Shown: positions 1-64,000 of the stretch, piece after piece
Layout of the letters: the number at the start of each line of letters is the position of its first letter
Position numbering within the stretch: position 1 is the stretch's first letter
DNA from: an uncultured bacterium
GTDB taxonomy: Bacteria > Actinomycetota > Geothermincolia > Geothermincolales > Geothermincolaceae
Assembly (NCBI GenBank): GCA_963814495.1
Contig: CAWFDJ010000027.1
Coordinates: 32,691-96,690, forward strand
Direction of reading: 5' to 3'
Length of the DNA stretch: 64,000 bases
Notes under the pieces: generated by a model
What the model saw: only the letters and a program-made list of their open reading frames with translations
Told to the model about the DNA's origin: nothing
Databases searched by the model: none
Translations under genes and position numbers: made by a program

Positions 1-2986
1 ACCAAGGTGGGCAACCCCACGGGAGAGATAACCGTCTCTTTCCGGACCAGCCTCACCGGCCCCGACGTCGGCTCCTACGTCATCACCCCGGACGAGATCG
101 TGGAGACCATCGACCAGATCACCAAGGAACTCTCGGCCTCCTACCACCTGGACCTGGGGGTCACCGGTTACCTGGTGTTCAGCACCGTCAACCTGAGTTC
201 CTCCGATTATTACTACATCTACCAGGGCAGCAACCCCTACGGCGAGGGGCAGCAGTACCTCTGGAACGGGTCATCCTGGACGGGCTCGACCACCTACGAC
301 TTCTACTTCAAGACCAACCCCAACCCCTTCCCCCGTGACGACTACGGCCACGGCACCTCGGTGAGCGGGGTGGCCGCCGCCGAGAGCGACAACGCCCGGG
401 GTATCTCCGGGGTGACGCACGGCGCCAAGATCATGCCCCTGAAGGTCCTGAGCGCGGCCGGCTACGAGGCCGGGGCGTTCGACATCGCCGAGCTGGTCGA
501 GGGCATCTATTACGCGGCCGACAACGGGGCCAGGGTGGCCAGCATGAGCCTGGGGAGCCCCTTCTACTCCGAAGCGGAGCAGGACGCCGTCAACTACGCC
601 CACGCGCTGGGCATGGTGATGTGCGCGGCCGTCGGCAACGACGGGGCCGACTACACCATCTACCCGGCATGCCTCGACAACGTGGTCGGGTGCGGGGCGA
701 CCACCAACACCGACACCTGGGCGTCCTTCTCCAACTACCACCAGTGGGTGGACGCCAGCGCGCCGGGCAGGAACATCTACGTGACCACGTACGGGGGCTC
801 GGGCGGATACGCCTTCGGCTCGGGTACGTCCTACGCCACGCCCCACGTGGCCGGGCTGGCCTGCCTGGTCTTCTCCCTGCGGCCCGGCTACACGGCGGAA
901 CAGTGCGAACAGGCCATCTTCGACAATGCCGTAGACCTGGGCGACCCCGGCAGGGACGACTACTTCGGTTACGGCCGTATCGACGCCTACCAGACCCTGT
1001 TGAGCGTGAGCCACGACGGGACGCCCTTCACCATCACGGCGAGCGCGGGGGCAGGCGGGTCCATCTCGCCGGACGGGGATGTGACCGTGACCGCCGCTTC
1101 CGACCAGTCTTACGCCATAACCCCGGATGCCGGGTACCACGTGGCCGACGTGCTGGTGGACGGGGCTAGCGTGGGCCCCGTAAGGGAATACCAGTTCACC
1201 AACGTGCAGAAGGACCACGCCATCGAGGCCTCCTTCACCATCGACACCTTTGACATCACCGCGACGCGCCGGGACGGGCGGGAGCGTCTCGCCCGATGGG
1301 CGTGACCGTGAGTCGAGTACGGGGGTTTCGACCAGAGCTACGCCATCACCCCGGACACGGGCTGGCACGTGGCGGACGTCCTGGTGGACGGGGCCAGCGT
1401 GGGGGCGGTGACCTCCTACGACTTCACCGACGTGGACGGCTGACCACGCCATCGAGGCCTCCTTCGCCATCGACACCTTTGACATCACCGCGAGCGCCGG
1501 GACGGGCGGGAGCGTCTCGCCCGAGGGCGTGACCGTGGTCGAGTACGGGGGTTTGCAGTCCTACGCCATCACCCCGGACACGGGGTGGCACGTGGCGGAC
1601 GTCCTGGTGGACGGGGCCAGCGTGGGGGCGGTGACCTCCTACGACTTCACCGATGTGGCCGCCGACCACGCCATCGAGGCCTCCTTCGCCATCTCCTTCT
1701 ATTTCGCCGAGGGTTACACCGGGGAAGGCTTCCAGGAGTACCTGTGCCTGGGCCAGCAGGACGGCGAGCCCCTGCCGGTGCGAGTCACCTACCTCTTCGC
1801 GGGCGACGCGCCGGTGGAGAAGGTCTACGACGTCCCCGCCCGTTCCCGCCTCACGATAGACGTCAACTCCGAAGTGGGGGCCGGCCGGGAGGTCTCCATC
1901 AGGTGCGAGGCGAACCGCTCCTTCGTAGCCGAGCGCCCCATGTACTTCGATTTCAAGGACGGCTGGACCGGCGGCCACGATTCGGTGGGCGCCAACCTGC
2001 CCTCGAACACCTGGTACTTCGCCGAAGGGTACACCGGCCCCGGTTTCGAGGAGTGGGTCTGCGTGCTCAACGACGGGGAAATCCCGGCTGACCTGACATT
2101 CCGTTTCCAGACCCAGGAGGCGGGGGAGCTGGCGAAGGAAGGCCTGGCCGTCCCCGCCCACTCACGCCGCAGCTTCAACGTCAACGAGATGCTGGGCGGC
2201 GAATACCAGAACTCGCTGAAGATCGAGTCGACCCTGCCGGTGGTGGCCGAGCGCCCCATGTACTTCGAGTACCAGGGCATGGAGTCCCGGGGCTGGACCG
2301 GCGGGCACTGCGTCATGGGCGCCCCTTCCCTCTCCTGTGATTACTATTTCGCCGAGGGCACCACCCGCGCCGGTTTCGAGGAGTGGCTGACCATCCAGAA
2401 CCCCGACAGCCAGCCCATCTCAGTGAGCGCAACCTATCTCATGGGGGACGGCGGCGTGGTGGAAAAGGAGTACGTCGTAGGCGCTGGCAGGCGCCACACC
2501 GTGTTCGTCCCCGATGAGACGGGTATGGAACAGGACGTCTCTGTCCACCTCTCGTCCACCGCCGGCTTCCTGGCCGAGCGCCCCATGTACTTCGAGTACC
2601 AGGGCATGGAGTCCTGGGGCTGGACCGGCGGCCACTGCGTCATCGGAGCCACCGGCAGCGCCGGCGGCTGGTTCTTCGCCGAGGGATACACCGGCGCCGG
2701 CTTCGAGGAGTGGCTGTGCATCCAGAACCCCGGCGACTTTGAGGCTGTGGTGACCGTCACCTACTACCCGGAAGGGGGCGCTGCTCCCTTCGACACCTCG
2801 CACCGGGTGGCGGCACACTCCCGCTACACCGTCATGGTCAACGGAGACGCCGGGCCGGACCGGGCCATGTCCGCCATGGTCACGTCCGACCATCCCGTCA
2901 TCGTCGAACGCCCCATGTACTTCGTCTACAACGGCGAGTGGGACGGCGGCCACGACGTGATGGGCCGGCCGTGCGCAAGCCCCTGA
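1..2986 (+). CDS. Secreted S8 (subtilisin-family) protease with InlB-B-like repeats and a C-terminal DUF5719-like repeat module; 5' partial, broken by indels at ~1260-1445
   Basis: DDYGHGTSVSG (His), AVGND and GSGTSYATPHVAG (Ser) motifs. TITASAG.GGSISP..YAITPD.GYHVADVLVDG repeats. ORF 1529..2986 carries four FAEG.T/AERPMYF units. Confidence 0.85.
1240..1690 (+). repeat. Tandem near-identical repeat encoding InlB-B-like domains (229 bp + 222 bp)
   Basis: atcgacacctttgacatcaccgcga...cacgccatcgaggcctccttcgcc occurs twice. The first copy has 7 extra bases, which explains the frame change between ORFs 7..1305 and 1529..2986. Confidence 0.9.
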
Positions 2987-3020
2987 TCATCTGAGCGGCC
3001 GGCCCTGGCTGGCGGCAGGT

Positions 3021-4372
3021 CTACTTGCGGAGGTCGTCGGAGTAGAGCCGGGCGTGGCCGGGGCCGGCGGCCTGGGCGGCCTCCAGCGCCAGCACCGACC
3101 GCTGCAGCAGGGCGTTCTCGTTGTCCGCGTTGGCGGGGAAGGAGGAGACGCCGATGCACGCGGTGAGCTGCTCCACCTCCTTCTTGTCCTGGGAGGGGAA
3201 GGGGTACTCCGCGATGGTCTCGCAGAGCCGCTCCGCCAGGCGCATGGCCCCCAGGCGGCGCGTCTCCGGCAGCAGGACGGCGAAGCGGTTGTCCCCGTAG
3301 CGGGCGGGCACGTCCACCTCCCGCGTGCTCTTGATGATGATGTTCCCGATGTCGGAGAGGATGAAGTCGGCCATGATGCGGCCGTTGCGCCGGGCGTACT
3401 CCTCCAGGTCGTCCATCTCCAGGACCAGCAGGCAGACGTTGAGGCTGTAACGGCGGGCCCGGTTGACCTCGTCCACCAGGCGGGAGTGGAAGAAGTGCTG
3501 GTTGTAGAGGCCGCTGGCGCTGTCCCGCATGGTGTTGGTCTCCAGCTCGCTGTAGAGGTTGGATATCTGCAGGGCCAGCGAGGCGTGGGCGGCGGCCACC
3601 GTCAGCATCCCCAGGTGATAGGCCTGGAAATCCTCGTCCCGGCTTCGCCCCGCCAGCAGGACCCCGGCCGAACGCCCGCTCACCCGCAGGGGCACCGCCA
3701 TCAGGCAGACGGCCCCGGCCTCGCGCAGGAACTCGTCGGAGGCCAGGTCCTCGGGGGCCAGCCCCATCAGCAGGCTCCTGTCCATCTCCATCACCACTTC
3801 GATGACGGAGCCCTCGATGCGGATGGTCTTGTTCAGGAAGCGGGAGGCCTGGTCGCCCAGGGCCACCGCCAGGTCCAGTTCCCCCGCCAGCTCCCCGGGC
3901 AGCAGGACGAACCCGAGGTCGGCCTCGCAGAGGGTCATGGCATGCTCGAGTATCTCGTTCAGCTTGGGCAGGGGGTCGGTGTAGGCGTCGACCACCTGCA
4001 CGCTCTCGCAGAAGGTGCCGATGTCCTGAGCACCCCGGGCAGTTGCTCGACGCCGACTCCCCGCGCCGCGGCCAGGCAGGTGAAGAGATCGCCCTCCGGG
4101 CTGCCCTCGCCGATGTCGATGATCTTGCCGCGGTAGTCGGTGCCGGCGCGCGCGCCCACCCCGCGGGTGCTGAAGAGGATGTCCGGCTCCCGGTCCTTGA
4201 GCAGGGCGGCGACGTCCGGGAATACCATGGGGAACTCATAACCGTCGGGCCACTCCTCCGGCACCGGGCCTGTCCAGCCGATGACCTCGACGCCGTCCCC
4301 GATGTCCTTGAAGAAGCAGTAGACCTTCAATGCCGTGTCGTTGTTTCCGTCGATAGCGACGAGTACGGGCAA
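3021..4372 (-). CDS. GAF + degenerate GGDEF domain protein (frameshift ~3990-4030)
   Basis: RDSASGLYNQHFF, VNRARRY, LLVLEMDDL and REVDVPARYGDNRFAVLLPET. GAF-like MAVPLRVSGRSAGVL. N-terminal part is in ORF 3959..4372. Confidence 0.8.
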
Positions 4373-4532
4373 GTCCTTCGCACCTCCTGATTTTTACTCC
4401 GTAAAGATTATTGTAAACGTAAAGGAAACACTTGAACAGCCATCTGAACCTTTGGTAAACTTGTCGAATAAGGGTTCAAGGGCTGGGCCAGCAAAAATCC
4501 GTGCAGTGAATCGCCGGCGACAGGGGGGTGCG

Positions 4533-7409
4533 ATGAAGAGCAGGGTTTTTTCCATTGTCTCCGTTCTATTGGCTTGTCTGCTGCTGTGTTTTCCCTTGTG
4601 CTCCAACGTCCTGGCGTCCGGCACCGCGGGCGCGGCGGCGGTCAGCTCCGCGAAACTGCCCCAGGACATCTACACGGCCCGCACCTACGACGGGGTGGAC
4701 CTGAAGATGTGGCGGTTCCGCCCCACCACCGCGAGCGCCGTTGCGGGAGGGGGCCCAGCCCGTCATCCTCATGCCCGGGATGGCCTGCAACTTCGACTTC
4801 TTCGACACCCATACCCCGGACGGGGTGACCTACGACGAGCAGCTCCCGGCCGACCTGGCCGGCTGGGCCGAGGGGGACACCTACCTGTCGGACGCCGACC
4901 CCATGCGCTACTACAGCCTCGCCTACTACCTGTGGACATCCGGCTACGACGTGTGGATGGCCAACTACCGCGGCCAGGGCCGGGACGAGGTCCGCAGCGG
5001 CGGCGCGACCGGGTACGCCATCGACGAGCTGGGCATCTACGACATGCCGGCCATCATCAGCAAGGTGCGCGAGGTCACCGGGCAGAAGCCGGTGTGGATC
5101 GGGCACAGCATGGGCGGCGTCATGGCCAACATGTACCTGGAGGGCTGCCGGTTCGCGAACATGGACGACGCCGACTCGAGCGTCGTCTCCGACCCCGCGC
5201 TGGCGGCGGAGCGGAACGATGGTGATGGGCCGCAGGCCCTCAAGGCGTATATCCCGGTGGACGGTCCGTCCTATCCCTGCGGCGACATCCCCTGGCTCAT
5301 CGCGAAGTTGCTGTACGTGGCCCTGTACGTTCCCTGGAACCTGGACATCAGGCCCATCACCGCCAACCTGGGGGGGCTGGTCGCCTCGCCCGTCCTGGCC
5401 CTTGAAGAGATCTTCCGCCAGGTGTGGGCGGGCTTCGGCTACCCCGACCTGTTCCTGCCCCTCAACTTCCTGCCCTGTTTCGTCCCGGGCAACCTGGACG
5501 CCAACCTCGCGTCCTATTTCATCACCTACGGGGCGGACGGGTTCAGCTCGCGGGCGGTGGTCCAGTTCCTGGACGCGTGCGACAACGGAAAGATGCGGGA
5601 GGACTACCGCAACGGCACCTTCAACTGGTGGCGCCTGTTCCCGCCCGAGCCCGCCGCGGGCGACGGTTACTACTATTACTCGGACCACCTGGACGCGATC
5701 AGCCTGCCCACCTTCGTCCTCATCGACGCCACCCGGGACATCACCAACCCCGAGGACGTCAAGGCCGTCTACGACCTGAAGACCCGTAACGCGCACGACG
5801 ACTACTACGTCGTGCCCAACTCCGCCCACGCCGACATCGTCATGGGGTTCAGCGCGCCTTCCGACATGTTCCCCCGCATCGGCGCCTGGCTCAAGTCGCT
5901 GGAGGCCACCACCGTCACCCCCACCTCCGCGGCGCCCGGCGAGGTCGTGACCATCTCGGGTGCGAGCTTCGGGAGTTCCGGGTCGGTTGACTTCGGGGGG
6001 ACGCGGGCGGACGTGGCCTCCTGGAGCGATACCGAGATAACCGCGGTGGTACCCGCGGGCGCCTGCTACGGCAAGGTCAGCGTGACCAACCCCGGCGGCA
6101 CCGTCACCTCGGCCGAGGAGTTCATGCCGGCCGCCTCGGAGTTCTACTTCGCCGAGGGCTACACGGGTGAGGGCTCCTTCCAGGAGTACCTGTGCCTGGG
6201 CAACCTGGAGGCGCAGGGACGCCCACGCCCGGGTCACCTACATGCTCGGCTGACGGGTCCACCCTGGAGCAGGAGGTGACCGTGCCGGCCTCAGGGAGGG
6301 CCACCTTGGACGTCAACGCGGCGGTGGGACCGGACCGCGACGTCTCGGCCCTGGTCACCGCCGACCGCTCCATCGTGGCCGAGCGCCCCATGTACTTCGA
6401 CTACGGGGGGTGGACCGGCGGGTCCGACGTGGTGGGAGCCCCCGCCCCTGCAACGTCCTGGTACTTCGCCGAGGGCTACACGGGTGAGGGCTTCGACGAG
6501 TACGTCTGCGTCTTGAACCCGGGGGACACCCGGAGCGATCTCACCTTCCGCTTCCAGACCGAAGAAGCGGGAGAGGTGGTGCGCTCCGGTTACTCGGTGG
6601 GTGCGCACGCCCGCGCCACCTTCTTGGTCAACGACCTCTTAGGCCCCGGCTACCAGGCCTCGCTCGAGCTCACGGCGACCTCACCGGTGGTGGCCGAGCG
6701 CTCCATGTACTTTGACTACCAGGGCGCCTGGACCGGGGGGTCCTGCGTGATGGGGGCCACCTCGCTCGCGCAGGAATACTACTTCGCTGAAGGCACCACC
6801 CGGTCGGGCTTCCACGAGTGGCTGACCCTTGCCAACCCGGGAGCTTCCCCCATCACCGTGGCCGCCACCTACCAGCCGGGCTCGGGCCAGGGATCACCCG
6901 TCTACCGCACCTACACCGTCGGGGCGGGCAAGCGTTCCACCGTCTTTGTGGCCGACGAGGTGGGCACCGGCAGAGACGTCTCCGTCGAGCTCGCCGCCAA
7001 CGCGCCCTTCCTGGCCGAGCGCCCCATGTACTTCGACTACGGGGGCTTGACCGGCGGCCACTGCGTCATCGGGGCTTCCGCTCCGGCGGGCGAATGGTTC
7101 TTCGCAGAGGGCTGCACCGGGGCTGGCTTTTCCGAGTGGCTGTGCCTGCAGAACCCCGGGGCGGGCGACGCGATGGTGGAGCTGACCTACCTGACCCAGG
7201 AGGCCGGGGCCCTGCCGGCGCGCACGGTCACCGTCCCCGCCGGCTCCCGGGTGACCGTAAACGTGAACTCAGACGCCGGGGAGGGCTGGCAGCTGTCGGC
7301 CCGCCTTGAGGTGGTCTCGGGGCCCGCGGTGGTGGTGGAGCGCCCCATGGTCTTCAACTACGGCGGGGCCTGGAGCGGCGGCTCCTGCGTGGTGGGGTAC
7401 GCGCCTTGA
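4533..7409 (+). CDS. Secreted alpha/beta-hydrolase with an IPT/TIG domain and DUF5719-like repeat module (frameshifts ~4740 and ~6230)
   Basis: Signal peptide MKSRVFSIVSVLLACLLLC, nucleophile motif WIGHSMGG, VPNSAHAD, TIG-like PGEVVTISGASFG..SWSDTEI, then four FAEG/AERPMYF units. Confidence 0.8.
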
Positions 7410-7569
7410 AACATTCAAGGTTTGGGCCCGGGCGCCGAGGGAGGGGGAGCAGGAAGGCACGCGAGGCGATGGCAGGCGCCGAGGCGAAGCGCGCAGAGCG
7501 TGGCCCCAACCTTGAAGGGTACACACCCTGACCTGCGGTGCCTTCCAGGAGCCCAGGCTTGAATATAAA

Positions 7570-7637
7570 CGGGGAGAAAGGTGCGTCGTACAAACCTTCG
7601 ATTCCGATCGGGTTTGGTAGACGTACCTTTCTCCCCG
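7570..7637. terminator. Long inverted repeat between convergent genes; probable bidirectional terminator
   Basis: CGGGGAGAAAGGTGCGTC ... GACGTACCTTTCTCCCCG forms an 18-bp stem with one G-T pair, with further internal pairing. Confidence 0.6.
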
Positions 7638-7647
7638 AATTAAAGGA

Positions 7648-8949
7648 CTAGACCTTGGTCTCCTGGAAGGCTCCCGTCCAGATACCCATGGCCACGGCCA
7701 GCTCCTGGTGGTCCTGGGCGTACTGCTCCAGCGGGATGCCCTGCATGGTGGCGTCGATGGCCTGCCGGAAGCCCCTGGCGCCCGCCGCCGGCCCCATGGG
7801 GTGGGCGTGCACGCCGCCGCCCGAGCCGATCATGATGTCCGGCCCCAGGTCGGCCACGCACTGGGGCACCATCAGCGGGGTGATGCCGCCCGAGGGCATG
7901 GGCATGGTGGGCTTGAGGTCGTGCATGGGGTAGGTCATGGCGTCGGCGCACGGCAGGAAGCGGTCCTTGAGGAAGGGGGCCTTGCCGTAGGGGGCGGGGA
8001 AGACCACCACGTCCGCGCCGGCCAGGCGGGGCAGTTTGCCCAGCACCAGGTGGGAGGACATCCCCGAGTAGTGCGACTCGTAGAGGGCGCCGGCGCAGTC
8101 CATGTGGGCGAGGATGGGCACGTTGACCTGGTCGTCCTCGGCCAGCGCCTGCATGGCCGAAAGGCCCACCGCGATGTAGTTGACCATGATGGCGTTGGCC
8201 CCGGCGTCCACGGCGCGCCGGGCCGTCTCGAACATCTTGGGCAGGTTGTCGGAGACGTTCACCGTGTACAGGGTGCGCTCGCCCGTCTCCTCGTACACCC
8301 GCTTCTCCAGCGCCATGTACGCCTTGACCCGGTCCTCCACCCGGTTGAACTGCATGTCCGCGATGAGCTCGTCGTCCTTGACCACGTCGCACCCGCCGCG
8401 GGCCGCCTCGTAGAAGAGGTCGGCGCCGATCTGGCAGGGATAGCCGGTGCAGGGCTTGGTCATGTTGTTGAGCAGGGGGCGGCCCTCCACTCCCAGCGCC
8501 TTGTAGACGCCCTCGATGCCGAACTTCGGGCCGACGAAGCCGTCTGTGAAGACCTTGGGGAGGTAGATGTCCAGCAGCTTGATCTTCCCGCCCATGGAGA
8601 TGTTGCCCAGCACCGCGGTGAGCAGCATGGGTATCTGGTTCTCGATGTTGCGGAAGGGGAAGGCGATCTGGATGACGTAGCTGCGCTCGTCCACTTCCTT
8701 GGGCACCTCGAACTCGTACTGGGGCACCTCGTAGATGCCGATGACCTTGGCCACGTGCTTGGCCCGCACCTCGGGGGTCTCGCCCGGCACCGGGGTCCAG
8801 GTGCCGGTGGACTGCTCCACCGCCAGGAAGGGCCCGATGAAATAGGCCATCATGTCGCGGGGCATGGCCCCGTAGTAGGTGGCCACGATGTGGTCCCCGT
8901 AGTCGATGCCCTCGGGCAGGGCCCGCGGTTCCGCCGCGAAATTCTTCAT
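7648..8949 (-). CDS. RuBisCO-like protein (form IV RLP)
   Basis: EQSTGTW, NMTKPCTG, GCDVVKDDE, PSGG and GSGGGVHAHPMG motifs. AAGGAGG RBS precedes the ATG at 8949. Confidence 0.9.
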   Translation of the reverse strand: MKNFAAEPRALPEGIDYGDHIVATYYGAMPRDMMAYFIGPFLAVEQSTGTWTPVPGETPEVRAKHVAKVIGIYEVPQYEFEVPKEVDERSYVIQIAFPFRNIENQIPMLLTAVLGNISMGGKIKLLDIYLPKVFTDGFVGPKFGIEGVYKALGVEGRPLLNNMTKPCTGYPCQIGADLFYEAARGGCDVVKDDELIADMQFNRVEDRVKAYMALEKRVYEETGERTLYTVNVSDNLPKMFETARRAVDAGANAIMVNYIAVGLSAMQALAEDDQVNVPILAHMDCAGALYESHYSGMSSHLVLGKLPRLAGADVVVFPAPYGKAPFLKDRFLPCADAMTYPMHDLKPTMPMPSGGITPLMVPQCVADLGPDIMIGSGGGVHAHPMGPAAGARGFRQAIDATMQGIPLEQYAQDHQELAVAMGIWTGAFQETKV

Positions 8950-8978
8950 CTCACATACCTCCTTGGTCCTTCGGCCGT

Positions 8979-10514
8979 TCAAGCCGGCTCGTTCAACTTC
9001 CTATATACACCGGAGAGCTTCCGGTAGATCTTCTTGAAGGCGTCGAAGAGCTCGTCGTAGGTCTGCCGGTTGCCCCGGTCGGGCTCGTAGGTGCGGCGCA
9101 CCTTGACCACCTGCTTCAGCTCCTTGTAATCCTGGTAGATGTTGAGGGCCACCGCCACCGCCAGGGCGCAGCCCACCGCCCCGGCTTCCTGGGCGTCCTC
9201 CACCGCTTCGATGCGGTGGCCGGTGACGTCGGCGAAGATCTGCATCCAGATGTCCGAGCGCGCCCCGCCGCCGATGGTGCGCACCGTGGGACAGGGATAG
9301 CCCGCGCCGCCCACCGCCTCCAGCAGCCAGCGGCAGTTCATGGCCACCCCCTCGTAGACGGCGCGCAGCATGTCCTCGCGGGTGTGCTCCAGGCTGACGT
9401 TGAGGAAGGCGCCGCGCAGGGTGGTGTCGGTCACCGGCGAGCGCTCCCCGAACATCCACGGGGTGAAGATGAGCTTGCGCGACCCCGCCGGCACGTCCGC
9501 TATGGCCTTGTCGAGCACGGCGAAGATCTCCATGTCCTTGCCGGCCTGGTCCCATTCCTCCTTGCGGCCCAGTTGCTCGGCGAACCACTTGAGGCAGGCG
9601 CCGGCCGTCTCCGTCTCCCCGATCATCAGGAAGGAGTTGGGGTCGGCCGAGGCGATGGCGGCGATGCCGTACTTGCTCAAGCTCTTGGGCTTGGCCACGC
9701 TGATGCACAGCCATCCCGAGGTGCCGATGTAGATGTGGGCGTCCCCCTCGCCCAGGGCACCCGAGCCGGTGGCGGCGGCGGGCACGTCGCCCATGCCCCC
9801 GATGACCGGGAGCCCCGGGCGCAGGCCCATCCGCTTCGCCGCGTCGTCGTTGAGTACTCCCACCACTTCCACCGACTTCTTCACCGGCGGCAGCTTGTCC
9901 AGCGGGATGCGCAGCAGCTTCGAGAAGAGGGGCGACCAGTCGCGGGTCTTGTTGTCCAGCAGGCCGGTGGCGGCGGCGTTGCTCTGGTCGATGATGTAGT
10001 TGCCGGTGGAGCGGTAGACCAGGTAGCCGTTGACGTCCAGGATGACCTTGGCGCGCTGGTAGATCTGCGGCTCCTCCTCGCGCAGCCACATGTGCTTGCA
10101 GATGACGTCCTTGCCCGAGGGCACCGCCCCGGCCACCTTGGCCACGATGGTCTCCCCACCCATCCGCTTGACCAGGCGGCAGGCCTGCTCGTCGGCGCGC
10201 GAGTCGATCCAGATGATGGCCGGGCACAGGGGCAGGCCGGCGTCGTCCATGGGCAGCACCCCCAGCATCTGGGTGGCGTAGCCGATGCCCAGGACCTCGT
10301 CGGGGTCGGTGCCGGTCTCCTCCATGAGCTTGCGGGTGGACTCGGTCACCGCCTTCCACCAGTCCTCCGGGTCCTGCTCCGCCCAGGCCGGCCGGCAGTA
10401 GTCGGTACAGTAGGGCTCGAAGCGGTAGGAGATGATCTTCCCCTCCAGGTCGGTGAGGACGGCCTTGCTGCCCCCCGTCCCCACGTCGTGGCTGATGATG
10501 TACTTACCTCCCAT
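8979..10514 (-). CDS. FGGY-family carbohydrate kinase (xylulokinase-like)
   Basis: HDVGTGGSKA, EQDPEDWW, WIDSRA, GGMGD, IGTSGW, PWMFGERSP, RAVYEGVA and GGGARS motifs. Confidence 0.92.
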   Translation of the reverse strand: MGGKYIISHDVGTGGSKAVLTDLEGKIISYRFEPYCTDYCRPAWAEQDPEDWWKAVTESTRKLMEETGTDPDEVLGIGYATQMLGVLPMDDAGLPLCPAIIWIDSRADEQACRLVKRMGGETIVAKVAGAVPSGKDVICKHMWLREEEPQIYQRAKVILDVNGYLVYRSTGNYIIDQSNAAATGLLDNKTRDWSPLFSKLLRIPLDKLPPVKKSVEVVGVLNDDAAKRMGLRPGLPVIGGMGDVPAAATGSGALGEGDAHIYIGTSGWLCISVAKPKSLSKYGIAAIASADPNSFLMIGETETAGACLKWFAEQLGRKEEWDQAGKDMEIFAVLDKAIADVPAGSRKLIFTPWMFGERSPVTDTTLRGAFLNVSLEHTREDMLRAVYEGVAMNCRWLLEAVGGAGYPCPTVRTIGGGARSDIWMQIFADVTGHRIEAVEDAQEAGAVGCALAVAVALNIYQDYKELKQVVKVRRTYEPDRGNRQTYDELFDAFKKIYRKLSGVYRKLNEPA

Positions 10515-10517
10515 GCA

Positions 10518-11162
10518 TTACCCCCTCATCCCCTTGTTCGACGCCAGCAGGAATTTCAGGCTTATCTCCATGCCCCGGCCCAGGTCGAAGGAGTCGGGGT
10601 CCTCCAGCCACTGGATCTCCATGCCTTCCACCAGCCCCAGCAGGATGCAGGCCAGGTAGTAGGGGTCGACCGGCGGCAGCGCCTCCTCCTCGATGCCCTG
10701 GCGGGCGATCTTCTCCAGCTCGGCCTTGGTGCGCTCGACGTAGCCGTGCAGGGACTCCACGTTTTCGTCGGAAAAGGTCTCCTGTTCCTCGGCCCGCATC
10801 TTCCAGGACAGCTTGCAGTAGTCGCGGTCGCGGTAGTACAGCTCGACCATCTCGCCGCCCATCCACATGATCTTCTCCAGCGCCGTGCCCTCCCGGCGGG
10901 CGGCTTCCTCCACCAGGCGGAGTATCTCCTCGTGCATCTGCTGGATGAGGGAGAAGTACAGCTCTTCCTTGGATTTCCAGTACCAGTAGAGGGTGCCCTT
11001 GCCGTAGCCCGCCTCCATGGCTATCTCGGCCATGGTGGCCTTGTGGAAGCCCTTGGTCGAGAAGACCTTGAGCGCCGCCTGCTTGAACTCCCCTTCTCGC
11101 TGGTCCTTCACGGGGTTGTTCCTGATACCCAGGGACTTGGCCACTAGCTGCTCCTTCGGCAT
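10518..11162 (-). CDS. TetR/AcrR-family transcriptional regulator
   Basis: AALKVFSTKGFHKATMAEIAMEAGYGKGTLYWYWKSKEEL helix-turn-helix. Confidence 0.92.
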   Translation of the reverse strand: MPKEQLVAKSLGIRNNPVKDQREGEFKQAALKVFSTKGFHKATMAEIAMEAGYGKGTLYWYWKSKEELYFSLIQQMHEEILRLVEEAARREGTALEKIMWMGGEMVELYYRDRDYCKLSWKMRAEEQETFSDENVESLHGYVERTKAELEKIARQGIEEEALPPVDPYYLACILLGLVEGMEIQWLEDPDSFDLGRGMEISLKFLLASNKGMRG

Positions 11163-11183
11163 TAGACCAACCGGTCGGTCTAA
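11162..11183. promoter_or_regulatory. 22-bp palindrome; probable TetR operator
   Basis: TTAGACCAACCGGTCGGTCTAA (one mismatched pair) lies between the -10 box and the tetR ATG. Confidence 0.75.
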
Positions 11184-11211
11184 GCATATCGCAGCCCCCC
11201 TACCCTGTCAA
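11183..11211 (-). promoter_or_regulatory. Sigma70-type promoter of the tetR-FGGY-RLP operon
   Basis: Minus strand TTGACA (11211-11206), 17-bp spacer, TATGCT (11188-11183). Confidence 0.75.
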
Positions 11212-11217
11212 CAGCTC

Positions 11218-11282
11218 AATTTGGGGTCAGACCCCAAATTGTACTATCGACAGTATCAGAATTTGGGGTCTGACCCCAATTT
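11218..11282. repeat. Pair of inverted GGGGTCWGACCCC palindromes (REP/REPIN-like)
   Basis: AATTTGGGGTCAGACCCCAAATT (11218-11240) and AATTTGGGGTCTGACCCCAATTT (11260-11282). Confidence 0.7.
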
Positions 11283-11354
11283 CGGTGGGGTGCGTCATAA
11301 AGGTTTGACAGGTGTTTGGCCGAATAATTATCGTGGAGCGGAAAGGAGCGCCGC

Positions 11355-11759
11355 ATGGCGAAGTTCTTGAGCGATAAATGGCTGAAGGAGTGCAGGAAGA
11401 CCCTGCAGGACTCGGATGAGTTCAAGTCCGAGGCGAGGGACTTCTCCGGCGATTTCATCTTCTCCTTCGAGGCAGACGACGAACTCGCCAAGACCAAGCG
11501 CCTCTTCCTGTCCATCCACGGAGGCAACTGCGATGAGGCGGTCTTCCTCAACGGCGAGCCCTATCCCGACGCCGATTACCGCATCTCGGCCCCCTATTCC
11601 CTGTGGATGAGGATGATCAGGGGGGAGGAAGACGCTCTTGCGGCCTTCACCTCGCGCAAGGTCAAGATCAAGGGGAACATGCTCCGGCTGATGATGAACT
11701 CGGGCTCGGCCGTCGCCCTGGTCAAGGCCCTCGCCGGCGTCCCCATAGATTTCAACTGA
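11355..11759 (+). CDS. SCP2 sterol/lipid-binding domain protein
   Basis: FLSDKWL..., ADYRISAPYSLW..MIRGEEDALAAF...KVKIKGNMLRLM pattern; GGAG RBS. Confidence 0.8.
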   Translation: MAKFLSDKWLKECRKTLQDSDEFKSEARDFSGDFIFSFEADDELAKTKRLFLSIHGGNCDEAVFLNGEPYPDADYRISAPYSLWMRMIRGEEDALAAFTSRKVKIKGNMLRLMMNSGSAVALVKALAGVPIDFN

Positions 11760-11833
11760 TCCGCCCCTTTCCCCCGTCTGACGAAGGGAAAACAACCCTT
11801 CCAGCGAAGTGATAACCATGGAGGTGATGGACG

Positions 11834-12292
11834 ATGACATTCGGTAAAGATGACGACCAGGGCACGTACTCACAGGAGGGAACGGCGTACGTCCCGGACG
11901 CCGCGGGGACCGTCGAGGTCAAGCCCCTTGAGCCCAAGAAGCCGCACAAGAAGATCAGCTGGGTCACCGCCCTGGTGACCGGCCTGGTAGTGGTCTTCGT
12001 GGTGGCCGTGCTGCTGCTGGCGGTCCTCTTCACCAACTACCGGCGCGGCGCCAAGCTCTCCAAAGTGATGCACAATGCCGAGCGGGTGGAGGTAAACATC
12101 TACACCACCGAGGACGTCATGCGCGCAAACGGCGGGGACCTCTTCGAGTCCCAGGACCGGGTGCAGCAGGTCATCTCGGAGATGGGGGTATCCAAGGACG
12201 AGGTGGTGATCAAGATCGTCCTCACCGACAGGCCCGTCGAATCGACCACCACCCAGCAGGAGGTCGAACAGGAAGAGGAACAAGCGCCGTAG
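11834..12292 (+). CDS. Hypothetical single-pass membrane protein
   Basis: One long hydrophobic segment (ISWVTALVTGLVVVFVVAVLLLAVLF); GC-biased codon usage. Confidence 0.6.
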   Translation: MTFGKDDDQGTYSQEGTAYVPDAAGTVEVKPLEPKKPHKKISWVTALVTGLVVVFVVAVLLLAVLFTNYRRGAKLSKVMHNAERVEVNIYTTEDVMRANGGDLFESQDRVQQVISEMGVSKDEVVIKIVLTDRPVESTTTQQEVEQEEEQAP

Positions 12293-12310
12293 CGGGGTGC
12301 CGGCGTTCCC

Positions 12311-13138
12311 ATGACCACGGCCAACATCGCCTACGATTCCTTCGAGAAGTTCTACAACGGGCTGGTCGACAGGCTGCCCTCCATCCTCACCGCCCTGGTG
12401 GTCTTCGTGGTCTTCTACCTCGTCTCGAGGCTGGTCCGGGCGGGATCGCGCAAGGCCTTCTCCCGCCTCTCCACCACCGCCCACGTGGACGTGCTCGTCT
12501 CGCGCCTGCTCTCCTACCTGACCATCGGCACCGGCGTCATCATCGCCCTGGGCGTGCTGGGCATCAATATGGGCGCCCTCATCGCCTCGCTGGGCCTGAT
12601 CTCGGTGGGGCTGGGCTTCGCCATGAAGGACATCGTCAGCAACTTCCTGGCGGGCTTCATCCTCATCCTGCAGAAACCCTACCTGGTGGGCGACTCCATC
12701 GCGGTGGGAGAGGTCGAGGGCAAGGTGGAGGACATCCGCATCCGCGACACCGTCCTCAGGCGCCCCGACGGCCGCCTGGTCTTCGTGCCCAACAACAACA
12801 TCTTCACCTCCGCCGTCACCAACAACACGGCGTCCGGGCACCGGCGCAACGAATTCGTCCTGCCCCTGCCCTCCCGGGCCGACGCGGAGCGGGCCATCGG
12901 CCTGATCCCTTCGACCCTCGCGGGAGTGGAGGGGGTGCTGGCCGAGCCCGCGGTGGTGGCCGGGGTGGAGGAGGTGGAGTACGACCGGATGCTCCTGAAG
13001 GTCGTCTACTGGACGGAGATCGACGCCGACGCCTTCGAGGTGAAGACCCGGGCCATCCTGGCGCTCAAGAAGACGCTGGCCGAAGCCGGTTTCGATACCT
13101 GCGAGGCCGCGGGCCCGTCAGACCCGGCCGATGCGTAG
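12311..13138 (+). CDS. mscS: Small-conductance mechanosensitive channel (MscS family)
   Basis: GLGFAMKDIVSNFLAG, KPYLVGD.I, GKVEDIRIRDT, DGRLVFVPNN. Confidence 0.88.
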   Translation: MTTANIAYDSFEKFYNGLVDRLPSILTALVVFVVFYLVSRLVRAGSRKAFSRLSTTAHVDVLVSRLLSYLTIGTGVIIALGVLGINMGALIASLGLISVGLGFAMKDIVSNFLAGFILILQKPYLVGDSIAVGEVEGKVEDIRIRDTVLRRPDGRLVFVPNNNIFTSAVTNNTASGHRRNEFVLPLPSRADAERAIGLIPSTLAGVEGVLAEPAVVAGVEEVEYDRMLLKVVYWTEIDADAFEVKTRAILALKKTLAEAGFDTCEAAGPSDPADA

Positions 13139-13149
13139 GCGGGAACGGG

Positions 13150-13389
13150 TCAGCCCAGTTCCACCACCAGGCGGGTATCCGTGCCCTTGATGCCCTCGAC
13201 TGTATGGAGGTCTCCCAGGATGACCTCGCTGATCTTCCTGGCGTCATCGGCCTCCATCTCGATGATGAGGTCGTCCGGCCCGGTCAGGCAGTAGACCTCC
13301 TTCACGCCCTTCATCCCCTTGACAGCGCCCAGGGCGTCGCGGGTCTTGCCCGGCTCCACCTTGACCAGTATGAAAGCCTTCATCGTCAA
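13150..13389 (-). CDS. Stand-alone Lrp/AsnC ligand-binding domain protein
   Basis: KAFILVKVEPGK..VKEVYCLTGPDDLI..I..EGIKGTDT. Confidence 0.8.
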   Translation of the reverse strand: MTMKAFILVKVEPGKTRDALGAVKGMKGVKEVYCLTGPDDLIIEMEADDARKISEVILGDLHTVEGIKGTDTRLVVELG

Positions 13390-14141
13390 CCTCCTCCATG
13401 CCGCTTGCTCTCTTTCTCTCTATCTTCTTTCCCCGGGGCAGGGCCGCTCAAACGGCGGGCGATGAAGGAAGGTGGGAAGTAGGCCAGCTGGGCGCAGACG
13501 CCGGCCGCCAGGGATATGGCCCGGGAGACCACCAGCCCCGGGGCGGTCCTGAACACCAGGGTGCTCCAGGCCGCCACCACCAGGAAGTAGGCGGCGGATA
13601 TCAGGGCGATGCGGTAGCGGACCAGCCGGGAGTCCGAGGCCGGGAAGAGGTAGAACATGAAGCCCGCCAGGCTCGCCAGGGCCGGCAGCGACCCCACCAT
13701 GAAGAAGTAGGCGTTGAAGGCCTTGGAGGTGAAGTCCCAGGTGACCATCCACCCCAGGTCCAGCGCCTCTACCGGGATACCCATGACCAACCCCGTCCCC
13801 ACGGCGAAGAGGGCGACGGCGGCCGCCATCAGGTACTTGCTGAGCGCCCGGTTGCCCCAGAGCAGGTAACTGGCAAAATAGTAAAAGGGGATGATCACCG
13901 CCAGGGGGATGACGTAGGTGAGGTAGAAGAACTCCCGGGAGGCCGTGACCTGACCGTGGTCGTAGGCTATCTGGCCCGCGGCCACGCAGAGGTAGGACGC
14001 GCCGATGACGATCCAGGAGAAGCCGTACGAGAGCATGACGCGGTAGAGTTCCCGCGACTTCTCCCTTCCCTTGAGGATGTGATAGACCCCGACGCTGCAG
14101 AACAGCAGCGCGACAGCCAGGGCCGATAGGATGTTCAACAT
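13386..14141 (-). CDS. Multi-pass membrane protein of unknown function
   Basis: About 7 hydrophobic segments; its stop overlaps the start of the Lrp/AsnC gene. Confidence 0.6.
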   Translation of the reverse strand: MLNILSALAVALLFCSVGVYHILKGREKSRELYRVMLSYGFSWIVIGASYLCVAAGQIAYDHGQVTASREFFYLTYVIPLAVIIPFYYFASYLLWGNRALSKYLMAAAVALFAVGTGLVMGIPVEALDLGWMVTWDFTSKAFNAYFFMVGSLPALASLAGFMFYLFPASDSRLVRYRIALISAAYFLVVAAWSTLVFRTAPGLVVSRAISLAAGVCAQLAYFPPSFIARRLSGPAPGKEDREKESKRHGGG

Positions 14142-14302
14142 AGCGCCTCACCCGTCAGTGCCGGAACGGTCCCCGCCTCTTTATTAGAATGTACACGAAA
14201 ACGGGGCTGTTTATAAGGGCGCCGGCCGCCCGGGTATTTCCCGCTTGGAATTTCGAGCGAGGGGTGGTAACATGGTTTCTCGTATGAACAGGAGGTAGCG
14301 AG

Positions 14303-14491
14303 ATGTCCAAGATTTGCGAGGTATGCGGAAAACAGCCGAGTTTCGGCTTTAACGTGAGCCATTCGCACCGGAAGACCAAGCGCCGCTGGAACCCCAACAT
14401 CCAGCGGGTACGCACCGTGGTGAACGGGACGCCGCGCCGCGTCAACGTCTGCACCAAGTGCATGAAGGCCGGCAAGGTAGAGCGCGCCTGA
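14303..14491 (+). CDS. rpmB: 50S ribosomal protein L28 (Zn-binding CxxC form)
   Basis: [37 protein letters not shown]...VCTKCMK. Confidence 0.97.
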
Positions 14492-14522
14492 AGCCTTCCG
14501 GCAACCGCAGAGAGTCTCGAGT

Positions 14523-14552
14523 GAGGCGGCTCCGGCCGCCTCCTTTCTTTTC
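14523..14552 (+). terminator. Intrinsic terminator after rpmB
   Basis: GAGGCGGC-TCCG-GCCGCCTC followed by CTTTCTTTT. Confidence 0.7.
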
Positions 14553-14687
14553 CCGGCCGCGCCGACGGGGCGGGCCCGGGCGCCGGACCGGCACCCCGGA
14601 GATTGGAAGATGCGCGTCGATGCTGTAAGATTTCCCTAGGTTGGAGACCCGTAACCCATTCCGTTTCCGTTGTCAGGGTGCTATCTT

Positions 14688-15796
14688 ATGGACTTTGTCG
14701 AGCGATACCAGGTGGTCGAGATGGTCGGCCGCGGCGCCATGGGTGAGGTGTGGCTGGCCGAGGACCGGAAGCTGAAGAGGAAGGTGGCCCTGAAATTCCT
14801 CACCCTCTCCCCCGCCCTCTCCCGGTCCGAGCAGGCCGAGGCGGTGGAGCGCTTCTACAGGGAGGCCCAGGCCGCCGCCCGCCTGGCCCAGCACAACATC
14901 GTGATAATCCACGACGTCGACGAGATCGACGGGCGCCACTTCATCTCCATGGAGTTCCTGGAGGGTGAGACCCTGGACGAGGTCATCGCCCGGGGGCCGC
15001 AGCCGGTCGAGCGGGCGGCGGACGTCACTGCCCAGGTGGCCGACGCCCTGGCCTACGCCCATTCCCAGGGGATAGTGCACCGGGACGTCAAGCCGGAGAA
15101 CATCTTCCTGCTCTCGAGCGGCACCATCAAGGTGACGGATTTCGGCATCGCCAGGGTGACGGGGTCCTCCACCATGACCCAGGCGGGCACGGTGATGGGC
15201 ACCCCCGGATACATGAGCCCCGAGCAGGTGCGGGGGGAGACGGCGGACCGGCGCTCCGACATCTTCTCAACGGGCGTGGTCCTCTACGAGCTGCTCTCCG
15301 GGGTCAAGGCCTTCGACGCCGACTCCCTCCACTCGGTGCTGTACAAGGTGGTCAACGAGCCGCCGGCCCCGCTCGCTTCCCTCCGCCCCGACCTGCCCGA
15401 ATGGATCGTGGGGGTGGTGGAGCGGGCGACGGACAAGGACCCCGGCTCCCGCTACCAGGATGCCTCGGAAATGGCCCGGGACCTGCGCTCGCATTCGCTC
15501 TCCGCCGCTCTCAGCGCGGCCGGCGCGAGCCCGGCTCCTTCCGCGCCCCCGGACGGCCCGGCACCCGGGCATGCCAGGGCCAAACCCCGCCGCGGCTTCT
15601 GTACGGGCTGCGGCAAGGCGCTCAAGGACGGCCTGAACTTCTGCACCAAATGCGGTAAGCCCGTCAAGAGCGCCGGGGAGGAAGAGCCCGCGAAGGCGGG
15701 AGGGCCGGCAAGCCGCCCAAGGTCTTCTGCACCGCCTGCGGCACGCCCCTGAAGCAGGACGGGGAGTTCTGTACCGCCTGCGGACGCAAGGCCTGA
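14688..15796 (+). CDS. Hanks-type Ser/Thr protein kinase with C-terminal double zinc ribbons (frameshift ~15720)
   Basis: GRGAMGEV, VALK, HRDVKPEN, DFG and GTPGYMSPEQ. FCTGCG..NFCTKCG, then after the shift FCTACG..EFCTACG to the TGA at 15796. Confidence 0.88.
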
Positions 15797-15932
15797 GCCG
15801 GGTTACCCGGCCCGATTGTCTATTCAGGGAATGTCGCACCTCGGGGATTATGTTAAGTTATGACTGCAAGTAAGGGGGTAAGGTCAGATGGAGAAGGCAT
15901 GTCCGTAAAGTTGGTGGCATATGGGTAAACAA

Positions 15933-16490
15933 ATGGCGGATTTATGCCCGAATTGCGGGAGGTCGACCCTGGTCATACTTTCTGCGGCCATTGTGGTACA
16001 CCTGTGTCATCAACAGCTGCGGAGGCTGTTGAGTATCCGATCGAGCGCCCTAAAGCTATCCTCCTGCCCAACCTCATGCAGCTCCTCCCCAGCCCTATCA
16101 ATATGGACCTCCCGAGCCCTATCAATATGGACCTCCACAATATGCACCTCCGTCCCCCACAACAGACCGTAGTTGTTCACAACAAAATCGTGAACAGGAG
16201 CAGCGGTGCGGGTTGTCTCATAGCATTGATTATCGGTTATTGCCATCGCACTAACTGCATGCTGGCTTATTAATGCGGTAGTTTCCGACATGGATGATAT
16301 CAACGACTATTCGCCCAATTCAGTCAAGCCCGACATATTGCGATCGATCGACTGTTCCGCGACGACATACATTGCAGAAACAGGGGAAGGCCCTAAGTCA
16401 ATATCAATAGAAGAATTTACCCCAGACCACCTATTCTCTTTATCATCCTTTTCAACGGAACCTCCGAGGGTGGTAGCAATGCCCTCTTAA
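15933..16490 (+). CDS. Zinc-ribbon / Pro-Gln-Tyr-rich / membrane protein, broken by several indels
   Basis: CPNCG..FCGHCGTPV, a 24-bp tandem repeat reading QYGPPEPYQYGPPQYAP in an alternative frame, and a GCLIALII TM segment. AT-richer than flanks. Confidence 0.5.
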
Positions 16491-16614
16491 ATAAGGGCTT
16501 CGTTCTCGAGTCAAAGCCGTTAAGGGGGTTCGCGGGATATGCAAACCCCTGCGCGCGATCTGCGTAATATCAGGCGGCGTCGGGAGGCCGTCAGGCGGAC
16601 CTCCCAACCGTTGG

Positions 16615-16900
16615 ATGAACCGGGTCTTCGGCAGCGCCTGGGAGCTTGACCCCCGCACCGGCCAGTATCATTACCACGCCTTCTTACGCTGCCAGCCCGA
16701 CCTCGACTGGCGCAACCACGAGGTGAGGGAAGCCATGTTCGAGACGGCCCGCTTCTGGCTGGACCGGGGGGTGGACGGCTTCCTCCTGGACCTGGTCAAC
16801 CACCTGGTGGAGGACGACCGTCTGCGTGACAACCCGTGTCGCAATCCCGCGGGGATTCCGGGTGTCCAGCAACTGGTCCCCTACGAGTGGCAGGAGCACG
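16615..16900 (+). pseudogene. Internal fragment of a GH13 alpha-glucosidase/amylase
   Basis: SAWELDPRTGQYHYHAF..QPDLDWRN.EVREAM....FWLDRGVDGF.LD. The N- and C-terminal domains are absent. Confidence 0.75.
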
Positions 16901-18256
16901 ATTTCTCTACGGGACCGGGCGCCCCGAGACCCACCAGGTCCTGCGGGAACTGCCTATCTCGCCATTTCAGTCGTTCTCTTCCTGCTGCTCCTCCCACTAA
17001 TCATAGAAAAGGGACGGAGGAGTACCCCGAGCGGGTGCTGGTGGGCGGAAGGCGGCCACCTTCGACATTCATACGCGAAGCCGCTCTTGACGTGGCCTAC
17101 TTCAGGACGGATGCGAGTGCCGGTTTATACGAGACACTCTGATCTGCTGGCCCATGGTCTTCAACTTGGGACTGTACTTGACCTGCTGCCCCGTCTCAGC
17201 GCAGGCGTGGCGGAGGGCGGTGGTGCACCGGTGGAAGCGGGCTGCTGCCCGAGCGACGCCTGCCTTTACTCCGCCTGGCCCTCTCGCAACCATGACCAGC
17301 CCCCACAAGGACATGCGATGCCGCCCGCCTGGTGCGTACCCTCAGACCCGCCAAGCTCAAGCTCCGGGCTACGCCGCCTCGCGCTTCGCGCGGTACCTGG
17401 CGTGCGCTTGTCCCAACTGCATGCCTCAACAGCTGCCGGAGCGCGCCTTTCCTCCAAGTGCGGACCGAGGAGATCGAATGCATACTGCCCGAAGCGCGCC
17501 GGTGTAGGCCATGGGGGGTGCTGTTTGCCGTCTTAACCAAGGGGGGTCGCATTTCGCCTAGGGCCACTATCCAGGAGGGGGATTATTGTGCCGCACTCGC
17601 TCACGCTGCGGTAAAGAATCCACGAGGCCGGGGCAGCGTTCAGCAATTCCGGCGTGCTCCCTGTGCTCAACTGCTCCAGCGGCCGGTGCCCACGGAGGGC
17701 GGCGCGGCCGAGCAGGAGCGCGATCCCCTAGAACCTCATCCTGCTCAACTGCATCAGCCGCGAGCTCATCCGCCTGCGCCGGCCTACGGCCGGCACTACC
17801 GCCTCGGTGAGCAGCATCCCGTACGAGCGGGTATGGCCACGGGTGCTGCCTGTGGTGGCAGGGATCTCGGATAGGTTTGTGGTGGCGACGCCGTGCTGGT
17901 CTTCTTCAGCGCCCGGTAAGCGCCGAGGTAGGCGGCTGCAGGACAACCTACGCACCATCGACTCGGGCGTCATGACCTACAGCGCGGCGACCGGAGGTTC
18001 CTACCCGCTACCTTCAAGGCATTGGTCCCCAATTATCTGAGGGAGGGCCTGTCGCCCGGCGGGAGGGCACTACACCCTCTCGAAAACAACTCCGCCAGGG
18101 CTGTCTGCCCAACGGGCACACGTACTAGAGTCGCGGACCCGACGCCCGTCATAACGTCGGGGAGAGACTGATATGTTAATATCTAAGCACCATAGTATCA
18201 AATCCAAGCGAGCAAAGCGCCAGGATAATAGATATTATCAGGTCAAAGTAGGTTTT

Positions 18257-18331
18257 GCCGGTGTAGCTCAACGGTAGAGCAATCGCCTTGTAAGCGATAG
18301 GTTGGAGGTTCGATTCCTCTCACCGGCTCCA
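18257..18331 (+). tRNA. tRNA-Thr(TGT)
   Basis: GCCGGTG/CACCGGC acceptor stem, anticodon arm ATCGC-CTTGTAA-GCGAT, GGTTCGATTCC T-arm, encoded CCA. Confidence 0.97.
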
Positions 18332-18334
18332 AAC

Positions 18335-18365
18335 AAAAGGGCGAGACGGACGTCTCGCCCTTTTT
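18335..18365. terminator. Bidirectional intrinsic terminator
   Basis: AAAAGGGCGAGAC-GGAC-GTCTCGCCCTTTTT between tRNA-Thr and the convergent radical SAM gene. Confidence 0.85.
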
Positions 18366-18377
18366 CAATACGCGCGC

Positions 18378-19604
18378 TATCAGGCGGTGGCCTGCTCTGT
18401 CCTTCCCCTTCTCGGCCAGCTCGCGCCAGACCGGGTCGATCAGCTCGATGGGATAGGGCAGTTCCACGCCCTCGGGGATGTTGTGGATGTACTTGCGCCG
18501 GAACTCCGGGTCCTGCATGCGGCAGGTCATGGTCTTGCGGTCGTACTCGGGGTGCAGCTTCATGCGGTTCCAGATGTCGGCCAGGGGCTCGTCCTTGACG
18601 TTCCCGAAGTGCAGCGGGTTGAAGTCGCAGGGGGTCACGTAGCCGTTGTGGGTCATGTGGATCTGCCACTTGACGCCGAAGCACCCCATGATGCTGGTGT
18701 TGTTGACGTGGGCCATGTAGCAGACCCGCGGGCCCTTGCCGTTCTTCCACTGCCCCTCGTGAATCTTGCAGATCTCGTCGCGCTCGTCATCGGTGAGGAT
18801 GAGGTCGTCGTTCTTGATCAGCTTGCCCGTGGGGACCAGGTCGAAGATGGTCAGCTCGTGGATGCCCAGCTCGTCGGCGAGGTCGAGGTACTTGTGGTGG
18901 TAGTCCTTGCGCAACTGGTCCCGGCCCATGTAGGTGGAGAGCCCCACGCACATGTCCATATCCACCGCCCGCCGGATGCCCTCGGTCACCGTATCGTAGA
19001 GGCCGGTCACGCCGCGCAGGACGTCGTGCTCCTCCGCGTAGGGGCTGTCCAGGCTGACGAACATGGTGTCGCAGCCCGCGTTGCGGAGCATCCTGAGGTT
19101 CTCCTCGGTGAGCAGGGACCCGTTGGTGAACAGGTCGGCCACGCAGCCGTTGTCCACGATGCGCTTGACGATGACCCCCAGGTCGGGGTGGAGCAGCGGC
19201 TCGCCCCCGGTGATGATGAGGTCGGTCATGCCCATGGCGGCGCACTGGTCCACCACCGAGCACCACTGCTCGGTGGTGAGGGTGTCGGTGGGGTTGCGGC
19301 GGTAGGCCGAGCAGTGGACGCAGCGGGCGTTGCACTGCGAGGTGATGGCCATGGTGATGGCGTGGGGCGCCCAGTCGCGCCCCAGCCCGCGGTTGATGAT
19401 GTTTTTGTAGAAGTTCTGGTAAGCCTGGGATTTCACCGGCGGCAGGTGGTAGGTGTACCTGTCGGAGCGGGCGAACTTGATGAAGGGGAAGTGCGGGCCG
19501 ATGTTCTTGAGGATCCACCCGCCGGCCACCATGAACATGGGGAAGGTGGGGGGGCCCAGGGTCTTGTAGAAATTCCTCTGCATTCTGCGTATTGCTGTAG
19601 CCAT
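18378..19604 (-). CDS. Radical SAM protein with a Twitch/SPASM-like C-terminus (true end probably ~18380)
   Basis: CNARCVHC, ITGGEPLL, FTNG, VSLDS, GC..WQIHMTHNGYVTPCDF..FGNV. The ORF-track extension through the tRNA is probably an indel artefact. Confidence 0.85.
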
Positions 19605-19723
19605 TGCTGCCTATGAGCTCCTTTCGCTACCTCGGTCCCGGACCGTATCTATATGCATACCTGTCCATGGTAACATAATATTTCGGTAAGGTGATTGATG
19701 CCCTTTAGCAACCCAGCCGGGAG

Positions 19724-20236
19724 TCATTCGAAGCGCAGCTCGTCCAGGAGCAGGCGTACCTCCTCGGGCACGCGCTCCTCCAGGCGCGGCGGGCGTTGCC
19801 GGTCCCGCAGGTGCCCCGATTCCTCCTCGATCTCGGACCGCGCGCGGCCTCGACTTCCCGCGCCAGCGCCTCCGCGCTCCACACCGCGGCCCCGTGAAAC
19901 CAGGCCACGTCGCGCTCGGCGCGGTCGCCGGTGGCCACGCTGACCTCGAACTTCCCCGCCAGGCGGCGGACCAGTTCCTCGATGAGGGCGTCGGCGGTCT
20001 GACCCTTGCCTGTGTACATGACCTTGAGGCCGCGGTCCTCCTCCACCTGCAGGGACGGGCGGCCGGCCGCGGCCGCGTCGAAGACCACCACCACCTGGAA
20101 GGCCCCCAGGTCCGCCAGGGGCGCCAGGGCGCGCGACCAGGGCGTCGCGCGCGTCCTCCAGTTTCCTCTCGAGTATGGCGGCCAGGTGAGGCCAGGCGTG
20201 GATGATGTTGTAGCCGTCCACCAGCAGGACCCTCAA
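19724..20236 (-). CDS. yacP: NYN-domain ribonuclease, YacP/Rae1 family (frameshifted)
   Basis: LLVDGYNIIHAW, VVVVFDA, GQTADALIE, VATGD. The TTG start overlaps the rlmB stop. Confidence 0.8.
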   Translation of the reverse strand: MRVLLVDGYNIIHAWPHLAAILERKLEDARDALVARPGAPGGPGGLPGGGGLRRGRGRPPVPAGGGGPRPQGHVHRQGSDRRRPHRGTGPPPGGEVRGQRGHRRPRRARRGLVSRGRGVERGGAGAGSRGRARSEIEEESGHLRDRQRPPRLEERVPEEVRLLLDELRFE

Positions 20237-20976
20237 ACCGCGCTCCTCTGCCGGATGGCCTCGAAGAGCATGACGGCGGTGGCCGCCCCGACGTTGAGGG
20301 AGGAGATCCTGCCGCGCATGGGGATGCGCACCAGCAGGTCGCAGTGCTCCTTGACCAGGCGGGAGATGCCGCGGTGCTCCGCCCCCATCACCAGGGCCAT
20401 CCTCCCGGAGAGGTCGGCTTCGTAGCAGGTCTGGGTGGCATATCCGTCCGTTCCCACCACCCAGAAGCCGGACTGCTTGAGCTCGCCGATGACCGCGGTG
20501 AGGTTGGGCACGGTGCATATCCTCACGTGCTCCACCGCGCCGCTGGCCACGTGGGCCACGGTGGGGGTGACGGGCGCGGCGCGGTGGCGGGGGAGGATGA
20601 TGGCGTAGACCCCGGCCGCCTCGGCGGAGCGGATGATGCCCCCCAGGTTCTGGGGGTCGGTCACCCCGTCCAGCAGCAGGAGCAGGGGCGGCTCGTCCTC
20701 CAGGACCATCTGGTCCTGCAGCTTGTGGAAACCGATGTAGCGGAAGGGTTCCAGGCGGAGGATGACCCCCTGGTTGTTCTCGGTCTTGGCCAGGCGGTCC
20801 AGTTCCTCGCGGGGCATGTTGACCACGGGCACCTTGCAGCGCCTGGCCAGCTTGACGATCTCCGCCAGGGCGCGGTCCTCCTTCAGGGACTTGGAGATGA
20901 GCAACTCGTACGCGGAGCGATTGCCCCTCAAGGCCTCCAGTACCGAGTTCTTGCCCTCTATCTGTTCGTATTTCAT
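20233..20976 (-). CDS. rlmB: 23S rRNA G2251 2'-O-methyltransferase
   Basis: IEGKNSVLEAL, NNQGV, DGVTDPQNLG, GAEHRG, IPMRGRISSLNV. Confidence 0.95.
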   Translation of the reverse strand: MKYEQIEGKNSVLEALRGNRSAYELLISKSLKEDRALAEIVKLARRCKVPVVNMPREELDRLAKTENNQGVILRLEPFRYIGFHKLQDQMVLEDEPPLLLLLDGVTDPQNLGGIIRSAEAAGVYAIILPRHRAAPVTPTVAHVASGAVEHVRICTVPNLTAVIGELKQSGFWVVGTDGYATQTCYEADLSGRMALVMGAEHRGISRLVKEHCDLLVRIPMRGRISSLNVGAATAVMLFEAIRQRSAV

Positions 20977-21098
20977 GGGGACAATGATAGCACACGGGCT
21001 AAGCGCCCATCGTGGACGACCCTGGAAGTTGCTAGAATAGGTTGCAGGATGTGCACATCAACCTGGATAAAGGAAAGGCTGGCGACGGGGGCAGCGAG

Positions 21099-23449
21099 AT
21101 GAAGAAGACGGCGATCGTGCTTTTCGGCATGGTGATGGCATTTTCGTGCCTGGCGGCCATCCCCGGCTCTACTGCGGCAAACGCTGCTCCTGCTGTTCCC
21201 GTTGCTACCGCCGTATCCGCACCCACATACGCCGGCTGGTGCGCGGGGAATACGCTGGACGGGTACGGGATGCTCCTGCACACCTCGGACGGCCAGAACT
21301 GGACGAGACAGGGGTCGGCGGGAAGCATCCCGGACGTGGACCTCACTGCCGCCGCCGCGCTGAACGCCGACAACTGCTGGGTGGTAGGCGGCAGCATCGA
21401 CGGTTACGGGACCATCCTGCGCACCTCCGACGGCGGCACTACCTGGGTCAGGCAGGGGTCGGCCGCCACCGTGCCCGACGCGGGCCTCTTGAAGATCAGC
21501 GCCGTGGACGCCGAAACCGCCTGGGCGGTGGGCAGCAGCGGGACCGTCGTCTTACACCGGGGACGGCGGCAGCACCTGGGCCTCCAGGCGCACGGACGCC
21601 ATCCCGCTGGTCGACCTCCAAGGGGTCTTCGCCATCGACGCCGACAACGTGTGGGTCACCGGCGGGCCCGACGGCGGCTACGGCACCATCTGCCGGACCA
21701 CGGACGGCGGCCTCTCCTGGGAGAGGAAGGGCAGCCTGGGGGTGCTTCCCATCTCCCAGATCCAGGACGTCAAAGCCGTTGACCAGGACAGCGCCTGGTT
21801 CGTGAACTCTTCCACCGGGGGGCATGCGCCGGAGATGTCGGTGCTGCACACACCGGACAACGGTGCCACCTGGGAAAGCTTTATGCTCGGTACCGCGGGA
21901 GACACCAACGGCGTGGCCGCGGTGGGCGACAGCATCGTCTGGACGGCGTGCGACTACAGCGGGATATTCCGTACCGACGACAACGGGGCGGACGGGTTCC
22001 CGCAGCAGACGGCCGCGCCGGGCTCCTTCTACCTGATGACCATCGACGCCGAGGACAGCGACACCGCCTGGTTGTGCGGGGGGATCCACGACGGCACCGG
22101 TCATCACGGGATCATCGAGCACACCTCGGACGGCGGCGGCACCTGGGCCAGCCAGATCGAGGTCGATATCGAGCTTACGGGCATCTCGGTGGTGAAGCTC
22201 GATGAGAACACCTTCACCTGGTACCTGCCGGAGGGCTCCACCGACGGCGGCATGGAGACCTGGATACTGGTGGAGAACCCCGACCCGGACCCCGTAACCG
22301 TCGACCTGGTCTTCGACACGGGCTCGGGCGAGGTGGCCCCGCCGGCCCTGGCGGGCCTCACCGTCCCGGCCGAGAGCCGCATCTCCTGCGACGCCACCTC
22401 GTTCATCACCACCTACGACCTTTCCACCAGGGTCGTCGCCCACGGAAGCCGGGTCAACTGCGAACGCGCCACCTACGGGAACGGCCGGGCCTGGGGCACC
22501 TCCTCCACCGGCTTCCCCGGGACAGCCGCTCAATGGTGCATGGCGGAGGGCGCGACCGACGGCGGCATGGAATCCTGGACACTGATCGAGAACCCCAATC
22601 CCGACCCGGTGGACGTGAACGTCAGGTTCCTCACCGGCGCGGGCGAGGTCGCGGGCCCCACCGGCACCCTGGCCCCGCATACCCGCTCGTCCTGCCGGGT
22701 GAACGACTGGGTGAACGCTTACGACGTGGCCACGGAAGTCACGGCGTCGGGCGGCGTGGTCTGCGAGCGCTCCACCTACGGAGGGGAGCAGGGAGATGGC
22801 TGGGCCTGGGGCACCTCCTCCGCCGGCACCCCCTTCGCCTCCGCCCAGTGGTACGTGCCCGGCATGGACACCGGAAACGGTGCCTGGATACTGGTCGCCA
22901 ACCCCAATGCCGCGGCGGCGGCGATAGACGTCGAATACTACGCGGGCCAGAGTGTCATCCAGGGACCCCAGGTGACCGTTCCCCTCCCGTTCCCGCGTCA
23001 CCCTCGATGTGAGTGGCTACGTACCCGGCGCCTGCGTGTCGGCCGCGATAACCTCGAGCGGGGCGGAGGTGGTCTGCGAGTGGGCCGAGTACGCGCCCGA
23101 CCTTTCCTGGGGCATCTCCTCCCTTGCCGTACCCGGGCTCCGACCCGACCTCTTCTTCACCGAGGGATCCACCGACGGTGGGATGCGGACCTCTGTCACT
23201 CTCTTCAACCCGGGAGACACCGCGGTCGCCGCCGACTTCGTCCTCTACACCGGCATGGGCAGAATGCTCCCGCCCGCCCTGCAGGATATAACCGTTCCCG
23301 CCCACGGGACCTTTACCGCGGACCTGAACGACTACGTGACTTCCTACGACGTCTCCACCCTGGTGATCGCCGAAGGAACGCTGGCCGGCAGGCGCGTGAC
23401 CTCGTACCCCGGTTCGGGATGGCGCACCGCCTCCGGGGCGGCTGAGTGA
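21099..23449 (+). CDS. Secreted YCF48/BNR-repeat protein with a divergent DUF5719-like module (frameshifts ~21550 and ~22980)
   Basis: Signal peptide, repeated TxDGGxxW Asp-boxes, then WYLPEGSTDGGMETWILVENP-type units. Confidence 0.78.
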
Positions 23450-23460
23450 AAGGGGCTGCC

Positions 23461-24136
23461 ATGACGATAGAAGGAATCGACCGGGAAACGAACGAGCGGC
23501 TCGACAAGGTGCTGCGGATGCGCCGGTCAGTCAGGTCGTTCACGGATGAGGTGCCTCCGCGCGAGCAGATCGAGCAGATAATCAGAGGCGGGCCTGCTGG
23601 CCCCATATGCAGCCGCCGCGGTGGAAGGAGTGAAGCTGTTCCGCCGCTTCTTCGTCTTCGAGCGCGGCGGAGAGGGCTTCGCGAAGGTCGCGGAACTGGC
23701 CGTCGAGCAGATGAAGACCGTGGTAGCCGGCTTCAAGCAGCAATGTGAGGCAAACCCCGCGATAGCGGAGAAAGCGGGGCCGTTCGTGAAACGAGCGGAG
23801 ATGTTGGTCGCTTCGGGAAGGCTTCCGATCGATGACGCGCCTTACTTCATAGTGATCGGGGAGAAAGCGGGCTTCCCTCCCGCGGAGAAGCAGTCCCTTG
23901 CGCACGTGCTTGAGAACATGTGGCTCAAGGCGACGGCCCTGGGTCTCGGCTTCCGCCTCATTTCGCTTATTTCAAATCTCGCCTGCAACGAGGATTTCTG
24001 CGGGCTGGTCGGGGTGGCACCCGGCGAGTTCGCCTTCGACGGCTGCAGCATCGGGTGCGCCACCGAATGGCCGCCCCCGACCCCCAGGCCTTCGTTCGAC
24101 GAAGCGGTGAGCTGGTTCGCCGTAGATATTGCCTGA
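23461..24136 (+). CDS. Nitroreductase-family protein (frameshift ~23600)
   Basis: RRSVRSFTDE, then ENMWLKATALGLG. Confidence 0.8.
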
Positions 24137-24248
24137 GTCTTCCCCGTGTTCACGGATCAGGGAAGGCCGCCCGTGGAGATAGTCGAATTGCTTGACGGTG
24201 TGAGCGTGATATTGTCACGATGCATGTGACAGGTCAGGGGCCCGCCGG

Positions 24249-24866
24249 ATGATCCAGGTCATCGAAACCGGGGATGGGCGCATGGTCGTGCGGGTCAGCC
24301 CGTTCAAGTCCTACGTGTTCGGCCTGGGCTTTCCCTTGGTGACCATCTTCCTGCTTGTCCTCGGCGCGCGCAAGGTATACTACGAGGACCCCTACGACAA
24401 GAGCATCCTGTACTTCATTGCGGCCGTCATCGTCGCCATCATCATCCACGCGGTGATCAGGTGCCGTCGGAAGAACATGGTGGTCATCAACATGCAGACC
24501 CGGGAGATCCTCACCAAGAGTGTCTTTCCCTTTCTTTTCCTGCGGCAGCCCAGGATATATACCATTGGGATGCTTGAGGAGCTCTACTACGACTATCACG
24601 TCTTCTGGTCCCGCCGGTGCCTCTGCTTCGTCTTCTCGGATGGTTACCGGCTGCCCCTGTTGGAGAGTCAATACGCCCCCCTGGACAGGATAGCCCACGA
24701 CCACTGGCGCATCGCCTCCATGCTCGATGTGGGCTACCGCAGCAACATGGACTGGTGGATGGAGGAGAAACGTTCAGTACAGCGGCCAGCTTCCTCTCGA
24801 ATTCCGCGAAGCACTCGCGGGTCTTTTATCAGTATTACATTATATAAAATTTGCCGGGAGAGTTAA
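24249..24866 (+). CDS. Hypothetical membrane protein
   Basis: Two TM segments followed by a soluble domain; the 3' end is uncertain. Confidence 0.5.
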   Translation: MIQVIETGDGRMVVRVSPFKSYVFGLGFPLVTIFLLVLGARKVYYEDPYDKSILYFIAAVIVAIIIHAVIRCRRKNMVVINMQTREILTKSVFPFLFLRQPRIYTIGMLEELYYDYHVFWSRRCLCFVFSDGYRLPLLESQYAPLDRIAHDHWRIASMLDVGYRSNMDWWMEEKRSVQRPASSRIPRSTRGSFISITLYKICRES

Positions 24867-25409
24867 AGGGCTTCGGAGGCGAGTTCCTTCGCCGGTGCCC
24901 AGCTCCAGGATGCGCACCGTGCCGTCCTCGAAGACGCCGGCCGAGGCGGGGTTGCCGCCCATGGGGATGGAGATGCTGCCGGGGTTGACCAGCAGCAGGG
25001 AGCCGAAGCGCTGGATGCCCAGGTGGTGGGTGTGGCCGCGCAGCACCACGTCGGCGCCGTAGCGCGCGCCCAGGTCGGCCAGGCCCGCCTCGTCGTGCTG
25101 GTGCCCGTGGATGACCAGGAAGCGCCAGTCGCCCAGGCCGGTCAGGACGAAGGGGACGATGGGGTCGCGCAGGGCGAAGGCGTCCACCTCGGAGTCGCAG
25201 TTGCCCCGGGCGTGCAGGATGGGTATCTCGCTCTCGTTCATCAGCTCCACCAGCTGCTTGGGATAGTAGGAAGGCAGGACGGGGTTGAAGGCCCCGTTGT
25301 AGAAGTGGTCGCCCGCGTGCAGGATGTAGTCGCAGCCCGCAAAGAGGCCCATGGCCTTCCCCCAGGCCTCCACGTCGCCGTGGGTGTCGCTCACCATCCC
25401 TATCCTCAT
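24863..25409 (-). CDS. YfcE/MJ0936-family metallophosphoesterase
   Basis: SDTHG, HAGD, RGNCD, HGH, GHTH and NPGS motifs; the end is approximate. Confidence 0.88.
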
Positions 25410-25484
25410 GGCGCAGCTCCTTTCATCCTTGTCACCGCCGTTATTTATCATATCAGGAAACCCTGCGTTAAAAAGGAGGCGTAC

Positions 25485-26170
25485 ATGGTTCTCAGTGAAG
25501 CACTGGAAGCGAATCCCTACCCGGGACGGGGCATCCTCGTCGCGCGCACCGGCGACGGCACCTTGACGGGCGGTTACTTCGTCACGGGACGCAGCGAAGC
25601 CTCCCGCGAGCGCGAGATACGCTGCACCGATACGGGGGAACTGGCGGTGGTGGCCAAAGGCGACGTCGACTTCGACCCGCTGCGCCACTACATCGCGGCC
25701 ACGGCGTCGCCCGGACTGGCTGGTCTTCGGCAACGGGGCGCAGGTCTCGACGGTGGCCGAGCGGCTGGCCGGCGGGGAGCAGCCGCAGGTGGCCCTGGAC
25801 GGCCTGGAGCACGAGCCGGACGGCCCCATCTTCACCGACCGCATCACCGCGGTCATGCAGCGCCCGGCGGGGCGGCTGGCCGTCCTCGGCATCGCCCGGC
25901 GCAGCGGGGCGGCCCGGGCCAACAGCAACATCGTCTCCATGACCGTGCGCGACCTGGAGCCCGGGGAGGCGGTGCTCCAGACCACCTACCTCTCCGACGG
26001 GCAGACCATCGAGGGAGGCCTGCTCTTCCCCGAGGTGACCTTGAGCGCGGGCAGCGCTTCGGAACTGCTCGACGAGATGTGGTCCTCCCTCAACCCGGCC
26101 TACCGGGTGGCGGCGGTGGTGCTGCCGGTGGCGGAAGAGGTGGCGGCGCCCTCATCCGCAACGCACGTAA
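25485..26170 (+). CDS. IMP cyclohydrolase-like protein (PurO-type fold), frameshift ~25710
   Basis: NPYPGRGI, YFVTGRSEASR, LRHY, VFGNG.Q, EHEPDGPIFTDRI; AAGGAGG RBS. Confidence 0.7.
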
Positions 26171-26204
26171 GCGAGGAAGGGATCCGGCCCGACCGTCCCG
26201 CGCC

Positions 26205-27005
26205 TCACGCGCCGTCGAGCGGGGGGTGGACGGGGTGGGCACCGCCGCCCATCTCCAGGGCCCTGTCGATGGCCGCGGTCACCAGGCGCTTGGCCTTGCG
26301 CACGGCGTTGGGGAGGGTCTCCCCTTTGGCCAGGTGGGCGGCGATGGCCGCGGAAAAGGTGCAGCCCGAGCCGTGGGCGCGCACGCCCGGGCGGCGCGGC
26401 GCGCTGAACCTGTCGATGCCGCCCTCCCGGGTGAAGAGGAGGTCGACGGCCTGGCCCCCGTCCGCCTCGAGGTGCCCTCCCTTGATCACCACCGCGCCCG
26501 GGCCCATGGCCAGGATGCGCTCGGCCGCCCGGGGCAGGTCGTCGAGGCCGCGCAGCTCGAGGCCGCTGAGCCTCTCGGCTTCGGCCAGGTTGGGGGTGAC
26601 CAGCGCCGCCAGCGGGAACAGCTCGCCGGTCAGCACGTCCACCGCTTCCTCGTCCAGCAGGGCGTGGCCGCTGGTGGAGACCATCACCGGGTCCACCACC
26701 AGGTTGCCCACCGCGTACTCGCGCAGGGTCTCCGCCACCGCGCGGATGATGGGCGCCGCGGCCAGCATGCCCGTCTTGGCCGCGGCGGGGGGCAGGTCGT
26801 CGAGGACGGCGCGCATCTGCGCGCGCACCACCTCGGGCGGGAGGTCGTAGCGGTCCCGCACTTCCACGGTGTTCTGGACGGTGACCGAGGTGATGGCGCA
26901 GGTGCCGTGGACGCCGCAGGCGAAGAAGGCCTTCAGGTCGGCCTGGATGCCCGCCCCTCCGCCGGAGTCGGAGCCGGCCACGGTCAGGGCGACGGGGACG
27001 ATCAC
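26205..27005 (-). CDS. thiD: Hydroxymethylpyrimidine/phosphomethylpyrimidine kinase
   Basis: [44 protein letters not shown]. Confidence 0.95.
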
Positions 27006-27996
27006 ACCTCTCCTCCCCGGAAGTGGTCCCAGCCGCCGGAGGAGATGTCCATCTCGCCCCCCGCGGCGTCGATGACCCGTATCTCCGAGCCCTCCTCCAC
27101 CTCGCCGACGAGCAGGGCCGTCCCCGCCTCCTGCAGGGCCGCCGCCTTATCCGGCTCCACCGCCAGGAGCAGTTCGTAGTCCTCCCCCCCGCCCAGGGCC
27201 AGGTCGACCAGGTCCACCTTGAGCGCGGCGGCGGCTTCCCGGGAATGCGGCGGGAAGGGTATCTTCTCCATCTCCAGCACGGCGCCGGTGCCGCTCTCCT
27301 CGCAGATGTGCTCGAGGTCCTGCAGCAGGCCGTCGCTCAGGTCGATGGCGGCGGTGGCCCCGCGCGAGCGCAGGGAGGCCGAGATGTCCAGGCGGGGCTC
27401 CGGCCTCAGGTGCTTTTCTACATAGTGTGAATATTTCTGCTTGTCGCCGCGGTCCTTCATCAGCGCCGCCAGGCCCAGGGCGGAGGCGCCCACCTCGCCC
27501 GTGAGCATCAGCGCGTCGCCCGGGCGGGCGCCGCTGCGCAGCAGCAGGTCGTCCCGGCCCACCGTGCCCAGCAGGGCCACGTTGACCACCAGGCGGTCGG
27601 GGGAGCGGACGGTGTCCCCGCCCACCAGGGAGCAGCCGTGCTTCACGGCCGCTTCCTTCAGGCCGCTGTAGAACTCCTCGATGGTCGCGATGGCCAGGCC
27701 GGCGGGGATGGCCACCGACACCACCGCCCAGGACGGGGAGCGCCCGCCCATGGCGGCCAGGTCGCTCAGGTTGACGGCCAGCGACTTGTAGCCCAGGGAG
27801 AGGGCGTCGGTGAAGGAGAGGTCGAAATGGATGCCCTCCACCAGCATGTCCGAGGTGAAGGCCAGCAGGTCGGCGCCCCCGGGTCCAGCACGGCGGCGTC
27901 GTCGCCCAGGCCCACCCGCACGCCTTCGCCGCCGTCCTCCAGCATGCGCCGGAAGACGCCGATCAACCCGAATTCGCCGAGTTCAGCCAGTTCCAC
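27002..27996 (-). CDS. thiL: Thiamine-monophosphate kinase (frameshift ~27870)
   Basis: [45 protein letters not shown]. Confidence 0.9.
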
Positions 27997-28035
27997 GGCG
28001 GGCCTTTCTCGTCCGAGACATCCCCTCTACTTCAA

Positions 28036-29284
28036 TTATATAGGACTATTGCTCCGGGACCGACACGAAGAAGACCGTGAACAGCGCCACCGCCACGCAG
28101 GCGAGCCCCCCGAGGAGCAGGGAGGTCCTAGGGACAGGGCGTCCGAGAGGTACCCGAGCAGCAGGCCGCCGAGGGGGAAGACGCCCACGTAGGCCACCAC
28201 CATCATGCTCGCGATCCTCCCCTCCATCTCCCGGGTGCAGTTCCCCTGCAGCGCCGCTCCCACCGCGGAGAGGAAGACCAGGAAGCTCCCCCCCACCCCG
28301 GCGGCGAGGACGCAGGACAGCCAGTACTGGTGAGAGAAGGAGAAGGCGATGAGGAAGGCCGCCGTGGAGAAGGCGCCCGCGCTCATCATGGCCTTCAGCC
28401 CCATCTTCCCCTTCAGCGCCGCCACCGCGGCCATCCCCGCCACCGCCCCCAGGCCGGTCATGCCCACCAGGAAGCCGTAGTGGCTCTCGCCGGCCCCGAG
28501 GAGTTCCCGGCAGACCGAGGGGAGCAGGACGATGAACGCGAGACGCCGAAGAACGACGAGGCCGCAGTTGGCCGCAAGCACCCGGCCCATCCAGCCGTTC
28601 TCCCGCACGTAGCGGAAGCCCTCGGCGAACGCTGAGAACATGCCGCTGAACGTGCCGACCCGGCTGGGCCGGGCGGCGGCAGGCAGTCCCGCGCGGCGAG
28701 GATGAAGGCCATGAACACGCCGAAGGTCAGGGCGTTGAGGTAGAAGGGGAGGTAGTCGGTGGTGGCCGCCAGCAGGGCCCCGCCCGCCACCGGCCCGATG
28801 AACCGGGCCAGGTTGAACTGGACGTTGTTGAGGGTGTTGGCGCTCAGGAGGGTCTCCCGGGCGGACCAGGAAGGGGATGGCGGAGACCCAGGCCGGTATG
28901 AAGATGGCGTAGGCTATACCGGACACCGCCAGCAGGGTGACCAGGGCCGCGTCGTGGACGGAGGTGTGGATGCACGCCCCCATCAGGACGGAGCAGGCCA
29001 TCATCACCGCCTGGCAGACCAGGATGACGCGCCGGCGGTCCATGCGGTCGGACATGGCCCCGGCGAAAAGGCTGAAGAAGAGGCAGGGGACCCAGGCGGC
29101 CATGTTGACCAGGCCGACCACGGTGTCCGAGGAGCTGTTCCGGACGAACCAGAGGACGGCGGTGGACTGCAGCCAGGTGCCGACGCTGGAGACGAAGGCG
29201 CCGGACCAGTACATCCGGAAGGGGCGCGACGGACAGGGCGCTGAAGACGCCGGGCTGCCCGGGCGGCTCGTTCCCCCCGGGCAT
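28036..29284 (-). CDS. MFS transporter embedded in the thi operon (several frameshifts)
   Basis: SSVGTWLQ, AGAMSDRMDRRRV, FAEGFRYV and multiple TM helices. Confidence 0.8.
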
Positions 29285-29310
29285 GTGGCCGGGCCCCTCG
29301 TTCTCGCGGG

Positions 29311-30619
29311 TCAGCAGGGGCCGGTCTCCTTACCCAGGTAGCGGGAGATGAACTCCATGGCGCAGAAGTCGCCGCACATGGTGCAGGCGCGCTCCCCTTC
29401 CACCTTGCGCTCCTCGTACATGGAACGCGCCTTCTCCGGGTCCAGGGCCAGCTCCAGCTGGCGGCTCCCAGTCCAGGGCCTTGCGCGCCCGGCTCATCTC
29501 CAGGTCCCAGTCGGCGGCGCCGGGCCGCCCGCGGGCGAGGTCGGCGGCGTGGGCGGCGATGCGCGTCACCACCGTCCCCTCGCGCACGTCGTCCACCAGG
29601 GGCAGGCCCAGGTGCTCGCGGGGGGTCACGTAGCAGAGGAAGTCGGCGCCGGACATGCCCGCCAGGGCCCCGCCGATGGCCGCGGTGATGTGGTCGTAGC
29701 CGGCGGCCACGTCGGTGACCAGCGGCCCCAGCACGTAGAAGGGCGCGCCGTGGGCCAGCGCCTTGGCCAGCCGGATGTTCGTCTCCACCTGGTGCAGGGG
29801 GATGTGCCCGGGCCCTTCCACCATGCACTGCACCCCGGCCGCGCGGGAGCGCAGCACCAGCTCGCCCAGCACCTGCAGCTCGGATACCTGGGCGGCGTCG
29901 GTGGCGTCGGCGATGGCGCCGGGGCGCATCCCGTCGCCCAGGGAGAGGGTCACGTCGTACTTCGCGCACATCTCCAGCAGGCGGTCGAACTGCTCGTAGA
30001 GGGGGTTCTCCCGGCCGTGGTGGAGGATCCATCCCGCGTGGAAGGAGCCGCCGCGGCTGACGATGTCCGCCACGCGGGGGTTGCGCTCGAGCACCTCCAG
30101 CACGCGCGTGGTGACCCCGCAGTGGACGGTGATGAAGTCCATGCCCGACGAGCAGTGGGCCTCCACCGCCTGGAACATGTCGTCGGCGGTCATCTCCACG
30201 ATGCTGCCCCGCTGCTCCCGCGCTCTGGCGGCGGCCTGGTAGATGGGGACGCTGCCCACGCTCACCGGCGAGTTGCGCACGATCAGCTCGCGTACCGCGT
30301 CGAGGTTGCCGCCGGTGGAGAGGTCCATCACCGCGTCCGCCCCGGCTTCCACCGCCGCCTTGAGCTTGTCCAGCTCCTCCCGCGGCTCCTGGTAGTCGCT
30401 GGAGGTCCCCAGGTTGGCGTTGACCTTGACCGACAGCCCCTCGCCCACCGCGCAGGGGCGCGCCTTGCGCACCCAGCGGTTGGAGGGGACCACCGCGCGG
30501 CCGGCCAGGATGCTTCCCAGCAGCCGGTCCAGCTCGATCCGCTCCTGAGAGGCTATCTCCTTTATGTAAGCGGGGATGTCGCCCGAGGCGATCTCCTGCA
30601 CTACCGTCTTCTCCAGCAT
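29311..30619 (-). CDS. thiC: Phosphomethylpyrimidine synthase (frameshift ~29465)
   Basis: KVNANLGTS, MDLSTGG, TVHCG, SRGGS, SLGDGMRPG, EGPGH, YVTPREHL. The CTMCGDFC C-terminus is recovered in the shifted frame. Confidence 0.95.
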
Positions 30620-30643
30620 CGTGGTACTCCTTTTCTCTTCCTC

Positions 30644-31277
30644 TTATCCCGTCGAGGCGGTCAGGCGGGCCAGGCGCCGGACCGCCTCGGCCATGTCGGG
30701 GGCCCCGGTGACGGCGGAGATGACCGCGATACCGTCCGCCCCCGCCCGTATCACCGCCTCCGCGTCGTCCTCGCCGATGCCCCCGATGGCCACGATGGGA
30801 GAGCGCACCGCGGCGCGTATCGCCGCCAGCCCTTCCAGCCCCATGGCCGGGGCGGCGTCCGGCTTGGAGGGCGTGGGGAACACCGGCCCCACCCCCAGGT
30901 AGTCGGCCCCCGCCGCCTCCGCCTCCCGCGCCTCCTCCGAGGCAGGTGGCGCTGACCCCGATGACCGCCTCCGGGCCCAGCATCTCCCGGGCCGCCCGGT
31001 AAGGCAGGTCCTCCTGCCCCAGGTGGACGCCGTCCGCCCCCGCGGCCCGCGCCACGTCCACCCGGTCGTTGACGACGAGCAGGGTGCCCGGGGCGCGCTC
31101 CGCGATCATCTCCTTGATGCGCAGGGCCAGCTCGAGCAGCTCGCGCGCCGGCATTTCCTTGTCCCGCAGCTGGATGGCCTGCGCGCCCCCCGCCAGGGCG
31201 GCCGCCGCCACGTCCAGGTGGTCCCGGCCCGAGGCCCCGTCCCGGCAGGTGATGACGTACAGCCGGTAATCCCTCAC
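30644..31277 (-). CDS. thiE: Thiamine-phosphate synthase (frameshift ~30940)
   Basis: IQLRDK, VVNDRVD, GVHLGQED, GPVFPTPSK, VAIGGI, AVISAV. Confidence 0.92.
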
Positions 31278-31289
31278 TTCTTCCTCCTG

Positions 31290-31326
31290 AAAACAATGTG
31301 CCGCATTCCCGAAAGGGATGCGGCAC
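31290..31326 (-). terminator. Terminator of the riboswitch expression platform
   Basis: Minus strand GTGCCGCATCCC-TTTC-GGGAATGCGGCAC followed by ATTGTTTT, just before the thiE RBS. Confidence 0.7.
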
Positions 31327-31344
31327 CCGATTACCTACCCTTTA

Positions 31345-31420
31345 TGTTCCCTACGCCGGTATTACCCGGATCAGGTTCGAGGGTGTGATCTCAGCCTCTC
31401 TTTAGAAGCACCCCTACATC
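31345..31420 (-). ncRNA. TPP riboswitch aptamer
   Basis: Minus strand GGGGTGC...GCTGAGA..ACCC..GAACCTGATCCGGGTAATACCGGCGTAGGGAA, upstream of thiE. Confidence 0.95.
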
Positions 31421-31480
31421 TCGTGCGGTTTTCAAATCCTCACCTTCATCATACTCCGGAACGAGCCCGGCGTTAAGTAA

Positions 31481-31518
31481 CCCGGGGTGTGAACCCCGGG
31501 GCTTACGCCCCGGGCTAC
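31481..31518 (-). repeat. GTAG-type REP-like element (overlapping double hairpin)
   Basis: Minus strand GTAG-CCCGGGGC-GTAA-GCCCCGGG, with a second hairpin CCCGGGG-TTCACA-CCCCGGG sharing an arm. Confidence 0.6.
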
Positions 31519-31567
31519 TCCGTGTCGTATAATAGACGGTAAGCGATTCATAAGGGAGGATGTGGAC

Positions 31568-32075
31568 ATGGGCGAAGAGGAAAAGAAAGCGAAGAAGCCG
31601 GCGGCCAGGAAGCCGGCCAAGAAGGAAGAGACGGCCGCGAAGAAGCCCGCCGCGGAGAAGAAGACGCCGGAGCCGCCGGCGCCCGAGCCGGAGAAGGCCG
31701 AGGAGAAACCGCCCGTGGCCGAGGAGGAGCCGGCCGCCGCGGAAGCCCCGCCGGAGGAGAGGGAGCTCAGCGAGGAGGAGCTGCGCAGGCTCATCGAGGA
31801 GCAGATGGAGAAGATCACCGTCAAGGACATCCTGGGGAGCGCCTATGATGGAACTGACCAGCCTGGCCTACAGGAAGATGGGCCTGCCCGAGGACGTCAA
31901 TCTCAAGTACAGGGACTTCGAGCAGGCGCGCCTGGCCATCGACGCAGCTCAATGGGCATGCTCGGCGCGATGGAAGAGAAGGTACCGGAGGAGGAGATCG
32001 ACGCCTTACCGGAGCACCCTGGCCAACCTGCAGATGAACTACGCGCGCCTGGCGAGCCAGGCGGGGAAAGATTAG
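31568..32075 (+). CDS. DUF1844-like protein with a Lys/Glu/Pro-rich N-terminus (frameshifted)
   Basis: ELTSLAYRKMGLP...EQARLAID...LANLQMNY recovered across frames. Confidence 0.6.
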
Positions 32076-32129
32076 GCTGTTCGAGAGGTTTCGCATAAGC
32101 CCGTCGCGGCAAAGGGGGTTCGAGGCGAT

Positions 32130-32348
32130 ATGGATCAAGCGTCGTGGAGCACGATCTGCCTGCAGCTGCAGGGCAAAGAGGTGATGGTCTGGACGCGGGG
32201 CGGCCATTTCTACCGCGGTTTCATGAAGGGGTGGAACGACGCCGGTTACGTGGTGGTGGAGCGAGCCAGCTGCCCCTTTGCCGGGAACGAGCGGGGGGAG
32301 CGCGACTGGGTGATCATCCTGGCGGAGAACATCGACGCCATCTCGTAG
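32130..32348 (+). CDS. Small protein with a possible Sm/LSm-like fold
   Basis: GKEVMVWTRGGHFYRGFMKGWN..YVVV...VIILAENIDAIS; GAGG RBS. Confidence 0.5.
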   Translation: MDQASWSTICLQLQGKEVMVWTRGGHFYRGFMKGWNDAGYVVVERASCPFAGNERGERDWVIILAENIDAIS

Positions 32349-32357
32349 GGGCGACCT

Positions 32358-32930
32358 CTACCTGCCGCCCTTCAAGGCCTCCAGCTTGCGCCGGGCGATG
32401 GTGTCGTGGGGCTTGTAGCTCAGGAAGTTCTCCAGGTCCTCCCGGGCCATCTCCTTCTCGTCCTTCATAAGATAGGCCTCCGCCCGCTTGCGGTAGGCCT
32501 GCGCGTAATCCGGGTACAGCTCGATGGCCTTGCTGTAGTCCTTGACGGCCTCGTCCAGGTCCCCCAGGGCCACGTGGGAATCGCCGCGGCTGGTGTAGGC
32601 GGCGGCGAAGTCGGACTTGAGGTGGATGGCCTGGGTCATGGCCTCGATGGCCGGGCCGTACTCCTTGGCCCCGATGTGGGCCAGCCCCAGGTTGTAGTAG
32701 GCCACCGCGTAGTCGGGGAAGAGCCCCACCGCCTCCTGGAAGAGGGCGATGGCCTTCGCGTAATCACCCCGCGCGGCCATGATGTTGCCCTCGGTATGCA
32801 GGGACGTGGCCTTCTTGATGTCGTCGATGTTGGTGTAGCGGACGGGTACCCCGCAGTGGGGGCAGCGCTCGAAGCCCTCGGAGATGTCCTTGTTACAGTT
32901 GTAACACCGGGGAAGCTCGTCCTCGTTCAC
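32358..32930 (-). CDS. Zinc-ribbon + TPR protein
   Basis: CYNC..CPHCG, then TPR units AYYNLGLA, AYTSRGDS and AYRKRAEA. Confidence 0.85.
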   Translation of the reverse strand: MNEDELPRCYNCNKDISEGFERCPHCGVPVRYTNIDDIKKATSLHTEGNIMAARGDYAKAIALFQEAVGLFPDYAVAYYNLGLAHIGAKEYGPAIEAMTQAIHLKSDFAAAYTSRGDSHVALGDLDEAVKDYSKAIELYPDYAQAYRKRAEAYLMKDEKEMAREDLENFLSYKPHDTIARRKLEALKGGR

Positions 32931-32957
32931 TCGGCGGTATACCTTCCCTTGAAAAAA

Positions 32958-33033
32958 TGGCGCCCTTGGAGGGACTCGAACCCCCGCCTACGGCTCCGGA
33001 GGCCGCCGCTCTATCCGTCTGAGCTACAAGGGC
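32958..33033 (-). tRNA. tRNA-Arg(CCG)
   Basis: Minus strand GCCCTTG...CAAGGGC-G-CCA, anticodon loop CTCCGGA, GGTTCGAGTCC T-arm. Confidence 0.97.
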
Positions 33034-33105
33034 ACACACAGTTGTTCTCGCACCCAATATACCAACCATGTCCCGAGATTGCCAGAAAAGGTAACCGGCG
33101 GGGGG

Positions 33106-34287
33106 TCAGAGCGAAGCCGCCAGGTCCTTCCCGAAGGCCACCGCGCCGGCCAGGTCCTCCTCCGTCGGCACCAGGTTGACCCGGTAGGGCTCCAGGGGGG
33201 TCTTGAACTTGAGGCCGGACAGGCGGTCCTGGATGAGCTTGGGCGCCTCCCCGCTCCAGCCGTAGGAGCCGAAGGCCGCCCCCAGCTTGCCGCGCAGCTT
33301 CAGGGTGGCCAGGTGGGAAAGGAGGTTCCACACCGGCTCCACCGCGTCGCCGTTGATGGTGGTGGAACCCACCGCCATGCCGTCCGCCGCCTCGATGAGG
33401 TCGATCATCATCCCCAGCTCGGTGCCGGCGATGTCCGCGACCCTGACCTTGACCCCCGCCGCACGGATGCCCTCGGCTATCTTCTCCGCCAGCATGGCGG
33501 TGTTGCCGTAGGCGCTGGCGTAGAGGACCAGCAGGTTCGCCTCGGCGCCGGGGGCGGGCGTGGAGCTCCACTGCTTGTACAGCTCCACCAGCTTCCAGGG
33601 ATCGGAGCGGAGCACCGGGCCGTGGCTGGGGCCGATCATCTCTATCTGGAGGCCGGAGATCTTGTCGATGGCCTCCAGCACGTACTGCTTGAAGGGGCGG
33701 AAGATCACCAGGTAATAGTATTCGAAAGCGTGGCTGTAGTCGTCCATCAGGTCGTCGAAGATGCGGTCGTCGCAGAAGTGGGCGCCCAGGAAGTCGCAGG
33801 GGAAGAGGATCTTGTCCTCCTCGAGGTAGGTGAAGATGGTGTCGGGCCAGTGCAGGAAGGGGGCCTGGATGAACTTGAGGGTCTTGCCCCCCAGGTCGAG
33901 GGAGTCCCCGTCCCCCACCACCATGGGGTCGACGTCGCGGTTGAGGATGTTCGCAACGAAGCGGACGCAGTTCTTGCCGCACACCACCCTGGCCTGCGGC
34001 GCCGCCTCGAGCAGGGCGCCCAGCGAGCCGGAGTGGTCGGGCTCGGTGTGGTTGACCACGACGTAGTCTATCTTGTCCAGGGGGGTGAGTTCCCTCAGCA
34101 TCTCCAGGTACTCGCCGGAGAAGGAGCCTTTATTGGCGTCGATGACGGCGGTCTTCTCGCTCCCCTTGACCAGGTAGGAGTTGTAGGTGGTGCCGTGGTC
34201 GGCCAGCATGATGATGTCGAAGACACGCAGCTGCGGGTTGAGGACTCCCGTCCACCAGACCCCTTCTTTAAGCTCGACAGGGCGCAT
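33106..34287 (-). CDS. fprA: Flavodiiron protein (FprA/A-type flavoprotein)
   Basis: GTTYNSYL, NHTEPDHSGS, PFLHWPD, CDFLGAH, PSHGP, YASAYGNT, FGSYGWSGEA. Confidence 0.93.
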   Translation of the reverse strand: MRPVELKEGVWWTGVLNPQLRVFDIIMLADHGTTYNSYLVKGSEKTAVIDANKGSFSGEYLEMLRELTPLDKIDYVVVNHTEPDHSGSLGALLEAAPQARVVCGKNCVRFVANILNRDVDPMVVGDGDSLDLGGKTLKFIQAPFLHWPDTIFTYLEEDKILFPCDFLGAHFCDDRIFDDLMDDYSHAFEYYYLVIFRPFKQYVLEAIDKISGLQIEMIGPSHGPVLRSDPWKLVELYKQWSSTPAPGAEANLLVLYASAYGNTAMLAEKIAEGIRAAGVKVRVADIAGTELGMMIDLIEAADGMAVGSTTINGDAVEPVWNLLSHLATLKLRGKLGAAFGSYGWSGEAPKLIQDRLSGLKFKTPLEPYRVNLVPTEEDLAGAVAFGKDLAASL

Positions 34288-34316
34288 CGATCATTCCCCC
34301 TTAAACGTCTATCAGC

Positions 34317-34475
34317 CTACGCTTTCTCGAACAAGTCCTTGGCCGCGCCGCAGACCGGGCAGACCCAGTCGTCCGGCAGGTCCTCGAAGGGGGTGTTGGG
34401 GGCGATGCCGCCGTCGGGGTCTCCCTTGGCCGGGTCGTAGGTGTAGCCGCAAACGGAGCACTCGTACTTGTCCAT
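34317..34475 (-). CDS. rub: Rubredoxin
   Basis: [33 protein letters not shown]; AGGAGG RBS. Confidence 0.96.
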
Positions 34476-34576
34476 GTCCTTCCTCCTTGGCGAATAACGG
34501 TCCTGGTACGGCAACTGTTATTATACCCATATTCAGGGGAGATAACCTGCCGTGGCCGGTGGCTTTCCTCGAGTAC

Positions 34577-35095
34577 CTACGAGCCCCAGGCGGAGGCCCT
34601 GCCGACCACCTTCCAGGCGCCGTTGGTGTACTCGAGCTTGTAGATGACCCCGTCGATGGACATGGGGCCGTACATGGTGTCCACTTCCACCCGGGCCGTG
34701 CCCGCCCCTTCGTCCAGCTCCTGGACGCGGATGGAGTGCTGGCTCGCCGTCCACGGCGTGCCGTCGCCGCTGGAGGTCTCGTCGACCAGGGTGTTGAACT
34801 CCTCCAGGGATATCTCGGTGACCGTACCGTCCTCGATCTTCCACATCTTCTCGTTAAAGGCCTCCGGCCCGCCGCTCAGGTCCTCGATCGGGATACCGCT
34901 GCAGCACCACCAGCTGCATGGGCAGCTGCTTCGTGGGGGCGACGATGCTCCTGACGGTGTAGTCGACCAGGCTGTCCTTCATGGTGGCCTGGCCGCCTCC
35001 CCCGCACCCTGCCGCCGCCAGGGCGGCCGCCAGGACCAGGGCCAGGGCCAACAGGGCCACCGGGGCGAGGCGTTTCCTGCCGGGTACTATATATG
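34577..35095 (-). CDS. Hypothetical lipoprotein (frameshift ~34860)
   Basis: Lipobox LAAAGC after a hydrophobic stretch; continues in ORF 34577..34846. Confidence 0.55.
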
Positions 35096-35227
35096 CCACG
35101 CATGTCTCCTTTCGCTCATCTCCTTAGACGCACGTAATAGATTTCTTCGGCTCCGAGGCTAAGCCCTTCTGATAAACTGGAGGATGACGCACCGGATGGA
35201 AGAATCGAGGACGAGGAGGAGATAACC

Positions 35228-36038
35228 TTGGCATCCCTGGCCGACAGCATCGTCGAGAGGCGCGGGTTCCTCGAGGAGAACCGCCCGCTGGTCCACCACA
35301 TCACCAATTTCGTGGTCATGAACGAGACCGCCAACCTCACCATCTGCGCGGGGGCGCTGCCGGTGATGGCCCACGCCGTCGAGGAGGTGGAGGAGATGGC
35401 CGGCCTGGCTTCGGCCCTGGTGCTGAACATCGGCACCCTCTACCCGGAGATGGTGGAGGCCATGCTGCTGGCGGGCCGTCGCGCCAACGCCCGGGGCATC
35501 CCGGTGGTACTGGACCCGGTGGGCGCGGGGGCCACCGCATATCGCACCGAGACGGCCAGGAGGATACTCGCGGAGGTCGAGGTGGCGGTGGTGCGCGGCA
35601 ACGCGGGCGAGGTCTCCGTCCTGGCCGGGCGCCGGGCCGAGGTCCGCGGGGTGGAGTCCATCTCCGCCGATGACAGACCTGGGGGAAGTGGCGCGCGAGC
35701 TGGCCGCGCGGCTGAGCTGCGTTACCGCGGTCACCGGGCCGGTGGACTACCTGAGCGACGGCGAGCGGGTGATCTCGGTGCGCAACGGCCACCCCATGAT
35801 GGGCCGGGTCACCGGCACCGGCTGCATGTCCACCACCATGGCCGCCTGCTACTGCGCCGCGGGTGAGCCCTGGCTGGAGGGCGCGGCGGCCGGCCTGACC
35901 GTCTTCGGCATCGCGGGAGAGCTGGCGGCGGAGAGGTCGGGCCCGGCCCCGGGCACCTTCCACGTGCTGCTCTACGACTGCCTGGCCGGGCTGACCCCGG
36001 AGGTCATCCGGGAGAGGGCGCGGGTGGAGGAAGCCTGA
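35228..36038 (+). CDS. thiM: Hydroxyethylthiazole kinase (frameshift ~35675)
   Basis: [38 protein letters not shown]. Confidence 0.93.
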
Positions 36039-36325
36039 TCAACCCCTGGGTTTGTAGGCCCTCTCGTTCCGAGGTTTGACCGCCAGGATGAAGAGCGACC
36101 TCTTCCCGTCGTCCACGTCGTAGAACACCCGGAACCTGCCGACCCGGAGCCTGAACTCGCCCAGGTCCCTTACCTTGAGCTTGATGGACCCGGGAGGACG
36201 CGGCTCTCGGCGAGGCCCTCGATGGCGCCCAGCAGGGCCTCGCGGTCTTCCCGCGGCAGCTTCCTCACCTGCTTGACGACGTTGTTGGGGACGACCACCC
36301 GGTAGGGCTGCCGCTTAGAGGCCAA
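36038..36325 (-). CDS. RelE/ParE-family toxin (indel-broken)
   Basis: VVKQVRKL..I..L...PPGSIKLK....FRLRVGRFRVFYDVDD..ILAV read across frames; start overlaps the antitoxin end. Confidence 0.72.
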
Positions 36326-36605
36326 GGGACTTCCTCAGCTCCTCGAGGCCGACCGTCTCGCCCTTCTCTATCTCCCGGCGGGACTTGGAGACCGTCATCA
36401 CCAGGTTGGTGTCGTGCATGTCCTCGATGAGTTCCATCAGCGCTTCGTATTCCTCGATGGGCATGCAGACGGCGTCCGGTTTGCCCCTGTCGGTTATGAA
36501 TATTCTGGAGCCCTTCTTGCGGGCGCGGTAGATGATGTCGGGCATCTTGGCGCGGAACTCACGCTTGCCGACGAACTCGTCTTCCTTCCTTACGGGATAA
36601 GACAT
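36315..36605 (-). CDS. Phd/YefM-family antitoxin
   Basis: REFRAKMPDII..IFITDRGKPDAVCMPIEEYEALME...LEELRKSLG. Confidence 0.85.
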   Translation of the reverse strand: MSYPVRKEDEFVGKREFRAKMPDIIYRARKKGSRIFITDRGKPDAVCMPIEEYEALMELIEDMHDTNLVMTVSKSRREIEKGETVGLEELRKSLGL

Positions 36606-36690
36606 CCCGGCACCCCCTTTCGCGGTCTCCTGACTCCATTATAGCCGGATGTTTTACAAATGCAAAACATATGCCCGCGGTCGGGGGCGG

Positions 36691-38088
36691 TCAGGAGCGG
36701 CCGGCCACCATCACGCCCTCCAGCGCCAGGGTGGCGCAGCCCAGGCTGCCCTCCATGGGGAGGAAGCGGAGGTCGCTGCCGACCATGGCCACCTGGTGGA
36801 GCAGGTCCAGCAGCTGGCCGGCGATGGTGATCTCGCGCAGGGGGCGGTCCAGTTTCCCGTCCTTGATGAGCAGCCCCAGGGCGCCCAGGGAGATCTCCCC
36901 GCTGATGGGGTTGGCCCCGGCGTGCACCCCCACCAGCTGCATCACCAGGATGCCCTCGCCCACCTCGCGGACGATCTCGTCCCGGCTCCTCTCCCCCGGC
37001 TCGAGGAAGAGGTTGGTGGGGCTGACGCGGGGGCGGTCGCGGTAGGAGCCGCGCCGGGCGTTGCCGGTGCTCTCCGTGCCGCTGCGCGAGGCGGTGTAGG
37101 TGGTGTGGAAGTAGCTCTTCAGGACCCCCTCGCTCACCACCTCGGTGCGGCGCGAGGGGACCCCCTCGTCGTCGAAGGGGGCGGTGGCCAGGCCGGCGCG
37201 CATCAGCCCGTCGTCCACCACCGTGAGCAGCTCGTTGCCGATGGACTGGCCCAGGCGCCCGGCGAAGAGCGAGCGCCCCTTGAGCACCGCCTCGGCCGAG
37301 AGGGCGGAGGCCAGCACCCCCAGGAACTCCGCCGCGATGAGGTTGTCCAGCACGATGGTGGTGCGGCGCGAGGCCATGCTGCTCGCGCCCAGCAGGTCCA
37401 GGGCGTGGCGGGCGGCCTCCTCCGCGCAGGCGGCCAGGTCCAGGTCGGAGGGCTGCTTGCCCACGGAGAAGGAGAAGCCGGACTGGGAGCCCTCCCCCTC
37501 GCCGGCGATGGGCATGACGTAGCAGTGGCAGTCGCTCCCCTGGTAGCCGCCGCAGAACCCCCGCGAGTTGGCCAGGGCCACCCGGTAGACGGAGTCGGCG
37601 TAGACGGAGCTCTCCACCGCCCGGATGCGGGGGTCGGCGCCGCGGGTCAGTTCCTCCAGCTCCAGGGCCATCTCCACCTTGCGCCCCACCGGGGTCGAGG
37701 CGGTCTCTTCCCTGTACATCTCCAGGTCTTCGCGGGTGAACTCCTGCGCCGGCGGCAGCAGGTTGTGCTCGTCGGGGGTGCTGAAGCGGGCGTTGTCCAC
37801 GGCGTCGCGGATGGTGCGCTTGACTTCTTCCTCATCGAGGCCGGAGGTGTAGGCGTAGCCCAGCCTCCCCTCATCGAGGGCGCGCACTCCCACCCCCCGG
37901 GAGGCGGACGAGCGCAGCTCCTCCACTTCGCCCTGGTAGGTCTTGACGGTCAGGCCCGCGCCGTCCTGTACGTACACCTCCACCTCGGAGGCGCCCATGC
38001 GCTGGCCCGCCTCGGCCCAGGCGCAGGCCTTCTCCTGCAGTTCCTCCACCGTGAGGCGCTCCGGCGCCGGATGCTCGTGACCGCTCAT
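36691..38088 (-). CDS. pmbA: TldD/PmbA family, PmbA (TldE) subunit
   Basis: KGRSLFAGRLG, PFDDEG, STGNA, ISGEIS, GQLLDLL. Confidence 0.9.
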   Translation of the reverse strand: MSGHEHPAPERLTVEELQEKACAWAEAGQRMGASEVEVYVQDGAGLTVKTYQGEVEELRSSASRGVGVRALDEGRLGYAYTSGLDEEEVKRTIRDAVDNARFSTPDEHNLLPPAQEFTREDLEMYREETASTPVGRKVEMALELEELTRGADPRIRAVESSVYADSVYRVALANSRGFCGGYQGSDCHCYVMPIAGEGEGSQSGFSFSVGKQPSDLDLAACAEEAARHALDLLGASSMASRRTTIVLDNLIAAEFLGVLASALSAEAVLKGRSLFAGRLGQSIGNELLTVVDDGLMRAGLATAPFDDEGVPSRRTEVVSEGVLKSYFHTTYTASRSGTESTGNARRGSYRDRPRVSPTNLFLEPGERSRDEIVREVGEGILVMQLVGVHAGANPISGEISLGALGLLIKDGKLDRPLREITIAGQLLDLLHQVAMVGSDLRFLPMEGSLGCATLALEGVMVAGRS

Positions 38089-39495
38089 CTATCCCACCTC
38101 CGCCGTTCCGCCGATGACCATCTCCCGCACCCTCAAGGTGGGCTGGCCGGTGGAGACGGGCACCGACTGGCCGTCCTTGCCGCACATGCCCGCGTCGAAA
38201 TCGAGGTCGGCGGCGACGGCGTCGATGTTCTCCAGCACGCGGGGGCCGTTGCCGACGAGGGTGGCGCCCTTGATGGGGTCGGCGACGCGCCCGTTCTCCA
38301 CCAGGTACCCCTCGGTGATGGAGAAGATGAAGTCGCCGGTGACCGGGTTGACCTCCCCGCCCCCCAGCTTCTTCGCGTAGACCCCGTTCGCGGTGTCGGC
38401 CAGGATATCCTCGAAGGTCTGCTCGCCGGGGGCGATGAAGGTGTTGGACATGCGCGGGATGGGCAGGTGCCGGTAGGACTGGCGCCGCCCGTTGCCGGTG
38501 GCCTCCACGCCGTCCCGCAGCGAGCGCTTCCTGTCGTTGATGAAGGAGTTGAGCACCCCCGCCTCGATGAGGGGGGTGCGCCGCGCCGGCGTCCCCTCGT
38601 CGTCGAGGTGGAAGGAGCCCCACACCCCGGCCAGGGTGGGGTCGTCGTAGGCCGAGACCAGCTCCGAGGCCACCTTCTGCCCGACGCGCCCCGCGAAGAC
38701 CGAGGCGTCCTTGAAGACCGCGTCCGCCTCCAGGCCGTGGCCGCAGGCTTCGTGGAAGAGGACGCCGCCGGTGCCGTTGGCGATGATCACCGGGAAGGGG
38801 CCGGAGGGGGCGGGGCGGGCGTCCAGCATGGTCAGGGCCTGGCGCGCCGCCTTGGCGCCCAGTTCCCTGGGGTCGTGCCGGTCGAAGAGCTCGTAGCCGC
38901 CCAGCACCCCCGGAGCCTCGTAGCCGGTCTGGATGTCGCCGGCCCGGGCCGCCACCACCTGCACCAGGATGCGCACCCGCACCCGCTCGTCCTCCACCGC
39001 CCGGCCGTCGCTCGAGGCGACGAAGACGCGCTGGCGGCTGTCGCCCAGGGCCACGATGACCTGGACCACCTCGGGCCCCTCGCCGCGGGCCGCCGCGTCC
39101 GCCCGGCGGGCCAGGGTCAGCTTGACCTCCCGCGGCACCTCCTCGGGGTTCTTCTTGACGAAATGCAGCACCTCCGACGCCACGGTGGCGCGCGCCGGGG
39201 CGGTGAGTTCGACCACGGAGACGCCGGGGGAGTTGCGCACCGCCGCCGCGGCGATGGCCGCCGTCTCCACCAGGGACGCCTCGCTCAGGTCGTTGGTGTA
39301 GGCGTAAGCCATGGACTCGCCGTAGAGGACGCGCACCCCCGCCCCGTTCTCCCGCCCGGTGGAGTTCTCCTCCACCTTCTCCTCCTCCAGGCGCAGCGAG
39401 TAGCCGCGGCGGCTCTCCACGAAGACCTCGGCGAAGTCTCCTCCGTCGCGCAGGGCGCGCCTGATGACCTTATCCGCGATGGAAACGTCGAGCAT
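38089..39495 (-). CDS. tldD: TldD metalloprotease subunit
   Basis: FHEACGHGLEAD, TGNGRRQSY, PRMSNT, GMCGKDGQSVPV..GQPT. Confidence 0.95.
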   Translation of the reverse strand: MLDVSIADKVIRRALRDGGDFAEVFVESRRGYSLRLEEEKVEENSTGRENGAGVRVLYGESMAYAYTNDLSEASLVETAAIAAAAVRNSPGVSVVELTAPARATVASEVLHFVKKNPEEVPREVKLTLARRADAAARGEGPEVVQVIVALGDSRQRVFVASSDGRAVEDERVRVRILVQVVAARAGDIQTGYEAPGVLGGYELFDRHDPRELGAKAARQALTMLDARPAPSGPFPVIIANGTGGVLFHEACGHGLEADAVFKDASVFAGRVGQKVASELVSAYDDPTLAGVWGSFHLDDEGTPARRTPLIEAGVLNSFINDRKRSLRDGVEATGNGRRQSYRHLPIPRMSNTFIAPGEQTFEDILADTANGVYAKKLGGGEVNPVTGDFIFSITEGYLVENGRVADPIKGATLVGNGPRVLENIDAVAADLDFDAGMCGKDGQSVPVSTGQPTLRVREMVIGGTAEVG

Positions 39496-39595
39496 GTCCT
39501 CTCCTTTCGGGTAACGAGACCCCTTTCGGGACAAGGGATCCGGGTGTTTCGCCGGCGACCGGTGATCGGGTTCCGGCAATGCAGACCCGGACTCG

Positions 39596-39781
39596 TCAGA
39601 TGGCGATGTATTCGGCGAACGAGGTCGGCTCGGGAATCGGCAGATCGTCTTCTTCAAGGCCTTTCAAGTGCAACTCGATGGCGTCTTTCATGTTCTTCTC
39701 CACCTCTTCCCGGGTAGAACCGGTAGCCACGCAACCCGGCAGGTCTGGTAGTTTCTCGATTATCACCAGAAAACGATGCAT
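39596..39781 (-). pseudogene. hicB: HicB antitoxin with an internal deletion
   Basis: FLVIIEK-LPDLPGCVATGSTREEVEKNMKDAIELHLKGL..D.PIP. The beta-strand normally between EK and PDLPG is missing. Confidence 0.7.
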
Positions 39782-39935
39782 CAGCCCTCCTCGGCCTGCT
39801 TCAGTATGCTGTTCAAGGTGCCCGGTGCAGTCGTGACTCTTGCGATGGTGACCCTCCGGCTTCGACGGATGCTTATACTGCAGTGGCTGCCTTGATACCA
39901 CGTTCCAGCATTTTGATGATATCACGTACTTTCAT
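39781..39935 (-). pseudogene. hicA: Degenerate HicA toxin
   Basis: MKVRDIIKMLE..WY..GSH.QYKHPSKP..RVTI..PGTLNSILKQA recoverable only across several frames; TGA/ATG overlap with hicB. Confidence 0.7.
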
Positions 39936-40035
39936 GCCGCTCCAAACCCCGTTTCCATCATCACCGACGCGGCCTTTCCCGACCCCATGATATGGCGGCA
40001 AGGACGGGGGCACTAATGTAAGACCGGCGGGAGGA

Positions 40036-41029
40036 TTAATCCGCAAGGTTGCCTTCCATCCCCAGCAGGGACCGGATGAGGGCGGCCCGGTCCTCGAGGA
40101 TGCTCTCGACCCGGCGGGCCTCGCCGGTGAGGGCGAGGTAGTTATAGGCGTAACGGGAGAAGCGCACGTGGACGGCGTCCCCACCGCCCCCCGAAGACAT
40201 CACCGCCAGGACGTAGGGGGTCTCCTCCATGAAGACGATGGCCGCGTCGTTGTTGTAACCCTGGTAATCCCCCTCCTTGTTGCCCACCTCCACGCCCGCG
40301 GGCACCCCGGCGGGGATGCGCGAGCGGTAGATGTCCTCCTTGAGGAACTGGATGATCTCCTGGAACAACGGGTTGGAGGCGGCCAGGTCCATGACCCGGC
40401 GCAGGACGATGCCGAGCTCCCTGGCGGTGGCCATGTTCTTGCCGTCGTAGGTCCCGGTCACCGGGCAGCCGATGGAGGCGGCGAAGCGGCGGAATTTGTC
40501 GTAGCCGTAGGTGCGCTTGAGCAGGTTGGAGGCGATGTTGTCGCTCTTGGCGAGGGCCAGCCTGCAGAGCTGCCGCACGGTGTAGGCGGTCCCCACCGGC
40601 GCGAACTGGATCTCGCCGGAGCCCCCTTCGTAGGCGGCCGAGGTGTAGGTGACGCGGTTGTCCAGGCTGGTCGAGCCGGCCGCGGCCAGTTCGTAGATGT
40701 ATTCCACCAGGAAGAGCTTGTGGCACGAGGCGGAGCAGAACTTCTTGTCCGGGTTGAAACCCGCCTCCTCCCCCGTCTCCAGCAGCGAGAAGTAGACGCC
40801 GTAGGACCCGCCGTACCCTCCCGCGATGTTCGCGAAGGCCTGGTCCAGGTACTGGGAGTCGATGAGCGGCTCAGGGGCGGCGGGCTGGGCCGGGGTTGGC
40901 GGCTGCGGCTGCGGTTGCGTCTGCGTCTTGCGCCTGCGCCGCGGCGGTCGTCGAAAAGGCCGCTCCCGTGCCCGCGAGCAGCAGGAGGGCCAGTGCCGCC
41001 TTCACGGCCGGCGTGCTACAGGACGGCAT
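40036..41029 (-). CDS. Exported serine hydrolase, class A beta-lactamase-like (frameshifted)
   Basis: SASCHK (SxxK), KSDNIAS (SDN), GNKEG, NDAAIV, YVLAVM; 5' end approximate. Confidence 0.72.
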
Positions 41030-41585
41030 ATTCCACCGCGAGATGTCGGCCGGCGGTGTCCCAGAAGCTGAACTTGACCTCGCCGGTGAGCCCCAGGTCG
41101 GCCCGGGAGACGGTGACGATGTCGTAGGGGCTGGTGAAGGCCTGGCTGACCATGTTGCCGGGCAGCGGCTCCACGGCTTCCACGTAGACGTTGACGGTCC
41201 CCGACTCCTCCTTGACCGAGGTGACCTCGATGGCGTATCCGCCGGTGGGCTTGACCCCCTGGAAGGCGGCGATGACGATGTCCGAGCCCAGGTCCACCGC
41301 GGGGGGCGGCGGGGGGCTCTGCACGTATGCGGGCGGGTACATCCGGGCCCAGAACCCCTCCCAGCCCGCCTGGTCCACCACCACCTCGAAGAAGGCCGGG
41401 GTGCTCTGCGCGCCCGTCTCCTCGAAACTGTAGTAGGTGAAGGTGCCCCGGTCCAGCTCGCTGAAGGGGACCTCCCGCCCGCCGCCCTGCTCGCCCCCGC
41501 AGGAGAGGGAGGCCGCCAGCAGGACCGCCAGCAGGACCGCCAGCGGTACGGACGAACATGCCGCCGTGAAAGCTCTTCTCCTCAT
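41016..41585 (-). CDS. Lipoprotein with a PrcB C-terminal-like domain
   Basis: Lipobox LSC; VDLGSDIVIAAFQGVKPTGGYAIEV..V..P....VSQAFTSPY. Confidence 0.72.
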   Translation of the reverse strand: MRRRAFTAACSSVPLAVLLAVLLAASLSCGGEQGGGREVPFSELDRGTFTYYSFEETGAQSTPAFFEVVVDQAGWEGFWARMYPPAYVQSPPPPPAVDLGSDIVIAAFQGVKPTGGYAIEVTSVKEESGTVNVYVEAVEPLPGNMVSQAFTSPYDIVTVSRADLGLTGEVKFSFWDTAGRHLAVEYAVL

Positions 41586-41658
41586 GCCCCCATTGTAAGC
41601 CATAAGGCCCGGCCTTCCCACTTCCGGCCGGGAAAACGCGGCGCCGGGCCCTCCCGGC

Positions 41659-41688
41659 TTGACATAGTAAACATTTGTTCACTATAAT
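41659..41688 (+). promoter_or_regulatory. lexA promoter with an SOS box in the spacer
   Basis: TTGACA-18 bp-TATAAT. The palindrome TAGTAAAC-ATTT-GTTCACTA (41665-41684) matches the Gram-positive GAAC-N4-GTTC box. Confidence 0.85.
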
Positions 41689-41730
41689 GAAAACCGGCCG
41701 GGGTTACCGGGGAAAGGAGGAGGCCGGGGC

Positions 41731-42336
41731 ATGCGACAGCTGACGGAACGGCAGGGGCAGGCGCTGGAGTTCATCGCCCGCATGGTGGAAGAGCGGGACG
41801 ACCCCCCCAGCGTGCGCGAGCTCTGCGAGCACATGGGCATCGCCTCCACCCGCGGGGCCCTGCGCCACCTGGAGGCGCTGGAGAAGAAGGGCTTCATCTC
41901 GCGGGGGACGGGCGCCCGCAGCGTCCGCCTGTCGGAGAACAGCCGCTACCGCCGCGCCTACCTCCCCCTGCTGGGCGAGGTGCCCGCCGGCCCCCTGCGC
42001 TACGCCTCCGAGGAGATCGAGGAGTGGGTGCCGGTGCCCGCCGACTGGGGCCGGGAGCAGCGCTTCATCCTGCGGGTGCGGGGCGACAGCATGGTGGGCG
42101 ACCACATCCGCGACGGTGACCTGGTGGTGGTCGACCCCCGCCTGGAGGGGGGCGACGGCGAGATCGTGGTGGCCCTGGTGGGCGACGAGGCCACGGTGAA
42201 GCGCCTCCACCGCGAGGGCCGCCGGGCGGAACTGCGCTCCTCCAACCCCGCCTACCCGCCCATCCCGCTGGAGGAGGACGGGGAAGAGGTGCGCATCCTG
42301 GGCCGGGTGGTCTCCCTGCTGCGGGACCGCATATAG
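41731..42336 (+). CDS. lexA: SOS repressor LexA
   Basis: LTERQ, PPSVREL, HLEALEKKG, GEVPAG cleavage site, RGDSM (Ser), ATVKR (Lys). Confidence 0.93.
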   Translation: MRQLTERQGQALEFIARMVEERDDPPSVRELCEHMGIASTRGALRHLEALEKKGFISRGTGARSVRLSENSRYRRAYLPLLGEVPAGPLRYASEEIEEWVPVPADWGREQRFILRVRGDSMVGDHIRDGDLVVVDPRLEGGDGEIVVALVGDEATVKRLHREGRRAELRSSNPAYPPIPLEEDGEEVRILGRVVSLLRDRI

Positions 42337-42363
42337 GACCGAGGACACGGGAGTTGATGAGAC

Positions 42364-42616
42364 ATGGTCACGCTGATAGAGGAACCGGTGGAGATGTCGG
42401 CCGTCTTCAACCGGAAGAAGATACTGCCGGTCTCCTTCGTCTGGCGGGAGCGCCGCTACCGGGTGGCCCGCGTGGCGGGCGCCCACCGCCAGCGCAAGGG
42501 GCAGTTCGTGGAGATATACTATTCGGTCCTCACCGGCGAGGGGGAAGACGTCTACGAACTGCGCTTCTCCACCGAGAGCATGAACTGGTCGCTGGTGCGC
42601 ATCCAGCGGGGAATAG
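42364..42616 (+). CDS. Small conserved-looking protein (DUF6504-like), in frame with dinB in this assembly
   Basis: IEEPVEMSAVF...PVSFVWRERRYRV...YYSV...YELRFSTESMNWSL. Confidence 0.55.
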
Positions 42617-42633
42617 CGGGCGGTGACATAGCC

Positions 42634-43955
42634 GTGGGCAACTTCAGCATGCACGGCCTGATGCGGGCCGCCGACCAGAGACTGGCCTCCCCGGAGCCGG
42701 AGGCGCCGGGAGAAGCGGCGCGGGCGGGCGGGGGGCGCTGCGTCCTCCACCTGGACATGGACGCCTACTTCGCCGCGGTGGAGCAGCGCGACCACCCCCT
42801 CTACCGCGGGGTGCCGCTGGTGGTCTGCCACACCTCCAGCGATTTCTGCACCCACGGGGTGGTGGCCACCGCCTCCTACGAGGCCCGCGTCTTCGGCATC
42901 AAGGCGGGCATGTCGGTCTGGGAGGCCCGCTCCCGCTGCCCCGGGGTGAGCATGGTCCACGCCGACATCCCCAAGTACCTCTACAACACCCGGCGCATCG
43001 TGCGCCTCTGCGAGAAGTACTCCCCGCGCTCCGAGGTCTTCTCCATCGACGAGGTCTTCCTCGACCTCACCCGGCGGGTGGGCCCGGGGGGCTGGGAGGA
43101 GGCCCTCTCCCTGGCCGGGGAGGTGAAGCGGCGCATCCGCGAGGAACTGGGGCTGACCTGCTCGGTGGGCCTGGGCCCCAACAAGCTGGTGGCCAAGATG
43201 GCCTCGGAGTTCGAGAAGCCGGACGGCCTCACCCTGGTCCGGCCGGAACAGCTCCCGGGCATCCTCGCCCCCCTGCCGGTGAACAAGCTGGTGGGGGTGG
43301 GCCCGCGCATGCTCCGCAACATGCGCGCCCTGGGCATCGAGCGCGTCGGCGACCTGGCCCGCGCCCCGGTGCAGGTGCTCCAGAAGCGCTTCGGGGTGAT
43401 GGGGCGCATCCTGCACCTGGCCGCCCAGGGCATCGACCACAGCCCGGTGGGGGGCAGGGCGAGGGCGACCTGATCAAGTCCTTCGGCCACAGCCTCTCCC
43501 TGCGCGGCGGCAGCGACGACCTGGAGGTGCTCGGCAACACCCTGCTGGGGCTGTCCGAGGCGGTGACCCGCCGCATGCGCCGCGACGGCTACCTGGGGCG
43601 CACCGTCTGCCTGCGCCTGCGCATCGGCTACGGGCGCGGCTGCGTGCGCTCCGTCACCTTGAGGGATCACACCTGCCTGCCCCGCCCCATCTTCCGCGCC
43701 GCGCGCTCCCTGCTGGAGCGGGAGGCCGCCGCCGGCGCCTGGGAGGATAAGATCACCACCGTGGGCGTCTCCGTGTCCCAGTTGAAGCGGGAGGCCGAGG
43801 GCCGCCAGATCTCCATCTGGGAATGGATCGACCCGCGCGAGGAGCGGCTCTTCCGGGCCCTGGACGGACTGCGGGACAAGTACGGGGAGGGAGTGATCAC
43901 GCGCGCTTCCCTGCTGGACACCTTCGCCGTCTCGGGCATGAACCTGGCGCGTTGA
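42634..43955 (+). CDS. dinB: DNA polymerase IV (Y family), frameshift ~43460
   Basis: LHLDMDAYFAAVEQ, ATASYEAR, SIDEVFLD, SVGLGPNKLVAKMAS, KPDG; little-finger domain in ORF 43527..43955. Start approximate. Confidence 0.9.
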
Positions 43956-43970
43956 GGCGCGCGACTCGCG

Positions 43971-44007
43971 CCCGGGTTCACCCCCGGGCGGTTCACGCCC
44001 CGGCTAC
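43971..44007 (-). repeat. Second GTAG-type REP-like element
   Basis: Minus strand GTAG-CCGGGGCG-TGAAC-CGCCCGG plus an overlapping CCCGGGGGTGAACCCGGG hairpin, between convergent genes. Confidence 0.55.
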
Positions 44008-44868
44008 TATAGCCTGACCACCTGCACGTCCACCAGCCCGCCCCTGACGTGCACCAGCAGGTAGTTGTAGTAGCCGCCCATGGCCTCGGGCAGGTGCAGG
44101 GGGGCGCCCGCCCCCCCGGTGACCAGTATCTCCGGTTCGGCCGCGCGGTATACCGTGTAAGCGTGGAGGTGGCCGCAGAAGACCGTGCTCACCCCGTTGC
44201 GCCGCCAGATGTCGACGGCTTCGTCCCCCGTTTCGCGCGCCTGCGCGTAAGCGTCGAAGGGGGTGGAGAGGTCGGGCGGGGCGCCGGGAGGGATGTGGGC
44301 GAAGGCGAACTTGAGGCGGGCGCCGGTGGCGGCGAGGTCCTCCTCCATCCAGGCCAGCTCCCCCGCCGGGAAGCCCCGGATGCCGTCGGAATCGTCCAGC
44401 AGCTGGAAGTGGGAGCCCTGGTAGTCGAAGGAGCTCCACAGGGGGCCGAAGTATTTCTCGAAGGTCGCGCCCGAGGGGTCGCGCGCCCGGTCGTTGTCTC
44501 CCCGCACGGCATAGTAGGTCACCCCGCTGGCCTGCAGGTAGTCGTACATCTTCTTCAGCTCGGCCTCGCTGCCCGAGGGGGTGAGGTCGCCCACTATCAC
44601 CAGGAAGGCGGCGCTCTTCGGCCGCCTCGACGATCTGCTTGAACTGCGGGCTCAACCCGTCCGGGTCCCCGCACACCACGAAGGTGAAGTCGGAGGCGTC
44701 CTGGCCGGTCCCGCCGGCCTCCTGCCCCTCGTTCTGCCCGGATGCCCCTGCTCGACCCTGGCCCTGCTCGCCCTGCCCCTTTCCGCACGAGGACAGCGAG
44801 GCCGCCACCAGCAGGGCCGCCAGCAGCAGGGCCGCCAGGCTCACCATCGCGCGCATCTTCCGTTCCAT
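44007..44868 (-). CDS. Lipoprotein calcineurin-like metallophosphoesterase (frameshift ~44620)
   Basis: Lipobox LSSC; VCGD, IVGDL, RGDND, FAHIP, CGHLH. Confidence 0.8.
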
Positions 44869-44998
44869 GCATAAAGGTTATCACAGCCCGCCGGGCAGGG
44901 CATTGACGCACCCGCCGGCCGTGCCGCGATTGATAAAGTGCGGGCAAAGGTGTTAGCTTAGAAAGATGTAATATCGGAACCGGAAGGAGGAACGGAGC

Positions 44999-46516
44999 AT
45001 GATCACCACGGGTGAGATCCTCGCCCGCAACGCCCGCAAGTTCCCCGAGCGGGAGGGCCTGGTGTTCGAGGACAAACGCTATACCTATGCCGCATTGAAC
45101 GAAGCTGTCAACCGGCTGGCCGGTTCGCTGACGCAGATGGGGCTGGAAAAGGGCGAGAAGGTGGGCATCCTCAGCCTCAATTCCGACTCCTTCGTGATAT
45201 CTTATTTCGCCGTCATGAAGGCGGGCGGGGTCGTGGTCCCCCTGAACTACCGCCTGGCCCCGCCCGAGGCCTTCTACATCCTGGACAACAGCGACTCCAG
45301 GTTCTTCATCGTCGGCGAGGAGTTCCTCGGCCTGGCCATGGAGATCCGGGAGAGGCTCCCCATGGTGGAGAAGTGGATCCAGGCGGACGGAAAGGCTTCC
45401 GGCGACTTCGAGTACCTGCCCGACCTCATCGCCTCCGGCGACCCCGCGGAGCCCGCCGTGAAGGTGGACCTCTTCGACGAATCGGCCATCATCTACACCG
45501 CGGGCACGGCCGGCAAGCCCAAGGGCGCCGTCTTCAATCACTACAGCCACCTCTCCATCGCCACGGCCATGCTCTCGGAGCTGGCCATGCGCGAGACCGA
45601 CCGCATCCTGCACGTCGCCCCCCTCTACGACGCCGCCGACCTCCACCTCTTCCTCTGGCCCGGCACCTTCGTGGGCGCCACCCACGTGGTGATGCGGGAG
45701 TTCATCCCCGAGACGGTCTTGAAGACCATCGAGCAGGAGCGGGTGACGCATTTCTTCGGGGCCTCCACCATGTACCTGCTGTTGATGCAGGAGCCGTCGT
45801 TTAACCAATACGACCTGAGCTCGCTGAGGTACCTGGCCTACGGCGCCGCGCCCCTCGACCGCGAGCAGGTCGTCCAGGCCGAGGAGATGTTCAAGACCGA
45901 CAGGTTCTTCTGTTTCTGCGGCCTCACCGAGGGAGGGCCGGGCGGGGTGCGCCTGCGCCCCGAGGACCAGGTCGCCAAGGCCGGGACCGGCGGGCTGCCC
46001 ATCATCAACTGCGAGTCCCGCGTGGTCGACGACGCGGGCAACGACGTGGCGGCCGGAGAGATGGGCGAGTGGATGGTGCGCTGCGAGAGCAACATGCTCC
46101 ACTACTACAACAACCCCGACGCCACCGCGGAGACGCTGACGGCCGACGGCTGGCTGCACACCGACGACATGGCCATAGTGGACGATGACGGCTACGTCAC
46201 CCTGGTGGACCGCAAGACCGAAGTGGTGGTCACCGGCGGCGAGAAGGTCTACCCGCGGGAAGTGGAGATGGCCCTGCTGGAATGCCCCGGGGTGATGGAC
46301 GTCGCGGTGGTCGGCCAGCCCGATGAGATCTACGGGGAAATGGTCAAGGCCTTCATCGTCCCCCTGCCCGACGCGGTCCTCACCGACGAAGGGATGCTCG
46401 ATTTCTGCCGGGGCAGGCTGGGCGATTTCAAGATCCCCACTGCCTGGGAGTTCGTTGACGTCCTGCCGCGCAACCCCTCCGGCAAGCTCCAGAAGTACAT
46501 GCTGCGCGACATGTGA
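44999..46516 (+). CDS. Long-chain acyl-CoA synthetase-like AMP-binding protein with altered core motifs
   Basis: YTAGTAGKPKG, PLYD, GLTEGG, WLHTDD, DRK, LPRNPSGK. Confidence 0.85.
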   Translation: MITTGEILARNARKFPEREGLVFEDKRYTYAALNEAVNRLAGSLTQMGLEKGEKVGILSLNSDSFVISYFAVMKAGGVVVPLNYRLAPPEAFYILDNSDSRFFIVGEEFLGLAMEIRERLPMVEKWIQADGKASGDFEYLPDLIASGDPAEPAVKVDLFDESAIIYTAGTAGKPKGAVFNHYSHLSIATAMLSELAMRETDRILHVAPLYDAADLHLFLWPGTFVGATHVVMREFIPETVLKTIEQERVTHFFGASTMYLLLMQEPSFNQYDLSSLRYLAYGAAPLDREQVVQAEEMFKTDRFFCFCGLTEGGPGGVRLRPEDQVAKAGTGGLPIINCESRVVDDAGNDVAAGEMGEWMVRCESNMLHYYNNPDATAETLTADGWLHTDDMAIVDDDGYVTLVDRKTEVVVTGGEKVYPREVEMALLECPGVMDVAVVGQPDEIYGEMVKAFIVPLPDAVLTDEGMLDFCRGRLGDFKIPTAWEFVDVLPRNPSGKLQKYMLRDM

Positions 46517-46567
46517 TATGCTGCGCGACACGTGATCCGACCATCTCAATAAAAAGAAGGGAACGAT

Positions 46568-47593
46568 ATGCGAATTGCCCTGCTTACAGGGGGAGGCGAC
46601 TCCTCCGCCATCAATGCCGCCATCCGCGCGGTGGTGCGCAAGTGCATCGTCGAAGGATATGAGGTGATCGGGATCAAGCGCGGCTGGCGCGGCCTGATCC
46701 AGGACGAGGTGGAGCCCCTGTTCATGGGGTCGGTATCCGGCATCCAGCAGCGGGGCGGGACCATCCTGGGCACCTCCCGCACCAACCCCTTCAAGACGGA
46801 TCACGGCGTGGAGAACATCATGGTCAACCTGCGCAAGCACGGCATCGAGGCGGTCATCGCCATCGGGGGCGACGACACCAACACGGTGGCCCACCGCCTG
46901 GCCGAGTACGGGGTGAAGTGCGTGGGCGTCCCCCAGACCATCGACAACGACCTGCCCGGCACCGACTACGCCATCGGCTTCGACACCGCCGTCTCGGTGG
47001 CCACCGACGCCCTGGACAAGCTGCACACCACCGCCGCCGCCCACCACCGCATCATGATCCTGGAGGTGATGGGGCGCGACGCCGGGTGGATAGCGCTGAT
47101 AGCCGGCATCGCCGGGGGAGCCGACTCCATCCTGATCCCCGAGGTCCCCTTCACCCTGGACGGGGTGGTGGAGCGCATCGACAAGCGGCGCAGCATGAAC
47201 AAGGAGTTCAGCATCATCGTGGTCTCGGAGGGAGCCCGGCCGGAAGGCATGGAGGAGCAGGTGGTGCAGAGCCAGAAGAAGGACCCCTTCGGCCACGTGC
47301 GCCTGGGGGGCGTCGGCATCTGGCTGGCCGGCGAGATCGAGGAGCGCACCGGCCTGGAGACCCGCGTCACCCACCTGGGGCACCTGCAGCGCGGCGGGGT
47401 GCCCACCGTCTTCGACAGGGTGCTGGGCACCCGCCTGGGCGCCTTCGCGGTGGACATGGTCAAGCGGGGCACCTTCGACCACATGGCCTGCCTGCGCGAC
47501 AACAAGGTGACGGCGGTCCCCTACGAGGAAGCCCTGAACGGCGTCAAGCAGGTGGACCTGGAACTGTACGAGCTGGCCAAGCTCTTCTATTGA
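46568..47593 (+). CDS. pfkA: 6-phosphofructokinase (group III type)
   Basis: TGGGD, GGTILGTSR, GGDDT, TIDND, GFDTA, EVMGR, VSEG, LGHLQRGG. Confidence 0.93.
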   Translation: MRIALLTGGGDSSAINAAIRAVVRKCIVEGYEVIGIKRGWRGLIQDEVEPLFMGSVSGIQQRGGTILGTSRTNPFKTDHGVENIMVNLRKHGIEAVIAIGGDDTNTVAHRLAEYGVKCVGVPQTIDNDLPGTDYAIGFDTAVSVATDALDKLHTTAAAHHRIMILEVMGRDAGWIALIAGIAGGADSILIPEVPFTLDGVVERIDKRRSMNKEFSIIVVSEGARPEGMEEQVVQSQKKDPFGHVRLGGVGIWLAGEIEERTGLETRVTHLGHLQRGGVPTVFDRVLGTRLGAFAVDMVKRGTFDHMACLRDNKVTAVPYEEALNGVKQVDLELYELAKLFY

Positions 47594-47630
47594 TCGGTTA
47601 TTCAGCAGGAACAGACAGGGAGGTTATTGG

Positions 47631-48367
47631 ATGAAGGCGGGGTTGTTCAAGAAATGGTCGATAATGCTAGTTCGCCATGTATGCCACCGCGCGAATATCG
47701 ATCCTCAACATCTTCAAGGTATATCTCGGGGGCGGTTACTCTCGCGCATATGCCGACAAGATATTCAGGTGGTACGCCGACAAGCGTTGATGCAAATCGG
47801 TGAAGATGAGGGTCACCTTCAACGACCCCCACCACCTCAAGTTCGAACCGGGCATCCCCTACATGGTGATGTCCAACCACCGCAGCCATTACGACATCCC
47901 GCTGGCGGTCAAGTACATGCCCGGGAAGCGTGCGCATGCTCACCAAGCAGGAACTGCGCAAGGTGCCCATCTGGGGCAAGTCCCTCTCCGTCGGCGAGTT
48001 CGTCTTCATCGACCGCTCCGACCTGGAGAAGGCCAAGACAGTCACTGGCCGAGGCCCGGAGAGTCATGGAAAGCGGGGTGGTGCTGTGGGTGGCCGCCGA
48101 GGGGACCCGCTCGCGCGACGGACGCTGGGCGAGTTCAAGAAGGGCGGCTTCATCACGGCCATCGAGGCCGGGGCCACCATCATACCGGTGGGCGTCAACG
48201 GTTCGGAGAAGGTGCTGCCTCCCAAGACCTGGGAGTTCCACCTGGACCAGGAGGTGGAGTTCACCATCGGCGAGCCCATCGACGCCTCCCGCTACACCCT
48301 GGACAACAAGGAAGACCTCATCGCGGTGGTGCGCGACTCCATCGCCCACCTCTGCGGCGAAGCCTAG
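47631..48367 (+). CDS. Lysophospholipid acyltransferase (PlsC family), several indels
   Basis: NHRSHYDIP (HxxxxD), KQELRKVP, FIDRS, EGTRS, FKKGGF. Confidence 0.82.
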
Positions 48368-48420
48368 CCAACGGAGTCACGCCAGCCGGGCCGGCCCCGG
48401 CGCCCGGGGAGTGAAGACAT

Positions 48421-49533
48421 ATGCGGATAAACACCTTCCGGCTCGAGCGGTACTTCGCCGCGCGCGAGTTCGGCGCGGCCCGCACCCTCTCGAGCTCTGA
48501 CTGCGAGTCCCTCTCCCAGGCCGAGCTCCTGGCGATGGCGGACGGCGAGTCGCGGGAACTCTGGGACCAGCTCAGCCTCGGCTACACGGAGACGGCCGGC
48601 GCGCCCTTCCTGCGCGCCGAGATCGCCGGGCTGTACGGCCGCATCGACCCCGGGGAGGTCCTGGTGACCGTGCCGGTGGAGGGGATATTCCTGGCGATGA
48701 ACTCCATCCTCGACCGGGGCGACCACGTGATCTGCGCCTTCCCCGGATACCAGGCGCTCTACGAGGTGGCGCTGGCCATCGGGTGCGAGGTCGAGAGGTG
48801 GGCCGCCGACGAGGAGCAGGGCTGGCGCTTCGACCCGGCCTGGCTGGAGGAGCACGTCCGCCCGGACACCCGGCTGATCGCCGTAAACTTCCCGCACAAC
48901 CCGACCGGGTGCCTGCCGGGACTCGAGGACCTCGAGCGGATGGTCCAGGCGGCGCGCGGGTGCGGGGCCTACCTGTTCTCGGACGAGATGTACAGGTACC
49001 TCGAACTGGAGCCGGAAACGCGCCTGCCGCCCGCGTGCGACCTCTACGACCGGGGCGTCTCCCTCGGCGGGATGTCCAAGAGCTTCGGGATGCCCGGGGT
49101 GCGTATCGGCTGGCTGGCCACCCGGGACCACGGGCTGCTCCTGCGGATGCAGGGCCTCAAGGACTACACCACCATCTGCTCCGGCGCGCCCGGCGAGGTC
49201 CTCGCCACCATCGCCCTGCGCCGCCGGGACGACATCGTCGGGAAGAACCTCGCGCTCATCCGGGCCAACCTGGAGACACTGGACGGTTTCTTCGACAGGC
49301 ACCGGGAGCTCTTCTCCTGGAACCGTCCAGCCGCCGGGACGGTGGCGTTTCCGGGGTTGCTCGGCGGCAGCGGCGCGGACCGTCTCTGCGACGAAGCGCT
49401 GTACCGGGCCGGCGTGATGCTGCTCCCCGCGTCGGCCTTCGAGTACGGTGACCGCCACTTCCGGGTCGGCTTCGGCCGGCGCGACCTGCCCGAGGCGCTG
49501 GACGCGTTCGAGAGATACCTGCATGGCGATTGA
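48421..49533 (+). CDS. PLP-dependent aminotransferase class I/II
   Basis: NFPHNPTG, FSDEMY, MSKSFGMPGVRIGW. Confidence 0.9.
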   Translation: MRINTFRLERYFAAREFGAARTLSSSDCESLSQAELLAMADGESRELWDQLSLGYTETAGAPFLRAEIAGLYGRIDPGEVLVTVPVEGIFLAMNSILDRGDHVICAFPGYQALYEVALAIGCEVERWAADEEQGWRFDPAWLEEHVRPDTRLIAVNFPHNPTGCLPGLEDLERMVQAARGCGAYLFSDEMYRYLELEPETRLPPACDLYDRGVSLGGMSKSFGMPGVRIGWLATRDHGLLLRMQGLKDYTTICSGAPGEVLATIALRRRDDIVGKNLALIRANLETLDGFFDRHRELFSWNRPAAGTVAFPGLLGGSGADRLCDEALYRAGVMLLPASAFEYGDRHFRVGFGRRDLPEALDAFERYLHGD

Positions 49534-50706
49534 GGACGTCTTCGTGGCGGGCGCCGGGTTCATGGGCTCAGGCATCGCCCAGGCGGCCGCGGCCGCCGGC
49601 TGCCGGGTCACCGTCTACGACCTGGACGAGGAGCGCCTGGCGGCGGGACGGGCGAGCATCTCAAGCTCCCTCGAAAGGCTCGAGGCCAAGGGTAAGGTGA
49701 CCCGCGGGGAGCGCGACGCCACGCTGGCGAACATCTCCTTCACCACCGGCGCGGACCAGGCCCGTTCGGCCGGCCTGGTCATCGAGGCGGTCACCGAGAA
49801 GCTGGGGGTCAAACGGGAGCTCTTCTCCCGCCTGGACGGCATCTGCCCCGCCCGCACCATCTTCGCCACCAACACCTCCGGCCTCCCGGTCTCCTCCATC
49901 GCCTCGGCCACCGCGCCGGCCGGACCGGGTGGTGGGCATCCACTTCTTCTTCCCCGTCCCCCTGGTGCGCTTCTGCGAGATCATGGGCGGCCTGCTGACG
50001 TCGGAGGCTACGCTGGAGGCGGCCGGCGGCTGGGCGCGCGCCATGGGCAAGGAGACGGTGCGGGTGCGCAAGGACCACGCCGGCTTCCTCGCCAACCGCT
50101 TCAGCTCCCCCATCACCGTGGAGGCCCTGTGCCTGGTGGACCGGGGCACCGCCACGCCCGAGGAGATAGACAGGGCCACCGGCGGCTTCGAGTACGGCAC
50201 CGGCCCCCTGCAGCTCATCGACTACACCGGGCTGGACACCGGGCTCTACGCGCTGGAGTCCATCTACAACGACACGGGCGAGCTCAGGTTCAGGCCCGCC
50301 GCCGGTGCTGCGCCGCCTGGTGGCGGCGGGCCTGCTGGGACGCAAGACCGGCCGGGGTTTCTACGACTACTCGCAGGGCAGGGGCAGGAGTTACGGCAGC
50401 TTCGTAAGGACGCGCGGCGAGCCCCCCGACCCCGCGGTCCTGGTCCGGAGGCTGATGGTGCCGGGCATGCTGGAGGCCGTGCGCATGCTGGAGGCCGGGG
50501 TGGCGAGCGCCGAAGACATCGACCGCGCCGCCCGCCTGGGGCTCAACCTCCCCGCGGGCCAGCTGGAGATGGCGGACGGAATGGGCCTGGCGGCCCTGAT
50601 GGAGGCGGCCACGGCACTGTACGAGGAGACCGGGGACCCCAAGTTCTTCCCCCCTCCCCTGCTGCGCCGCCTGGCGGCTGCCGGCATGCGTCTGCGCGAG
50701 CACTGA
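49523..50706 (+). CDS. 3-hydroxyacyl-CoA dehydrogenase with a duplicated C-terminal domain (frameshifts ~49920 and ~50300)
   Basis: GAGFMGSGIA, VIEAV.E, ATNTS, GIHFF.PV, GFLANR, GRKTGRGFY. Confidence 0.85.
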
Positions 50707-50793
50707 GAACGCCGCCGCCAGCGCGATGTACGTGTCCGTTTTGGTCAGTCATTAAAAACAGCTTGTAGAGTTGTATTTAACAGTCATTTTAAC

Positions 50794-50822
50794 TTGCTAC
50801 AGGCACCCGGCGGTGCTACCAT
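50794..50822 (+). promoter_or_regulatory. Probable sigma70 promoter of the CrtI-like cluster
   Basis: TTGCTA-17 bp-TACCAT. A direct repeat CAGTCATT lies just upstream at 50746 and 50781. Confidence 0.55.
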
Positions 50823-50872
50823 CTTCTTAACAGAAACAATCGTTACGGTTAAAGCGGAAGGGGCGTGGCGCC

Positions 50873-52369
50873 ATGGACTACGACGCGGTGGTCATAGGAG
50901 CGGGGCTAGGGGGCATCTCCTGTGCCTCCCTGCTGGCGAGGAACGGTTTCAAGACCCTGGTGTGCGAGAACACCTCCCAGGTCGGCGGGTGCTGTTCCAC
51001 CTACGAGCACGAAGGCTACAATTTCGATATCGGCGCCAGCGTAGTGGAGCTGGCGGGGGTCATCGACGAGGTATATGCCCGGCTGGGCAGGCGTACCTCC
51101 GATTACCTGGACTTCATCCCCATCGACCCCATCTACGGTTTCATCACCGCCGACGGAAAACGCTTTAACTATCCCGTGGACGTGGCGGGCACGCGGGAGG
51201 TCATCGCGGGCATCTCCCCCGAGGACGCGGCTTCCTGGGACCGCTTCTCCCGGGTGGGCGCCAACGCCATCCGCGACGCCTTCGGCCGGGTGATGGCCAA
51301 GCCCATGGGGAGCATGACCGACCTGATGAAGCTGAGCCTGGAGAACCCCCGCATGATGAAGTACGCGAAGTACTTCATGCTCAACTTCGAGTCCACCTTG
51401 AAGAGCTTCTTCAAGACCGACATCGTCAGGGCCTCCATGTGCCTGCAGTCCTACTTCATCGGCCTGCCGCCCGCCCTCTGCCCCGGCTACGTGGCCTTCC
51501 TGGCCTACTCCGAGCACGAGGGCGTGGCCTACCCGCGCGGCGGGATGATCTCCATCCCCCAGGGCTTCGCCCGGGTCTTCGAGGAGTGCGGGGGCGAGAT
51601 CAGGTTCAACTCCACCGTGCGCAAGGTGCTGCTGGACGGCAACCGCGCCTGCGGGGTGGAGCTCGAGGACGGCACCCAGATACGCTCGCGCCTGGTGGTC
51701 TCGAACATCAACGCCAAGACCCTCTACCTGGAACTGGTGGGCGAGGCCAACCTGCCGGCCTGGGCCAAGCGGGGCATCAAGAGCTTCAACGTGTCCATGC
51801 CCTCCCCCATGATCATGCTGGGCCTGGACACCAGGCCGGACCTGGACGCCCACCACACCATCCCCTACTCCACCCTGGACAACATGAACAGCATCTGGTT
51901 CGACGAGTACCTCAAGGGGCGCATCCCGTCCTTCGGCGCCGGGCTCATCTCCTGGCCCACCCACGCCGACCCCTCCCTGGCGCCCGAGGGGCACCACATC
52001 CTCAACATGATCGCCTTCGCCCCCTACGACCTGGCGGAGGGCGACTGGGACAGCATCAAGGAATCCTACCTGGAGAGGCAGTTCGACGTGCTGGAGAAGC
52101 AGTTCGGCCTGAAGCTGCGCGACCACGTGGTGACGGCCAGGGTCAACACCCCCAGGGACTTCGAGCGGATGCTGCGCCACCCGCGCGGCGCCGTGTACGG
52201 CCTGCAGAGCGACATCACCTGCTCCGCCGCCTTCCGCCCCGGCGCGCGCTCCCGCGCCGTCAAGGGACTCTACCTCACCGGCGCCTCCACCCACCTGGGC
52301 GGGGGCGTGGCCCCCACCATCGGGTCGGGCGTGGTGGCGGCGGACATCATCCTGAAGGAACTCGGCTGA
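50873..52369 (+). CDS. Phytoene desaturase (CrtI)-family FAD oxidoreductase
   Basis: VIGAGLGG, GGCC..GYNFDIGA, YPRGG, TPRDF, GAVYG, GLYLTGASTHLGGGV. Confidence 0.85.
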   Translation: MDYDAVVIGAGLGGISCASLLARNGFKTLVCENTSQVGGCCSTYEHEGYNFDIGASVVELAGVIDEVYARLGRRTSDYLDFIPIDPIYGFITADGKRFNYPVDVAGTREVIAGISPEDAASWDRFSRVGANAIRDAFGRVMAKPMGSMTDLMKLSLENPRMMKYAKYFMLNFESTLKSFFKTDIVRASMCLQSYFIGLPPALCPGYVAFLAYSEHEGVAYPRGGMISIPQGFARVFEECGGEIRFNSTVRKVLLDGNRACGVELEDGTQIRSRLVVSNINAKTLYLELVGEANLPAWAKRGIKSFNVSMPSPMIMLGLDTRPDLDAHHTIPYSTLDNMNSIWFDEYLKGRIPSFGAGLISWPTHADPSLAPEGHHILNMIAFAPYDLAEGDWDSIKESYLERQFDVLEKQFGLKLRDHVVTARVNTPRDFERMLRHPRGAVYGLQSDITCSAAFRPGARSRAVKGLYLTGASTHLGGGVAPTIGSGVVAADIILKELG

Positions 52370-52818
52370 TGAATGTACCCAACCTCCTCTTCAAGGGATT
52401 AGGCTACTTCTACAGGCTGCTCTACCTCGTCCCCGTGCTGGGCGACAGGATGGTGCGGGGGATGGGCGCGGCCATAGCTACCGGCAACTGCCGCTCCCCC
52501 TACGGCATCAAGGAGTTCGTCTCCATGGACGATTTCCGCCGGCAGTTCGAAGGGCTGGTGAAGATGGCCGACCTTCCCGTCGTGGTTACCGGCCACGACG
52601 AGGAGCGGCTGCAGCTGGTGGTGGACCATTGCCCCTACGGTTTCACCGAGCCGAAGCACTGGGGGGTCTGCCGGGCCGCCATGTACATGGACGAGAAGAT
52701 GTACGGCTACTGCGGGGCCACGCTGCTCATCGACGAGAGCATCCCGGACGGCGACCCCGTCTGCAAGTGTTCCATATACGCGCCGGGCAAGGCGCCGGGT
52801 GAAAAAGGAGGAAAGTGA
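52369..52818 (+). CDS. Hypothetical Cys-containing protein (V4R/ATC-hydrolase-like pattern)
   Basis: ATG overlaps the upstream TGA; HCPY..VC....D..IPDGDPVC. Read from the C-terminal part of ORF 51439..52818. Confidence 0.55.
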   Translation: MNVPNLLFKGLGYFYRLLYLVPVLGDRMVRGMGAAIATGNCRSPYGIKEFVSMDDFRRQFEGLVKMADLPVVVTGHDEERLQLVVDHCPYGFTEPKHWGVCRAAMYMDEKMYGYCGATLLIDESIPDGDPVCKCSIYAPGKAPGEKGGK

Positions 52819-54366
52819 TGGCGGGCGACAAGTACGACGTGATCATCATCGGCGCCGGGGTGGGCGGCCTGGTCTGCGGCAACTACCTGGCGCGCAGCGG
52901 CAAGAAGGTGCTCATCGTCGAGCACGGCAAGCACGTCGGCGGCAACATCTCGGGCATCCGCCGCAAGGGCTACTTCTTCGACGCCGGCTCCCAGTCCACC
53001 GAGAACGTGGGGATCCTCTTCCCCATCCTCGAGGACCTGGGGCTGCTCAACCCCTCCGAGTGGGACCAGGCCGACTGGCGCTGGATGACCCCCGACTGCG
53101 ACGTGGTGCTGCGCGACTTCCCGCAGATCCGGGCGGACTTCAAGAAGTCCTTCCCGGAGTCGGCCTCCGACATCGACGCCTGGTTCGACTTCATCGAGCC
53201 GGGGACCATGCTGATGAAGGAACTGATGAAGGAGCCCTTCCCGCTGCTGAAGCGGGGCGCCGAGAAGTACAAGCTGAACTTGAAGATGGGCAAGAGTGGG
53301 GCTGCCCCTGCTCAAGAACGCCCACGAGACCCTGCGCATGTCGGGCAGCGAGAAGGCGCGGGAGATCTTCAGCGACCCGCGCCTGGCCTTCCTCTTCGGG
53401 GAGTTCGGCAACGAGAACATGCTGCTCTTCATGTACTACGCCTTCTGGTACAGCTTCCTCTACGACTACACCTACCCCCGCGGCGGCCTGGTGGCCCTGG
53501 CGAAGATGCTGGGTGACAACTTCTTAAAGCTCGGCGGGGAGATCAAGACCTCCTGCACCATCGACAAGGTGCTGACGGCGGGGCAGTCCGCCAACGGCGT
53601 CGAGACCTCCGAGGGGGAGCAGTTCTTCGCCGACAAGATCGTCAACACCGGCAACACCAAGCGGCTGGTGACGGAGATGTGCGACCCCGCGCTCTTCCCT
53701 AAGAAGTTCACCGCGCGCAACAAGGGTGGAGAGGTGAGCATCTCGGTGGTCAACGCCTTCCTGGGCCTGGACATGGACGACGCCGAGCTCATGGAAAAGC
53801 ACAAGGTGCACCATGCCCTCTACTGGCGGACCTACGACGCCAAAGCCGACATCTACGACCCGGAGCTGCACCGCAAGAGCTGGGCCATGACCAGTTGGGT
53901 CTCCATGCACGACAAGAGCCTGGCGCCGGAGGGCAAGAACTCCCTCCTGGTGCAGATACCCATGCCCTACGACTGGATGAACGGCTGGGGCACCGGCTCC
54001 TCCGACCCCACCGTCCGCAACGAGGCCTACAAGGAGCTGAAGGCCAGGGTGCTGGACGACATCATCGAGGACCTGGAGCCCATGATCCCCGGCATCCGCG
54101 ACAAGGTGGAGTACAAGGACCTGGCGACGCCGCGCACCCTCTCCCGCTACACCATGAACCCGGAGGGCTCCATCATGGGCTGGTCCTACGACATGTACAA
54201 GACGCCGCTGTTCGGCCGCTTCGTCCAGTTCACCACGCCGGTGAAGAACCTCTACCTGGCCGGCCATTACTCCATCTGGCCGGGCGGCATCGTCTTTTCC
54301 GCCCTCACCGGCAAGCTGGTGGCGGAGGGCATGTACGAGGGCTTCGCCAAGACCCTCCTCTGGTAA
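52818..54366 (+). CDS. Second CrtI-family FAD oxidoreductase (frameshift ~53300)
   Basis: IIGAGVGG, GYFFDAG, YPRGG, ATPRTL.RY, GSIMGW, NLYLAGH. Confidence 0.82.
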
Positions 54367-54422
54367 CGTCATCAGGGGAGATCTCGTGTCAGTCCGGGTT
54401 TGCGCAACACGAGGAGTCTGAT

Positions 54423-55217
54423 ATGAGAAGCCTTGGAGAGTTTCGGAAGGTCACACCTCACGACCCGTTTATGTCCGGAGATAACCTGTCTTATTTTGTG
54501 GGAGGATATTTTCCAAAAGCGGATCTTATGAGGATCTTGCGCGGAGGGATGTCCATTCCTTCTGACGAGGTCATAGCCAGGGAATTCCCGACTGTAGCGC
54601 GGAGAAAGGGCATGATCCCGTTCTTGACCCTGTACAGCAGGTGCAGCAACGTCCGCGAGCATATCTTCGACGTCACTGTGCGTCCGTACCTGGAGATCAA
54701 CTTCTTCTTCCCGGTCACTTACACGCATAAGGGCGAGGAGCATCTATGCGCGTTCATGCCGCTGCTCTACCTCGATCGCCTTTTCCACTCGATTGCCGGA
54801 TGTTCTCTAGGCTTGCGCAAACAATTCCACCCCAACTTGAGATTCACTGAGACCGATACGTTGTGCGCTTTCAAACTCGAAAACATCCTCAGTGCGAGTT
54901 TTCCGGATGATTCGATGGAAGAGGCGGAAGGGATCGACCCGTTCTTCGCGCAGATATTCACCAAGCCGACCCTGACCTATTCCTATTTCCTTAAGACCGA
55001 CTTCTACACGACGCAAGTGTTTGATGTTAAAAGAGTGTACAAGGCTTCAGCTGACATCGAATGGAACTACAAGGGTACCGTGGTCAAGAGCGACGAGTAT
55101 ACCTTCTGCAACTTTGCCGAGTACAGCTTCACGGTTTCACGAGCCATGAGTTACGAAAAGTACTTTCACCCGAAATACCCTGTAGGCTGGAGCCGGATGG
55201 CCGGGCAGTGCGAATAG
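54423..55217 (+). CDS. Hypothetical protein, possibly acetoacetate-decarboxylase-like fold; AT-richer
   Basis: Open frame in the C-terminal part of ORF 53895..55217; PYLEINFFFPV..FMPLLYLD..AG..GLRK. Confidence 0.5.
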   Translation: MRSLGEFRKVTPHDPFMSGDNLSYFVGGYFPKADLMRILRGGMSIPSDEVIAREFPTVARRKGMIPFLTLYSRCSNVREHIFDVTVRPYLEINFFFPVTYTHKGEEHLCAFMPLLYLDRLFHSIAGCSLGLRKQFHPNLRFTETDTLCAFKLENILSASFPDDSMEEAEGIDPFFAQIFTKPTLTYSYFLKTDFYTTQVFDVKRVYKASADIEWNYKGTVVKSDEYTFCNFAEYSFTVSRAMSYEKYFHPKYPVGWSRMAGQCE

Positions 55218-55260
55218 TCGTTTGAACCGGGTTCGCCAAGACCCTCCTCTGGTAGATATT

Positions 55261-55346
55261 GTCATTGCGAGGAGCGGAGCGACGAAGCAATCTCTTTAGA
55301 TCGCTTCGCTTCGCTCGCGATGACAGCAGCTTCGCTCGCGATGACA
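55261..55346. repeat. REP/MITE-like GTCATTGCGAG...CTCGCGATGAC palindromic element with a duplicated 3' end
   Basis: gtcattgcgaggagcggagcgacgaagcaatctc...gatcgcttcgcttcgctcgcgatgaca, with cttcgctcgcgatgacagc present twice. Confidence 0.7.
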
Positions 55347-55432
55347 GCTGCTGTTGCGCGGTATAATATCCTTAAAGGCTTGGCCGCAAGGGCATCTGCG
55401 AACGTCCCTTCGACGTAAAGGAGGACCCGCGC

Positions 55433-57114
55433 ATGAGACTCTCCAGGAAGTTCAGGCCGGACTGGTCGGAACAGGCCCCCAAACCCGGGACCTACAGGTC
55501 CATCGCCAAGTACGGAGACCCCCATCACTTCAAGCACCCCAGCGACGCGTGGGTCCGGATGATGCAGGAGGAGTTCGGCATGAGCGACGCCGACTTCTCG
55601 GTCAAGCAGCACGAGGGGCACGAGACCGTCACCCTCGGCCGCCCGGTCGCCCTGAAGGATGGGCAGGTCGAGGCGCTCGAGGCCATGGTGGGCAAGGAGA
55701 ACGTGGCCTCAGACGACTTCAGCCGCGTCAGGTATTCCTCCGGCAAGACCACCGAGGAGATCTGGGAGCTGCGCCGGGGCATCGTCCGCGAGGTGTGCGA
55801 CGTGGTGGTCCACCCGCGCGACAAGCACGACGTGCAGAAGATAGTGGAGTACTGCGACGCCGAGCGCATCCCGGTGACCGTCTTCTCCGGCGGGTCGTCC
55901 TGCAACTTCGGCTGCCGCCCCATGCGGGGAGGCGTCACCCTGGTGCTGAGCACGCACATGAACCAGCTGCTGGAGGTGAACGAGCTCGACCAGACCGCGC
56001 GGGTGCAGCCGGGCATGTTCGGGCCGGCCTACGAGGAGGCCCTCAACCGGCGCGGCTACACCTGCGGCCACTTCCCGCAGTCCTTCGAGTACTCCACGGT
56101 GGGCGGCTGGGTGGTGACCCTCGGTTCGGGCCAGGCCTCCACCTATTACGGCGACGCCTACGACATCGTCTTCAGCCAGGAATACGTCACCCCGGCCGGC
56201 ACCTTCAAGACCCTGGACTACCCGGCCACCGCCACCGGCCCCAAGGTCAACGACATCATGAAGGGCTCGGAGGGCACCTTCGGCATCCTGGTCGAGGTGA
56301 CCATGCGGGTCTTCCGGTACACGCCGGAGAACCGGCGGCGCTTCAGCTTCATGTTCCCCACCTGGGAGAAGGCGGTGGACGCCAGCCGCCAGATAATGCA
56401 GGGCGAGTTCGGCCTGCCCGCCATCTACCGCATCTCCGACCCGGAGGAGACCGACCGCGGCTTGAAGCTCTACGGCATGCCGTCCTTCCTGGAGCCGTTC
56501 CTCGCAGCGCCTGGGCTTCATGCCCATGCAGCGCTGCCTGTGCCTGGGCAACGTCGAAGGCGACAAGGACTACACCCGCCTGGTGGCGCGCAAGATACTG
56601 CGCATCGCCCTGGCCCACGGCGCCATGCCCCTGGGCGGTTACGCCGGCCCGCAAGTGGGAGCACACCCGCTACACCGAGCCGTACATGCGCGAGGACCTC
56701 AACGACTTCGGCATCATCACCGACACGCTGGAGACCAGCGTCACCTGGGACAGCCTGCACCGGGTGCACGAAGGAGTGCGCGCCTACGTCAAGAGCTTCC
56801 CCGGCGCCATCTGCATGACCCACGCCTCGCACTCCTATCCCCAGGGGACCAACCTCTATTTCATCTTCCTCCTGCGCATGGAGATGGATGAATACATAGA
56901 ATTCCAGGCCGGCGTGGTCGAAAAGATGCTCGAGTCCGGCGGCACCCCCAGCCACCATCATGGAATAGGCCGGCTGCTCGCGCCGTGGCTGGAGCCCCAC
57001 CTGGGGAAGGAACAGGTGGAGGTGCTCAAGGCGTTGAAGCGCCACTTCGACCCGCACGGCATCATGAACCCCGGCGGCCAGCTGGGGCTCGACGACATCC
57101 CCCCGCTGCGATGA
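55433..57114 (+). CDS. FAD-linked oxidase, alkyl-DHAP-synthase-like (frameshifts ~56510 and ~56650)
   Basis: GHFPQSFEYSTVGGW, GSGQASTYYG, GSEGTFG, DTLETS, THASHSY..GTNLYF, SHHHGIG, DPHGIMNPG. Confidence 0.85.
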
Positions 57115-58670
57115 AGGACCTGATAGTCGCCATCGATTCCGGGACCCAGAGCATCCGCGCGGTGCTCTTCGACAAGCACGGCACGCAGCTGGCCATCGAG
57201 CAGGCCGACTACGAGCCCTACTTCTCCCTGGAGCCCGGCTGGACCGAACAGCATACCGAGGACTACTGGGAGAAGCTCTGCCGGGTGTGCCGGGGCCTCA
57301 TGGACCAGATAGACATCGACCCCTCCCGCATCGCCGGCATCGGCATGACCAGCCAGCGCAACACGGTCATCCCCGTGGACCGGGAGGGCAACGCCCTGCG
57401 CCCGGCCATCGTCTGGCTGGACCAGCGCACCGTCGACGAAGTGCCGCCCCTGGCCGCGCCCCTGCAGCTCGTGGTCAAGCTGATCGGCCAGGAAGAACAG
57501 CTGCGCTACGCCCGCAAGCACTCCAAGTACCTGTGGATCAGGGAGCACGAGCCCGAGGTCTACAGCCGGACCCACAAGTTCGTGCAGGCCACGAGCTTCT
57601 TCGTCCACAAGCTCACCGGGGAGTTCCGCGACTCCTGCGCCATGATCTCCGGCATCTACCCCTTCGACTACAAGGCGCTGCGCTACTACGGCGCGCCCCT
57701 GGGCTTCATCTACGGCGCCCTGGGCGTCGAGAAGGGCCACTGCGTCGAGCTCTTCCCCCCGGATAAGCCCCTGGGCCGCATCACCGCGCAGGCGGCGCGG
57801 GAGACCGGCCTGCCGGAAGGCCTGCCGCTGGTGGTGGGGGGCGGCGACAAGCAGTGCGAGCTGCTCGGGGCCGGCGCCATCGACCCGTCCATCGCCGAGA
57901 TAAGCTTCGGGACGGGGACGGCCATGGAGGTCATCTCCTACAAGTACCTGAAGGACGCGAAGATGCGCTACTTCACCTGGCCGGCCGCGGTGCCGCGGGC
58001 CTGGGTGCTGGAGTCGTTCATCATGCGCGGCTTCTGGATGGTGACCTGGTTCAAGCAGGAGTTCGGCCACCGCGAGGCCATGGAAGCGGAGCGGCGCGGG
58101 GTGGCGCCGGAGGTGGTGCTGGACGAGGTCATCCGGGACATCCCCCCGGGCTGCCAGGGGCTGATGCTGCAGCCGTTCTGGACTCCCGCCGTGAGCAACA
58201 AGTACGGCAGGGGCGCCATCCTCGGCTTCGGCGACCACCACACCCGCGCCCACATCTACCGCGCCATCTTCGAGGGCATCTGCTTCGAGCTGCGCCGCCT
58301 GCAGGAGATCGTGCAGCGCAAGAACGGCGTCCCTTTGAAGAGTATCCGCGTGGGGGGCGGCGGCTCGCGCTCGGACGTGGTGGTGCAGATAGCCGCCGAC
58401 ATGTTCGACCTGCCCGTCTCGCGCATGGCCACCTCCGAGATCGCCGCCCTGGGCGCGGCCATCGACGCTGCCGTCGGCACCGGCATGTACGCAAGCTTTG
58501 ATGAGGCGGTGTCGGCCATGAGCCACGTGGGCCAGACCTTCCGGCCCGATCCAAGCAACCACCGCGTCTACACCCGGCTCTTCAACGAGGTGTACGTGGA
58601 GTCGTTCCGCGCCCTGGACCCGCTGTACAGGCGCATCGCCGAGATCACCGGGTACCCGGCGGAGGACTGA
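57111..58670 (+). CDS. FGGY-family carbohydrate kinase
   Basis: IDSGTQSIRA, WLDQR, GGGDKQ, SFGTG, RAIFEG, GGGSRS; ATGA overlap with the upstream gene. Confidence 0.9.
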   Translation: MKDLIVAIDSGTQSIRAVLFDKHGTQLAIEQADYEPYFSLEPGWTEQHTEDYWEKLCRVCRGLMDQIDIDPSRIAGIGMTSQRNTVIPVDREGNALRPAIVWLDQRTVDEVPPLAAPLQLVVKLIGQEEQLRYARKHSKYLWIREHEPEVYSRTHKFVQATSFFVHKLTGEFRDSCAMISGIYPFDYKALRYYGAPLGFIYGALGVEKGHCVELFPPDKPLGRITAQAARETGLPEGLPLVVGGGDKQCELLGAGAIDPSIAEISFGTGTAMEVISYKYLKDAKMRYFTWPAAVPRAWVLESFIMRGFWMVTWFKQEFGHREAMEAERRGVAPEVVLDEVIRDIPPGCQGLMLQPFWTPAVSNKYGRGAILGFGDHHTRAHIYRAIFEGICFELRRLQEIVQRKNGVPLKSIRVGGGGSRSDVVVQIAADMFDLPVSRMATSEIAALGAAIDAAVGTGMYASFDEAVSAMSHVGQTFRPDPSNHRVYTRLFNEVYVESFRALDPLYRRIAEITGYPAED

Positions 58671-58690
58671 CGGGCTTTTTCAAAGAGGAG

Positions 58691-58813
58691 ATGACGTCCA
58701 TGGACGGCTTTGACTGGTCGATGCTGGGAGGCTTCATCGACTACTGGGAGGAAGACGAGGAAGACGAGCAGCCGGCTCGCTCAGGCGAAGACGATGATGA
58801 AGAAGATGAATAG
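58691..58813 (+). CDS. 40-aa highly acidic microprotein
   Basis: GAGGAG RBS, then MTSMDGFDWSMLGGFIDYWEEDEEDEQPARSGEDDDEEDE*; not in the ORF track. Confidence 0.45.
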   Translation: MTSMDGFDWSMLGGFIDYWEEDEEDEQPARSGEDDDEEDE

Positions 58814-58817
58814 GGGC

Positions 58818-59378
58818 ATGGCGCCCGTGTACGGGAGCGAGGAGTGGGAGGCCGTCTACCAGGAGATCCTCCAGAGGAGGCTGCGGGAGCAGTCCCCGCC
58901 CTACGTCCAGGGCACACCGGAGTGGATGGACGCTTACGAGAAGTCGATCCAGGGCGATGCCGCCTACCGGGAAGCGGCCGCGGACTGGGAGGGCTCGCTG
59001 GTCTTCCACTTCCTGGCCTCCCCCGACGTGGGACTGGAGCGGGACTCTTACATGTACCTGGACCTGTGGCACGAGGAGTGCCGGGCCGTCAGGCCGGTGC
59101 CTGAGGAGGTGGGCGAGGCGGCCGACTTCATCCTCTCGGCCTCCTACTGGACCTGGAGAAAGGCCAACCTCGGCGAACTGGACACCAACAAGGGCATCCT
59201 GCAGGGGAAGATCAGGCTCAAGGGCGACCTCGGCAGCGTGGTGCGCCACAACCAGGCGGCGGCGCGGCTCGGCATACTCTCAGCGAAGGTGGGAGGGCGC
59301 TGGCTGGACGAGTTGGACCCCGGGGAACGGGAAGAGATCAGGCTGCTCAACCGGGAACTGAGAGACCGGCTGATGTAG
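58818..59378 (+). CDS. SCP2 lipid-binding domain protein with an N-terminal extension
   Basis: YVQGTPEWMDAY...WEG..YLDLWHEEC..ADFILSASY..W..GELD..LQGKIRLKGDL. Confidence 0.8.
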   Translation: MAPVYGSEEWEAVYQEILQRRLREQSPPYVQGTPEWMDAYEKSIQGDAAYREAAADWEGSLVFHFLASPDVGLERDSYMYLDLWHEECRAVRPVPEEVGEAADFILSASYWTWRKANLGELDTNKGILQGKIRLKGDLGSVVRHNQAAARLGILSAKVGGRWLDELDPGEREEIRLLNRELRDRLM

Positions 59379-59386
59379 CTTCCCGG

Positions 59387-60206
59387 TTAATCGAGCCCCG
59401 CCTCCTTGAGCAACGCGTCCCTGTCCGGTATCCCCTTGTAGTGATACGGGCTGCTGATCCGGGTGGTGATGCAGTCCTCGGGGCAGCAGTTGACACAGCG
59501 CCAGCATGCGGTACATTCCTTGCCGAAGACCGGGTAAGGGTCCAGCCGGATGGCGCCTGCCGCACAGTCCCTCGCGCAGATGCCGCACCTGGTGCAGTCC
59601 GACTCGATGACCTTCTTCTTCCCCATTGCCAGGTTCGCGCGGCCCTTGGTAAGCCGCTCAAACCTCGAAAGCAGGAACAGCGGGGTGGGACGCACGCGGT
59701 ACCGGGGCAGCTCGACCTGTTCTCCCGCAAGGAAGGCCGCTTGCGCTTCGAGCATCCTCCCGGTGAAGGCGGCGAGCGCGCGGACCGATGCCGCATCGGG
59801 TCTTTCCCCGTCGAGTTTATGGGTAGCGCGCCTGGAGACGGGCCAGGAGTCGGGGCACAACAGGTCGTGATGGCCGGTGACCGTGACGCCCTTCTTCTTC
59901 AGCCAGCCCGCCATCAGGGGAGCGGTCTGGCTCGGCTGCCCGCCCGAACTCGACAGCAGGAAGGCGGGCTTCTTCCCCAGGGACGGCATGGCCTTGATGA
60001 AACGCTCCACGTTCTTGGTGGGCTGCCAGGCCTGCAGGGGCGTGGCGAAGCAGTAAGCGTCGTAATCGCCCAGCGATATCTCGCCGGCCTTCGCGAACGT
60101 CCGCATGGTCACCTGCGTGCCCGCTCTTCTCCGCCACGGTCTTCGCCACCGTGCAGGCGAACTCGGTGTTTCCGGTCCCCGAGTAGTAGAGGATCAGCAG
60201 CTTCAT
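59387..60206 (-). CDS. EFR1-like flavodoxin-ferredoxin fusion (frameshift ~60115)
   Basis: YYSGTGNT; CTRCGICARDC and CTACWRCVNCCP. Confidence 0.85.
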
Positions 60207-60220
60207 AGGCTGCGGACCGG

Positions 60221-61612
60221 TCAGCCCTCTTCCCCTTCCTTCCCGGCGTCCTCCGCCTCCACCGCTTCCGCCGGCTCGGGCAGCTTGCCCCGCAGCAGCT
60301 CGCAGATGACCATGTATACCAGGAAGATGCACAGGACCACGACGACCTTCACTCCGGTCAAGGGACGGATCAGCCACAGTACCCCGAAGAAGAAGGCCGC
60401 GCCGAAGACGCGGATGCCCCAGATGTGGGCCGCGAAGAACAGGCCGACGGGGCCGGATTCCTTGCCGGCGAGGCGGCGGTCGCGCTCCAGCGAGAAGAGG
60501 TACTGCGTCTTGCGCCGCAACCAGACGGACCACGCGTAGGGGCCGGTGATGGCGAAGCCTGCCGCGCCGATGATCCCCACGAACAACAGGCCTATATTCG
60601 CCTTGATCAACTGGGCGGTGACCTGGTTCCAGATGAAGGTGACCGCCTCGAGGTTGGCCGGGTTCTTCACCTGCCCCAGGAACTCCCCCTTGGCCAGGTT
60701 GAGGACCATCAGCGAGATCGCCATGGCCACCGCCAGGGCCGCGCCGGAGATCATCAGGTACCTCCGGCGGTCTTCCGATATTAAGATGGCCGCCGCGAAG
60801 AGGAGCAGGGCGAGCAGCGGGAGCAGCCAGTTGAGAGTGTTGAGGATCTCGATACCGGTCTTGGCCATGCCCAGCTGGGAGGAGGTGAAGAGCTCTATGC
60901 TCTTGATACTCTGTGGGATGGGCACCTTTTCCAGGAAGGTGAGGCCGGCTTCCACCAGCCGGTCCTGAACGTCGTTCGCCAGTTCCCCGATGTCCAGCAC
61001 CACCTTCCCGCCGCTTTCTATGCTGACGGCCTTTTCTCCATTGATGATGCCGACCACGGTGGAATGGGCCATCTCGAGGATCTTGTTCCACACCGCCTGG
61101 AACTGGGAGCTGGTGAGGATCTCATAGGTTATCTTCTGGATGAGCGTCTGCAGCCCGGTCGAGATAGGGCCGGCGATGAAGTCGAGCTTACCGGCCAGCG
61201 AGTCGAGTTTATCGGGCAGCGCTTCCTGGAGCGCCCCGGTAACGCTATTGAGCGCTTCCTCGACGCGCCCCTGGATATCCAGACCGACGTAGAGGCGGTT
61301 GGCTATCTCGTCGCTCAACGCCTTAGCCACTACCTCTTCTTCGATGAGCGGGCCTACCGTGCTGACGAATTTGTCGGTGTCCATGAAAGTGGTCTTCGCC
61401 CACACCGCGATGGGCGATACGATGGCCGTGAGGCAGGCGAGCACGATGAGGATCCAGGCGATTATGCCACGCCAGGGGAAGTGCCTCTTCTTCTTGACAG
61501 CCTGCTTCGTCAACTTCTCCTCGAGCGCGGCCTTCTCGGCCCGCAAACGCTCGACCTCGGCCTGCAGCTCCTCCGTGCTGGGACCCTTCGCGTCCACCCC
61601 GTTCTCTGCCAT
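60221..61612 (-). CDS. Integral membrane protein of unknown function
   Basis: N-terminal coiled coil, one TM, a helical soluble domain, then about 6 TM segments. Confidence 0.7.
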   Translation of the reverse strand: MAENGVDAKGPSTEELQAEVERLRAEKAALEEKLTKQAVKKKRHFPWRGIIAWILIVLACLTAIVSPIAVWAKTTFMDTDKFVSTVGPLIEEEVVAKALSDEIANRLYVGLDIQGRVEEALNSVTGALQEALPDKLDSLAGKLDFIAGPISTGLQTLIQKITYEILTSSQFQAVWNKILEMAHSTVVGIINGEKAVSIESGGKVVLDIGELANDVQDRLVEAGLTFLEKVPIPQSIKSIELFTSSQLGMAKTGIEILNTLNWLLPLLALLLFAAAILISEDRRRYLMISGAALAVAMAISLMVLNLAKGEFLGQVKNPANLEAVTFIWNQVTAQLIKANIGLLFVGIIGAAGFAITGPYAWSVWLRRKTQYLFSLERDRRLAGKESGPVGLFFAAHIWGIRVFGAAFFFGVLWLIRPLTGVKVVVVLCIFLVYMVICELLRGKLPEPAEAVEAEDAGKEGEEG

Positions 61613-61906
61613 CTTGGGACCTCCCGATTCTCAACCAGACCATGAATTATTCTCGCGCAGCATGCACCGGACACGCCGTGTTAGTTATTCCCTTCCCCAA
61701 ATGGCCTGAAACACCTTCCCTTCGTCTCGCTCGCCAGGCGCCCGTGAAACCTGCATGACAGTATAATGTTATAGAATAGCTGGTGTGCCCGCTTGCCGCC
61801 GGCAACAGCGCAGTGGCGCGGCTTGCCATCAGGGCCTGGCTGGGGTTCGTTACCGAAGCGGTCTTTGGATGGGCGAGCGGTCCCGTTAAAAGGAAAGGTG
61901 AAGGAA

Positions 61907-62808
61907 ATGAAGTTGGTTGATGGGATGCTCAGATTCGCCGCGGCTTCTCAACTCTCATTCATGAGGCACAGGCCTTCTTTTATGAAGACCAGGAAAAACA
62001 TAGAGCGCAATGTGTCGGGCTGGCCGATCATACCCTCGGGCTGGCCGATGGTGCAATCCTGGAAACGCTCGGTGGCGATTCCTTCACTACGCGCGTACGA
62101 CGAACCTTTCTTCTCGGAGTCCGGCCTGCAGACTTCCTTTATCCCGGTGGGGGAAAACGTCGAAATCCCGCCGAACATAATCCCGCCGAGGGAAGTGATC
62201 GTGGATTTCCCTGAGCCGGGGCAAGTTACCTGGCCCTGGCCGAGGAATGCGTTTGCCGCGTAGGCGGCAAGTGCAGGAGTTTTCCCGCGGAGGTGGGGTC
62301 GATATTCATGGGAGAGGGCGCGCGCTGGACCTCGCACCCTTCCATGGGGCACCAGGTCTCCCTGGAGGAAGCCATGAAACATGTCGACCGTGCGCTGGAG
62401 ATAGGGCTGGTGCCGATGGTGGGTCACCTGATGGTCGACTCGATGCTCTTCGGCATGCCCAGGTTCAACCGTTTTCTCACCGTGTGCTTCTGCTGTGAGT
62501 GCTGCTGCAACTTCCTCTCGAACATCAGGGCCATCAGGCAAGTCTGGCCTGGTTCGATCATGCCCGTCGACGGGGTTAGCATCGAAGTAACGGATGCCTG
62601 CAACGGTTGTGGTACCTGCCAGCGGGTATGCCCCGTCGAGGATATATCGATCAGCGATGGCACCGCGGCCATAGGCGATCTCTGCATTCGTTGCGGTTGC
62701 TGCGCAAACGTCTGTCCCGAGAACGCCATCGAGCTACCGGCCTCACCCGGATCGAAGATCCTTGAAGAGCTGAGGCAGCGGGTCGAGTCCCACACGAGTA
62801 TTACTTAA
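61907..62808 (+). CDS. 4Fe-4S binding protein (frameshift ~62210)
   Basis: CVCR..C, CFCCECCC, CNGCGTCQRVCP, CIRCGCCANVCP. Confidence 0.75.
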
Positions 62809-62946
62809 ACGCCCGCAATGAATACAGGCCGGACGATATGCTGTCCAGCCTGCTCTTTCTTGTGGTGGGCATTAAGACCTTACACTTTTCTTACTGCCCT
62901 TATCGACTGGGAAGAACGGATAATCTTTAGTACTGAAGTTTAAGCT

Positions 62947-63982
62947 TTATTCATCTACTACCTTGTAGATCGTCAGGGTCTGCAGGTTTCTGATCCTCTC
63001 ATCCACGGACGGCTCCAGGTTATCTGACATAACCATTCCGGCCTTCGTCTCTTTGCTCTTAACGGAGACGAATAGAAGGTTGTCCAATATCTCCAACTCG
63101 TTATGCTTCATCATCCCGCGGACTTTTCCGATGGCACCGGTTAAGGCCTGGGTTCATCGTCCACTGCATTGCGAGGGCATCGGCGAGATACTCCCTGCTC
63201 TTGCCGTGAATAGATGTTAGCAGCTCTCCCGAGAGTGCAATTATCGCGAAGAAAATGACCCCGAGCACCAACGTACCGAATCCCAGGTTGACCGAGGGAA
63301 ACTCGTTCTGAATTGCTGAGGAGCATGGCACGACAGCGATCAAGGGCAAGAAAATAATTATAACCATGAACATATGTAATAGATACCTGGGTTTCTCGGG
63401 ATGTATCGCCTTATAATTGTTCATTAACTCGAACGGGGCTACTAAAGTGCTATTGCCTGCATCGCCGGTATAGATGTGCGCAGCTTCGTGGGACATCACT
63501 GCTCTCAGTTCATCCACGTTCAATTCGTCCCAAAGGGCTCGGTTGAGTACGATAACGCCTCTACCGTATCGCTTGAACGAAAAAGCATTGGGGACGAGTT
63601 TCTCCTCGTTGATGAAGAGCAGTTCTACTGGCTTGATCCCGAATGCCAGGGAGATCTCTTCAGCCACCTCCCTGATCCTGGCTAGATCTTCCTTCTCGCC
63701 TTCGAACTCATGGGTGAGTCCCAGCGCTTTAAATATCAACTTCATACTGGCGAATAACGCCAGGAGGTATAAGGCCAATACTGCAGTATCGAATAAAACC
63801 GCGCTCAAGATCGCCTGCCATGAAAGGCTCGTCATCAACAGGATCACATTGAGGAAGGCGACATATGCAATGATGAGAGCGAGGGACGCAACCCTTGCCA
63901 GATAGGTCTCTTTGCGGTAACGGTTTACCCGTGTATGGAAGTCCTTGCTGCCGATATCCCTGATGTCCACCAATGCCTCCAT
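62947..63982 (-). CDS. M48 (HtpX-like) membrane zinc protease, AT-richer (frameshift ~63140)
   Basis: PNAFS, ELRAVMSHEAAH (HExxH), SREYLADA. The shifted frame continues ..PSVDERI to the TAA at 62947. Confidence 0.8.
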
Positions 63983-64000
63983 ATTCTTAATAGCCTACTT

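Follow-up and report, generated by a model that had tools for sequence, protein, structure and literature searches.

The ASRAH superfamily of protein domains was defined by De Souza, Iyer and Aravind (2009; PMC2739507). Its members ASRT (Anabaena sensory rhodopsin transducer) and TM1070 are cytoplasmic, single-domain proteins of ~120 aa that carry a conserved His and Cys in a cleft, are naturally oligomeric and show operon links to sugar metabolism. The classical DUF5719 protein (PF18986) is an actinobacterial cell-surface lipoprotein built on an ASRAH dyad and linked to a glycosyltransferase; it is encoded by a single-copy gene in a conserved neighborhood and its two domains come with a lipobox and with N- and C-terminal extensions of their own. 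Secreted tetrads of the domain were described solely on MurNAc-L-Ala amidases of Chloroflexi (Roseiflexus, Chloroflexus and Herpetosiphon). The same authors predicted that ASRAH domains bind sugar or peptidoglycan by means of a cleft located on one sheet and partly formed at the oligomer interface (De Souza, Iyer and Aravind 2009). In the literature that we searched, no other paper mentions 'DUF5719' or the tetrad.

Here, we discuss three genes located in a window of 64,000 nucleotides, the whole stretch of DNA that was analyzed, which belongs to an uncultured member of the class Ca. Geothermincolia of the Actinomycetota. A sequence-only reading of the window had claimed that each of these genes ends in four C-terminal units of ~105 aa, and both the positions and the tandem units were all recovered (Table 1). 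A hidden Markov model built from the window units detects them with E-values of 1e-30 to 1e-44 per unit, which places the motif well past chance level. The subtilase gene begins ~800 nt 5' of the window (C27:31892), with the signal peptide MKLAARIAIALVMMCALTGFA. Its linker is repeated at the DNA level with a period of 228 nt, in a TRF array at 1105-1693 (2.6 copies, 88% matches), and the Flg_new_2 match is stronger in the S8 orthologue L067 than in the window gene. Among the S8 and hydrolase genes, the units share 39-64% identity, and hydrolase units 2, 3 and 4 are 64, 64 and 55% identical to the S8 units of the same number. Propeller units are only 21-32% identical to the others and fall with other genomic paralogues in a separate clade, in agreement with the divergent subtype recognized earlier in the third gene. 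Equally accurate was the remark that no LPXTG, SLH or transmembrane tail is present, since the 1-3 codons separating the last unit from the stop leave no room for one.

Table 1. Features of the three tetrad-encoding genes (window coordinates).
Feature	Position	Strand	Evidence
Secreted subtilase gene, 3' part	1..2986	+	Peptidase_S8 E 3.6e-41; stop 2984-2986
InlB-B-repeat-like (Flg_new_2) linker repeats, S8 gene	1030..1696	+	Weak Flg_new_2 matches
S8 ASRAH/DUF5719 tetrad	1697..2983	+	DUF5719 57.5 bits, ASRT 27.7 bits, unit HMM E 1e-41 to 1e-44
S8 tetrad units	1697-2011, 2012-2341, 2342-2668, 2669-2983	+	Intact, single frame
Signal peptide MKSRVFSIVSVLLACLLLCFPLCSNVLASG, alpha/beta-hydrolase and TIG, second gene	4533..6141	+	Abhydrolase_1, Hydrolase_4, TIG; M at 4533
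Hydrolase ASRAH/DUF5719 tetrad	6142..7409	+	DUF5719 61.6 bits and unit-HMM matches; stop 7407-7409
Hydrolase tetrad unit starts	6142, 6459, 6777, 7095	+	
Signal peptide MKKTAIVLFGMVMAFSCLAAIPGSTAANA and YCF48/BNR-type beta-propeller, third gene	21099..22218	+	PSII_BNR E 1.6e-7 and 1.4e-9; M at 21099
Divergent (type II) ASRAH tetrad, propeller gene	22219..23449	+	HMM E 1e-30 to 1e-37 (units 1, 2, 4); stop 23447-23449
Propeller tetrad unit starts	22219, 22534, about 22867, 23150	+	

As assembled, all three genes are interrupted, by at least 10 frameshifts altogether. The S8 gene has one frame change 5' of the window and three more at about 1263-1440; the hydrolase gene has one at about 4725-4755 and another three, within tetrad unit 1, at about 6205-6265; the propeller gene has two, at about 21555 and, within tetrad unit 3, at about 22990. 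These frameshifts are best read as assembly errors because the essential gene rpoB is likewise split in this genome, only 19 of the ~66 tetrads genome-wide lie in a single frame, and in relatives the homologues read through as unbroken ORFs of 700-1400 aa.

On the evidence of profile matches and structural models, the window units are members of the ASRAH superfamily with the ASRT fold and correspond to Pfam DUF5719. The label 'DUF5719-like' given earlier was therefore right and even understated: the S8 and hydrolase blocks (scores in Table 1) exceed the gathering cut-off of the family (26.2 bits), as do nine intact proteins from relatives (46-71 bits, all nine above it), and NCBI labels some homologues 'DUF5719 family protein'. 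For ASRT itself (PF07100, formerly DUF1362; cut-off 25 bits), the S8 tail passes and the relatives score 23-38 bits, the cut-off being reached in seven of nine. A profile search of the PDB returned 2II7 and 1NC7 as top matches, at an E-value of only 0.02. The AlphaFold2 model of the S8 tetrad (pLDDT 95.8, pTM 0.94) and that of type II, obtained with the closest intact paralogue of the propeller tetrad (C5:7293-8528; pLDDT 92.5, pTM 0.91), both predict an eight-stranded beta-sandwich of ASRT/TM1070 topology for the unit. With Foldseek, both subtypes match 1NC7 (TM1070) and 2II7 (ASRT) at probability 1.00, with TM scores of 0.65-0.84 and 15-30% identity; for 1NC7, the TM score is 0.75-0.84 and the rmsd 2.1-2.5 Å, and 2II8 and 2IIA likewise reach a probability of 1.00. 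TM1070 and ASRT are the only certain matches, Ig/Fn3-like multidomain proteins appearing at low probability. The units adjoin without linkers and each modelled tetrad is predicted to form one rigid, compact body. Across 181 units from ~66 proteins, residues E5, G6, T8, N20, P21, R53, E81, R82 and Y85 are each 91-99% conserved, a set that would speak for a common ligand.

By unit-HMM count, this 2.8-Mb genome harbors ~67 tetrad loci and ~245 units, amounting to ~2.7% of its DNA and borne by ~65 exported proteins. Saturating tetrad counts were obtained in all 41 sampled genomes of the class, whereas the rest of the phylum shows one or two units in 14 of ~140 genomes and never more. What is specific to the lineage is thus the expansion and not, as first proposed, the module, which occurs in other Actinomycetota as well; nor is the tetrad undescribed, as it is the 'tetrad' of the ASRAH superfamily (De Souza, Iyer and Aravind 2009). 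Public data contain at least 8400 tetrad protein clusters at 50% identity. Four units are present in 235 of 256 public proteins and seven or eight in nine, 8-unit double tetrads among them, while 45 of the 256 are stand-alone tetrads. The count holds at four, be the units position-orthologous or homogenized within a protein. For 47 of the 67 blocks of this genome, at most 11 aa separate the end of the block from the stop.

The partner domains total dozens. They comprise Amidase_3, Peptidase_M23, NlpC/P60 (together with SLH), YkuD, SpoIID, CHAP and beta-lactamase-type domains, as well as GH39-like (three of the nine proteins from relatives), GH123, GH17 and a beta-helix domain; further activities include proteases, a protease inhibitor, propellers and a nuclease. 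One module is borne, over ~67 loci, by many unrelated exported proteins with Amidase_3, M23, NlpC/P60, YkuD, S8 and GH partners, autolysins included. Amidase_3 itself is found on only two or three of the ~66 paralogues of this genome; each of 13 genomes has its principal orthologue within an open frame of 739-780 aa, which in the present genome also contains a tetrad. The block can also directly follow the signal peptide at the N-terminus, ahead of Amidase_3, M23 or M28. A secreted hydrolase orthologue from the same genus, 71% identical and 457 aa long, ends after the catalytic domain without TIG or tetrad, and together with the multiplicity of partners it bears out the earlier suggestion that the module was shuffled onto catalytic domains.

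Tetrad proteins carry ordinary Sec-type signal peptides, and other wall-binding modules are scarce in this lineage. LysM is absent from the 13 genomes examined, in which SLH and PG_binding_1 are limited to one protein each per genome. The sole SLH protein of the genome under study also bears a tetrad, which suggests that the two modules have different ligands. Sortases, numbering two to five per genome, provide another anchoring route, and no sortase signal was detected in these tetrad proteins.

We propose that the tetrad is a non-covalent cell-wall glycan anchor for exported proteins and assign this reading a probability of roughly 0.55. Each window gene encodes a Sec-exported protein with a constant block of four ASRT-fold domains behind its enzyme or propeller head. 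The four domains are predicted to pack as one rigid body, which would probably mimic the ASRT/TM1070 homotetramer and offer four equivalent ligand sites, putatively lined by the near-invariant E/T (FAEG.T), N-P, S-R and E-R..Y residues. The ligand of the block would most likely be a wall glycan of the cell itself, in the form of peptidoglycan strands or of a polymer linked to the wall, and exported proteins would thus be held non-covalently on the surface of the monoderm class Ca. Geothermincolia. The block would do the work that LysM, SLH, CWB2 and the like do elsewhere among Gram-positives, and secreted proteins gain or lose it by domain shuffling. Of the role in surface display suggested by the sequence-only reading, retention at the envelope survives as the most sensible account of the signal peptides, the fusions to peptidoglycan enzymes and the scarcity of other wall modules. 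A more ambitious version, to which we grant slightly less than an even chance, would make the tetrad the general non-covalent wall anchor throughout Ca. Geothermincolia and its allies among the deep-branching Actinomycetota. The tetrad would then reproduce the ASRT tetramer in a single chain, its four glycan sites would recognize a wall polymer of the lineage, and it would have replaced LysM/SLH/CWB2-type modules on essentially all surface proteins, autolysins included. Several observations weigh against an anchor. The invariant polar residues may be kept for packing between domains and not for ligand binding, the stand-alone tetrads are not explained by anchoring alone, and the sortases offer these cells a different solution.

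The glycoside hydrolase partners would also fit substrate targeting. The tetrad might concentrate enzymes on food particles by binding environmental polysaccharides of plant, fungal or biofilm origin and not the cell's own wall, in the manner of the carbohydrate-binding modules (CBMs) of CAZy, a distinctly less probable alternative that nonetheless ranks ahead of the others considered here. The GH39-like, GH123, GH17, beta-helix and alpha/beta-hydrolase partners would be expected, and sugar binding is predicted for the fold family (De Souza, Iyer and Aravind 2009). Modules aimed at different substrates would however diverge, and a single near-invariant residue set is kept over ~66 proteins of unrelated activity; moreover, many partners (Amidase_3, M23, NlpC/P60, YkuD, SpoIID) act on the cell's own peptidoglycan and the usual wall-targeting modules are missing from the lineage. 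Tetrads could alternatively associate with one another, or with a stand-alone tetrad acting as scaffold, and build a protein surface layer or matrix that holds enzymes without any glycan ligand, as cohesin-dockerin pairs or S-layers do. The frequency of stand-alone tetrads, the existence of 8-unit double tetrads, the oligomeric nature of ASRT and TM1070 and the predicted rigidity of the body all speak for such self-assembly; we consider it unlikely, as there is no sign of lattice formation, the conserved cleft and the contexts of the superfamily favor small-molecule or sugar ligands (De Souza, Iyer and Aravind 2009), and the peptidoglycan hydrolase fusions better match wall targeting.

Still less probable is a passive structural role, the tetrad being a stable, protease-resistant stalk, a spacer or a folding aid devoid of specific ligand. 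Beta-sandwich repeats are frequent spacers and the low-probability Foldseek matches to Ig/Fn3-like proteins point the same way, but a spacer may be repeated any number of times and accepts changes of sequence, while here the count is fixed at four or eight, seven polar residues per unit are 91-99% kept, and the block usually occupies the extreme C-terminus and seldom lies between domains. Finally, the earlier reading had raised the prospect of an undescribed sorting system, in which the block would mark proteins for recognition by a sorting, processing or export machinery similar to LPXTG/sortase, PEP-CTERM/exosortase or the C-terminal domain of T9SS. Its C-terminal location in most proteins and its co-expansion throughout the lineage would suit a tag. 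Known signals of this kind consist of a short motif, a hydrophobic helix and a basic tail in succession, or of a C-terminal domain of 80-100 aa that a dedicated, genome-encoded system cleaves, and the block conforms to neither type. It comprises ~415 aa in four folded domains, with neither hydrophobic nor charged tail; it also occurs N-terminally, its proteins have Sec signal peptides, no export or processing gene adjoins the three window genes, whose neighbors are unrelated to export, and the same tetrad is found on Chloroflexi amidases (De Souza, Iyer and Aravind 2009). We regard this prospect as highly improbable and return to the wall anchor as the preferred reading.

Whatever its ligand, the tetrad is shown by these data to be the dominant secretome feature in one uncultured actinobacterial class. 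To the 2009 description are added the scale of the expansion, the range of partners, the counts of four or eight, the modelled rigid tetrads and the fusions to peptidoglycan enzymes where LysM is absent; the tetrad also provides a concrete case for the prediction of ASRT-like sugar binding at an oligomer interface. A wall-anchoring role, if correct, explains how enzymes are held at the surface of these monoderm bacteria and supplies a sequence handle to predict surface proteomes from metagenomes; the tetrad would then also be a compact lectin scaffold with four sites, modelled with very high confidence, on which display or glycan-probe engineering could draw. Should the general-anchor version be true, modular wall anchoring would have been invented independently for a fourth or fifth time, and a domain superfamily left without a function for 17 years would acquire one.

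The closest described system remains the Chloroflexi amidases. As in these, all three window genes encode secreted proteins in which four ASRT-homology domains stand in tandem, with sugar or peptidoglycan binding and a tetramer-like assembly as predictions, and Amidase_3-tetrad proteins exist in this genome and its relatives. The Chloroflexi tetrads are described as always fused to an amidase, whereas the window genes carry an S8 protease, an alpha/beta-hydrolase with TIG and a BNR propeller; here, ~65 proteins per genome bear the tetrad at either end or consist of it alone, with dozens of partners, in an actinobacterial class and with two subtypes and 8-unit versions. The classical DUF5719 protein belongs to the same phylum and the window blocks score above its gathering threshold, but they possess four domains, many paralogues and no conserved neighborhood and, in the three window genes, no lipobox. 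With ASRT (2II7) and TM1070 (1NC7) they share the fold of each unit, and the homotetramers of these proteins match the four covalently linked units; the units described here differ in being exported, fused in fours and endowed with another conserved residue set. Repeats of SLH or of CWB2, taken in threes, likewise assemble into a single compact body of pseudo-oligomeric character. The tetrad is unrelated in fold and sequence to SLH, CWB2, LysM, choline-binding repeats and SH3b; the principle that we propose is the one embodied by these anchors, in which a repeated module carried by many unrelated exported proteins and autolysins binds a wall polymer.

All three genes named by the sequence-only reading, a subtilase, an alpha/beta-hydrolase and a propeller protein, are present in the window, which corresponds to C27:32691-96690 of a 2.84-Mb metagenome-assembled genome (35 contigs, 66% GC), and the tail of each consists of four ~105-aa units in tandem, carrying the motifs that reading had described (see table). 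That no LPXTG, transmembrane or SLH element would be found at these C-termini also holds, since in the three genes the stop codon lies 1-3 codons past the last unit and leaves no place for one.

Features of the window and of a related locus on contig C9 of the same genome (positions without a contig name are window positions)
Feature	Position	Strand	Unit starts	Remarks
S8 gene	1-2986		1697, 2012, 2342, 2669	subtilase; start and signal peptide ~800 nt upstream of the window
InlB-B-repeat-like (Flg_new_2) linker domains	1105-1693			between S8 domain and tetrad; 228-nt tandem DNA repeat, 2.6 copies, 88% identity
GAF-GGDEF diguanylate cyclase	3024-4235	-		between the three genes
Hydrolase gene	4533-7409		6142, 6459, 6777, 7095	alpha/beta-hydrolase and TIG domain
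Ser/Thr kinase, C-terminal zinc ribbon	14655-15749	+		between the three genes
Short tandem repeats	16084-16151			period 24, 2.2 copies; period 15, 1.9 copies; lower GC, no strong ORF
Radical-SAM/SPASM protein	18246-19610	-		between the three genes
Propeller gene	21099-23449		22219, 22534, ~22867, 23150	YCF48/BNR-type propeller
Conserved SP-SLH-NlpC/P60-tetrad protein	C9:5290-7800	+		the genome's only SLH match

The repeat belongs to the ASRAH superfamily, defined by De Souza, Iyer and Aravind, who described three families (PMC2739507): cytoplasmic ASRT-like proteins forming tetramers, 'dyads' in an actinobacterial lipoprotein and the amidase-associated tetrads of Chloroflexi. In Pfam, the S8 and hydrolase tails score 57.5 and 61.6 bits against DUF5719 (cut-off 26.2), so that 'DUF5719-like' was correctly recognized, and the ASRT family PF07100 is also detected (27.7 bits; cut-off 25). 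The best PDB sequences for a profile of ten window units are ASRT (2II7) and TM1070 (1NC7), with an E-value of only 0.02. The structure prediction proposed for the four-unit block, hereafter tetrad, yielded confident models with the ASRT/TM1070 fold for both unit subtypes. The AlphaFold2 model of the S8 tail, built from an alignment of 35 tetrads, has a mean pLDDT of 95.8 and a pTM of 0.94; its only confident Foldseek matches in the PDB are TM1070 (probability 1.00, TM 0.84, rmsd 2.1-2.5 Å) and ASRT (probability 1.00), the rest being low-probability multi-Ig noise. The divergent subtype (type II) of the propeller gene was represented in the modelling by the closest intact paralogue of its tetrad (C5:7293-8528) and, with a pLDDT of 92.5 and a pTM of 0.91, matches the same two PDB families. 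Given these Pfam and fold matches, we rejected the possibility of a new repeat family.

The assembly is frameshift-dense and its CheckM-type completeness is only 77%. As the sequence stands, none of the three window genes is one continuous open frame. In the S8 gene there is one frame change upstream of the window and three more within 1263-1440, inside the 228-nt repeat array; the hydrolase gene has one at ~4725-4755 and three within 6205-6265, and the propeller gene one at ~21555 and one at ~22990. We read these changes as probable consensus errors rather than decay, because a split near the 3' end also affects the essential rpoB (C32:91305-94458), breaks occur too in several unrelated genes shortly before the window (C27:27000-32700), only 19 of ~66 tetrads in the genome lie in a single frame and relatives have unbroken homologues, with ORFs of 700-1400 aa. 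The shifts moreover cluster, with up to three within 60-180 nt. A pseudogene reading of the window genes was rejected on these grounds, and calls of a 'pseudogene' or 'broken gene' anywhere in this genome deserve distrust.

The genome-wide and cross-taxon count that the sequence-only reading had recommended revealed an expansion at the level of the class. Searching all six frames of the genome with an HMM of the window units recovered 67 tetrad loci and ~245 units, which take up ~78 kb (2.7%) of the sequence. Nearly every locus spans ~1.25 kb, that is four units, and 47 of the 67 end at most 11 codons from a stop; in several others the tetrad comes straight after a signal peptide and is itself followed by a further domain. 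Each of the 41 class members sampled is unit-rich (counts being lower bounds); in the rest of the phylum, any match was found in only 14 of ~140 genomes spread over it, with 1-2 units each. A library of 1.84 billion cluster representatives contains 8,398 matching proteins at E <= 1e-3, of which 5,735 reach E <= 1e-10. Relatives that carry a name are assigned to uncultured Actinomycetota, to Ca. Solincola sediminis and to Ca. Geothermincolia, so that the class is probably Ca. Geothermincolia. When 256 public proteins were re-scanned, 235 contained four units and nine contained seven or eight, those with about three being mostly fragments that start at or near the block. The block is followed by at most 15 aa to the C-terminus in 222 of these proteins, and 45 are stand-alone tetrads. 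'Double tetrads' of 7-9 matched units occur in public proteins P0001-P0008, P0013 and P0142, some of which, at ~900 aa, contain nothing beyond a signal peptide and the eight units. Tetrad genes also form tandem arrays, five in ~17 kb (C29:35493-52853) and five in ~28 kb (C35:4173-31926), which suggests that the expansion proceeded by local duplication.

Two modes of descent are visible in the units. Same-numbered units 2, 3 and 4 of the S8 and hydrolase tails share 64, 64 and 55% identity, against ~36-50% between S8 units 2-4 and other units, and when 143 units were placed in a tree, those of the S8-like subfamily formed four position-specific clades, this block being inherited whole. Units of other paralogues instead group by protein, all four together. 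At C22:27172-28404 (minus strand), units 1-3 have the same protein sequence, which looks like either a very recent internal re-duplication or homogenization, or a misassembly in which the repeat was collapsed or duplicated. The number four is kept despite re-duplication or homogenization within proteins. The fixed count of four or eight units, together with pTM values above 0.9, argues that four would be a structural requirement. Shuffling of the block onto catalytic domains, as the sequence-only reading had it, can be observed directly: a secreted hydrolase orthologue of 457 aa and 71% identity in a genome of the same genus (G002:C13, ORF 1261-2634) ends right after the catalytic domain and carries neither TIG domain nor tetrad.

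Partner domains were listed by running Pfam on the fragments that separate a tetrad from its predicted signal peptide or that follow the tetrad in frame. A few cytoplasmic proteins encoded upstream (NrpR, MoxR, SDR, UDP-glucose dehydrogenase, flavin reductase) came up at loci without a detected signal peptide and are not counted as partners. The partners comprise TIG (7), Peptidase_S8 (5), PD40 and other propellers, alpha/beta-hydrolases, GH39, GH123, Amidase_3, YkuD L,D-transpeptidase, a beta-lactamase-type domain, and chagasin-type inhibitor, RCC1, LVIVD and Vgb-lyase-like domains. Peptidase_M23, Peptidase_M28, Amidase_3 and TIG with a propeller are found downstream of N-terminal tetrads. 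Intact proteins of relatives and public databases add a BNR-tetrad-Amidase_3 arrangement, SpoIID, CHAP, GH17, a staphylococcal-type nuclease, FG-GAP, beta-helix and Big domains. In 13 of 13 genomes, the top match to Amidase_3 lies in an open frame of 739-780 aa, which in the present genome includes a tetrad. LysM was absent from all 13 genomes searched and present in 10 of 14 control genomes, and these 13 genomes encode one PG_binding_1 protein and about one SLH protein each. A single SLH match also occurs in 9 of 12 relatives, in an open frame of ~800-850 aa similar in length to the C9 protein; the coexistence of both modules in the latter suggests that SLH and tetrad may recognize different wall ligands.

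The best-supported reading of these sequence data is that the tetrad is a putative binder of the cell's own wall glycan. Tetrad proteins would be exported by Sec, as their signal peptides indicate, the four ASRT-fold domains would form one rigid body, and this body would bind wall glycan so that the protein is retained at the surface. The wall is favoured as ligand because the block is carried by at least six kinds of peptidoglycan-acting enzyme and because no other candidate for wall targeting is abundant in this LysM-free lineage. In addition, seven polar residues (E5, T8, N20, R53, E81, R82, Y85) show 91-99% conservation over 181 units irrespective of the partner, which fits one common ligand better than many substrates. 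ASRAH domains were predicted to bind sugars and, for the amidase family, peptidoglycan (PMC2739507). In the same work, the ASRAH cleft was described as formed partly at the oligomer interface; combined with the number four and the pTM, this leads to the idea that a single chain may mimic the ASRT/TM1070 homotetramer.

The same sugar-binding prediction could accommodate a carbohydrate-binding module targeting enzymes to environmental polysaccharides. The conserved residue set shared by units with very different partners speaks against it, and we consider such a module unlikely. A self-associating scaffold or S-layer-like assembly appears less likely still, and a passive spacer or stabilizer is improbable. 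The sequence-only reading had envisaged the tag of an undescribed sorting system. Sortases are present in the genome, with no sortase signal in the tetrad proteins. Moreover, the block is large and folded, functions N-terminally as well, lacks a tail motif, and no export or processing gene was found among the neighbours of the three window genes (GAF-GGDEF, MscS channel, Ser/Thr kinase, radical-SAM/SPASM, YacP, SpoU methylase, nitroreductase), of which the GAF-GGDEF, kinase and radical-SAM/SPASM genes show no evident link to tetrad genes. We therefore hold such a tag to be very improbable.

Already in print are the domain and its fold, the arrangement in tetrads and the prediction of sugar binding. 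The searchable literature yielded no paper on DUF5719 and, for Geothermincolia, no title or abstract on the cell envelope; nor did it yield a tetrad carried class-wide and at proteome scale by dozens of unrelated exported proteins, a unit number strictly fixed at 4 or 8, confident rigid-body models or the link to nearly the whole wall-hydrolase set of a LysM-less lineage. The present analysis adds a genome-wide census, a phylum-wide distribution, module-absence controls and an orthologue without the block, which together with the window hydrolase provides a clean natural with/without pair for the contribution of the tetrad. The proposed retention of exported proteins at the wall would follow a principle like that of modular non-covalent surface anchoring systems, but the tetrad uses a different fold.

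Follow-up and report, generated by a model that had tools for sequence, protein, structure and literature searches.

An FGGY kinase-RuBisCO-like protein operon as probable part of an undescribed three-enzyme pathway

Pairs of genes encoding an FGGY-family carbohydrate kinase and a RuBisCO-like protein (RLP), together with an amine-handling enzyme, recur in hundreds of uncultured anaerobes, and databases label the RLP a methionine-salvage enzyme. One such pair, preceded by a tetR gene, lies in a 64,000-nucleotide stretch of DNA from an uncultured bacterium (CAWFDJ010000027.1:32691-96690; hereafter, the window), raising the question of which reaction this RLP catalyzes and with which partners. 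The initial annotation proposed that the kinase makes a ketose phosphate on which the RLP acts via an enediolate, a reading that is partly supported here: the conserved kinase linkage and the phylogenetic position of the RLP speak for it, whereas an SCP2 gene thought to belong to the unit does not, and a third component was missed.

Organization and regulation of the operon

Four open reading frames were confirmed in position and family by Pfam: RLP, FGGY kinase, TetR (TetR_N), and SCP2 (PF02036). The first three are co-oriented on the minus strand in the order tetR, kinase, RLP (Table 1), with 3 nt between the end of tetR and the start of the kinase gene. The RLP was initially given a TTG start at 8982; however, an AGGAGG motif lies 8 nt 5′ of the ATG at 8949 and homologs of 432-436 aa share this start point, so that ATG 8949 is most likely the true start, and the RLP would then begin 29 nt past the kinase stop. 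Gene order and operon signals show the operon to be real, as first described, although its terminator-like hairpin was recognized by eye: a 12-bp stem (GGGGAGAAAGGT / ACCTTTCTCCCC) enclosing a long loop with an inner stem is followed by GTTTATATT, and a simple terminator scan 3′ of the RLP picked up nothing. No mtn gene, transporter, or dehydrogenase adjoins the operon within the window by ORF and Pfam checks, in agreement with the initial annotation.

Table 1. Coordinates of operon features within the window.
Feature	Coordinates	Strand	Basis
Terminator-like hairpin, directly 3′ of the RLP stop	7561..7636	-	Read by eye
RuBisCO-like protein (form IV RLP), 433 aa, uncharacterized kinase-linked family	7648..8949	-	PF00016, PF02788
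FGGY-family carbohydrate kinase (FGGY1), 511 aa	8979..10514	-	FGGY_N + FGGY_C
TetR-family repressor, 214 aa, first gene of the operon	10518..11162	-	PF00440
Palindromic operator candidate, TTAGACCAACC/GGTCGGTCTAA, abutting the tetR start	11162..11183		Inverted repeat I4
Sigma-70-type promoter for tetR-FGGY-RLP, TTGACA-17-TATGCT	11183..11211	-	Promoter scan

The promoter is one of two promoter-like sites found in the region, against 0.8 expected, and its -35 hexamer is invariant across four related loci. The core of the neighboring palindrome, AGACCGACCGGTTGGTCT, is likewise kept in the window and in L005, L006, and L007, between flanks that have diverged. A TetR_N HTH domain together with a palindrome over the start of tetR itself is the arrangement of a predicted autoregulated operator; in 18 related Actinomycetota loci, a TetR ortholog (58-84% identical) is found upstream of the module. 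TetR would repress the operon through this conserved palindrome, presumably until a pathway intermediate binds.

Relationships and active site of the RLP

By sequence, the RLP has the fold of the RuBisCO large-subunit superfamily (PF00016, 166 bits against a cut-off of 30, E 1.5e-48; PF02788, 36.8 bits against 20.7). The label carried by many of its homologs in JGI annotation, MtnW, also describes its best NCBIfam match (NF007095, 361 bits) and its best solved relative (2oek, E 3.8e-81, with ∼40% identity as read off the alignment rather than computed by a tool). However, the RLP scores below both curated MtnW cut-offs (NF007095, 360.9 vs. 409; TIGR03332, 312.6 vs. 513.6) and branches outside the MtnW clade (15 rows, SH-aLRT 98), which includes the verified representative P0148 (652 and 641 bits). 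It belongs to a separate clade of six rows (SH-aLRT 98) nested in one of ten (SH-aLRT 95). At RuBisCO position N123, the position of Lys98 in Geobacillus kaustophilus MtnW, a residue reportedly assigned a catalytic role by Imker and colleagues in 2007, the RLP family has an invariant Asn116, whereas all 15 MtnW-type representatives have Lys. More broadly, positions E60/N123/K334 are Gly/Lys/Ser in MtnW-type proteins and Glu/Asn/Lys in the RLP family, and this latter pattern, combined with a small residue at K177, is absent from the verified MtnW representative. These comparisons exclude the RLP from the MtnW clade, and the initial claim of novelty survives this placement.

The genomic setting adds to this picture. 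The lack of mtn genes noted initially holds for the surroundings of the operon; elsewhere, the genome encodes a bona fide MtnA and an MTAP-like protein, but no MtnK, no MtnB above cut-off (its class II aldolases reach 97.5 against 137), and no MtnD/ARD, absences that are no proof in a genome only 77% complete. The O2 requirement of the classical methionine-salvage pathway was also counted against an MtnW function, the RLP-carrying lineages being known to be anaerobic.

The active-site residues named in the initial annotation were all found, namely K165-P-C167 (K175, and K177 replaced by Cys), K191-D-D-E, H282-M283 (H294, and R295 replaced by Met), G322-K323 (the loop 6 Lys), and S353-G-G, and none of them varies among 14 members of the family that share 62-79% identity with the protein encoded in the window. 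Among them, K191, D193, and E194 correspond to the carbamylated Lys and metal ligands (K201, D203, E204). Family-invariant positions equal to RuBisCO comprise E60, T65, W66, N123, K175, K201, D203, E204, H294, K334, S379, G380, G381, G403, and G404; the Mg/carbamate site and the entire first-phosphate (P1) site are kept. The second-phosphate (P2) site is lost (R295 to M283, H298 to A286, H327 to V316), as is K177 (C167). The complete RuBP site that marks bona fide RuBisCO (forms I-III) is thus missing from the RLP, which reaches 253 bits with the rubisco_III model, short of its cut-off of 497, and should be unable to bind ribulose-1,5-bisphosphate in the normal mode. Because the R295 position is M, P, T, or A among sister clades with the same partners, the lost P2 site implies that there is no second phosphate but is silent on the nature of the tail. 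The earlier conclusion that the RLP is not a carboxylase is nevertheless insecure, since E60, N123, K175, and K334 together make up the combination seen in true RuBisCO and in the closest OiaX relatives, and not in MtnW. The AlphaFold model (pLDDT 63.9) was too poor for pocket inspection.

Conserved partners of the RLP

The kinase is full length (FGGY_N positions 1-245 of 245 and FGGY_C positions 3-197 of 198). Its best NCBIfam model is XylB (TIGR01312, 343 bits vs. a cut-off of 380; NF011601, 220 vs. 912) and its best PDB match is Escherichia coli xylulokinase (2itm), so that it resembles xylulokinase but scores below the equivalog thresholds. We know of no FGGY kinase that phosphorylates amino acids, a point that was counted against the three-enzyme pathway considered below. 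From 354 hits, 80 species genomes were kept, yielding 77 informative loci from Actinomycetota, Chloroflexota, and Caldisericota; in 75 of these, an FGGY gene lies directly upstream of the RLP in the same orientation. The FGGY and RLP trees are broadly congruent. Among four archaeal sister loci examined, gene order differs and FGGY is present in three, adjoining the RLP in the Thermoprotei-related and Hadarchaeales loci and lying ∼1.3 kb away in Thorarchaeota, with one gene between; the Jordarchaeales locus has none. The linkage is therefore very strongly conserved in other genomes. The SCP2 gene, by contrast, adjoins tetR in only one of the 80 related loci (L006), and is incidental rather than part of the unit.

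The three-gene unit first described is incomplete, however, because a third conserved partner, a saccharopine-dehydrogenase-like enzyme or a class III aminotransferase, lies on another contig in this genome. At the locus itself, the former is found in 37 cases, the latter in 17, and both in none, and at least six swaps between them are needed on the RLP tree; the two enzymes are interchangeable. Nine of 13 genomes without an amine enzyme at the locus, examined for the kind tested, encode one elsewhere. In the genome under study, the dehydrogenase-like ortholog (C21:19484-20713, 58% identical) sits beside a paralogous kinase, FGGY2, which looks frameshifted. The same gene occurs elsewhere in G002-G005, with FGGY2 alongside in G002, G004, and G005, and the aminotransferase (78-83% identical) occurs elsewhere in G006 and G263-265. 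This genome thus carries the module, an FGGY gene adjoining the RLP plus an amine enzyme, split over contigs; the split and the apparent frameshift both weigh against the pathway proposed below. The module neighborhoods contain no conserved transporter or additional enzyme, which suggests that the pathway ends in a central metabolite or hands its product to an enzyme whose gene lies elsewhere.

Proposed pathway, alternatives, and related systems

The window probably encodes two of the three working parts, and the regulator, of a widespread and undescribed pathway in which an amine is converted to a keto group, a phosphate is added, and an enediolate is formed. A literature search found no published description of the FGGY-RLP-amine-enzyme module, and no described RLP pathway fits it, in keeping with the original view that the reaction matches no known RLP. 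In the step order suggested by chemistry, the amine-handling enzyme (here the dehydrogenase-like protein on C21, elsewhere the aminotransferase) would interconvert amine and carbonyl, and the kinase would phosphorylate a terminal hydroxyl. The RLP, assuming binding like that of RuBP, would then hold the single phosphate in its P1 site, and its carbamylated Lys191-Mg2+ center would, as the first chemical step, enolize the adjacent alpha-hydroxy-carbonyl to an enediolate. From here, a phosphate of the beta-keto-acid type may lose CO2, in the manner of the OiaX decarboxylase, or be cleaved at a C-C bond; for example, a phosphorylated 2-oxo/3-oxo hydroxy-acid derived from deamination of a hydroxy-amino acid would give DHAP. 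Almost as likely, a proton is returned instead, giving the 3-epimer or keto-isomer of a tetrulose or pentulose 1-phosphate for subsequent aldolase cleavage. True carboxylation is quite unlikely, and other reactions make up the remainder.

An alternative in which the RLP acts on 5-methylthioribulose-1-phosphate or 5-deoxyribulose-1-phosphate, the products of MtnA, in a manner similar to the Rhodospirillum rubrum RLP, is improbable. SAM by-products would be salvaged in this way, with the FGGY kinase re-phosphorylating the free ketose and the amine enzymes serving a later step such as keto-acid amination. The genome does encode the MtnP and MtnA functions needed to make MTRu-1-P: MtnA lies beside SAH hydrolase (TIGR00512, 393 bits vs. 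a cut-off of 279), and the MTAP-like match is divided between two reading frames (117 + 156 bits). The hydrophobic Met and Val in the former P2 site would also fit, and a class II aldolase lies inside one archaeal version of the cluster. MtnA was also found in nine of 10 module-bearing genomes from five phyla and, within a sample of 251 Actinomycetota, in 25/25 RLP-positive but 113/226 RLP-negative genomes; however, 55% of the whole sample has MtnA, RLP-negative members of the same families included, so that the association is partly phylogenetic. On one complete Chloroflexota chromosome that carries the module, no MtnA reaches the cut-off, the conserved module never contains an mtn gene, the R. 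rubrum RLP is distant (3qfw, 111.7 bits, E 3.9e-31), and a kinase would be redundant where MtnA already supplies the 1-phosphate.

It is very doubtful that the module degrades a lipid-type amino-alcohol similar to a sphingoid base, with the 2-amino group removed, C1 phosphorylated, SCP2 as carrier, and the RLP working on a 1-phospho-2-keto-3-hydroxy lipid whose tail occupies the hydrophobic former P2 site. The Met, Ala, and Val at that site, the SCP2 gene next to tetR in the window and L006, a weak resemblance of the TetR to FadR-type regulators, and recurrent lipid-metabolism neighbors (acyl-CoA dehydrogenase in five loci; thiolase/MaoC/PlsY upstream in ∼11 Dehalococcoidia loci) would fit, but the lipid genes reflect lineage-specific synteny, SCP2 is all but restricted to the window, the R295 position is variable, the module core has no lyase or acyl-handling enzyme, and there is no evidence of sphingolipids in the RLP-carrying lineages. 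That the RLP is simply the 2,3-diketo-5-methylthiopentyl-1-phosphate enolase MtnW is hardly credible in light of its clade, scores, and residues.

The closest solved and curated relatives by sequence are nonetheless MtnW/YkrW of G. kaustophilus and Bacillus subtilis (2OEK, 2ZVI), which share with the RLP the fold, the Mg2+/carbamate triad K-D-E, K175, H294, the loss of the second-phosphate site, and one side of the superfamily tree (46-row group, SH-aLRT 97). They differ in forming a separate clade, in lacking E60 and K334, in having Lys98 in place of Asn, and in their partners, which are mtnK/A/B/X/D rather than an FGGY kinase and an amine enzyme in hosts of lineages known as anaerobes. Form III RuBisCO (e.g., Thermococcus kodakarensis 1GEH) is identical to the RLP at 15 of 19 reliably mapped classical active-site positions, including E60, N123, K175, K201, D203, E204, H294, K334, and the P1 site, but differs at the four replaced residues (Cys, Met, Ala, and Val in the RLP).

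OiaX/OiaC, reportedly described in D-apiose catabolism by Carter and colleagues in 2018, resemble the proposed pathway in that a kinase supplies a monophosphorylated keto substrate for CO2 chemistry on an enediolate. The closest proteins of OiaX type, which themselves fall short of the OiaX cut-off (524 and 373 bits vs. 700), share E60, N123, K175, and K334 with the RLP family and have a similarly small residue at K177 (Ser, against Cys in the RLP), but keep R295 and H327, both lost in the RLP family. The RLP scores only 190 bits against the cut-off of 700, lies on the other side of the tree, and is paired with an FGGY kinase and an amine enzyme instead of a DUF1537 kinase and a dehydrogenase; it was thus rejected as an OiaX 3-oxo-isoapionate-4-phosphate decarboxylase. 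OiaX/OiaC are the RLP decarboxylase and transcarboxylase of that pathway (NCBIfam NF042437; PMC6302742). The R. rubrum RLP, the 5-methylthioribulose-1-phosphate 1,3-isomerase of the MTA-isoprenoid shunt (3QFW; PMC4958253), takes as substrate a ketose 1-phosphate whose tail carries no charge, and the genome studied here has the MtnA and MTAP genes needed for making such a compound, but the shunt has neither a kinase nor an amine enzyme. A close sequence relationship to this isomerase was not found, the score of 3qfw (left out of the superfamily tree) being much lower than those of the MtnW, Photo, and form III matches.

Among FGGY kinases, finally, EryA-EryC (erythritol) and LyxK-SgbH (L-ascorbate/L-lyxose) have a second enzyme outside the RuBisCO superfamily and no amine step. 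Their logic is nevertheless that proposed for the FGGY-RLP pair: once the kinase has placed a phosphate on a terminal hydroxyl, the second enzyme epimerizes or decarboxylates beside a carbonyl.

Operon and control region in the window

The four ORFs were recovered at the coordinates reported in the initial annotation, and Pfam agreed with it on every family. The RLP more likely starts at ATG 8949 than at 8982, because AGGAGG lies 8 nt upstream of this codon and the homologues (432-436 aa) begin there. The kinase is xylulokinase-like but scores below the XylB cut-off. As for the terminator that had been claimed, a suitable hairpin does follow the RLP stop, but a simple terminator scan flagged none.

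Coordinates of the operon, its control elements and other features (window positions unless a contig or locus is named)
Feature	Position	Strand	Remark
RLP gene	7648-8982 as first called; likelier start ATG 8949	minus	433 aa from ATG 8949; Pfam
FGGY kinase gene	8979-10514	minus	Pfam
TetR regulator gene	10518-11162	minus	Pfam
SCP2-domain gene	11355-11759	plus	divergent; Pfam
Promoter TTGACA-17-TATGCT	11211..11183		upstream of tetR
Near-perfect palindrome			TTAGACCAACC/GGTCGGTCTAA; adjoins tetR start
Candidate TetR operator DNA			TTAGACCGACCGGTTGGTCTAA
Hairpin			after RLP stop; 12-bp stem, then T-rich run
23-nt palindromes, two copies	11218-11240; 11260-11282		AATTTGGGGTC(A/T)GACCCCAAATT; 42 nt apart
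SCP2 promoter TTGACA-18-TATCGT	11305-11334
GAF/GGDEF-type gene	3021-4001	minus
Alpha/beta-hydrolase and TIG-domain ORF	4741-6279	plus
DUF5719 ORF	6192-7409	plus
Further FGGY-family kinase gene	57123-58643	plus
Saccharopine-dehydrogenase-like gene, then FGGY2	C21:17923-20713		own genome, outside window
MTA phosphorylase-like gene	C11:151543-152263		own genome, outside window
Class II aldolase-family gene	L090:8940-9695		Thermoprotei-related locus
FMN-reductase-like gene	L001:7642-8289; L091:3340-4011		related loci

An alignment with the three closest related loci revealed that the core of the palindrome adjoining tetR and the -35 box are kept amid diverged DNA, which supports autoregulation of the operon by TetR through this putative operator; across related loci, the regulator varies between TetR and MarR. 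The two 23-nt palindromes, which differ from the TetR operator and are partly conserved in one Geothermincola-like locus only (L005), sit between the tetR and SCP2 promoters and probably serve to bind a different regulator that controls the SCP2 gene.

Conserved partners of the RLP across genomes

Scanning of one genome per species yielded 354 stretches encoding an RLP relative, and 80 loci were kept. The nearest relatives are from an Actinomycetota MAG (96% identity) and Candidatus Geothermincola (89% and 83%), and the family is present in 17 of the 18 sampled genomes of the window's actinobacterial class. An FGGY orthologue lies directly upstream of the RLP on the same strand in 75 of the 80 loci; because less than 900 nt upstream is present at three of the other five, the linkage is counted as 75/77 informative loci. 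The kinase-RLP pairing is thus conserved in other genomes, drawn from Actinomycetota, Dehalococcoidia, Anaerolineae, and Caldisericota.

The initial annotation had missed a third enzyme. Clustering of all flanking ORFs of the related loci to find conserved neighbours yielded only one more conserved element, in two alternative forms: a saccharopine-dehydrogenase-like protein (SDH; about 406 aa; PF03435/PF16653) at 37 loci, with saccharopine and carboxyspermidine dehydrogenases as its nearest solved relatives, and a class III aminotransferase (about 481 aa; PF00202) at 17 loci, with archaeal alpha-amino-acid racemases and transaminases as its nearest; none of the 80 loci has both. Each form is placed variously upstream, downstream, or divergently (loci that hold all three genes include TetR-SDH-FGGY-RLP at L008, FGGY-RLP-SDH at L027, and FGGY-RLP-aminotransferase at L029), and at least six switches between them are needed on the RLP tree, some of which separate RLPs only about 0.03 changes per site apart. 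This repeated interchange of two unrelated amine-handling enzymes argues that one pathway step converts an amine to a carbonyl, or the reverse.

Neither form is present at 13 of the 80 loci or at the window's own locus; among the genomes examined, the gene then usually lies elsewhere. The window's genome encodes an SDH orthologue on another contig, C21 (58% identical to the protein of related locus L008); next to come is FGGY2, a paralogue that shares 56% identity with the kinase of the window. The SDH gene is also away from the RLP locus in genomes G002 to G005, with FGGY2 beside it in G002, G004, and G005 and the G003 locus too short to show. Four Chloroflexota genomes carry aminotransferase orthologues (78-83% identical) elsewhere. 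The closest relative, an incomplete MAG (G001), has a weak SDH-like match only and no aminotransferase, and in three genomes searched for the aminotransferase only, G266 and G268 gave matches of just 43-45% and G267 none. FGGY2 nests within the RLP-linked clade on the kinase tree; the split layout therefore arose when an ancestral TetR-SDH-FGGY-RLP operon was duplicated and rearranged. Near C21:18395, the FGGY2 reading frame is broken in two, which reflects a pseudogene or else an indel in the assembly; three related genomes (L094-L096) have an unbroken SDH-FGGY2 pair. A further FGGY-family kinase in the window is 29% identical to the operon kinase and has no RLP nearby, and a fourth homologue lies on contig C11.

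A second homologue search, with the sister-clade RLP representative P0123 as query, recovered archaeal sister clades (48-57% identical to P0123). Gene order is RLP-FGGY-(class II aldolase)-aminotransferase in a Thermoprotei-related locus (L090) and SDH-RLP-FGGY in a Hadarchaeales locus; FGGY and SDH are close to the RLP in a Thorarchaeota locus, and a Jordarchaeales RLP has no kinase nearby. In L090, the class II aldolase-family gene lies inside the module, between kinase and aminotransferase, a hint that the pathway can include an aldolase, decarboxylase, or epimerase reaction on a ketose 1-phosphate.

Other neighbours appear incidental. The SCP2 gene, previously noted with the operon, is not part of the unit: it stands beside tetR in just one of the 80 related loci (L006) and was rejected as a pathway member. 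GGDEF, HNH, ADC-like, thiolase/MaoC/PlsY, radical SAM, acyl-CoA dehydrogenase, STAS, and CoA-transferase neighbours were likewise rejected as lineage-specific synteny; in the Geothermincola-like loci L005-L007, the RLP has a GAF/GGDEF-type protein downstream, and the window has a similar gene near the operon, but this is synteny at genus level only. No transporter is conserved with the module across the flanking ORFs of the related loci. An FMN-reductase/iron-sulfur-flavoprotein-like gene (PF03358, CxxCxxC motif; about 12 of loci L008-L022, as well as L001 and L091) is repeatedly found just upstream of the module in Actinomycetota, and also near the RLP in the Jordarchaeales locus; its product may act in redox chemistry as an optional fourth partner. 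This gene is not adjacent to the operon in the window.

Family of the RLP and relation to methionine salvage

The best curated matches of the RLP are MtnW models, both below cut-off (361 versus 409 and 313 versus 514), and it scores far under the cut-offs of the form III and OiaX models; its best solved relative is MtnW of G. kaustophilus (2oek, E 3.8e-81). An AlphaFold2 model from a 14-sequence alignment (pLDDT 63.9, pTM 0.63) was too low in confidence for pocket analysis. A search of 1.8 billion cluster representatives supplied 87 sequences for a tree, with clades labelled by signature residues and spot checks of single members, the first of which found no OiaX-type protein. MtnW-type proteins group together in one clade (15 rows, SH-aLRT 98), in which P0148 was verified as a bona fide MtnW (652 and 641 bits), and the window's RLP family forms a separate clade (6 rows, 98) nested in one of 10 rows (95). 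Both are part of a wider radiation in which most lineages have Cys or a small residue at K177, and no characterised member of these lineages was found. Literature searches for an RLP with FGGY or xylulokinase, and for RuBisCO in Geothermincolia, returned no description of the module; this clade is not covered by recent papers on RLPs, and the RLP in a paper on a Hakuba actinobacterium is in another context. The window pair is a kinase-coupled RLP of undescribed function and not MtnW, as originally proposed; the initial annotation erred on the SCP2 gene and lacked the third enzyme.

A link of the module to salvage of SAM by-products is possible. MtnA occurs in nine of 10 genomes that carry the module, which belong to five phyla, and, among 251 Actinomycetota sampled, in all 25 RLP-positive versus 113 of 226 RLP-negative genomes; however, it is common in the same families with or without the RLP, it is missing from one complete chromosome that carries the module, and a kinase is unnecessary given MtnA. 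The possibility of mtn genes elsewhere in the genome, raised in the initial annotation, holds in part: the assembly (2.84 Mb, 35 contigs, 77% complete) encodes a bona fide MtnA adjoining SAH hydrolase and an MTAP-like gene broken across two frames, but neither MtnK nor ARD/MtnD was found in it. Two generic class II aldolases both fall under the MtnB cut-off. These genes are in keeping with anaerobic salvage of the DHAP-shunt type, not with the MtnW route.

The MTA phosphorylase-like gene is matched by its model in adjacent frames (positions 2-92 and 89-238). In the window, the alpha/beta-hydrolase and TIG-domain ORF overlaps the DUF5719 ORF by 88 nt in another frame and ends in a repeat motif, YFAEGYTGEG, that fills the latter; the stretch 4741-7409 looks like a single long secreted protein interrupted by a frameshift. 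Because these ORFs, the MTA phosphorylase-like gene, and FGGY2 are all frame-split, such frameshifts in this genome may be assembly errors.

Active site and candidate reactions

The active-site residues first listed for the RLP are all present, and invariant in 14 family members (62-79% identical to the window protein). The family has Glu, Asn, and Lys at E60, N123, and K334, and also keeps T65, W66, K175, K201, D203, E204, H294, S379, G380, G381, G403, and G404, all identical in a verified form III RuBisCO with a full RuBP site (P0253). Compared with RuBisCO, K177 is replaced by Cys and the second-phosphate site is altered (R295 to Met, H298 to Ala, H327 to Val). MtnW-type proteins instead have Gly, Lys, and Ser at E60, N123, and K334; the Lys, which we take to be the catalytic base of the enolase, a role reportedly described by Imker and co-workers in 2007, is Asn in the window's family. 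Judged from the residues kept and the second-phosphate residues lost, the RLP should bind a single phosphate in the first-phosphate site (P1), beside a metal-bound carbonyl, and be capable of enolising its substrate; it presumably cannot bind RuBP in the normal way. The combination of E60, N123, and K334 with a small residue at K177 is shared with the OiaX-like protein P0211 (Ser at K177; closest to the OiaX decarboxylase model, with 524 bits against a cut-off of 700), whereas MtnW- and Photo-type RLPs lack it.

In the proposed pathway, an amino-hydroxy compound would be converted to a keto compound, the terminal hydroxyl of which would be phosphorylated; the carbamate-Mg2+ centre of the RLP would then enolise the phosphorylated compound, with the phosphate in P1. 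Conservation of no more than three genes suggests that the pathway ends in a central metabolite. This expectation and the shared OiaX-like pattern make decarboxylation or C-C cleavage of the enediolate, for example of a phosphorylated oxo-hydroxy-acid to DHAP, a serious possibility, if somewhat short of probable. Nearly as likely, the RLP would epimerise or isomerise a tetrulose or pentulose 1-phosphate, which an aldolase encoded elsewhere would then cleave. Genuine carboxylation by the RLP is improbable, even though the family appears to keep the complete apparatus for CO2 addition (E60, N123, K175, carbamyl-K201/Mg2+, H294, and K334); we likewise doubt that it acts as a "monophosphate RuBisCO", in which the enediolate of an FGGY-supplied ketose 1-phosphate would be carboxylated and cleaved to 3-phosphoglycerate and a non-phosphorylated acid. 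If true, RuBisCO-type CO2 fixation would have a second natural substrate, used by anaerobic bacteria as well as by Asgard, Hadarchaeal, and Thermoprotei archaea.

To our knowledge, only a handful of RLP functions are known (MtnW enolase, the R. rubrum isomerase, and apiose decarboxylase/transcarboxylase). Each altered ideas on the evolution of RuBisCO chemistry. The present family is large, with 354 hits among species-representative genomes plus archaeal sister clades that include Asgard lineages, and its methionine-salvage label is a routine mis-annotation. The conserved three-gene set makes its function directly testable with recombinant enzymes; the reaction, once solved, would add an RLP function and a three-enzyme, amine-dependent route, both new, and could inform which activity came before CO2 fixation. 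Among the non-carboxylase groups compared here, this family has the active site closest to that of true RuBisCO, from which it differs mainly in the loss of the second phosphate site.

Follow-up and report, generated by a model that had tools for sequence, protein, structure and literature searches.

The window, a 64,000-nucleotide stretch of DNA from a Geothermincolia-class genome, carries a gene for an ADPS-like flavoenzyme (here also called the oxidase) at 55433-57114 with FAD_binding_4 and FAD-oxidase_C domains, followed directly by a gene for an FGGY-family kinase. The features of this region and of the lipid-type genes upstream of it are as follows.

44999-46516, forward strand: AMP-binding ligase, upstream of the oxidase
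~47690-48460, forward strand: PlsC-like gene with NHRSHYD and EGTR motifs, frame-broken, 7 kb 5' of the oxidase
49448-50768, forward strand: 3-hydroxyacyl-CoA dehydrogenase, frame-broken
55262-55349, forward strand: REP-like dispersed element 5' of the oxidase, with two copies of a tandem 21-nt repeat, GCTTCGCTCGCGATGACAGC(A/T), at 55308-55349
55341-55369, forward strand: weak promoter-like site, ATGACA-17-TAATAT, 9/12 consensus matches
55418-55426, forward strand: Shine-Dalgarno sequence, AAAGGAGGA, 3' of the promoter-like site, from sequence reading
55433-56506, forward strand: flavoenzyme segment 1, N-terminal extension, FAD_binding_4 (PF01565, 1.6e-32) and first part of the cap, from alignment to relatives
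56507-56646, forward strand: flavoenzyme segment 2, frame moved one base on after an extra base at ~56506
56647-57114, forward strand: flavoenzyme segment 3, after a second extra base at ~56646, FAD-oxidase_C (PF02913, 1.1e-26), from translation and alignment to 2UUU
57111-58670, forward strand: FGGY-family kinase, 519 aa, intact (FGGY_N 2.9e-44, FGGY_C 3.4e-27)
58691-58813, forward strand: small acidic ORF of 40 aa with its own AAAGAGGAG site, doubtful, from sequence reading
58818-59378 (ATG alternative at 58794), forward strand: SCP2-fold protein, 186 aa or 194 aa (PF02036, 30.1 bits vs 21.3)

The motifs of the REP-like element recur approximately 22-49 times over the contigs of the genome, which therefore do not represent a dedicated operator. 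The promoter-like site is uncertain because it overlaps this element. The oxidase stop codon and the kinase start codon overlap as ATGA at 57111-57114, and the coupled operon of the preliminary description stands for these two genes but not for the SCP2 gene, which lies uncoupled 147 nt past the kinase stop (or 123 nt, if the start at 58794 is used).

The SCP2 protein had been proposed to deliver the substrate of the kinase. The genome encodes five paralogues of this kind; the one in question belongs to a narrow actinobacterial family (23 clusters) whose orthologues in relatives occupy an unrelated PGI-PNP-SCP2-FtsX context that contains neither oxidase nor kinase; no counterpart of the 40-aa ORF was found 5' of the SCP2 orthologues in loci L061-L063. 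Among 40 genome-contig loci with a relative of the oxidase, an SCP2-like gene lies within 8 kb in only two and is never adjacent. These data show that the SCP2 paralogue falls outside the conserved gene set, and a role as delivery partner is not supported. Similarly, the PlsC-like, acyl-CoA ligase-like and 3-hydroxyacyl-CoA dehydrogenase genes do lie upstream on the same strand, as had been described, but they are 5-10 kb from the oxidase and outside its unit, with genes for a phosphofructokinase, an aminotransferase, two CrtI-like oxidoreductases and an ORF without assignment intervening. The PlsC-like gene is not conserved with the oxidase clade in the 40 loci.

The flavoenzyme reading frame is broken over three frames, and three-frame translation together with DNA alignment to four relatives (L005, L006, L011 and L031) revealed two single-base insertions. 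Segment 3 holds the arginine of PYMRED, the tyrosine of NLYF and the SHHHG motif, and ends at the TGA stop at 57112-57114. The SHHHG and LYF motifs credited to the oxidase are thus both present, but they lie in the third frame and not in the 461-aa ORF that begins at 55433. One explanation is true decay: the oxidase gene would be a pseudogene left over from an acquired module, with the kinase and SCP2 genes alone still functional. The two 1-nt insertions, which lie 140 nt from each other and do not compensate, would fit such decay, as would the lack of GlpD-like and DUF362 partners at the locus and a 24-nt in-frame deletion at 56046, unique to the window's copy, that removes eight residues kept in all relatives with a readable motif. 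However, the essential eno, rpoB and rpoC genes of the same assembly are likewise frame-broken, as are at least four genes neighbouring the flavoenzyme. GC3 is 0.87-1.0 in the frame of segment 1, 0.93 in the frame of segment 2 and at least 0.93 in each shifted segment, protein identity to relatives after the shifts is 80%, and the ATGA overlap with the kinase start is unbroken. Because eno, rpoB and rpoC are broken in the same assembly too, the frameshifts are most likely assembly errors, and we consider a pseudogene very unlikely.

The best PDB matches of the flavoenzyme, over residues 75-554, were the ADPS structures of Dictyostelium (2UUU, 1.2e-65) and guinea pig (4BBY, 1.5e-48), whereas a glycolate oxidase matched at 6.6e-23 and in the N-terminal domain only. 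Judged by these matches the protein is a genuine ADPS-family member (K00803-type, VAO/PCMH) and not a D-lactate or glycolate oxidase, in line with the earlier ADPS-like assignment. Approximately 480 residues align to the eukaryotic enzymes, at a probable identity of about a third or less; 31-38% is the figure for bacterial ADPS-like relatives. ADPS is further marked by an extra domain with a gating helix and by a hydrophobic C16 tunnel. In the flavoenzyme, an N-terminal extension of about 110 residues precedes the FAD domain, and the alignment to 2UUU begins only at residue 75. Mutagenesis has shown that R352, R447 and Y508 (Dictyostelium numbering) matter in ADPS (PMC3509576). Alignment places the counterparts of these residues and of the HHH loop at IYRISD, PYMRED, NLYF and SHHHG, spread over three frames in the window's copy, and none of these positions varies across 27 clade members. 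A W..RY..PY.RD motif is also conserved between the flavoenzyme and eukaryotic ADPS. The AlphaFold2 model had a mean pLDDT of 43.9.

The clade to which the flavoenzyme belongs (566 aa; 73-81% identity across Actinomycetota and Thermodesulfobacteriota) differs from the eukaryotic enzymes in several respects. It carries an 8-residue insert, missing from the window's own copy, its hosts are strict anaerobes, and it is partnered by a kinase and a GlpD-like enzyme in place of FAR and GNPAT. In the tree, it (SH-aLRT 100) falls outside a 16-row clade (SH-aLRT 100) that unites Dictyostelium and Cavia ADPS and also includes an acyltransferase-ADPS fusion, P0161; deeper nodes were not resolved. E. coli YgcU had been cited as a homologue, near the kinase YgcE. 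YgcU is an ADPS-like FAD protein with HHHG and a conserved tyrosine, and the FGGY kinase YgcE is encoded in the same region, but the identities are only 25% and 29%, respectively. YgcU has no N-terminal extension and no clear PY.RD motif, and it branches outside the ADPS-like clade, beside the GlcD outgroup; unlike the window's pair, ygcU and ygcE are neither adjacent nor coupled.

The kinase scored under every NCBIfam equivalog cut-off, with XylB as the best model (266 vs 380) and the GlpK model TIGR01311 at 179 bits against a cut-off of 590. At the glycerol-contact residues of GlpK, which we take from the E. coli structure to be R83, E84, W103, Y135, D245 and F270, the kinase keeps R83, W103 and D245 and has smaller residues at two others (E84 to N, F270 to A). 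By this comparison, it is predicted not to be a plain glycerol kinase. It is 70-75% identical to the kinases that adjoin the oxidase in deltaproteobacterial loci. In 21 of the 40 loci, the 8 kb downstream of the oxidase include an FGGY kinase gene, either as the direct neighbour or behind DUF362, and one more locus has such a gene immediately upstream; the pairing is more than chance, and its conservation supports that part of the earlier reading. The oxidase stands alone in most class relatives and therefore must also be able to work without the kinase. To our knowledge, FGGY kinases act on soluble sugars and polyols, not on lipids.

About half of the loci (~20/40) share a conserved set, in one fixed order, of a FadR-type GntR regulator (19 loci), a GlpD-like dehydrogenase (18), the ADPS-like enzyme, often a DUF362 protein (15) and the FGGY kinase (at least 18). 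This GntR-GlpD'-ADPS'-DUF362-FGGY' cluster is widespread in strict anaerobes, and no description of it was found in the literature searched. The window's oxidase and kinase are 74-81% and 70-75% identical to their counterparts in the five-gene cluster, and the window thus holds the core pair; GntR and GlpD' are missing upstream of this pair, and DUF362 is missing too. The best GlpD match in the genome, which is only 77% complete, is 33% identical and lies on another contig. ADPS-like/GlpD-like fusions form four separate 50%-identity clusters (P0150, P0160, P0184 and P0249) that branch at no fewer than three points of the tree, and together with the GlpD-like partner they place the substrate at the glycerol-phosphate/DHAP level. 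NUDIX-ADPS fusions occur in the same lineage as the window's clade; a NUDIX domain can likewise generate a phosphomonoester.

Other neighbours are less constant. One locus (L007) has a GPH-family transporter, and five have a long-chain acyl-CoA ligase next to the cluster; acyl-CoA dehydrogenases lie near a lone oxidase in three actinobacterial loci, and glycyl radical enzymes of the glycerol-dehydratase family lie upstream in three. The transporter, the ligase and the dehydrogenases, along with the FadR-type repressor, give some loci a catabolic flavour.

Of 41 genomes of the class, 9 carry a member of the clade, none of them from the same genus or family as the window; a second ADPS paralogue is almost universal, with 40 of 41. 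In L005, a toxin-antitoxin module lies upstream beside a putative tRNA remnant. Given the 73-81% identity across phyla, the patchy occurrence in the class and the L005 module, the window's pair is an accessory unit, most likely acquired horizontally.

The closest described analogue of the module appears to be the PA3026-PA3024 operon of P. aeruginosa in the GliR/PA3027 regulon, which is assigned to glycerolipid metabolism and whose deletion mutant showed no phenotype, also on glycerol (PMC8151288). As described, it encodes the same three enzyme types, namely an FAD-linked oxidase assigned the ADPS reaction, a GlpD homologue (in the operon there, absent from the window here) and an FGGY kinase. 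Its dedicated regulator is AraC-type, in contrast to the FadR/GntR type of the clade's clusters; the operon is followed by a YegS-like lipid kinase, has no DUF362 and belongs to an aerobic host.

The preliminary description had left open synthesis or salvage of alkylglycerol lipids. A biosynthetic module that feeds ether-lipid synthesis would convert glycerol (or monoacylglycerol) through glycerol-3-phosphate (or lysophosphatidate) and DHAP (or acyl-DHAP) to alkyl-DHAP, with the ADPS-like enzyme using a fatty alcohol in the last step. Family membership, the catalytic residues and the lipid-type genes farther upstream in the window are consistent with this, the same pathway was proposed for PA3026-PA3024 (PMC8151288), and some Thermodesulfobacteriota are reported to make alkylglycerol ether lipids (PMC5552659). 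We infer that GlpD-like oxidation of 1-acyl-glycerol-3-phosphate could supply acyl-DHAP without a DHAP acyltransferase. However, neither a fatty acyl-CoA reductase nor a DHAP acyltransferase was found among the conserved neighbours in the 40 loci, and eukaryotic ADPS groups with the acyltransferase-ADPS fusion in a branch to which the clade does not belong. In Myxococcus xanthus, the true bacterial AGPS (MXAN_1676; ~42% identity to human AGPS) shares its operon with a FAR-GNPAT fusion (bioRxiv 10.1101/2025.10.10.681575), a partner that the window's clade lacks; no other bacterial ADPS-family gene is known to have been tied to ether lipids by genetics. Ger already explains alkyl ether synthesis in anaerobes (PMC13159169), and the gene occurs in 9 class genomes against 40 for the second paralogue. 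A dedicated kinase and repressor would also be unusual for membrane-lipid synthesis, since DHAP is presumably always available. De novo ether-lipid synthesis is thus improbable, whereas the salvage half of the earlier proposal fits the GlpD-like partner and the fusions.

A further alternative is that the substrate is not a lipid at all. In the erythritol pathway of Brucella, the FGGY kinase EryA acts first, the GlpD-like EryB then oxidises the polyol phosphate, and subsequent enzymes act beside the new ketone. A similar catabolism of a soluble polyol would use the kinase to form a polyol phosphate and the GlpD-like enzyme to form a keto-phosphate, without exchange at C1; a small phosphorylated sugar would then be the substrate of the ADPS-like enzyme and DUF362, working as a dehydrogenase, isomerase or epimerase. 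Xylulokinase and AI-2 kinase models give the kinase its highest scores (under all cut-offs), the GPH transporter of L007 is a sugar transporter, glycerol-dehydratase-family enzymes occur as noted above, and ygcU and ygcE of E. coli lie among sugar-type genes. DUF362 shares a Pfam clan with the LarA 2-hydroxy-acid racemases (PMC11770544). The kinase-then-GlpD logic is that of EryA and EryB, likened here by description, but the Brucella pathway contains neither an ADPS-like flavoenzyme nor DUF362. Against this reading, a simple isomerase or dehydrogenase would have no need of the full ADPS catalytic set that is invariant in the clade, which is far nearer to ADPS than to any hydroxy-acid dehydrogenase, and the repeated GlpD-type fusions point to a DHAP-type product. 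Soluble polyol catabolism is in our view a minority possibility, though one to be taken seriously.

We consider breakdown or salvage of a glycerol-derived compound a more likely function of the module than ether-lipid synthesis. The reading we favour, with a probability of roughly 45%, is an accessory, horizontally moved module for catabolism or salvage of a 1-substituted glycerol. The kinase would phosphorylate the free primary hydroxyl of a glycerol that carries a substituent X at position 1, where X could be an alkyl ether, an acyl ester or another group. A GlpD-type dehydrogenase, encoded in the cluster elsewhere but represented in this genome only by the distant GlpD on the other contig, would oxidise C2 to a ketone and yield 1-X-dihydroxyacetone phosphate. 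The tyrosine of the ADPS-type enzyme would then take the C1 proton, a flavin-N5 adduct would form and X-H would be expelled, after which water or another nucleophile would give DHAP or an exchanged product. Such a route would need no oxygen and would use the flavin without net redox change, so it would suit strictly anaerobic hosts.

A more specific and rather doubtful form of the salvage reading is that the clade's ADPS-type enzyme serves as an oxygen-independent 'glyceryl-X lyase' that, with the FGGY kinase and the GlpD-type dehydrogenase, cleaves the ether of alkyl-DHAP. The kinase and dehydrogenase would turn 1-O-alkylglycerols into alkyl-DHAP, the ether bond would be cut by flavin-N5 covalent catalysis, and the fatty alcohol would pass to beta-oxidation and DHAP to glycolysis. 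Ether lipids of bacteria and eukaryotes, which persist in anoxic sediments, are built on 1-O-alkylglycerols. If true, anaerobic degradation of glycerol ether lipids would gain its first route, and ADPS chemistry its first catabolic use.

Three genes run in one direction between 55433 and 59378 of the window (domain matches in brackets):

55433-57114, plus strand: ADPS-like oxidase (FAD_binding_4, 1.6e-32; FAD-oxidase_C, 1.1e-26)
Start in the ATGA at 57111-57114, plus strand: FGGY kinase, intact, 519 aa (FGGY_N, 2.9e-44; FGGY_C, 3.4e-27)
Ending at 59378, plus strand: SCP2-fold protein (30.1 bits, cut-off 21.3)

The oxidase stop codon and the kinase start codon overlap as ATGA at 57111-57114, and the two genes are therefore translationally coupled, as the preliminary description held for the whole unit. 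The coupling does not extend to the SCP2 gene, which starts 147 nt past the kinase stop (start set by its 186-aa orthologues); a pattern search of this gap for a terminator or promoter found neither. The unit is bounded at 59387 by a convergent, frame-broken flavodoxin/4Fe-4S gene (59387-60190, minus strand). The proposed partnership of the SCP2 protein with the oxidase and kinase was also rejected. Among 40 oxidase loci from species-representative genomes, SCP2 lies within 8 kb of the oxidase in only two and is adjacent in none, and its closest orthologues in relatives occur in a PGI-PNP-SCP2-FtsX context. The gene either came to lie here by local accident or was recruited in this lineage specifically. 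The SCP2 protein family is narrow and actinobacterial (23 clusters), and the genome holds five paralogues of this 186-aa family. Elsewhere in the window, a second FGGY kinase is paired with a small, different SCP2 protein (8979-10514 and 11355-11759).

Between the kinase and SCP2 genes, a 40-aa strongly acidic ORF (58691-58813, plus strand; MTSMDGFDWSMLGGFIDYWEEDEEDEQPARSGEDDDEEDE) has a good ribosome-binding site and ends 5 nt ahead of the SCP2 start; it was rejected as a conserved small ORF because the SCP2 orthologues of three relatives have no counterpart ahead of them. Between the second CrtI-like gene and the oxidase, and immediately ahead of the latter, a stretch of lower G+C content (0.585 versus about 0.66) contains a 264-aa ORF (54420-55217, plus strand; MRSLGEFRKVTPHDPF...) with zero Pfam and zero NCBIfam matches. 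The interval 55262-55349 is occupied by a dispersed REP-like intergenic element (GTCATTGCGAGGAGCG ... GCTTCGCTCGCGATGAC) with about 22-49 further sites in the genome. Its 21-nt tandem repeat was rejected as a dedicated operator of the oxidase, being part of this genome-dispersed element; such an element can mimic a gene-specific operator or direct repeat.

The Pfam domains of the oxidase lie in two different frames, and a three-frame read reveals an additional middle segment. Alignment with four relatives places single extra bases at about 56506 and about 56646 and a 24-nt in-frame deletion at 56046, where eight residues kept by every relative with a readable motif are missing. The SHHHG motif and the NLYF tyrosine noted in the preliminary description are present, but only in the last frame; the 461-aa ORF that starts at 55433 lacks both. 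These changes could mean that the oxidase is a real pseudogene in this genome, a reading partly independent of the other alternatives and one that we regard as very improbable. Third-position GC is 0.93-1.0 across each successive frame, and the segments, once joined, translate to a protein that shares 81% identity with its best relative. Essential genes on contig C32 of the same genome (eno, about 30-1284; rpoB, 91314-94458; rpoC, 87023-91115) are split between frames, as are four neighbours in the window: the 3-hydroxyacyl-CoA dehydrogenase gene (49448-50768), the second CrtI-like gene (52815-54366), a PlsC-like gene (about 47690-48460, with at least three frame changes) and the flavodoxin/4Fe-4S gene. 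On this indirect evidence, assembly error is the favoured explanation of the frameshifts; the 24-nt deletion may be real. With roughly one indel every few kb in this assembly, calls of pseudogenes or frameshifts in the genome have to be backed by reads.

Dictyostelium ADPS (alkyl-DHAP synthase; 2UUU, 1.2e-65) and mammalian ADPS (4BBY, 1.5e-48) align over about 480 residues with the joined oxidase and with P0006, an intact relative of it. For glycolate oxidase and D-lactate dehydrogenases the match is confined to the FAD domain, at 6.6e-23 or worse. Mutagenesis has shown R352, R447 and Y508 to be important in ADPS (PMC3509576), and their equivalents, together with the HHH loop, align and are invariant across the clade of the window enzyme. 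The closest proteins (73-81% identity) are all about 566 aa long and come from Geothermincolia and other Actinomycetota, Syntrophales/Smithella, Desulfomonilia and Desulfobacteraceae. The wider family comprises 711 clusters at 50% identity (E < 1e-30; 1.84 billion representatives searched), with intermediates at 39-61% and the bulk at 31-38% identity. In our trees, whose rows did not include PA3026 and MXAN_1676, the window's clade (SH-aLRT 100) lies apart from a 16-row clade (SH-aLRT 100) in which the two eukaryotic ADPS sequences group with the one cluster of PlsC-family acyltransferase-ADPS fusions (P0161). E. coli YgcU, previously put forward as a homolog, resembles the window enzyme in its HHH and tyrosine, but at only 25% identity; it has no N-terminal extension and is placed beside the GlcD outgroup; YgcE is 29% identical to the kinase. 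An AlphaFold2 model of P0006 from a shallow alignment of 27 clade members (>73% identity) gave a mean pLDDT of 43.9. To our knowledge, the one role established for ADPS is to form the ether bond of ether lipids. Our literature search turned up no reported activity within the large radiation of bacterial ADPS-like proteins, and nothing on the function of Rv2251/Rv3107c/agpS or of ADPS in Smithella or Syntrophus.

About 20 of the 40 loci, all from deltaproteobacterial syntrophs and sulfate-reducer relatives, share one gene order: FadR-type GntR, GlpD-like dehydrogenase (304 bits versus a cut-off of 360 for glycerol-3-phosphate dehydrogenase), oxidase, DUF362 and FGGY kinase. The DUF362 protein, of about 445 aa, lies between oxidase and kinase in 15 loci; it belongs to the LarA clan (PMC11770544), and the literature search returned DUF362 only as an outgroup of LarA. 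Two kinase types occupy the kinase position, sharing 60-75% and about 44% identity with the window kinase. More variable neighbours of this cluster are a long-chain acyl-CoA ligase (5 loci), an SDR (5) and a GPH transporter (1). In three deltaproteobacterial loci (L016:1015-5362, L009:371-2041 and L013:6571-9573), a PFL2/glycerol-dehydratase-family glycyl radical enzyme (656 bits, cut-off 678) is found immediately ahead of the gene set or close to it. In actinobacterial loci the oxidase mostly stands alone among variable neighbours, with acyl-CoA dehydrogenases nearby in three, an alkyl sulfatase once and esterases once. The alkyl sulfatase, of the SdsA1 type, is divergent to a lone oxidase across a 307-bp gap (L049:7793-9694, minus strand, the same as L052); enzymes of this type yield a fatty alcohol. 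It adjoins the oxidase in this one genome only and was rejected as a recurrent partner.

Ether-lipid synthesis, in which the oxidase would act as ADPS does, is consistent with the complete catalytic set. Across the 40 loci, neither an acyl-CoA reductase nor a DHAP acyltransferase is a conserved neighbour of the oxidase, and we consider this reading improbable. The genetically supported AGPS of M. xanthus sits with a FAR-GNPAT fusion (bioRxiv 10.1101/2025.10.10.681575), and alkyl ether synthesis in anaerobes has been explained by Ger, in a report that also mentions distant agps homologues of unknown role (PMC13159169).

The kinase scores below every NCBIfam equivalog cut-off. Of the glycerol contacts of E. 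coli GlpK, R83, W103 and D245 are kept, whereas N stands in place of E84 and A in place of F270, two positions at which other members carry A/S and T. The enzyme is thus something other than a plain glycerol kinase and may have a larger pocket. A soluble polyol route is a reading that the closeness of the clade to ADPS does little to favour and that we hold to be somewhat unlikely.

ADPS-like and GlpD-type (DAO plus DAO_C) domains are fused in proteins of about 1100 aa in four separate clusters (P0150, P0160, P0184 and P0249), which are placed at three or more positions in the tree, apart from the NUDIX- and acyltransferase-fusion positions. The two clusters of NUDIX fusions (P0133 and P0142) fall within the 20-row lineage of the window's clade, as its sister lineage. 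Coupling to GlpD is thus a general feature of the bacterial ADPS-like radiation and argues that the ADPS-like enzyme takes the product of GlpD-type oxidation as its substrate. The repeated fusions, the fixed gene set in about 20 loci and the near-identity of the clade across phyla point to a putative shared pathway at the glycerol-phosphate/DHAP level.

Within the class, the window's clade is present in 9/41 genomes and absent from the same genus and family. The class set covers the Geothermincolia MAG of locus L005, the oxidase locus of which is identical to that of class genome G036. Just upstream of its oxidase-DUF362-kinase unit, at L005:6086-7321, an AbrB/SpoVT-type antitoxin, a Doc/Fic-type toxin and a tRNA remnant-like sequence were recognized by eye, an arrangement that looks like an integration site. 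This arrangement, the patchy occurrence and the near-identity across phyla mark the oxidase-kinase pair as an accessory unit gained by horizontal transfer. A second ADPS paralogue, of a type carried by 40/41 class genomes, belongs to the core genes of Geothermincolia. It is intact on contig C22 of the same genome (C22:103505-105184, minus strand; 559 aa), is 34% identical to the window enzyme, and has an RWFGWG N-terminus, THHHGVG and SLYYFF. If any gene here makes ether lipids, this paralogue is a better candidate than the window enzyme. A 399-aa membrane-like protein with zero Pfam matches follows it.

By description, the P. aeruginosa operon PA3026-PA3024 has the same enzyme types as the deltaproteobacterial cluster: an ADPS-assigned oxidase, a GlpD homologue and an FGGY kinase, with GliR as activator; a route from glycerol to alkylglycerone phosphate was proposed, and deletion gave no phenotype, glycerol included (PMC8151288). 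The full ADPS catalytic set, the kinase and GlpD-type partner (sometimes fused), the repressor and the patchy cross-phylum distribution suggest a regulated accessory module that acts on C1 and C2 of a substrate resembling glycerol phosphate. We favour, at a probability of roughly 45%, a route that catabolises or salvages a 1-substituted glycerol, in which the kinase would act on this compound, oxidation would give 1-X-DHAP, and X would be released or exchanged via flavin N5. The boldest version of this route, ether-lipid cleavage, we think unlikely. The window is a reduced, badly assembled example of the module, and deltaproteobacterial loci (e.g., L016 and L028) or the Geothermincolia locus L005 are better experimental material. 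If the C1 group of glycerol is cleaved or exchanged, the module would bear on the oxygen-free turnover of ether lipids, which are widely used sediment biomarkers, and also on the unexplained P. aeruginosa operon.
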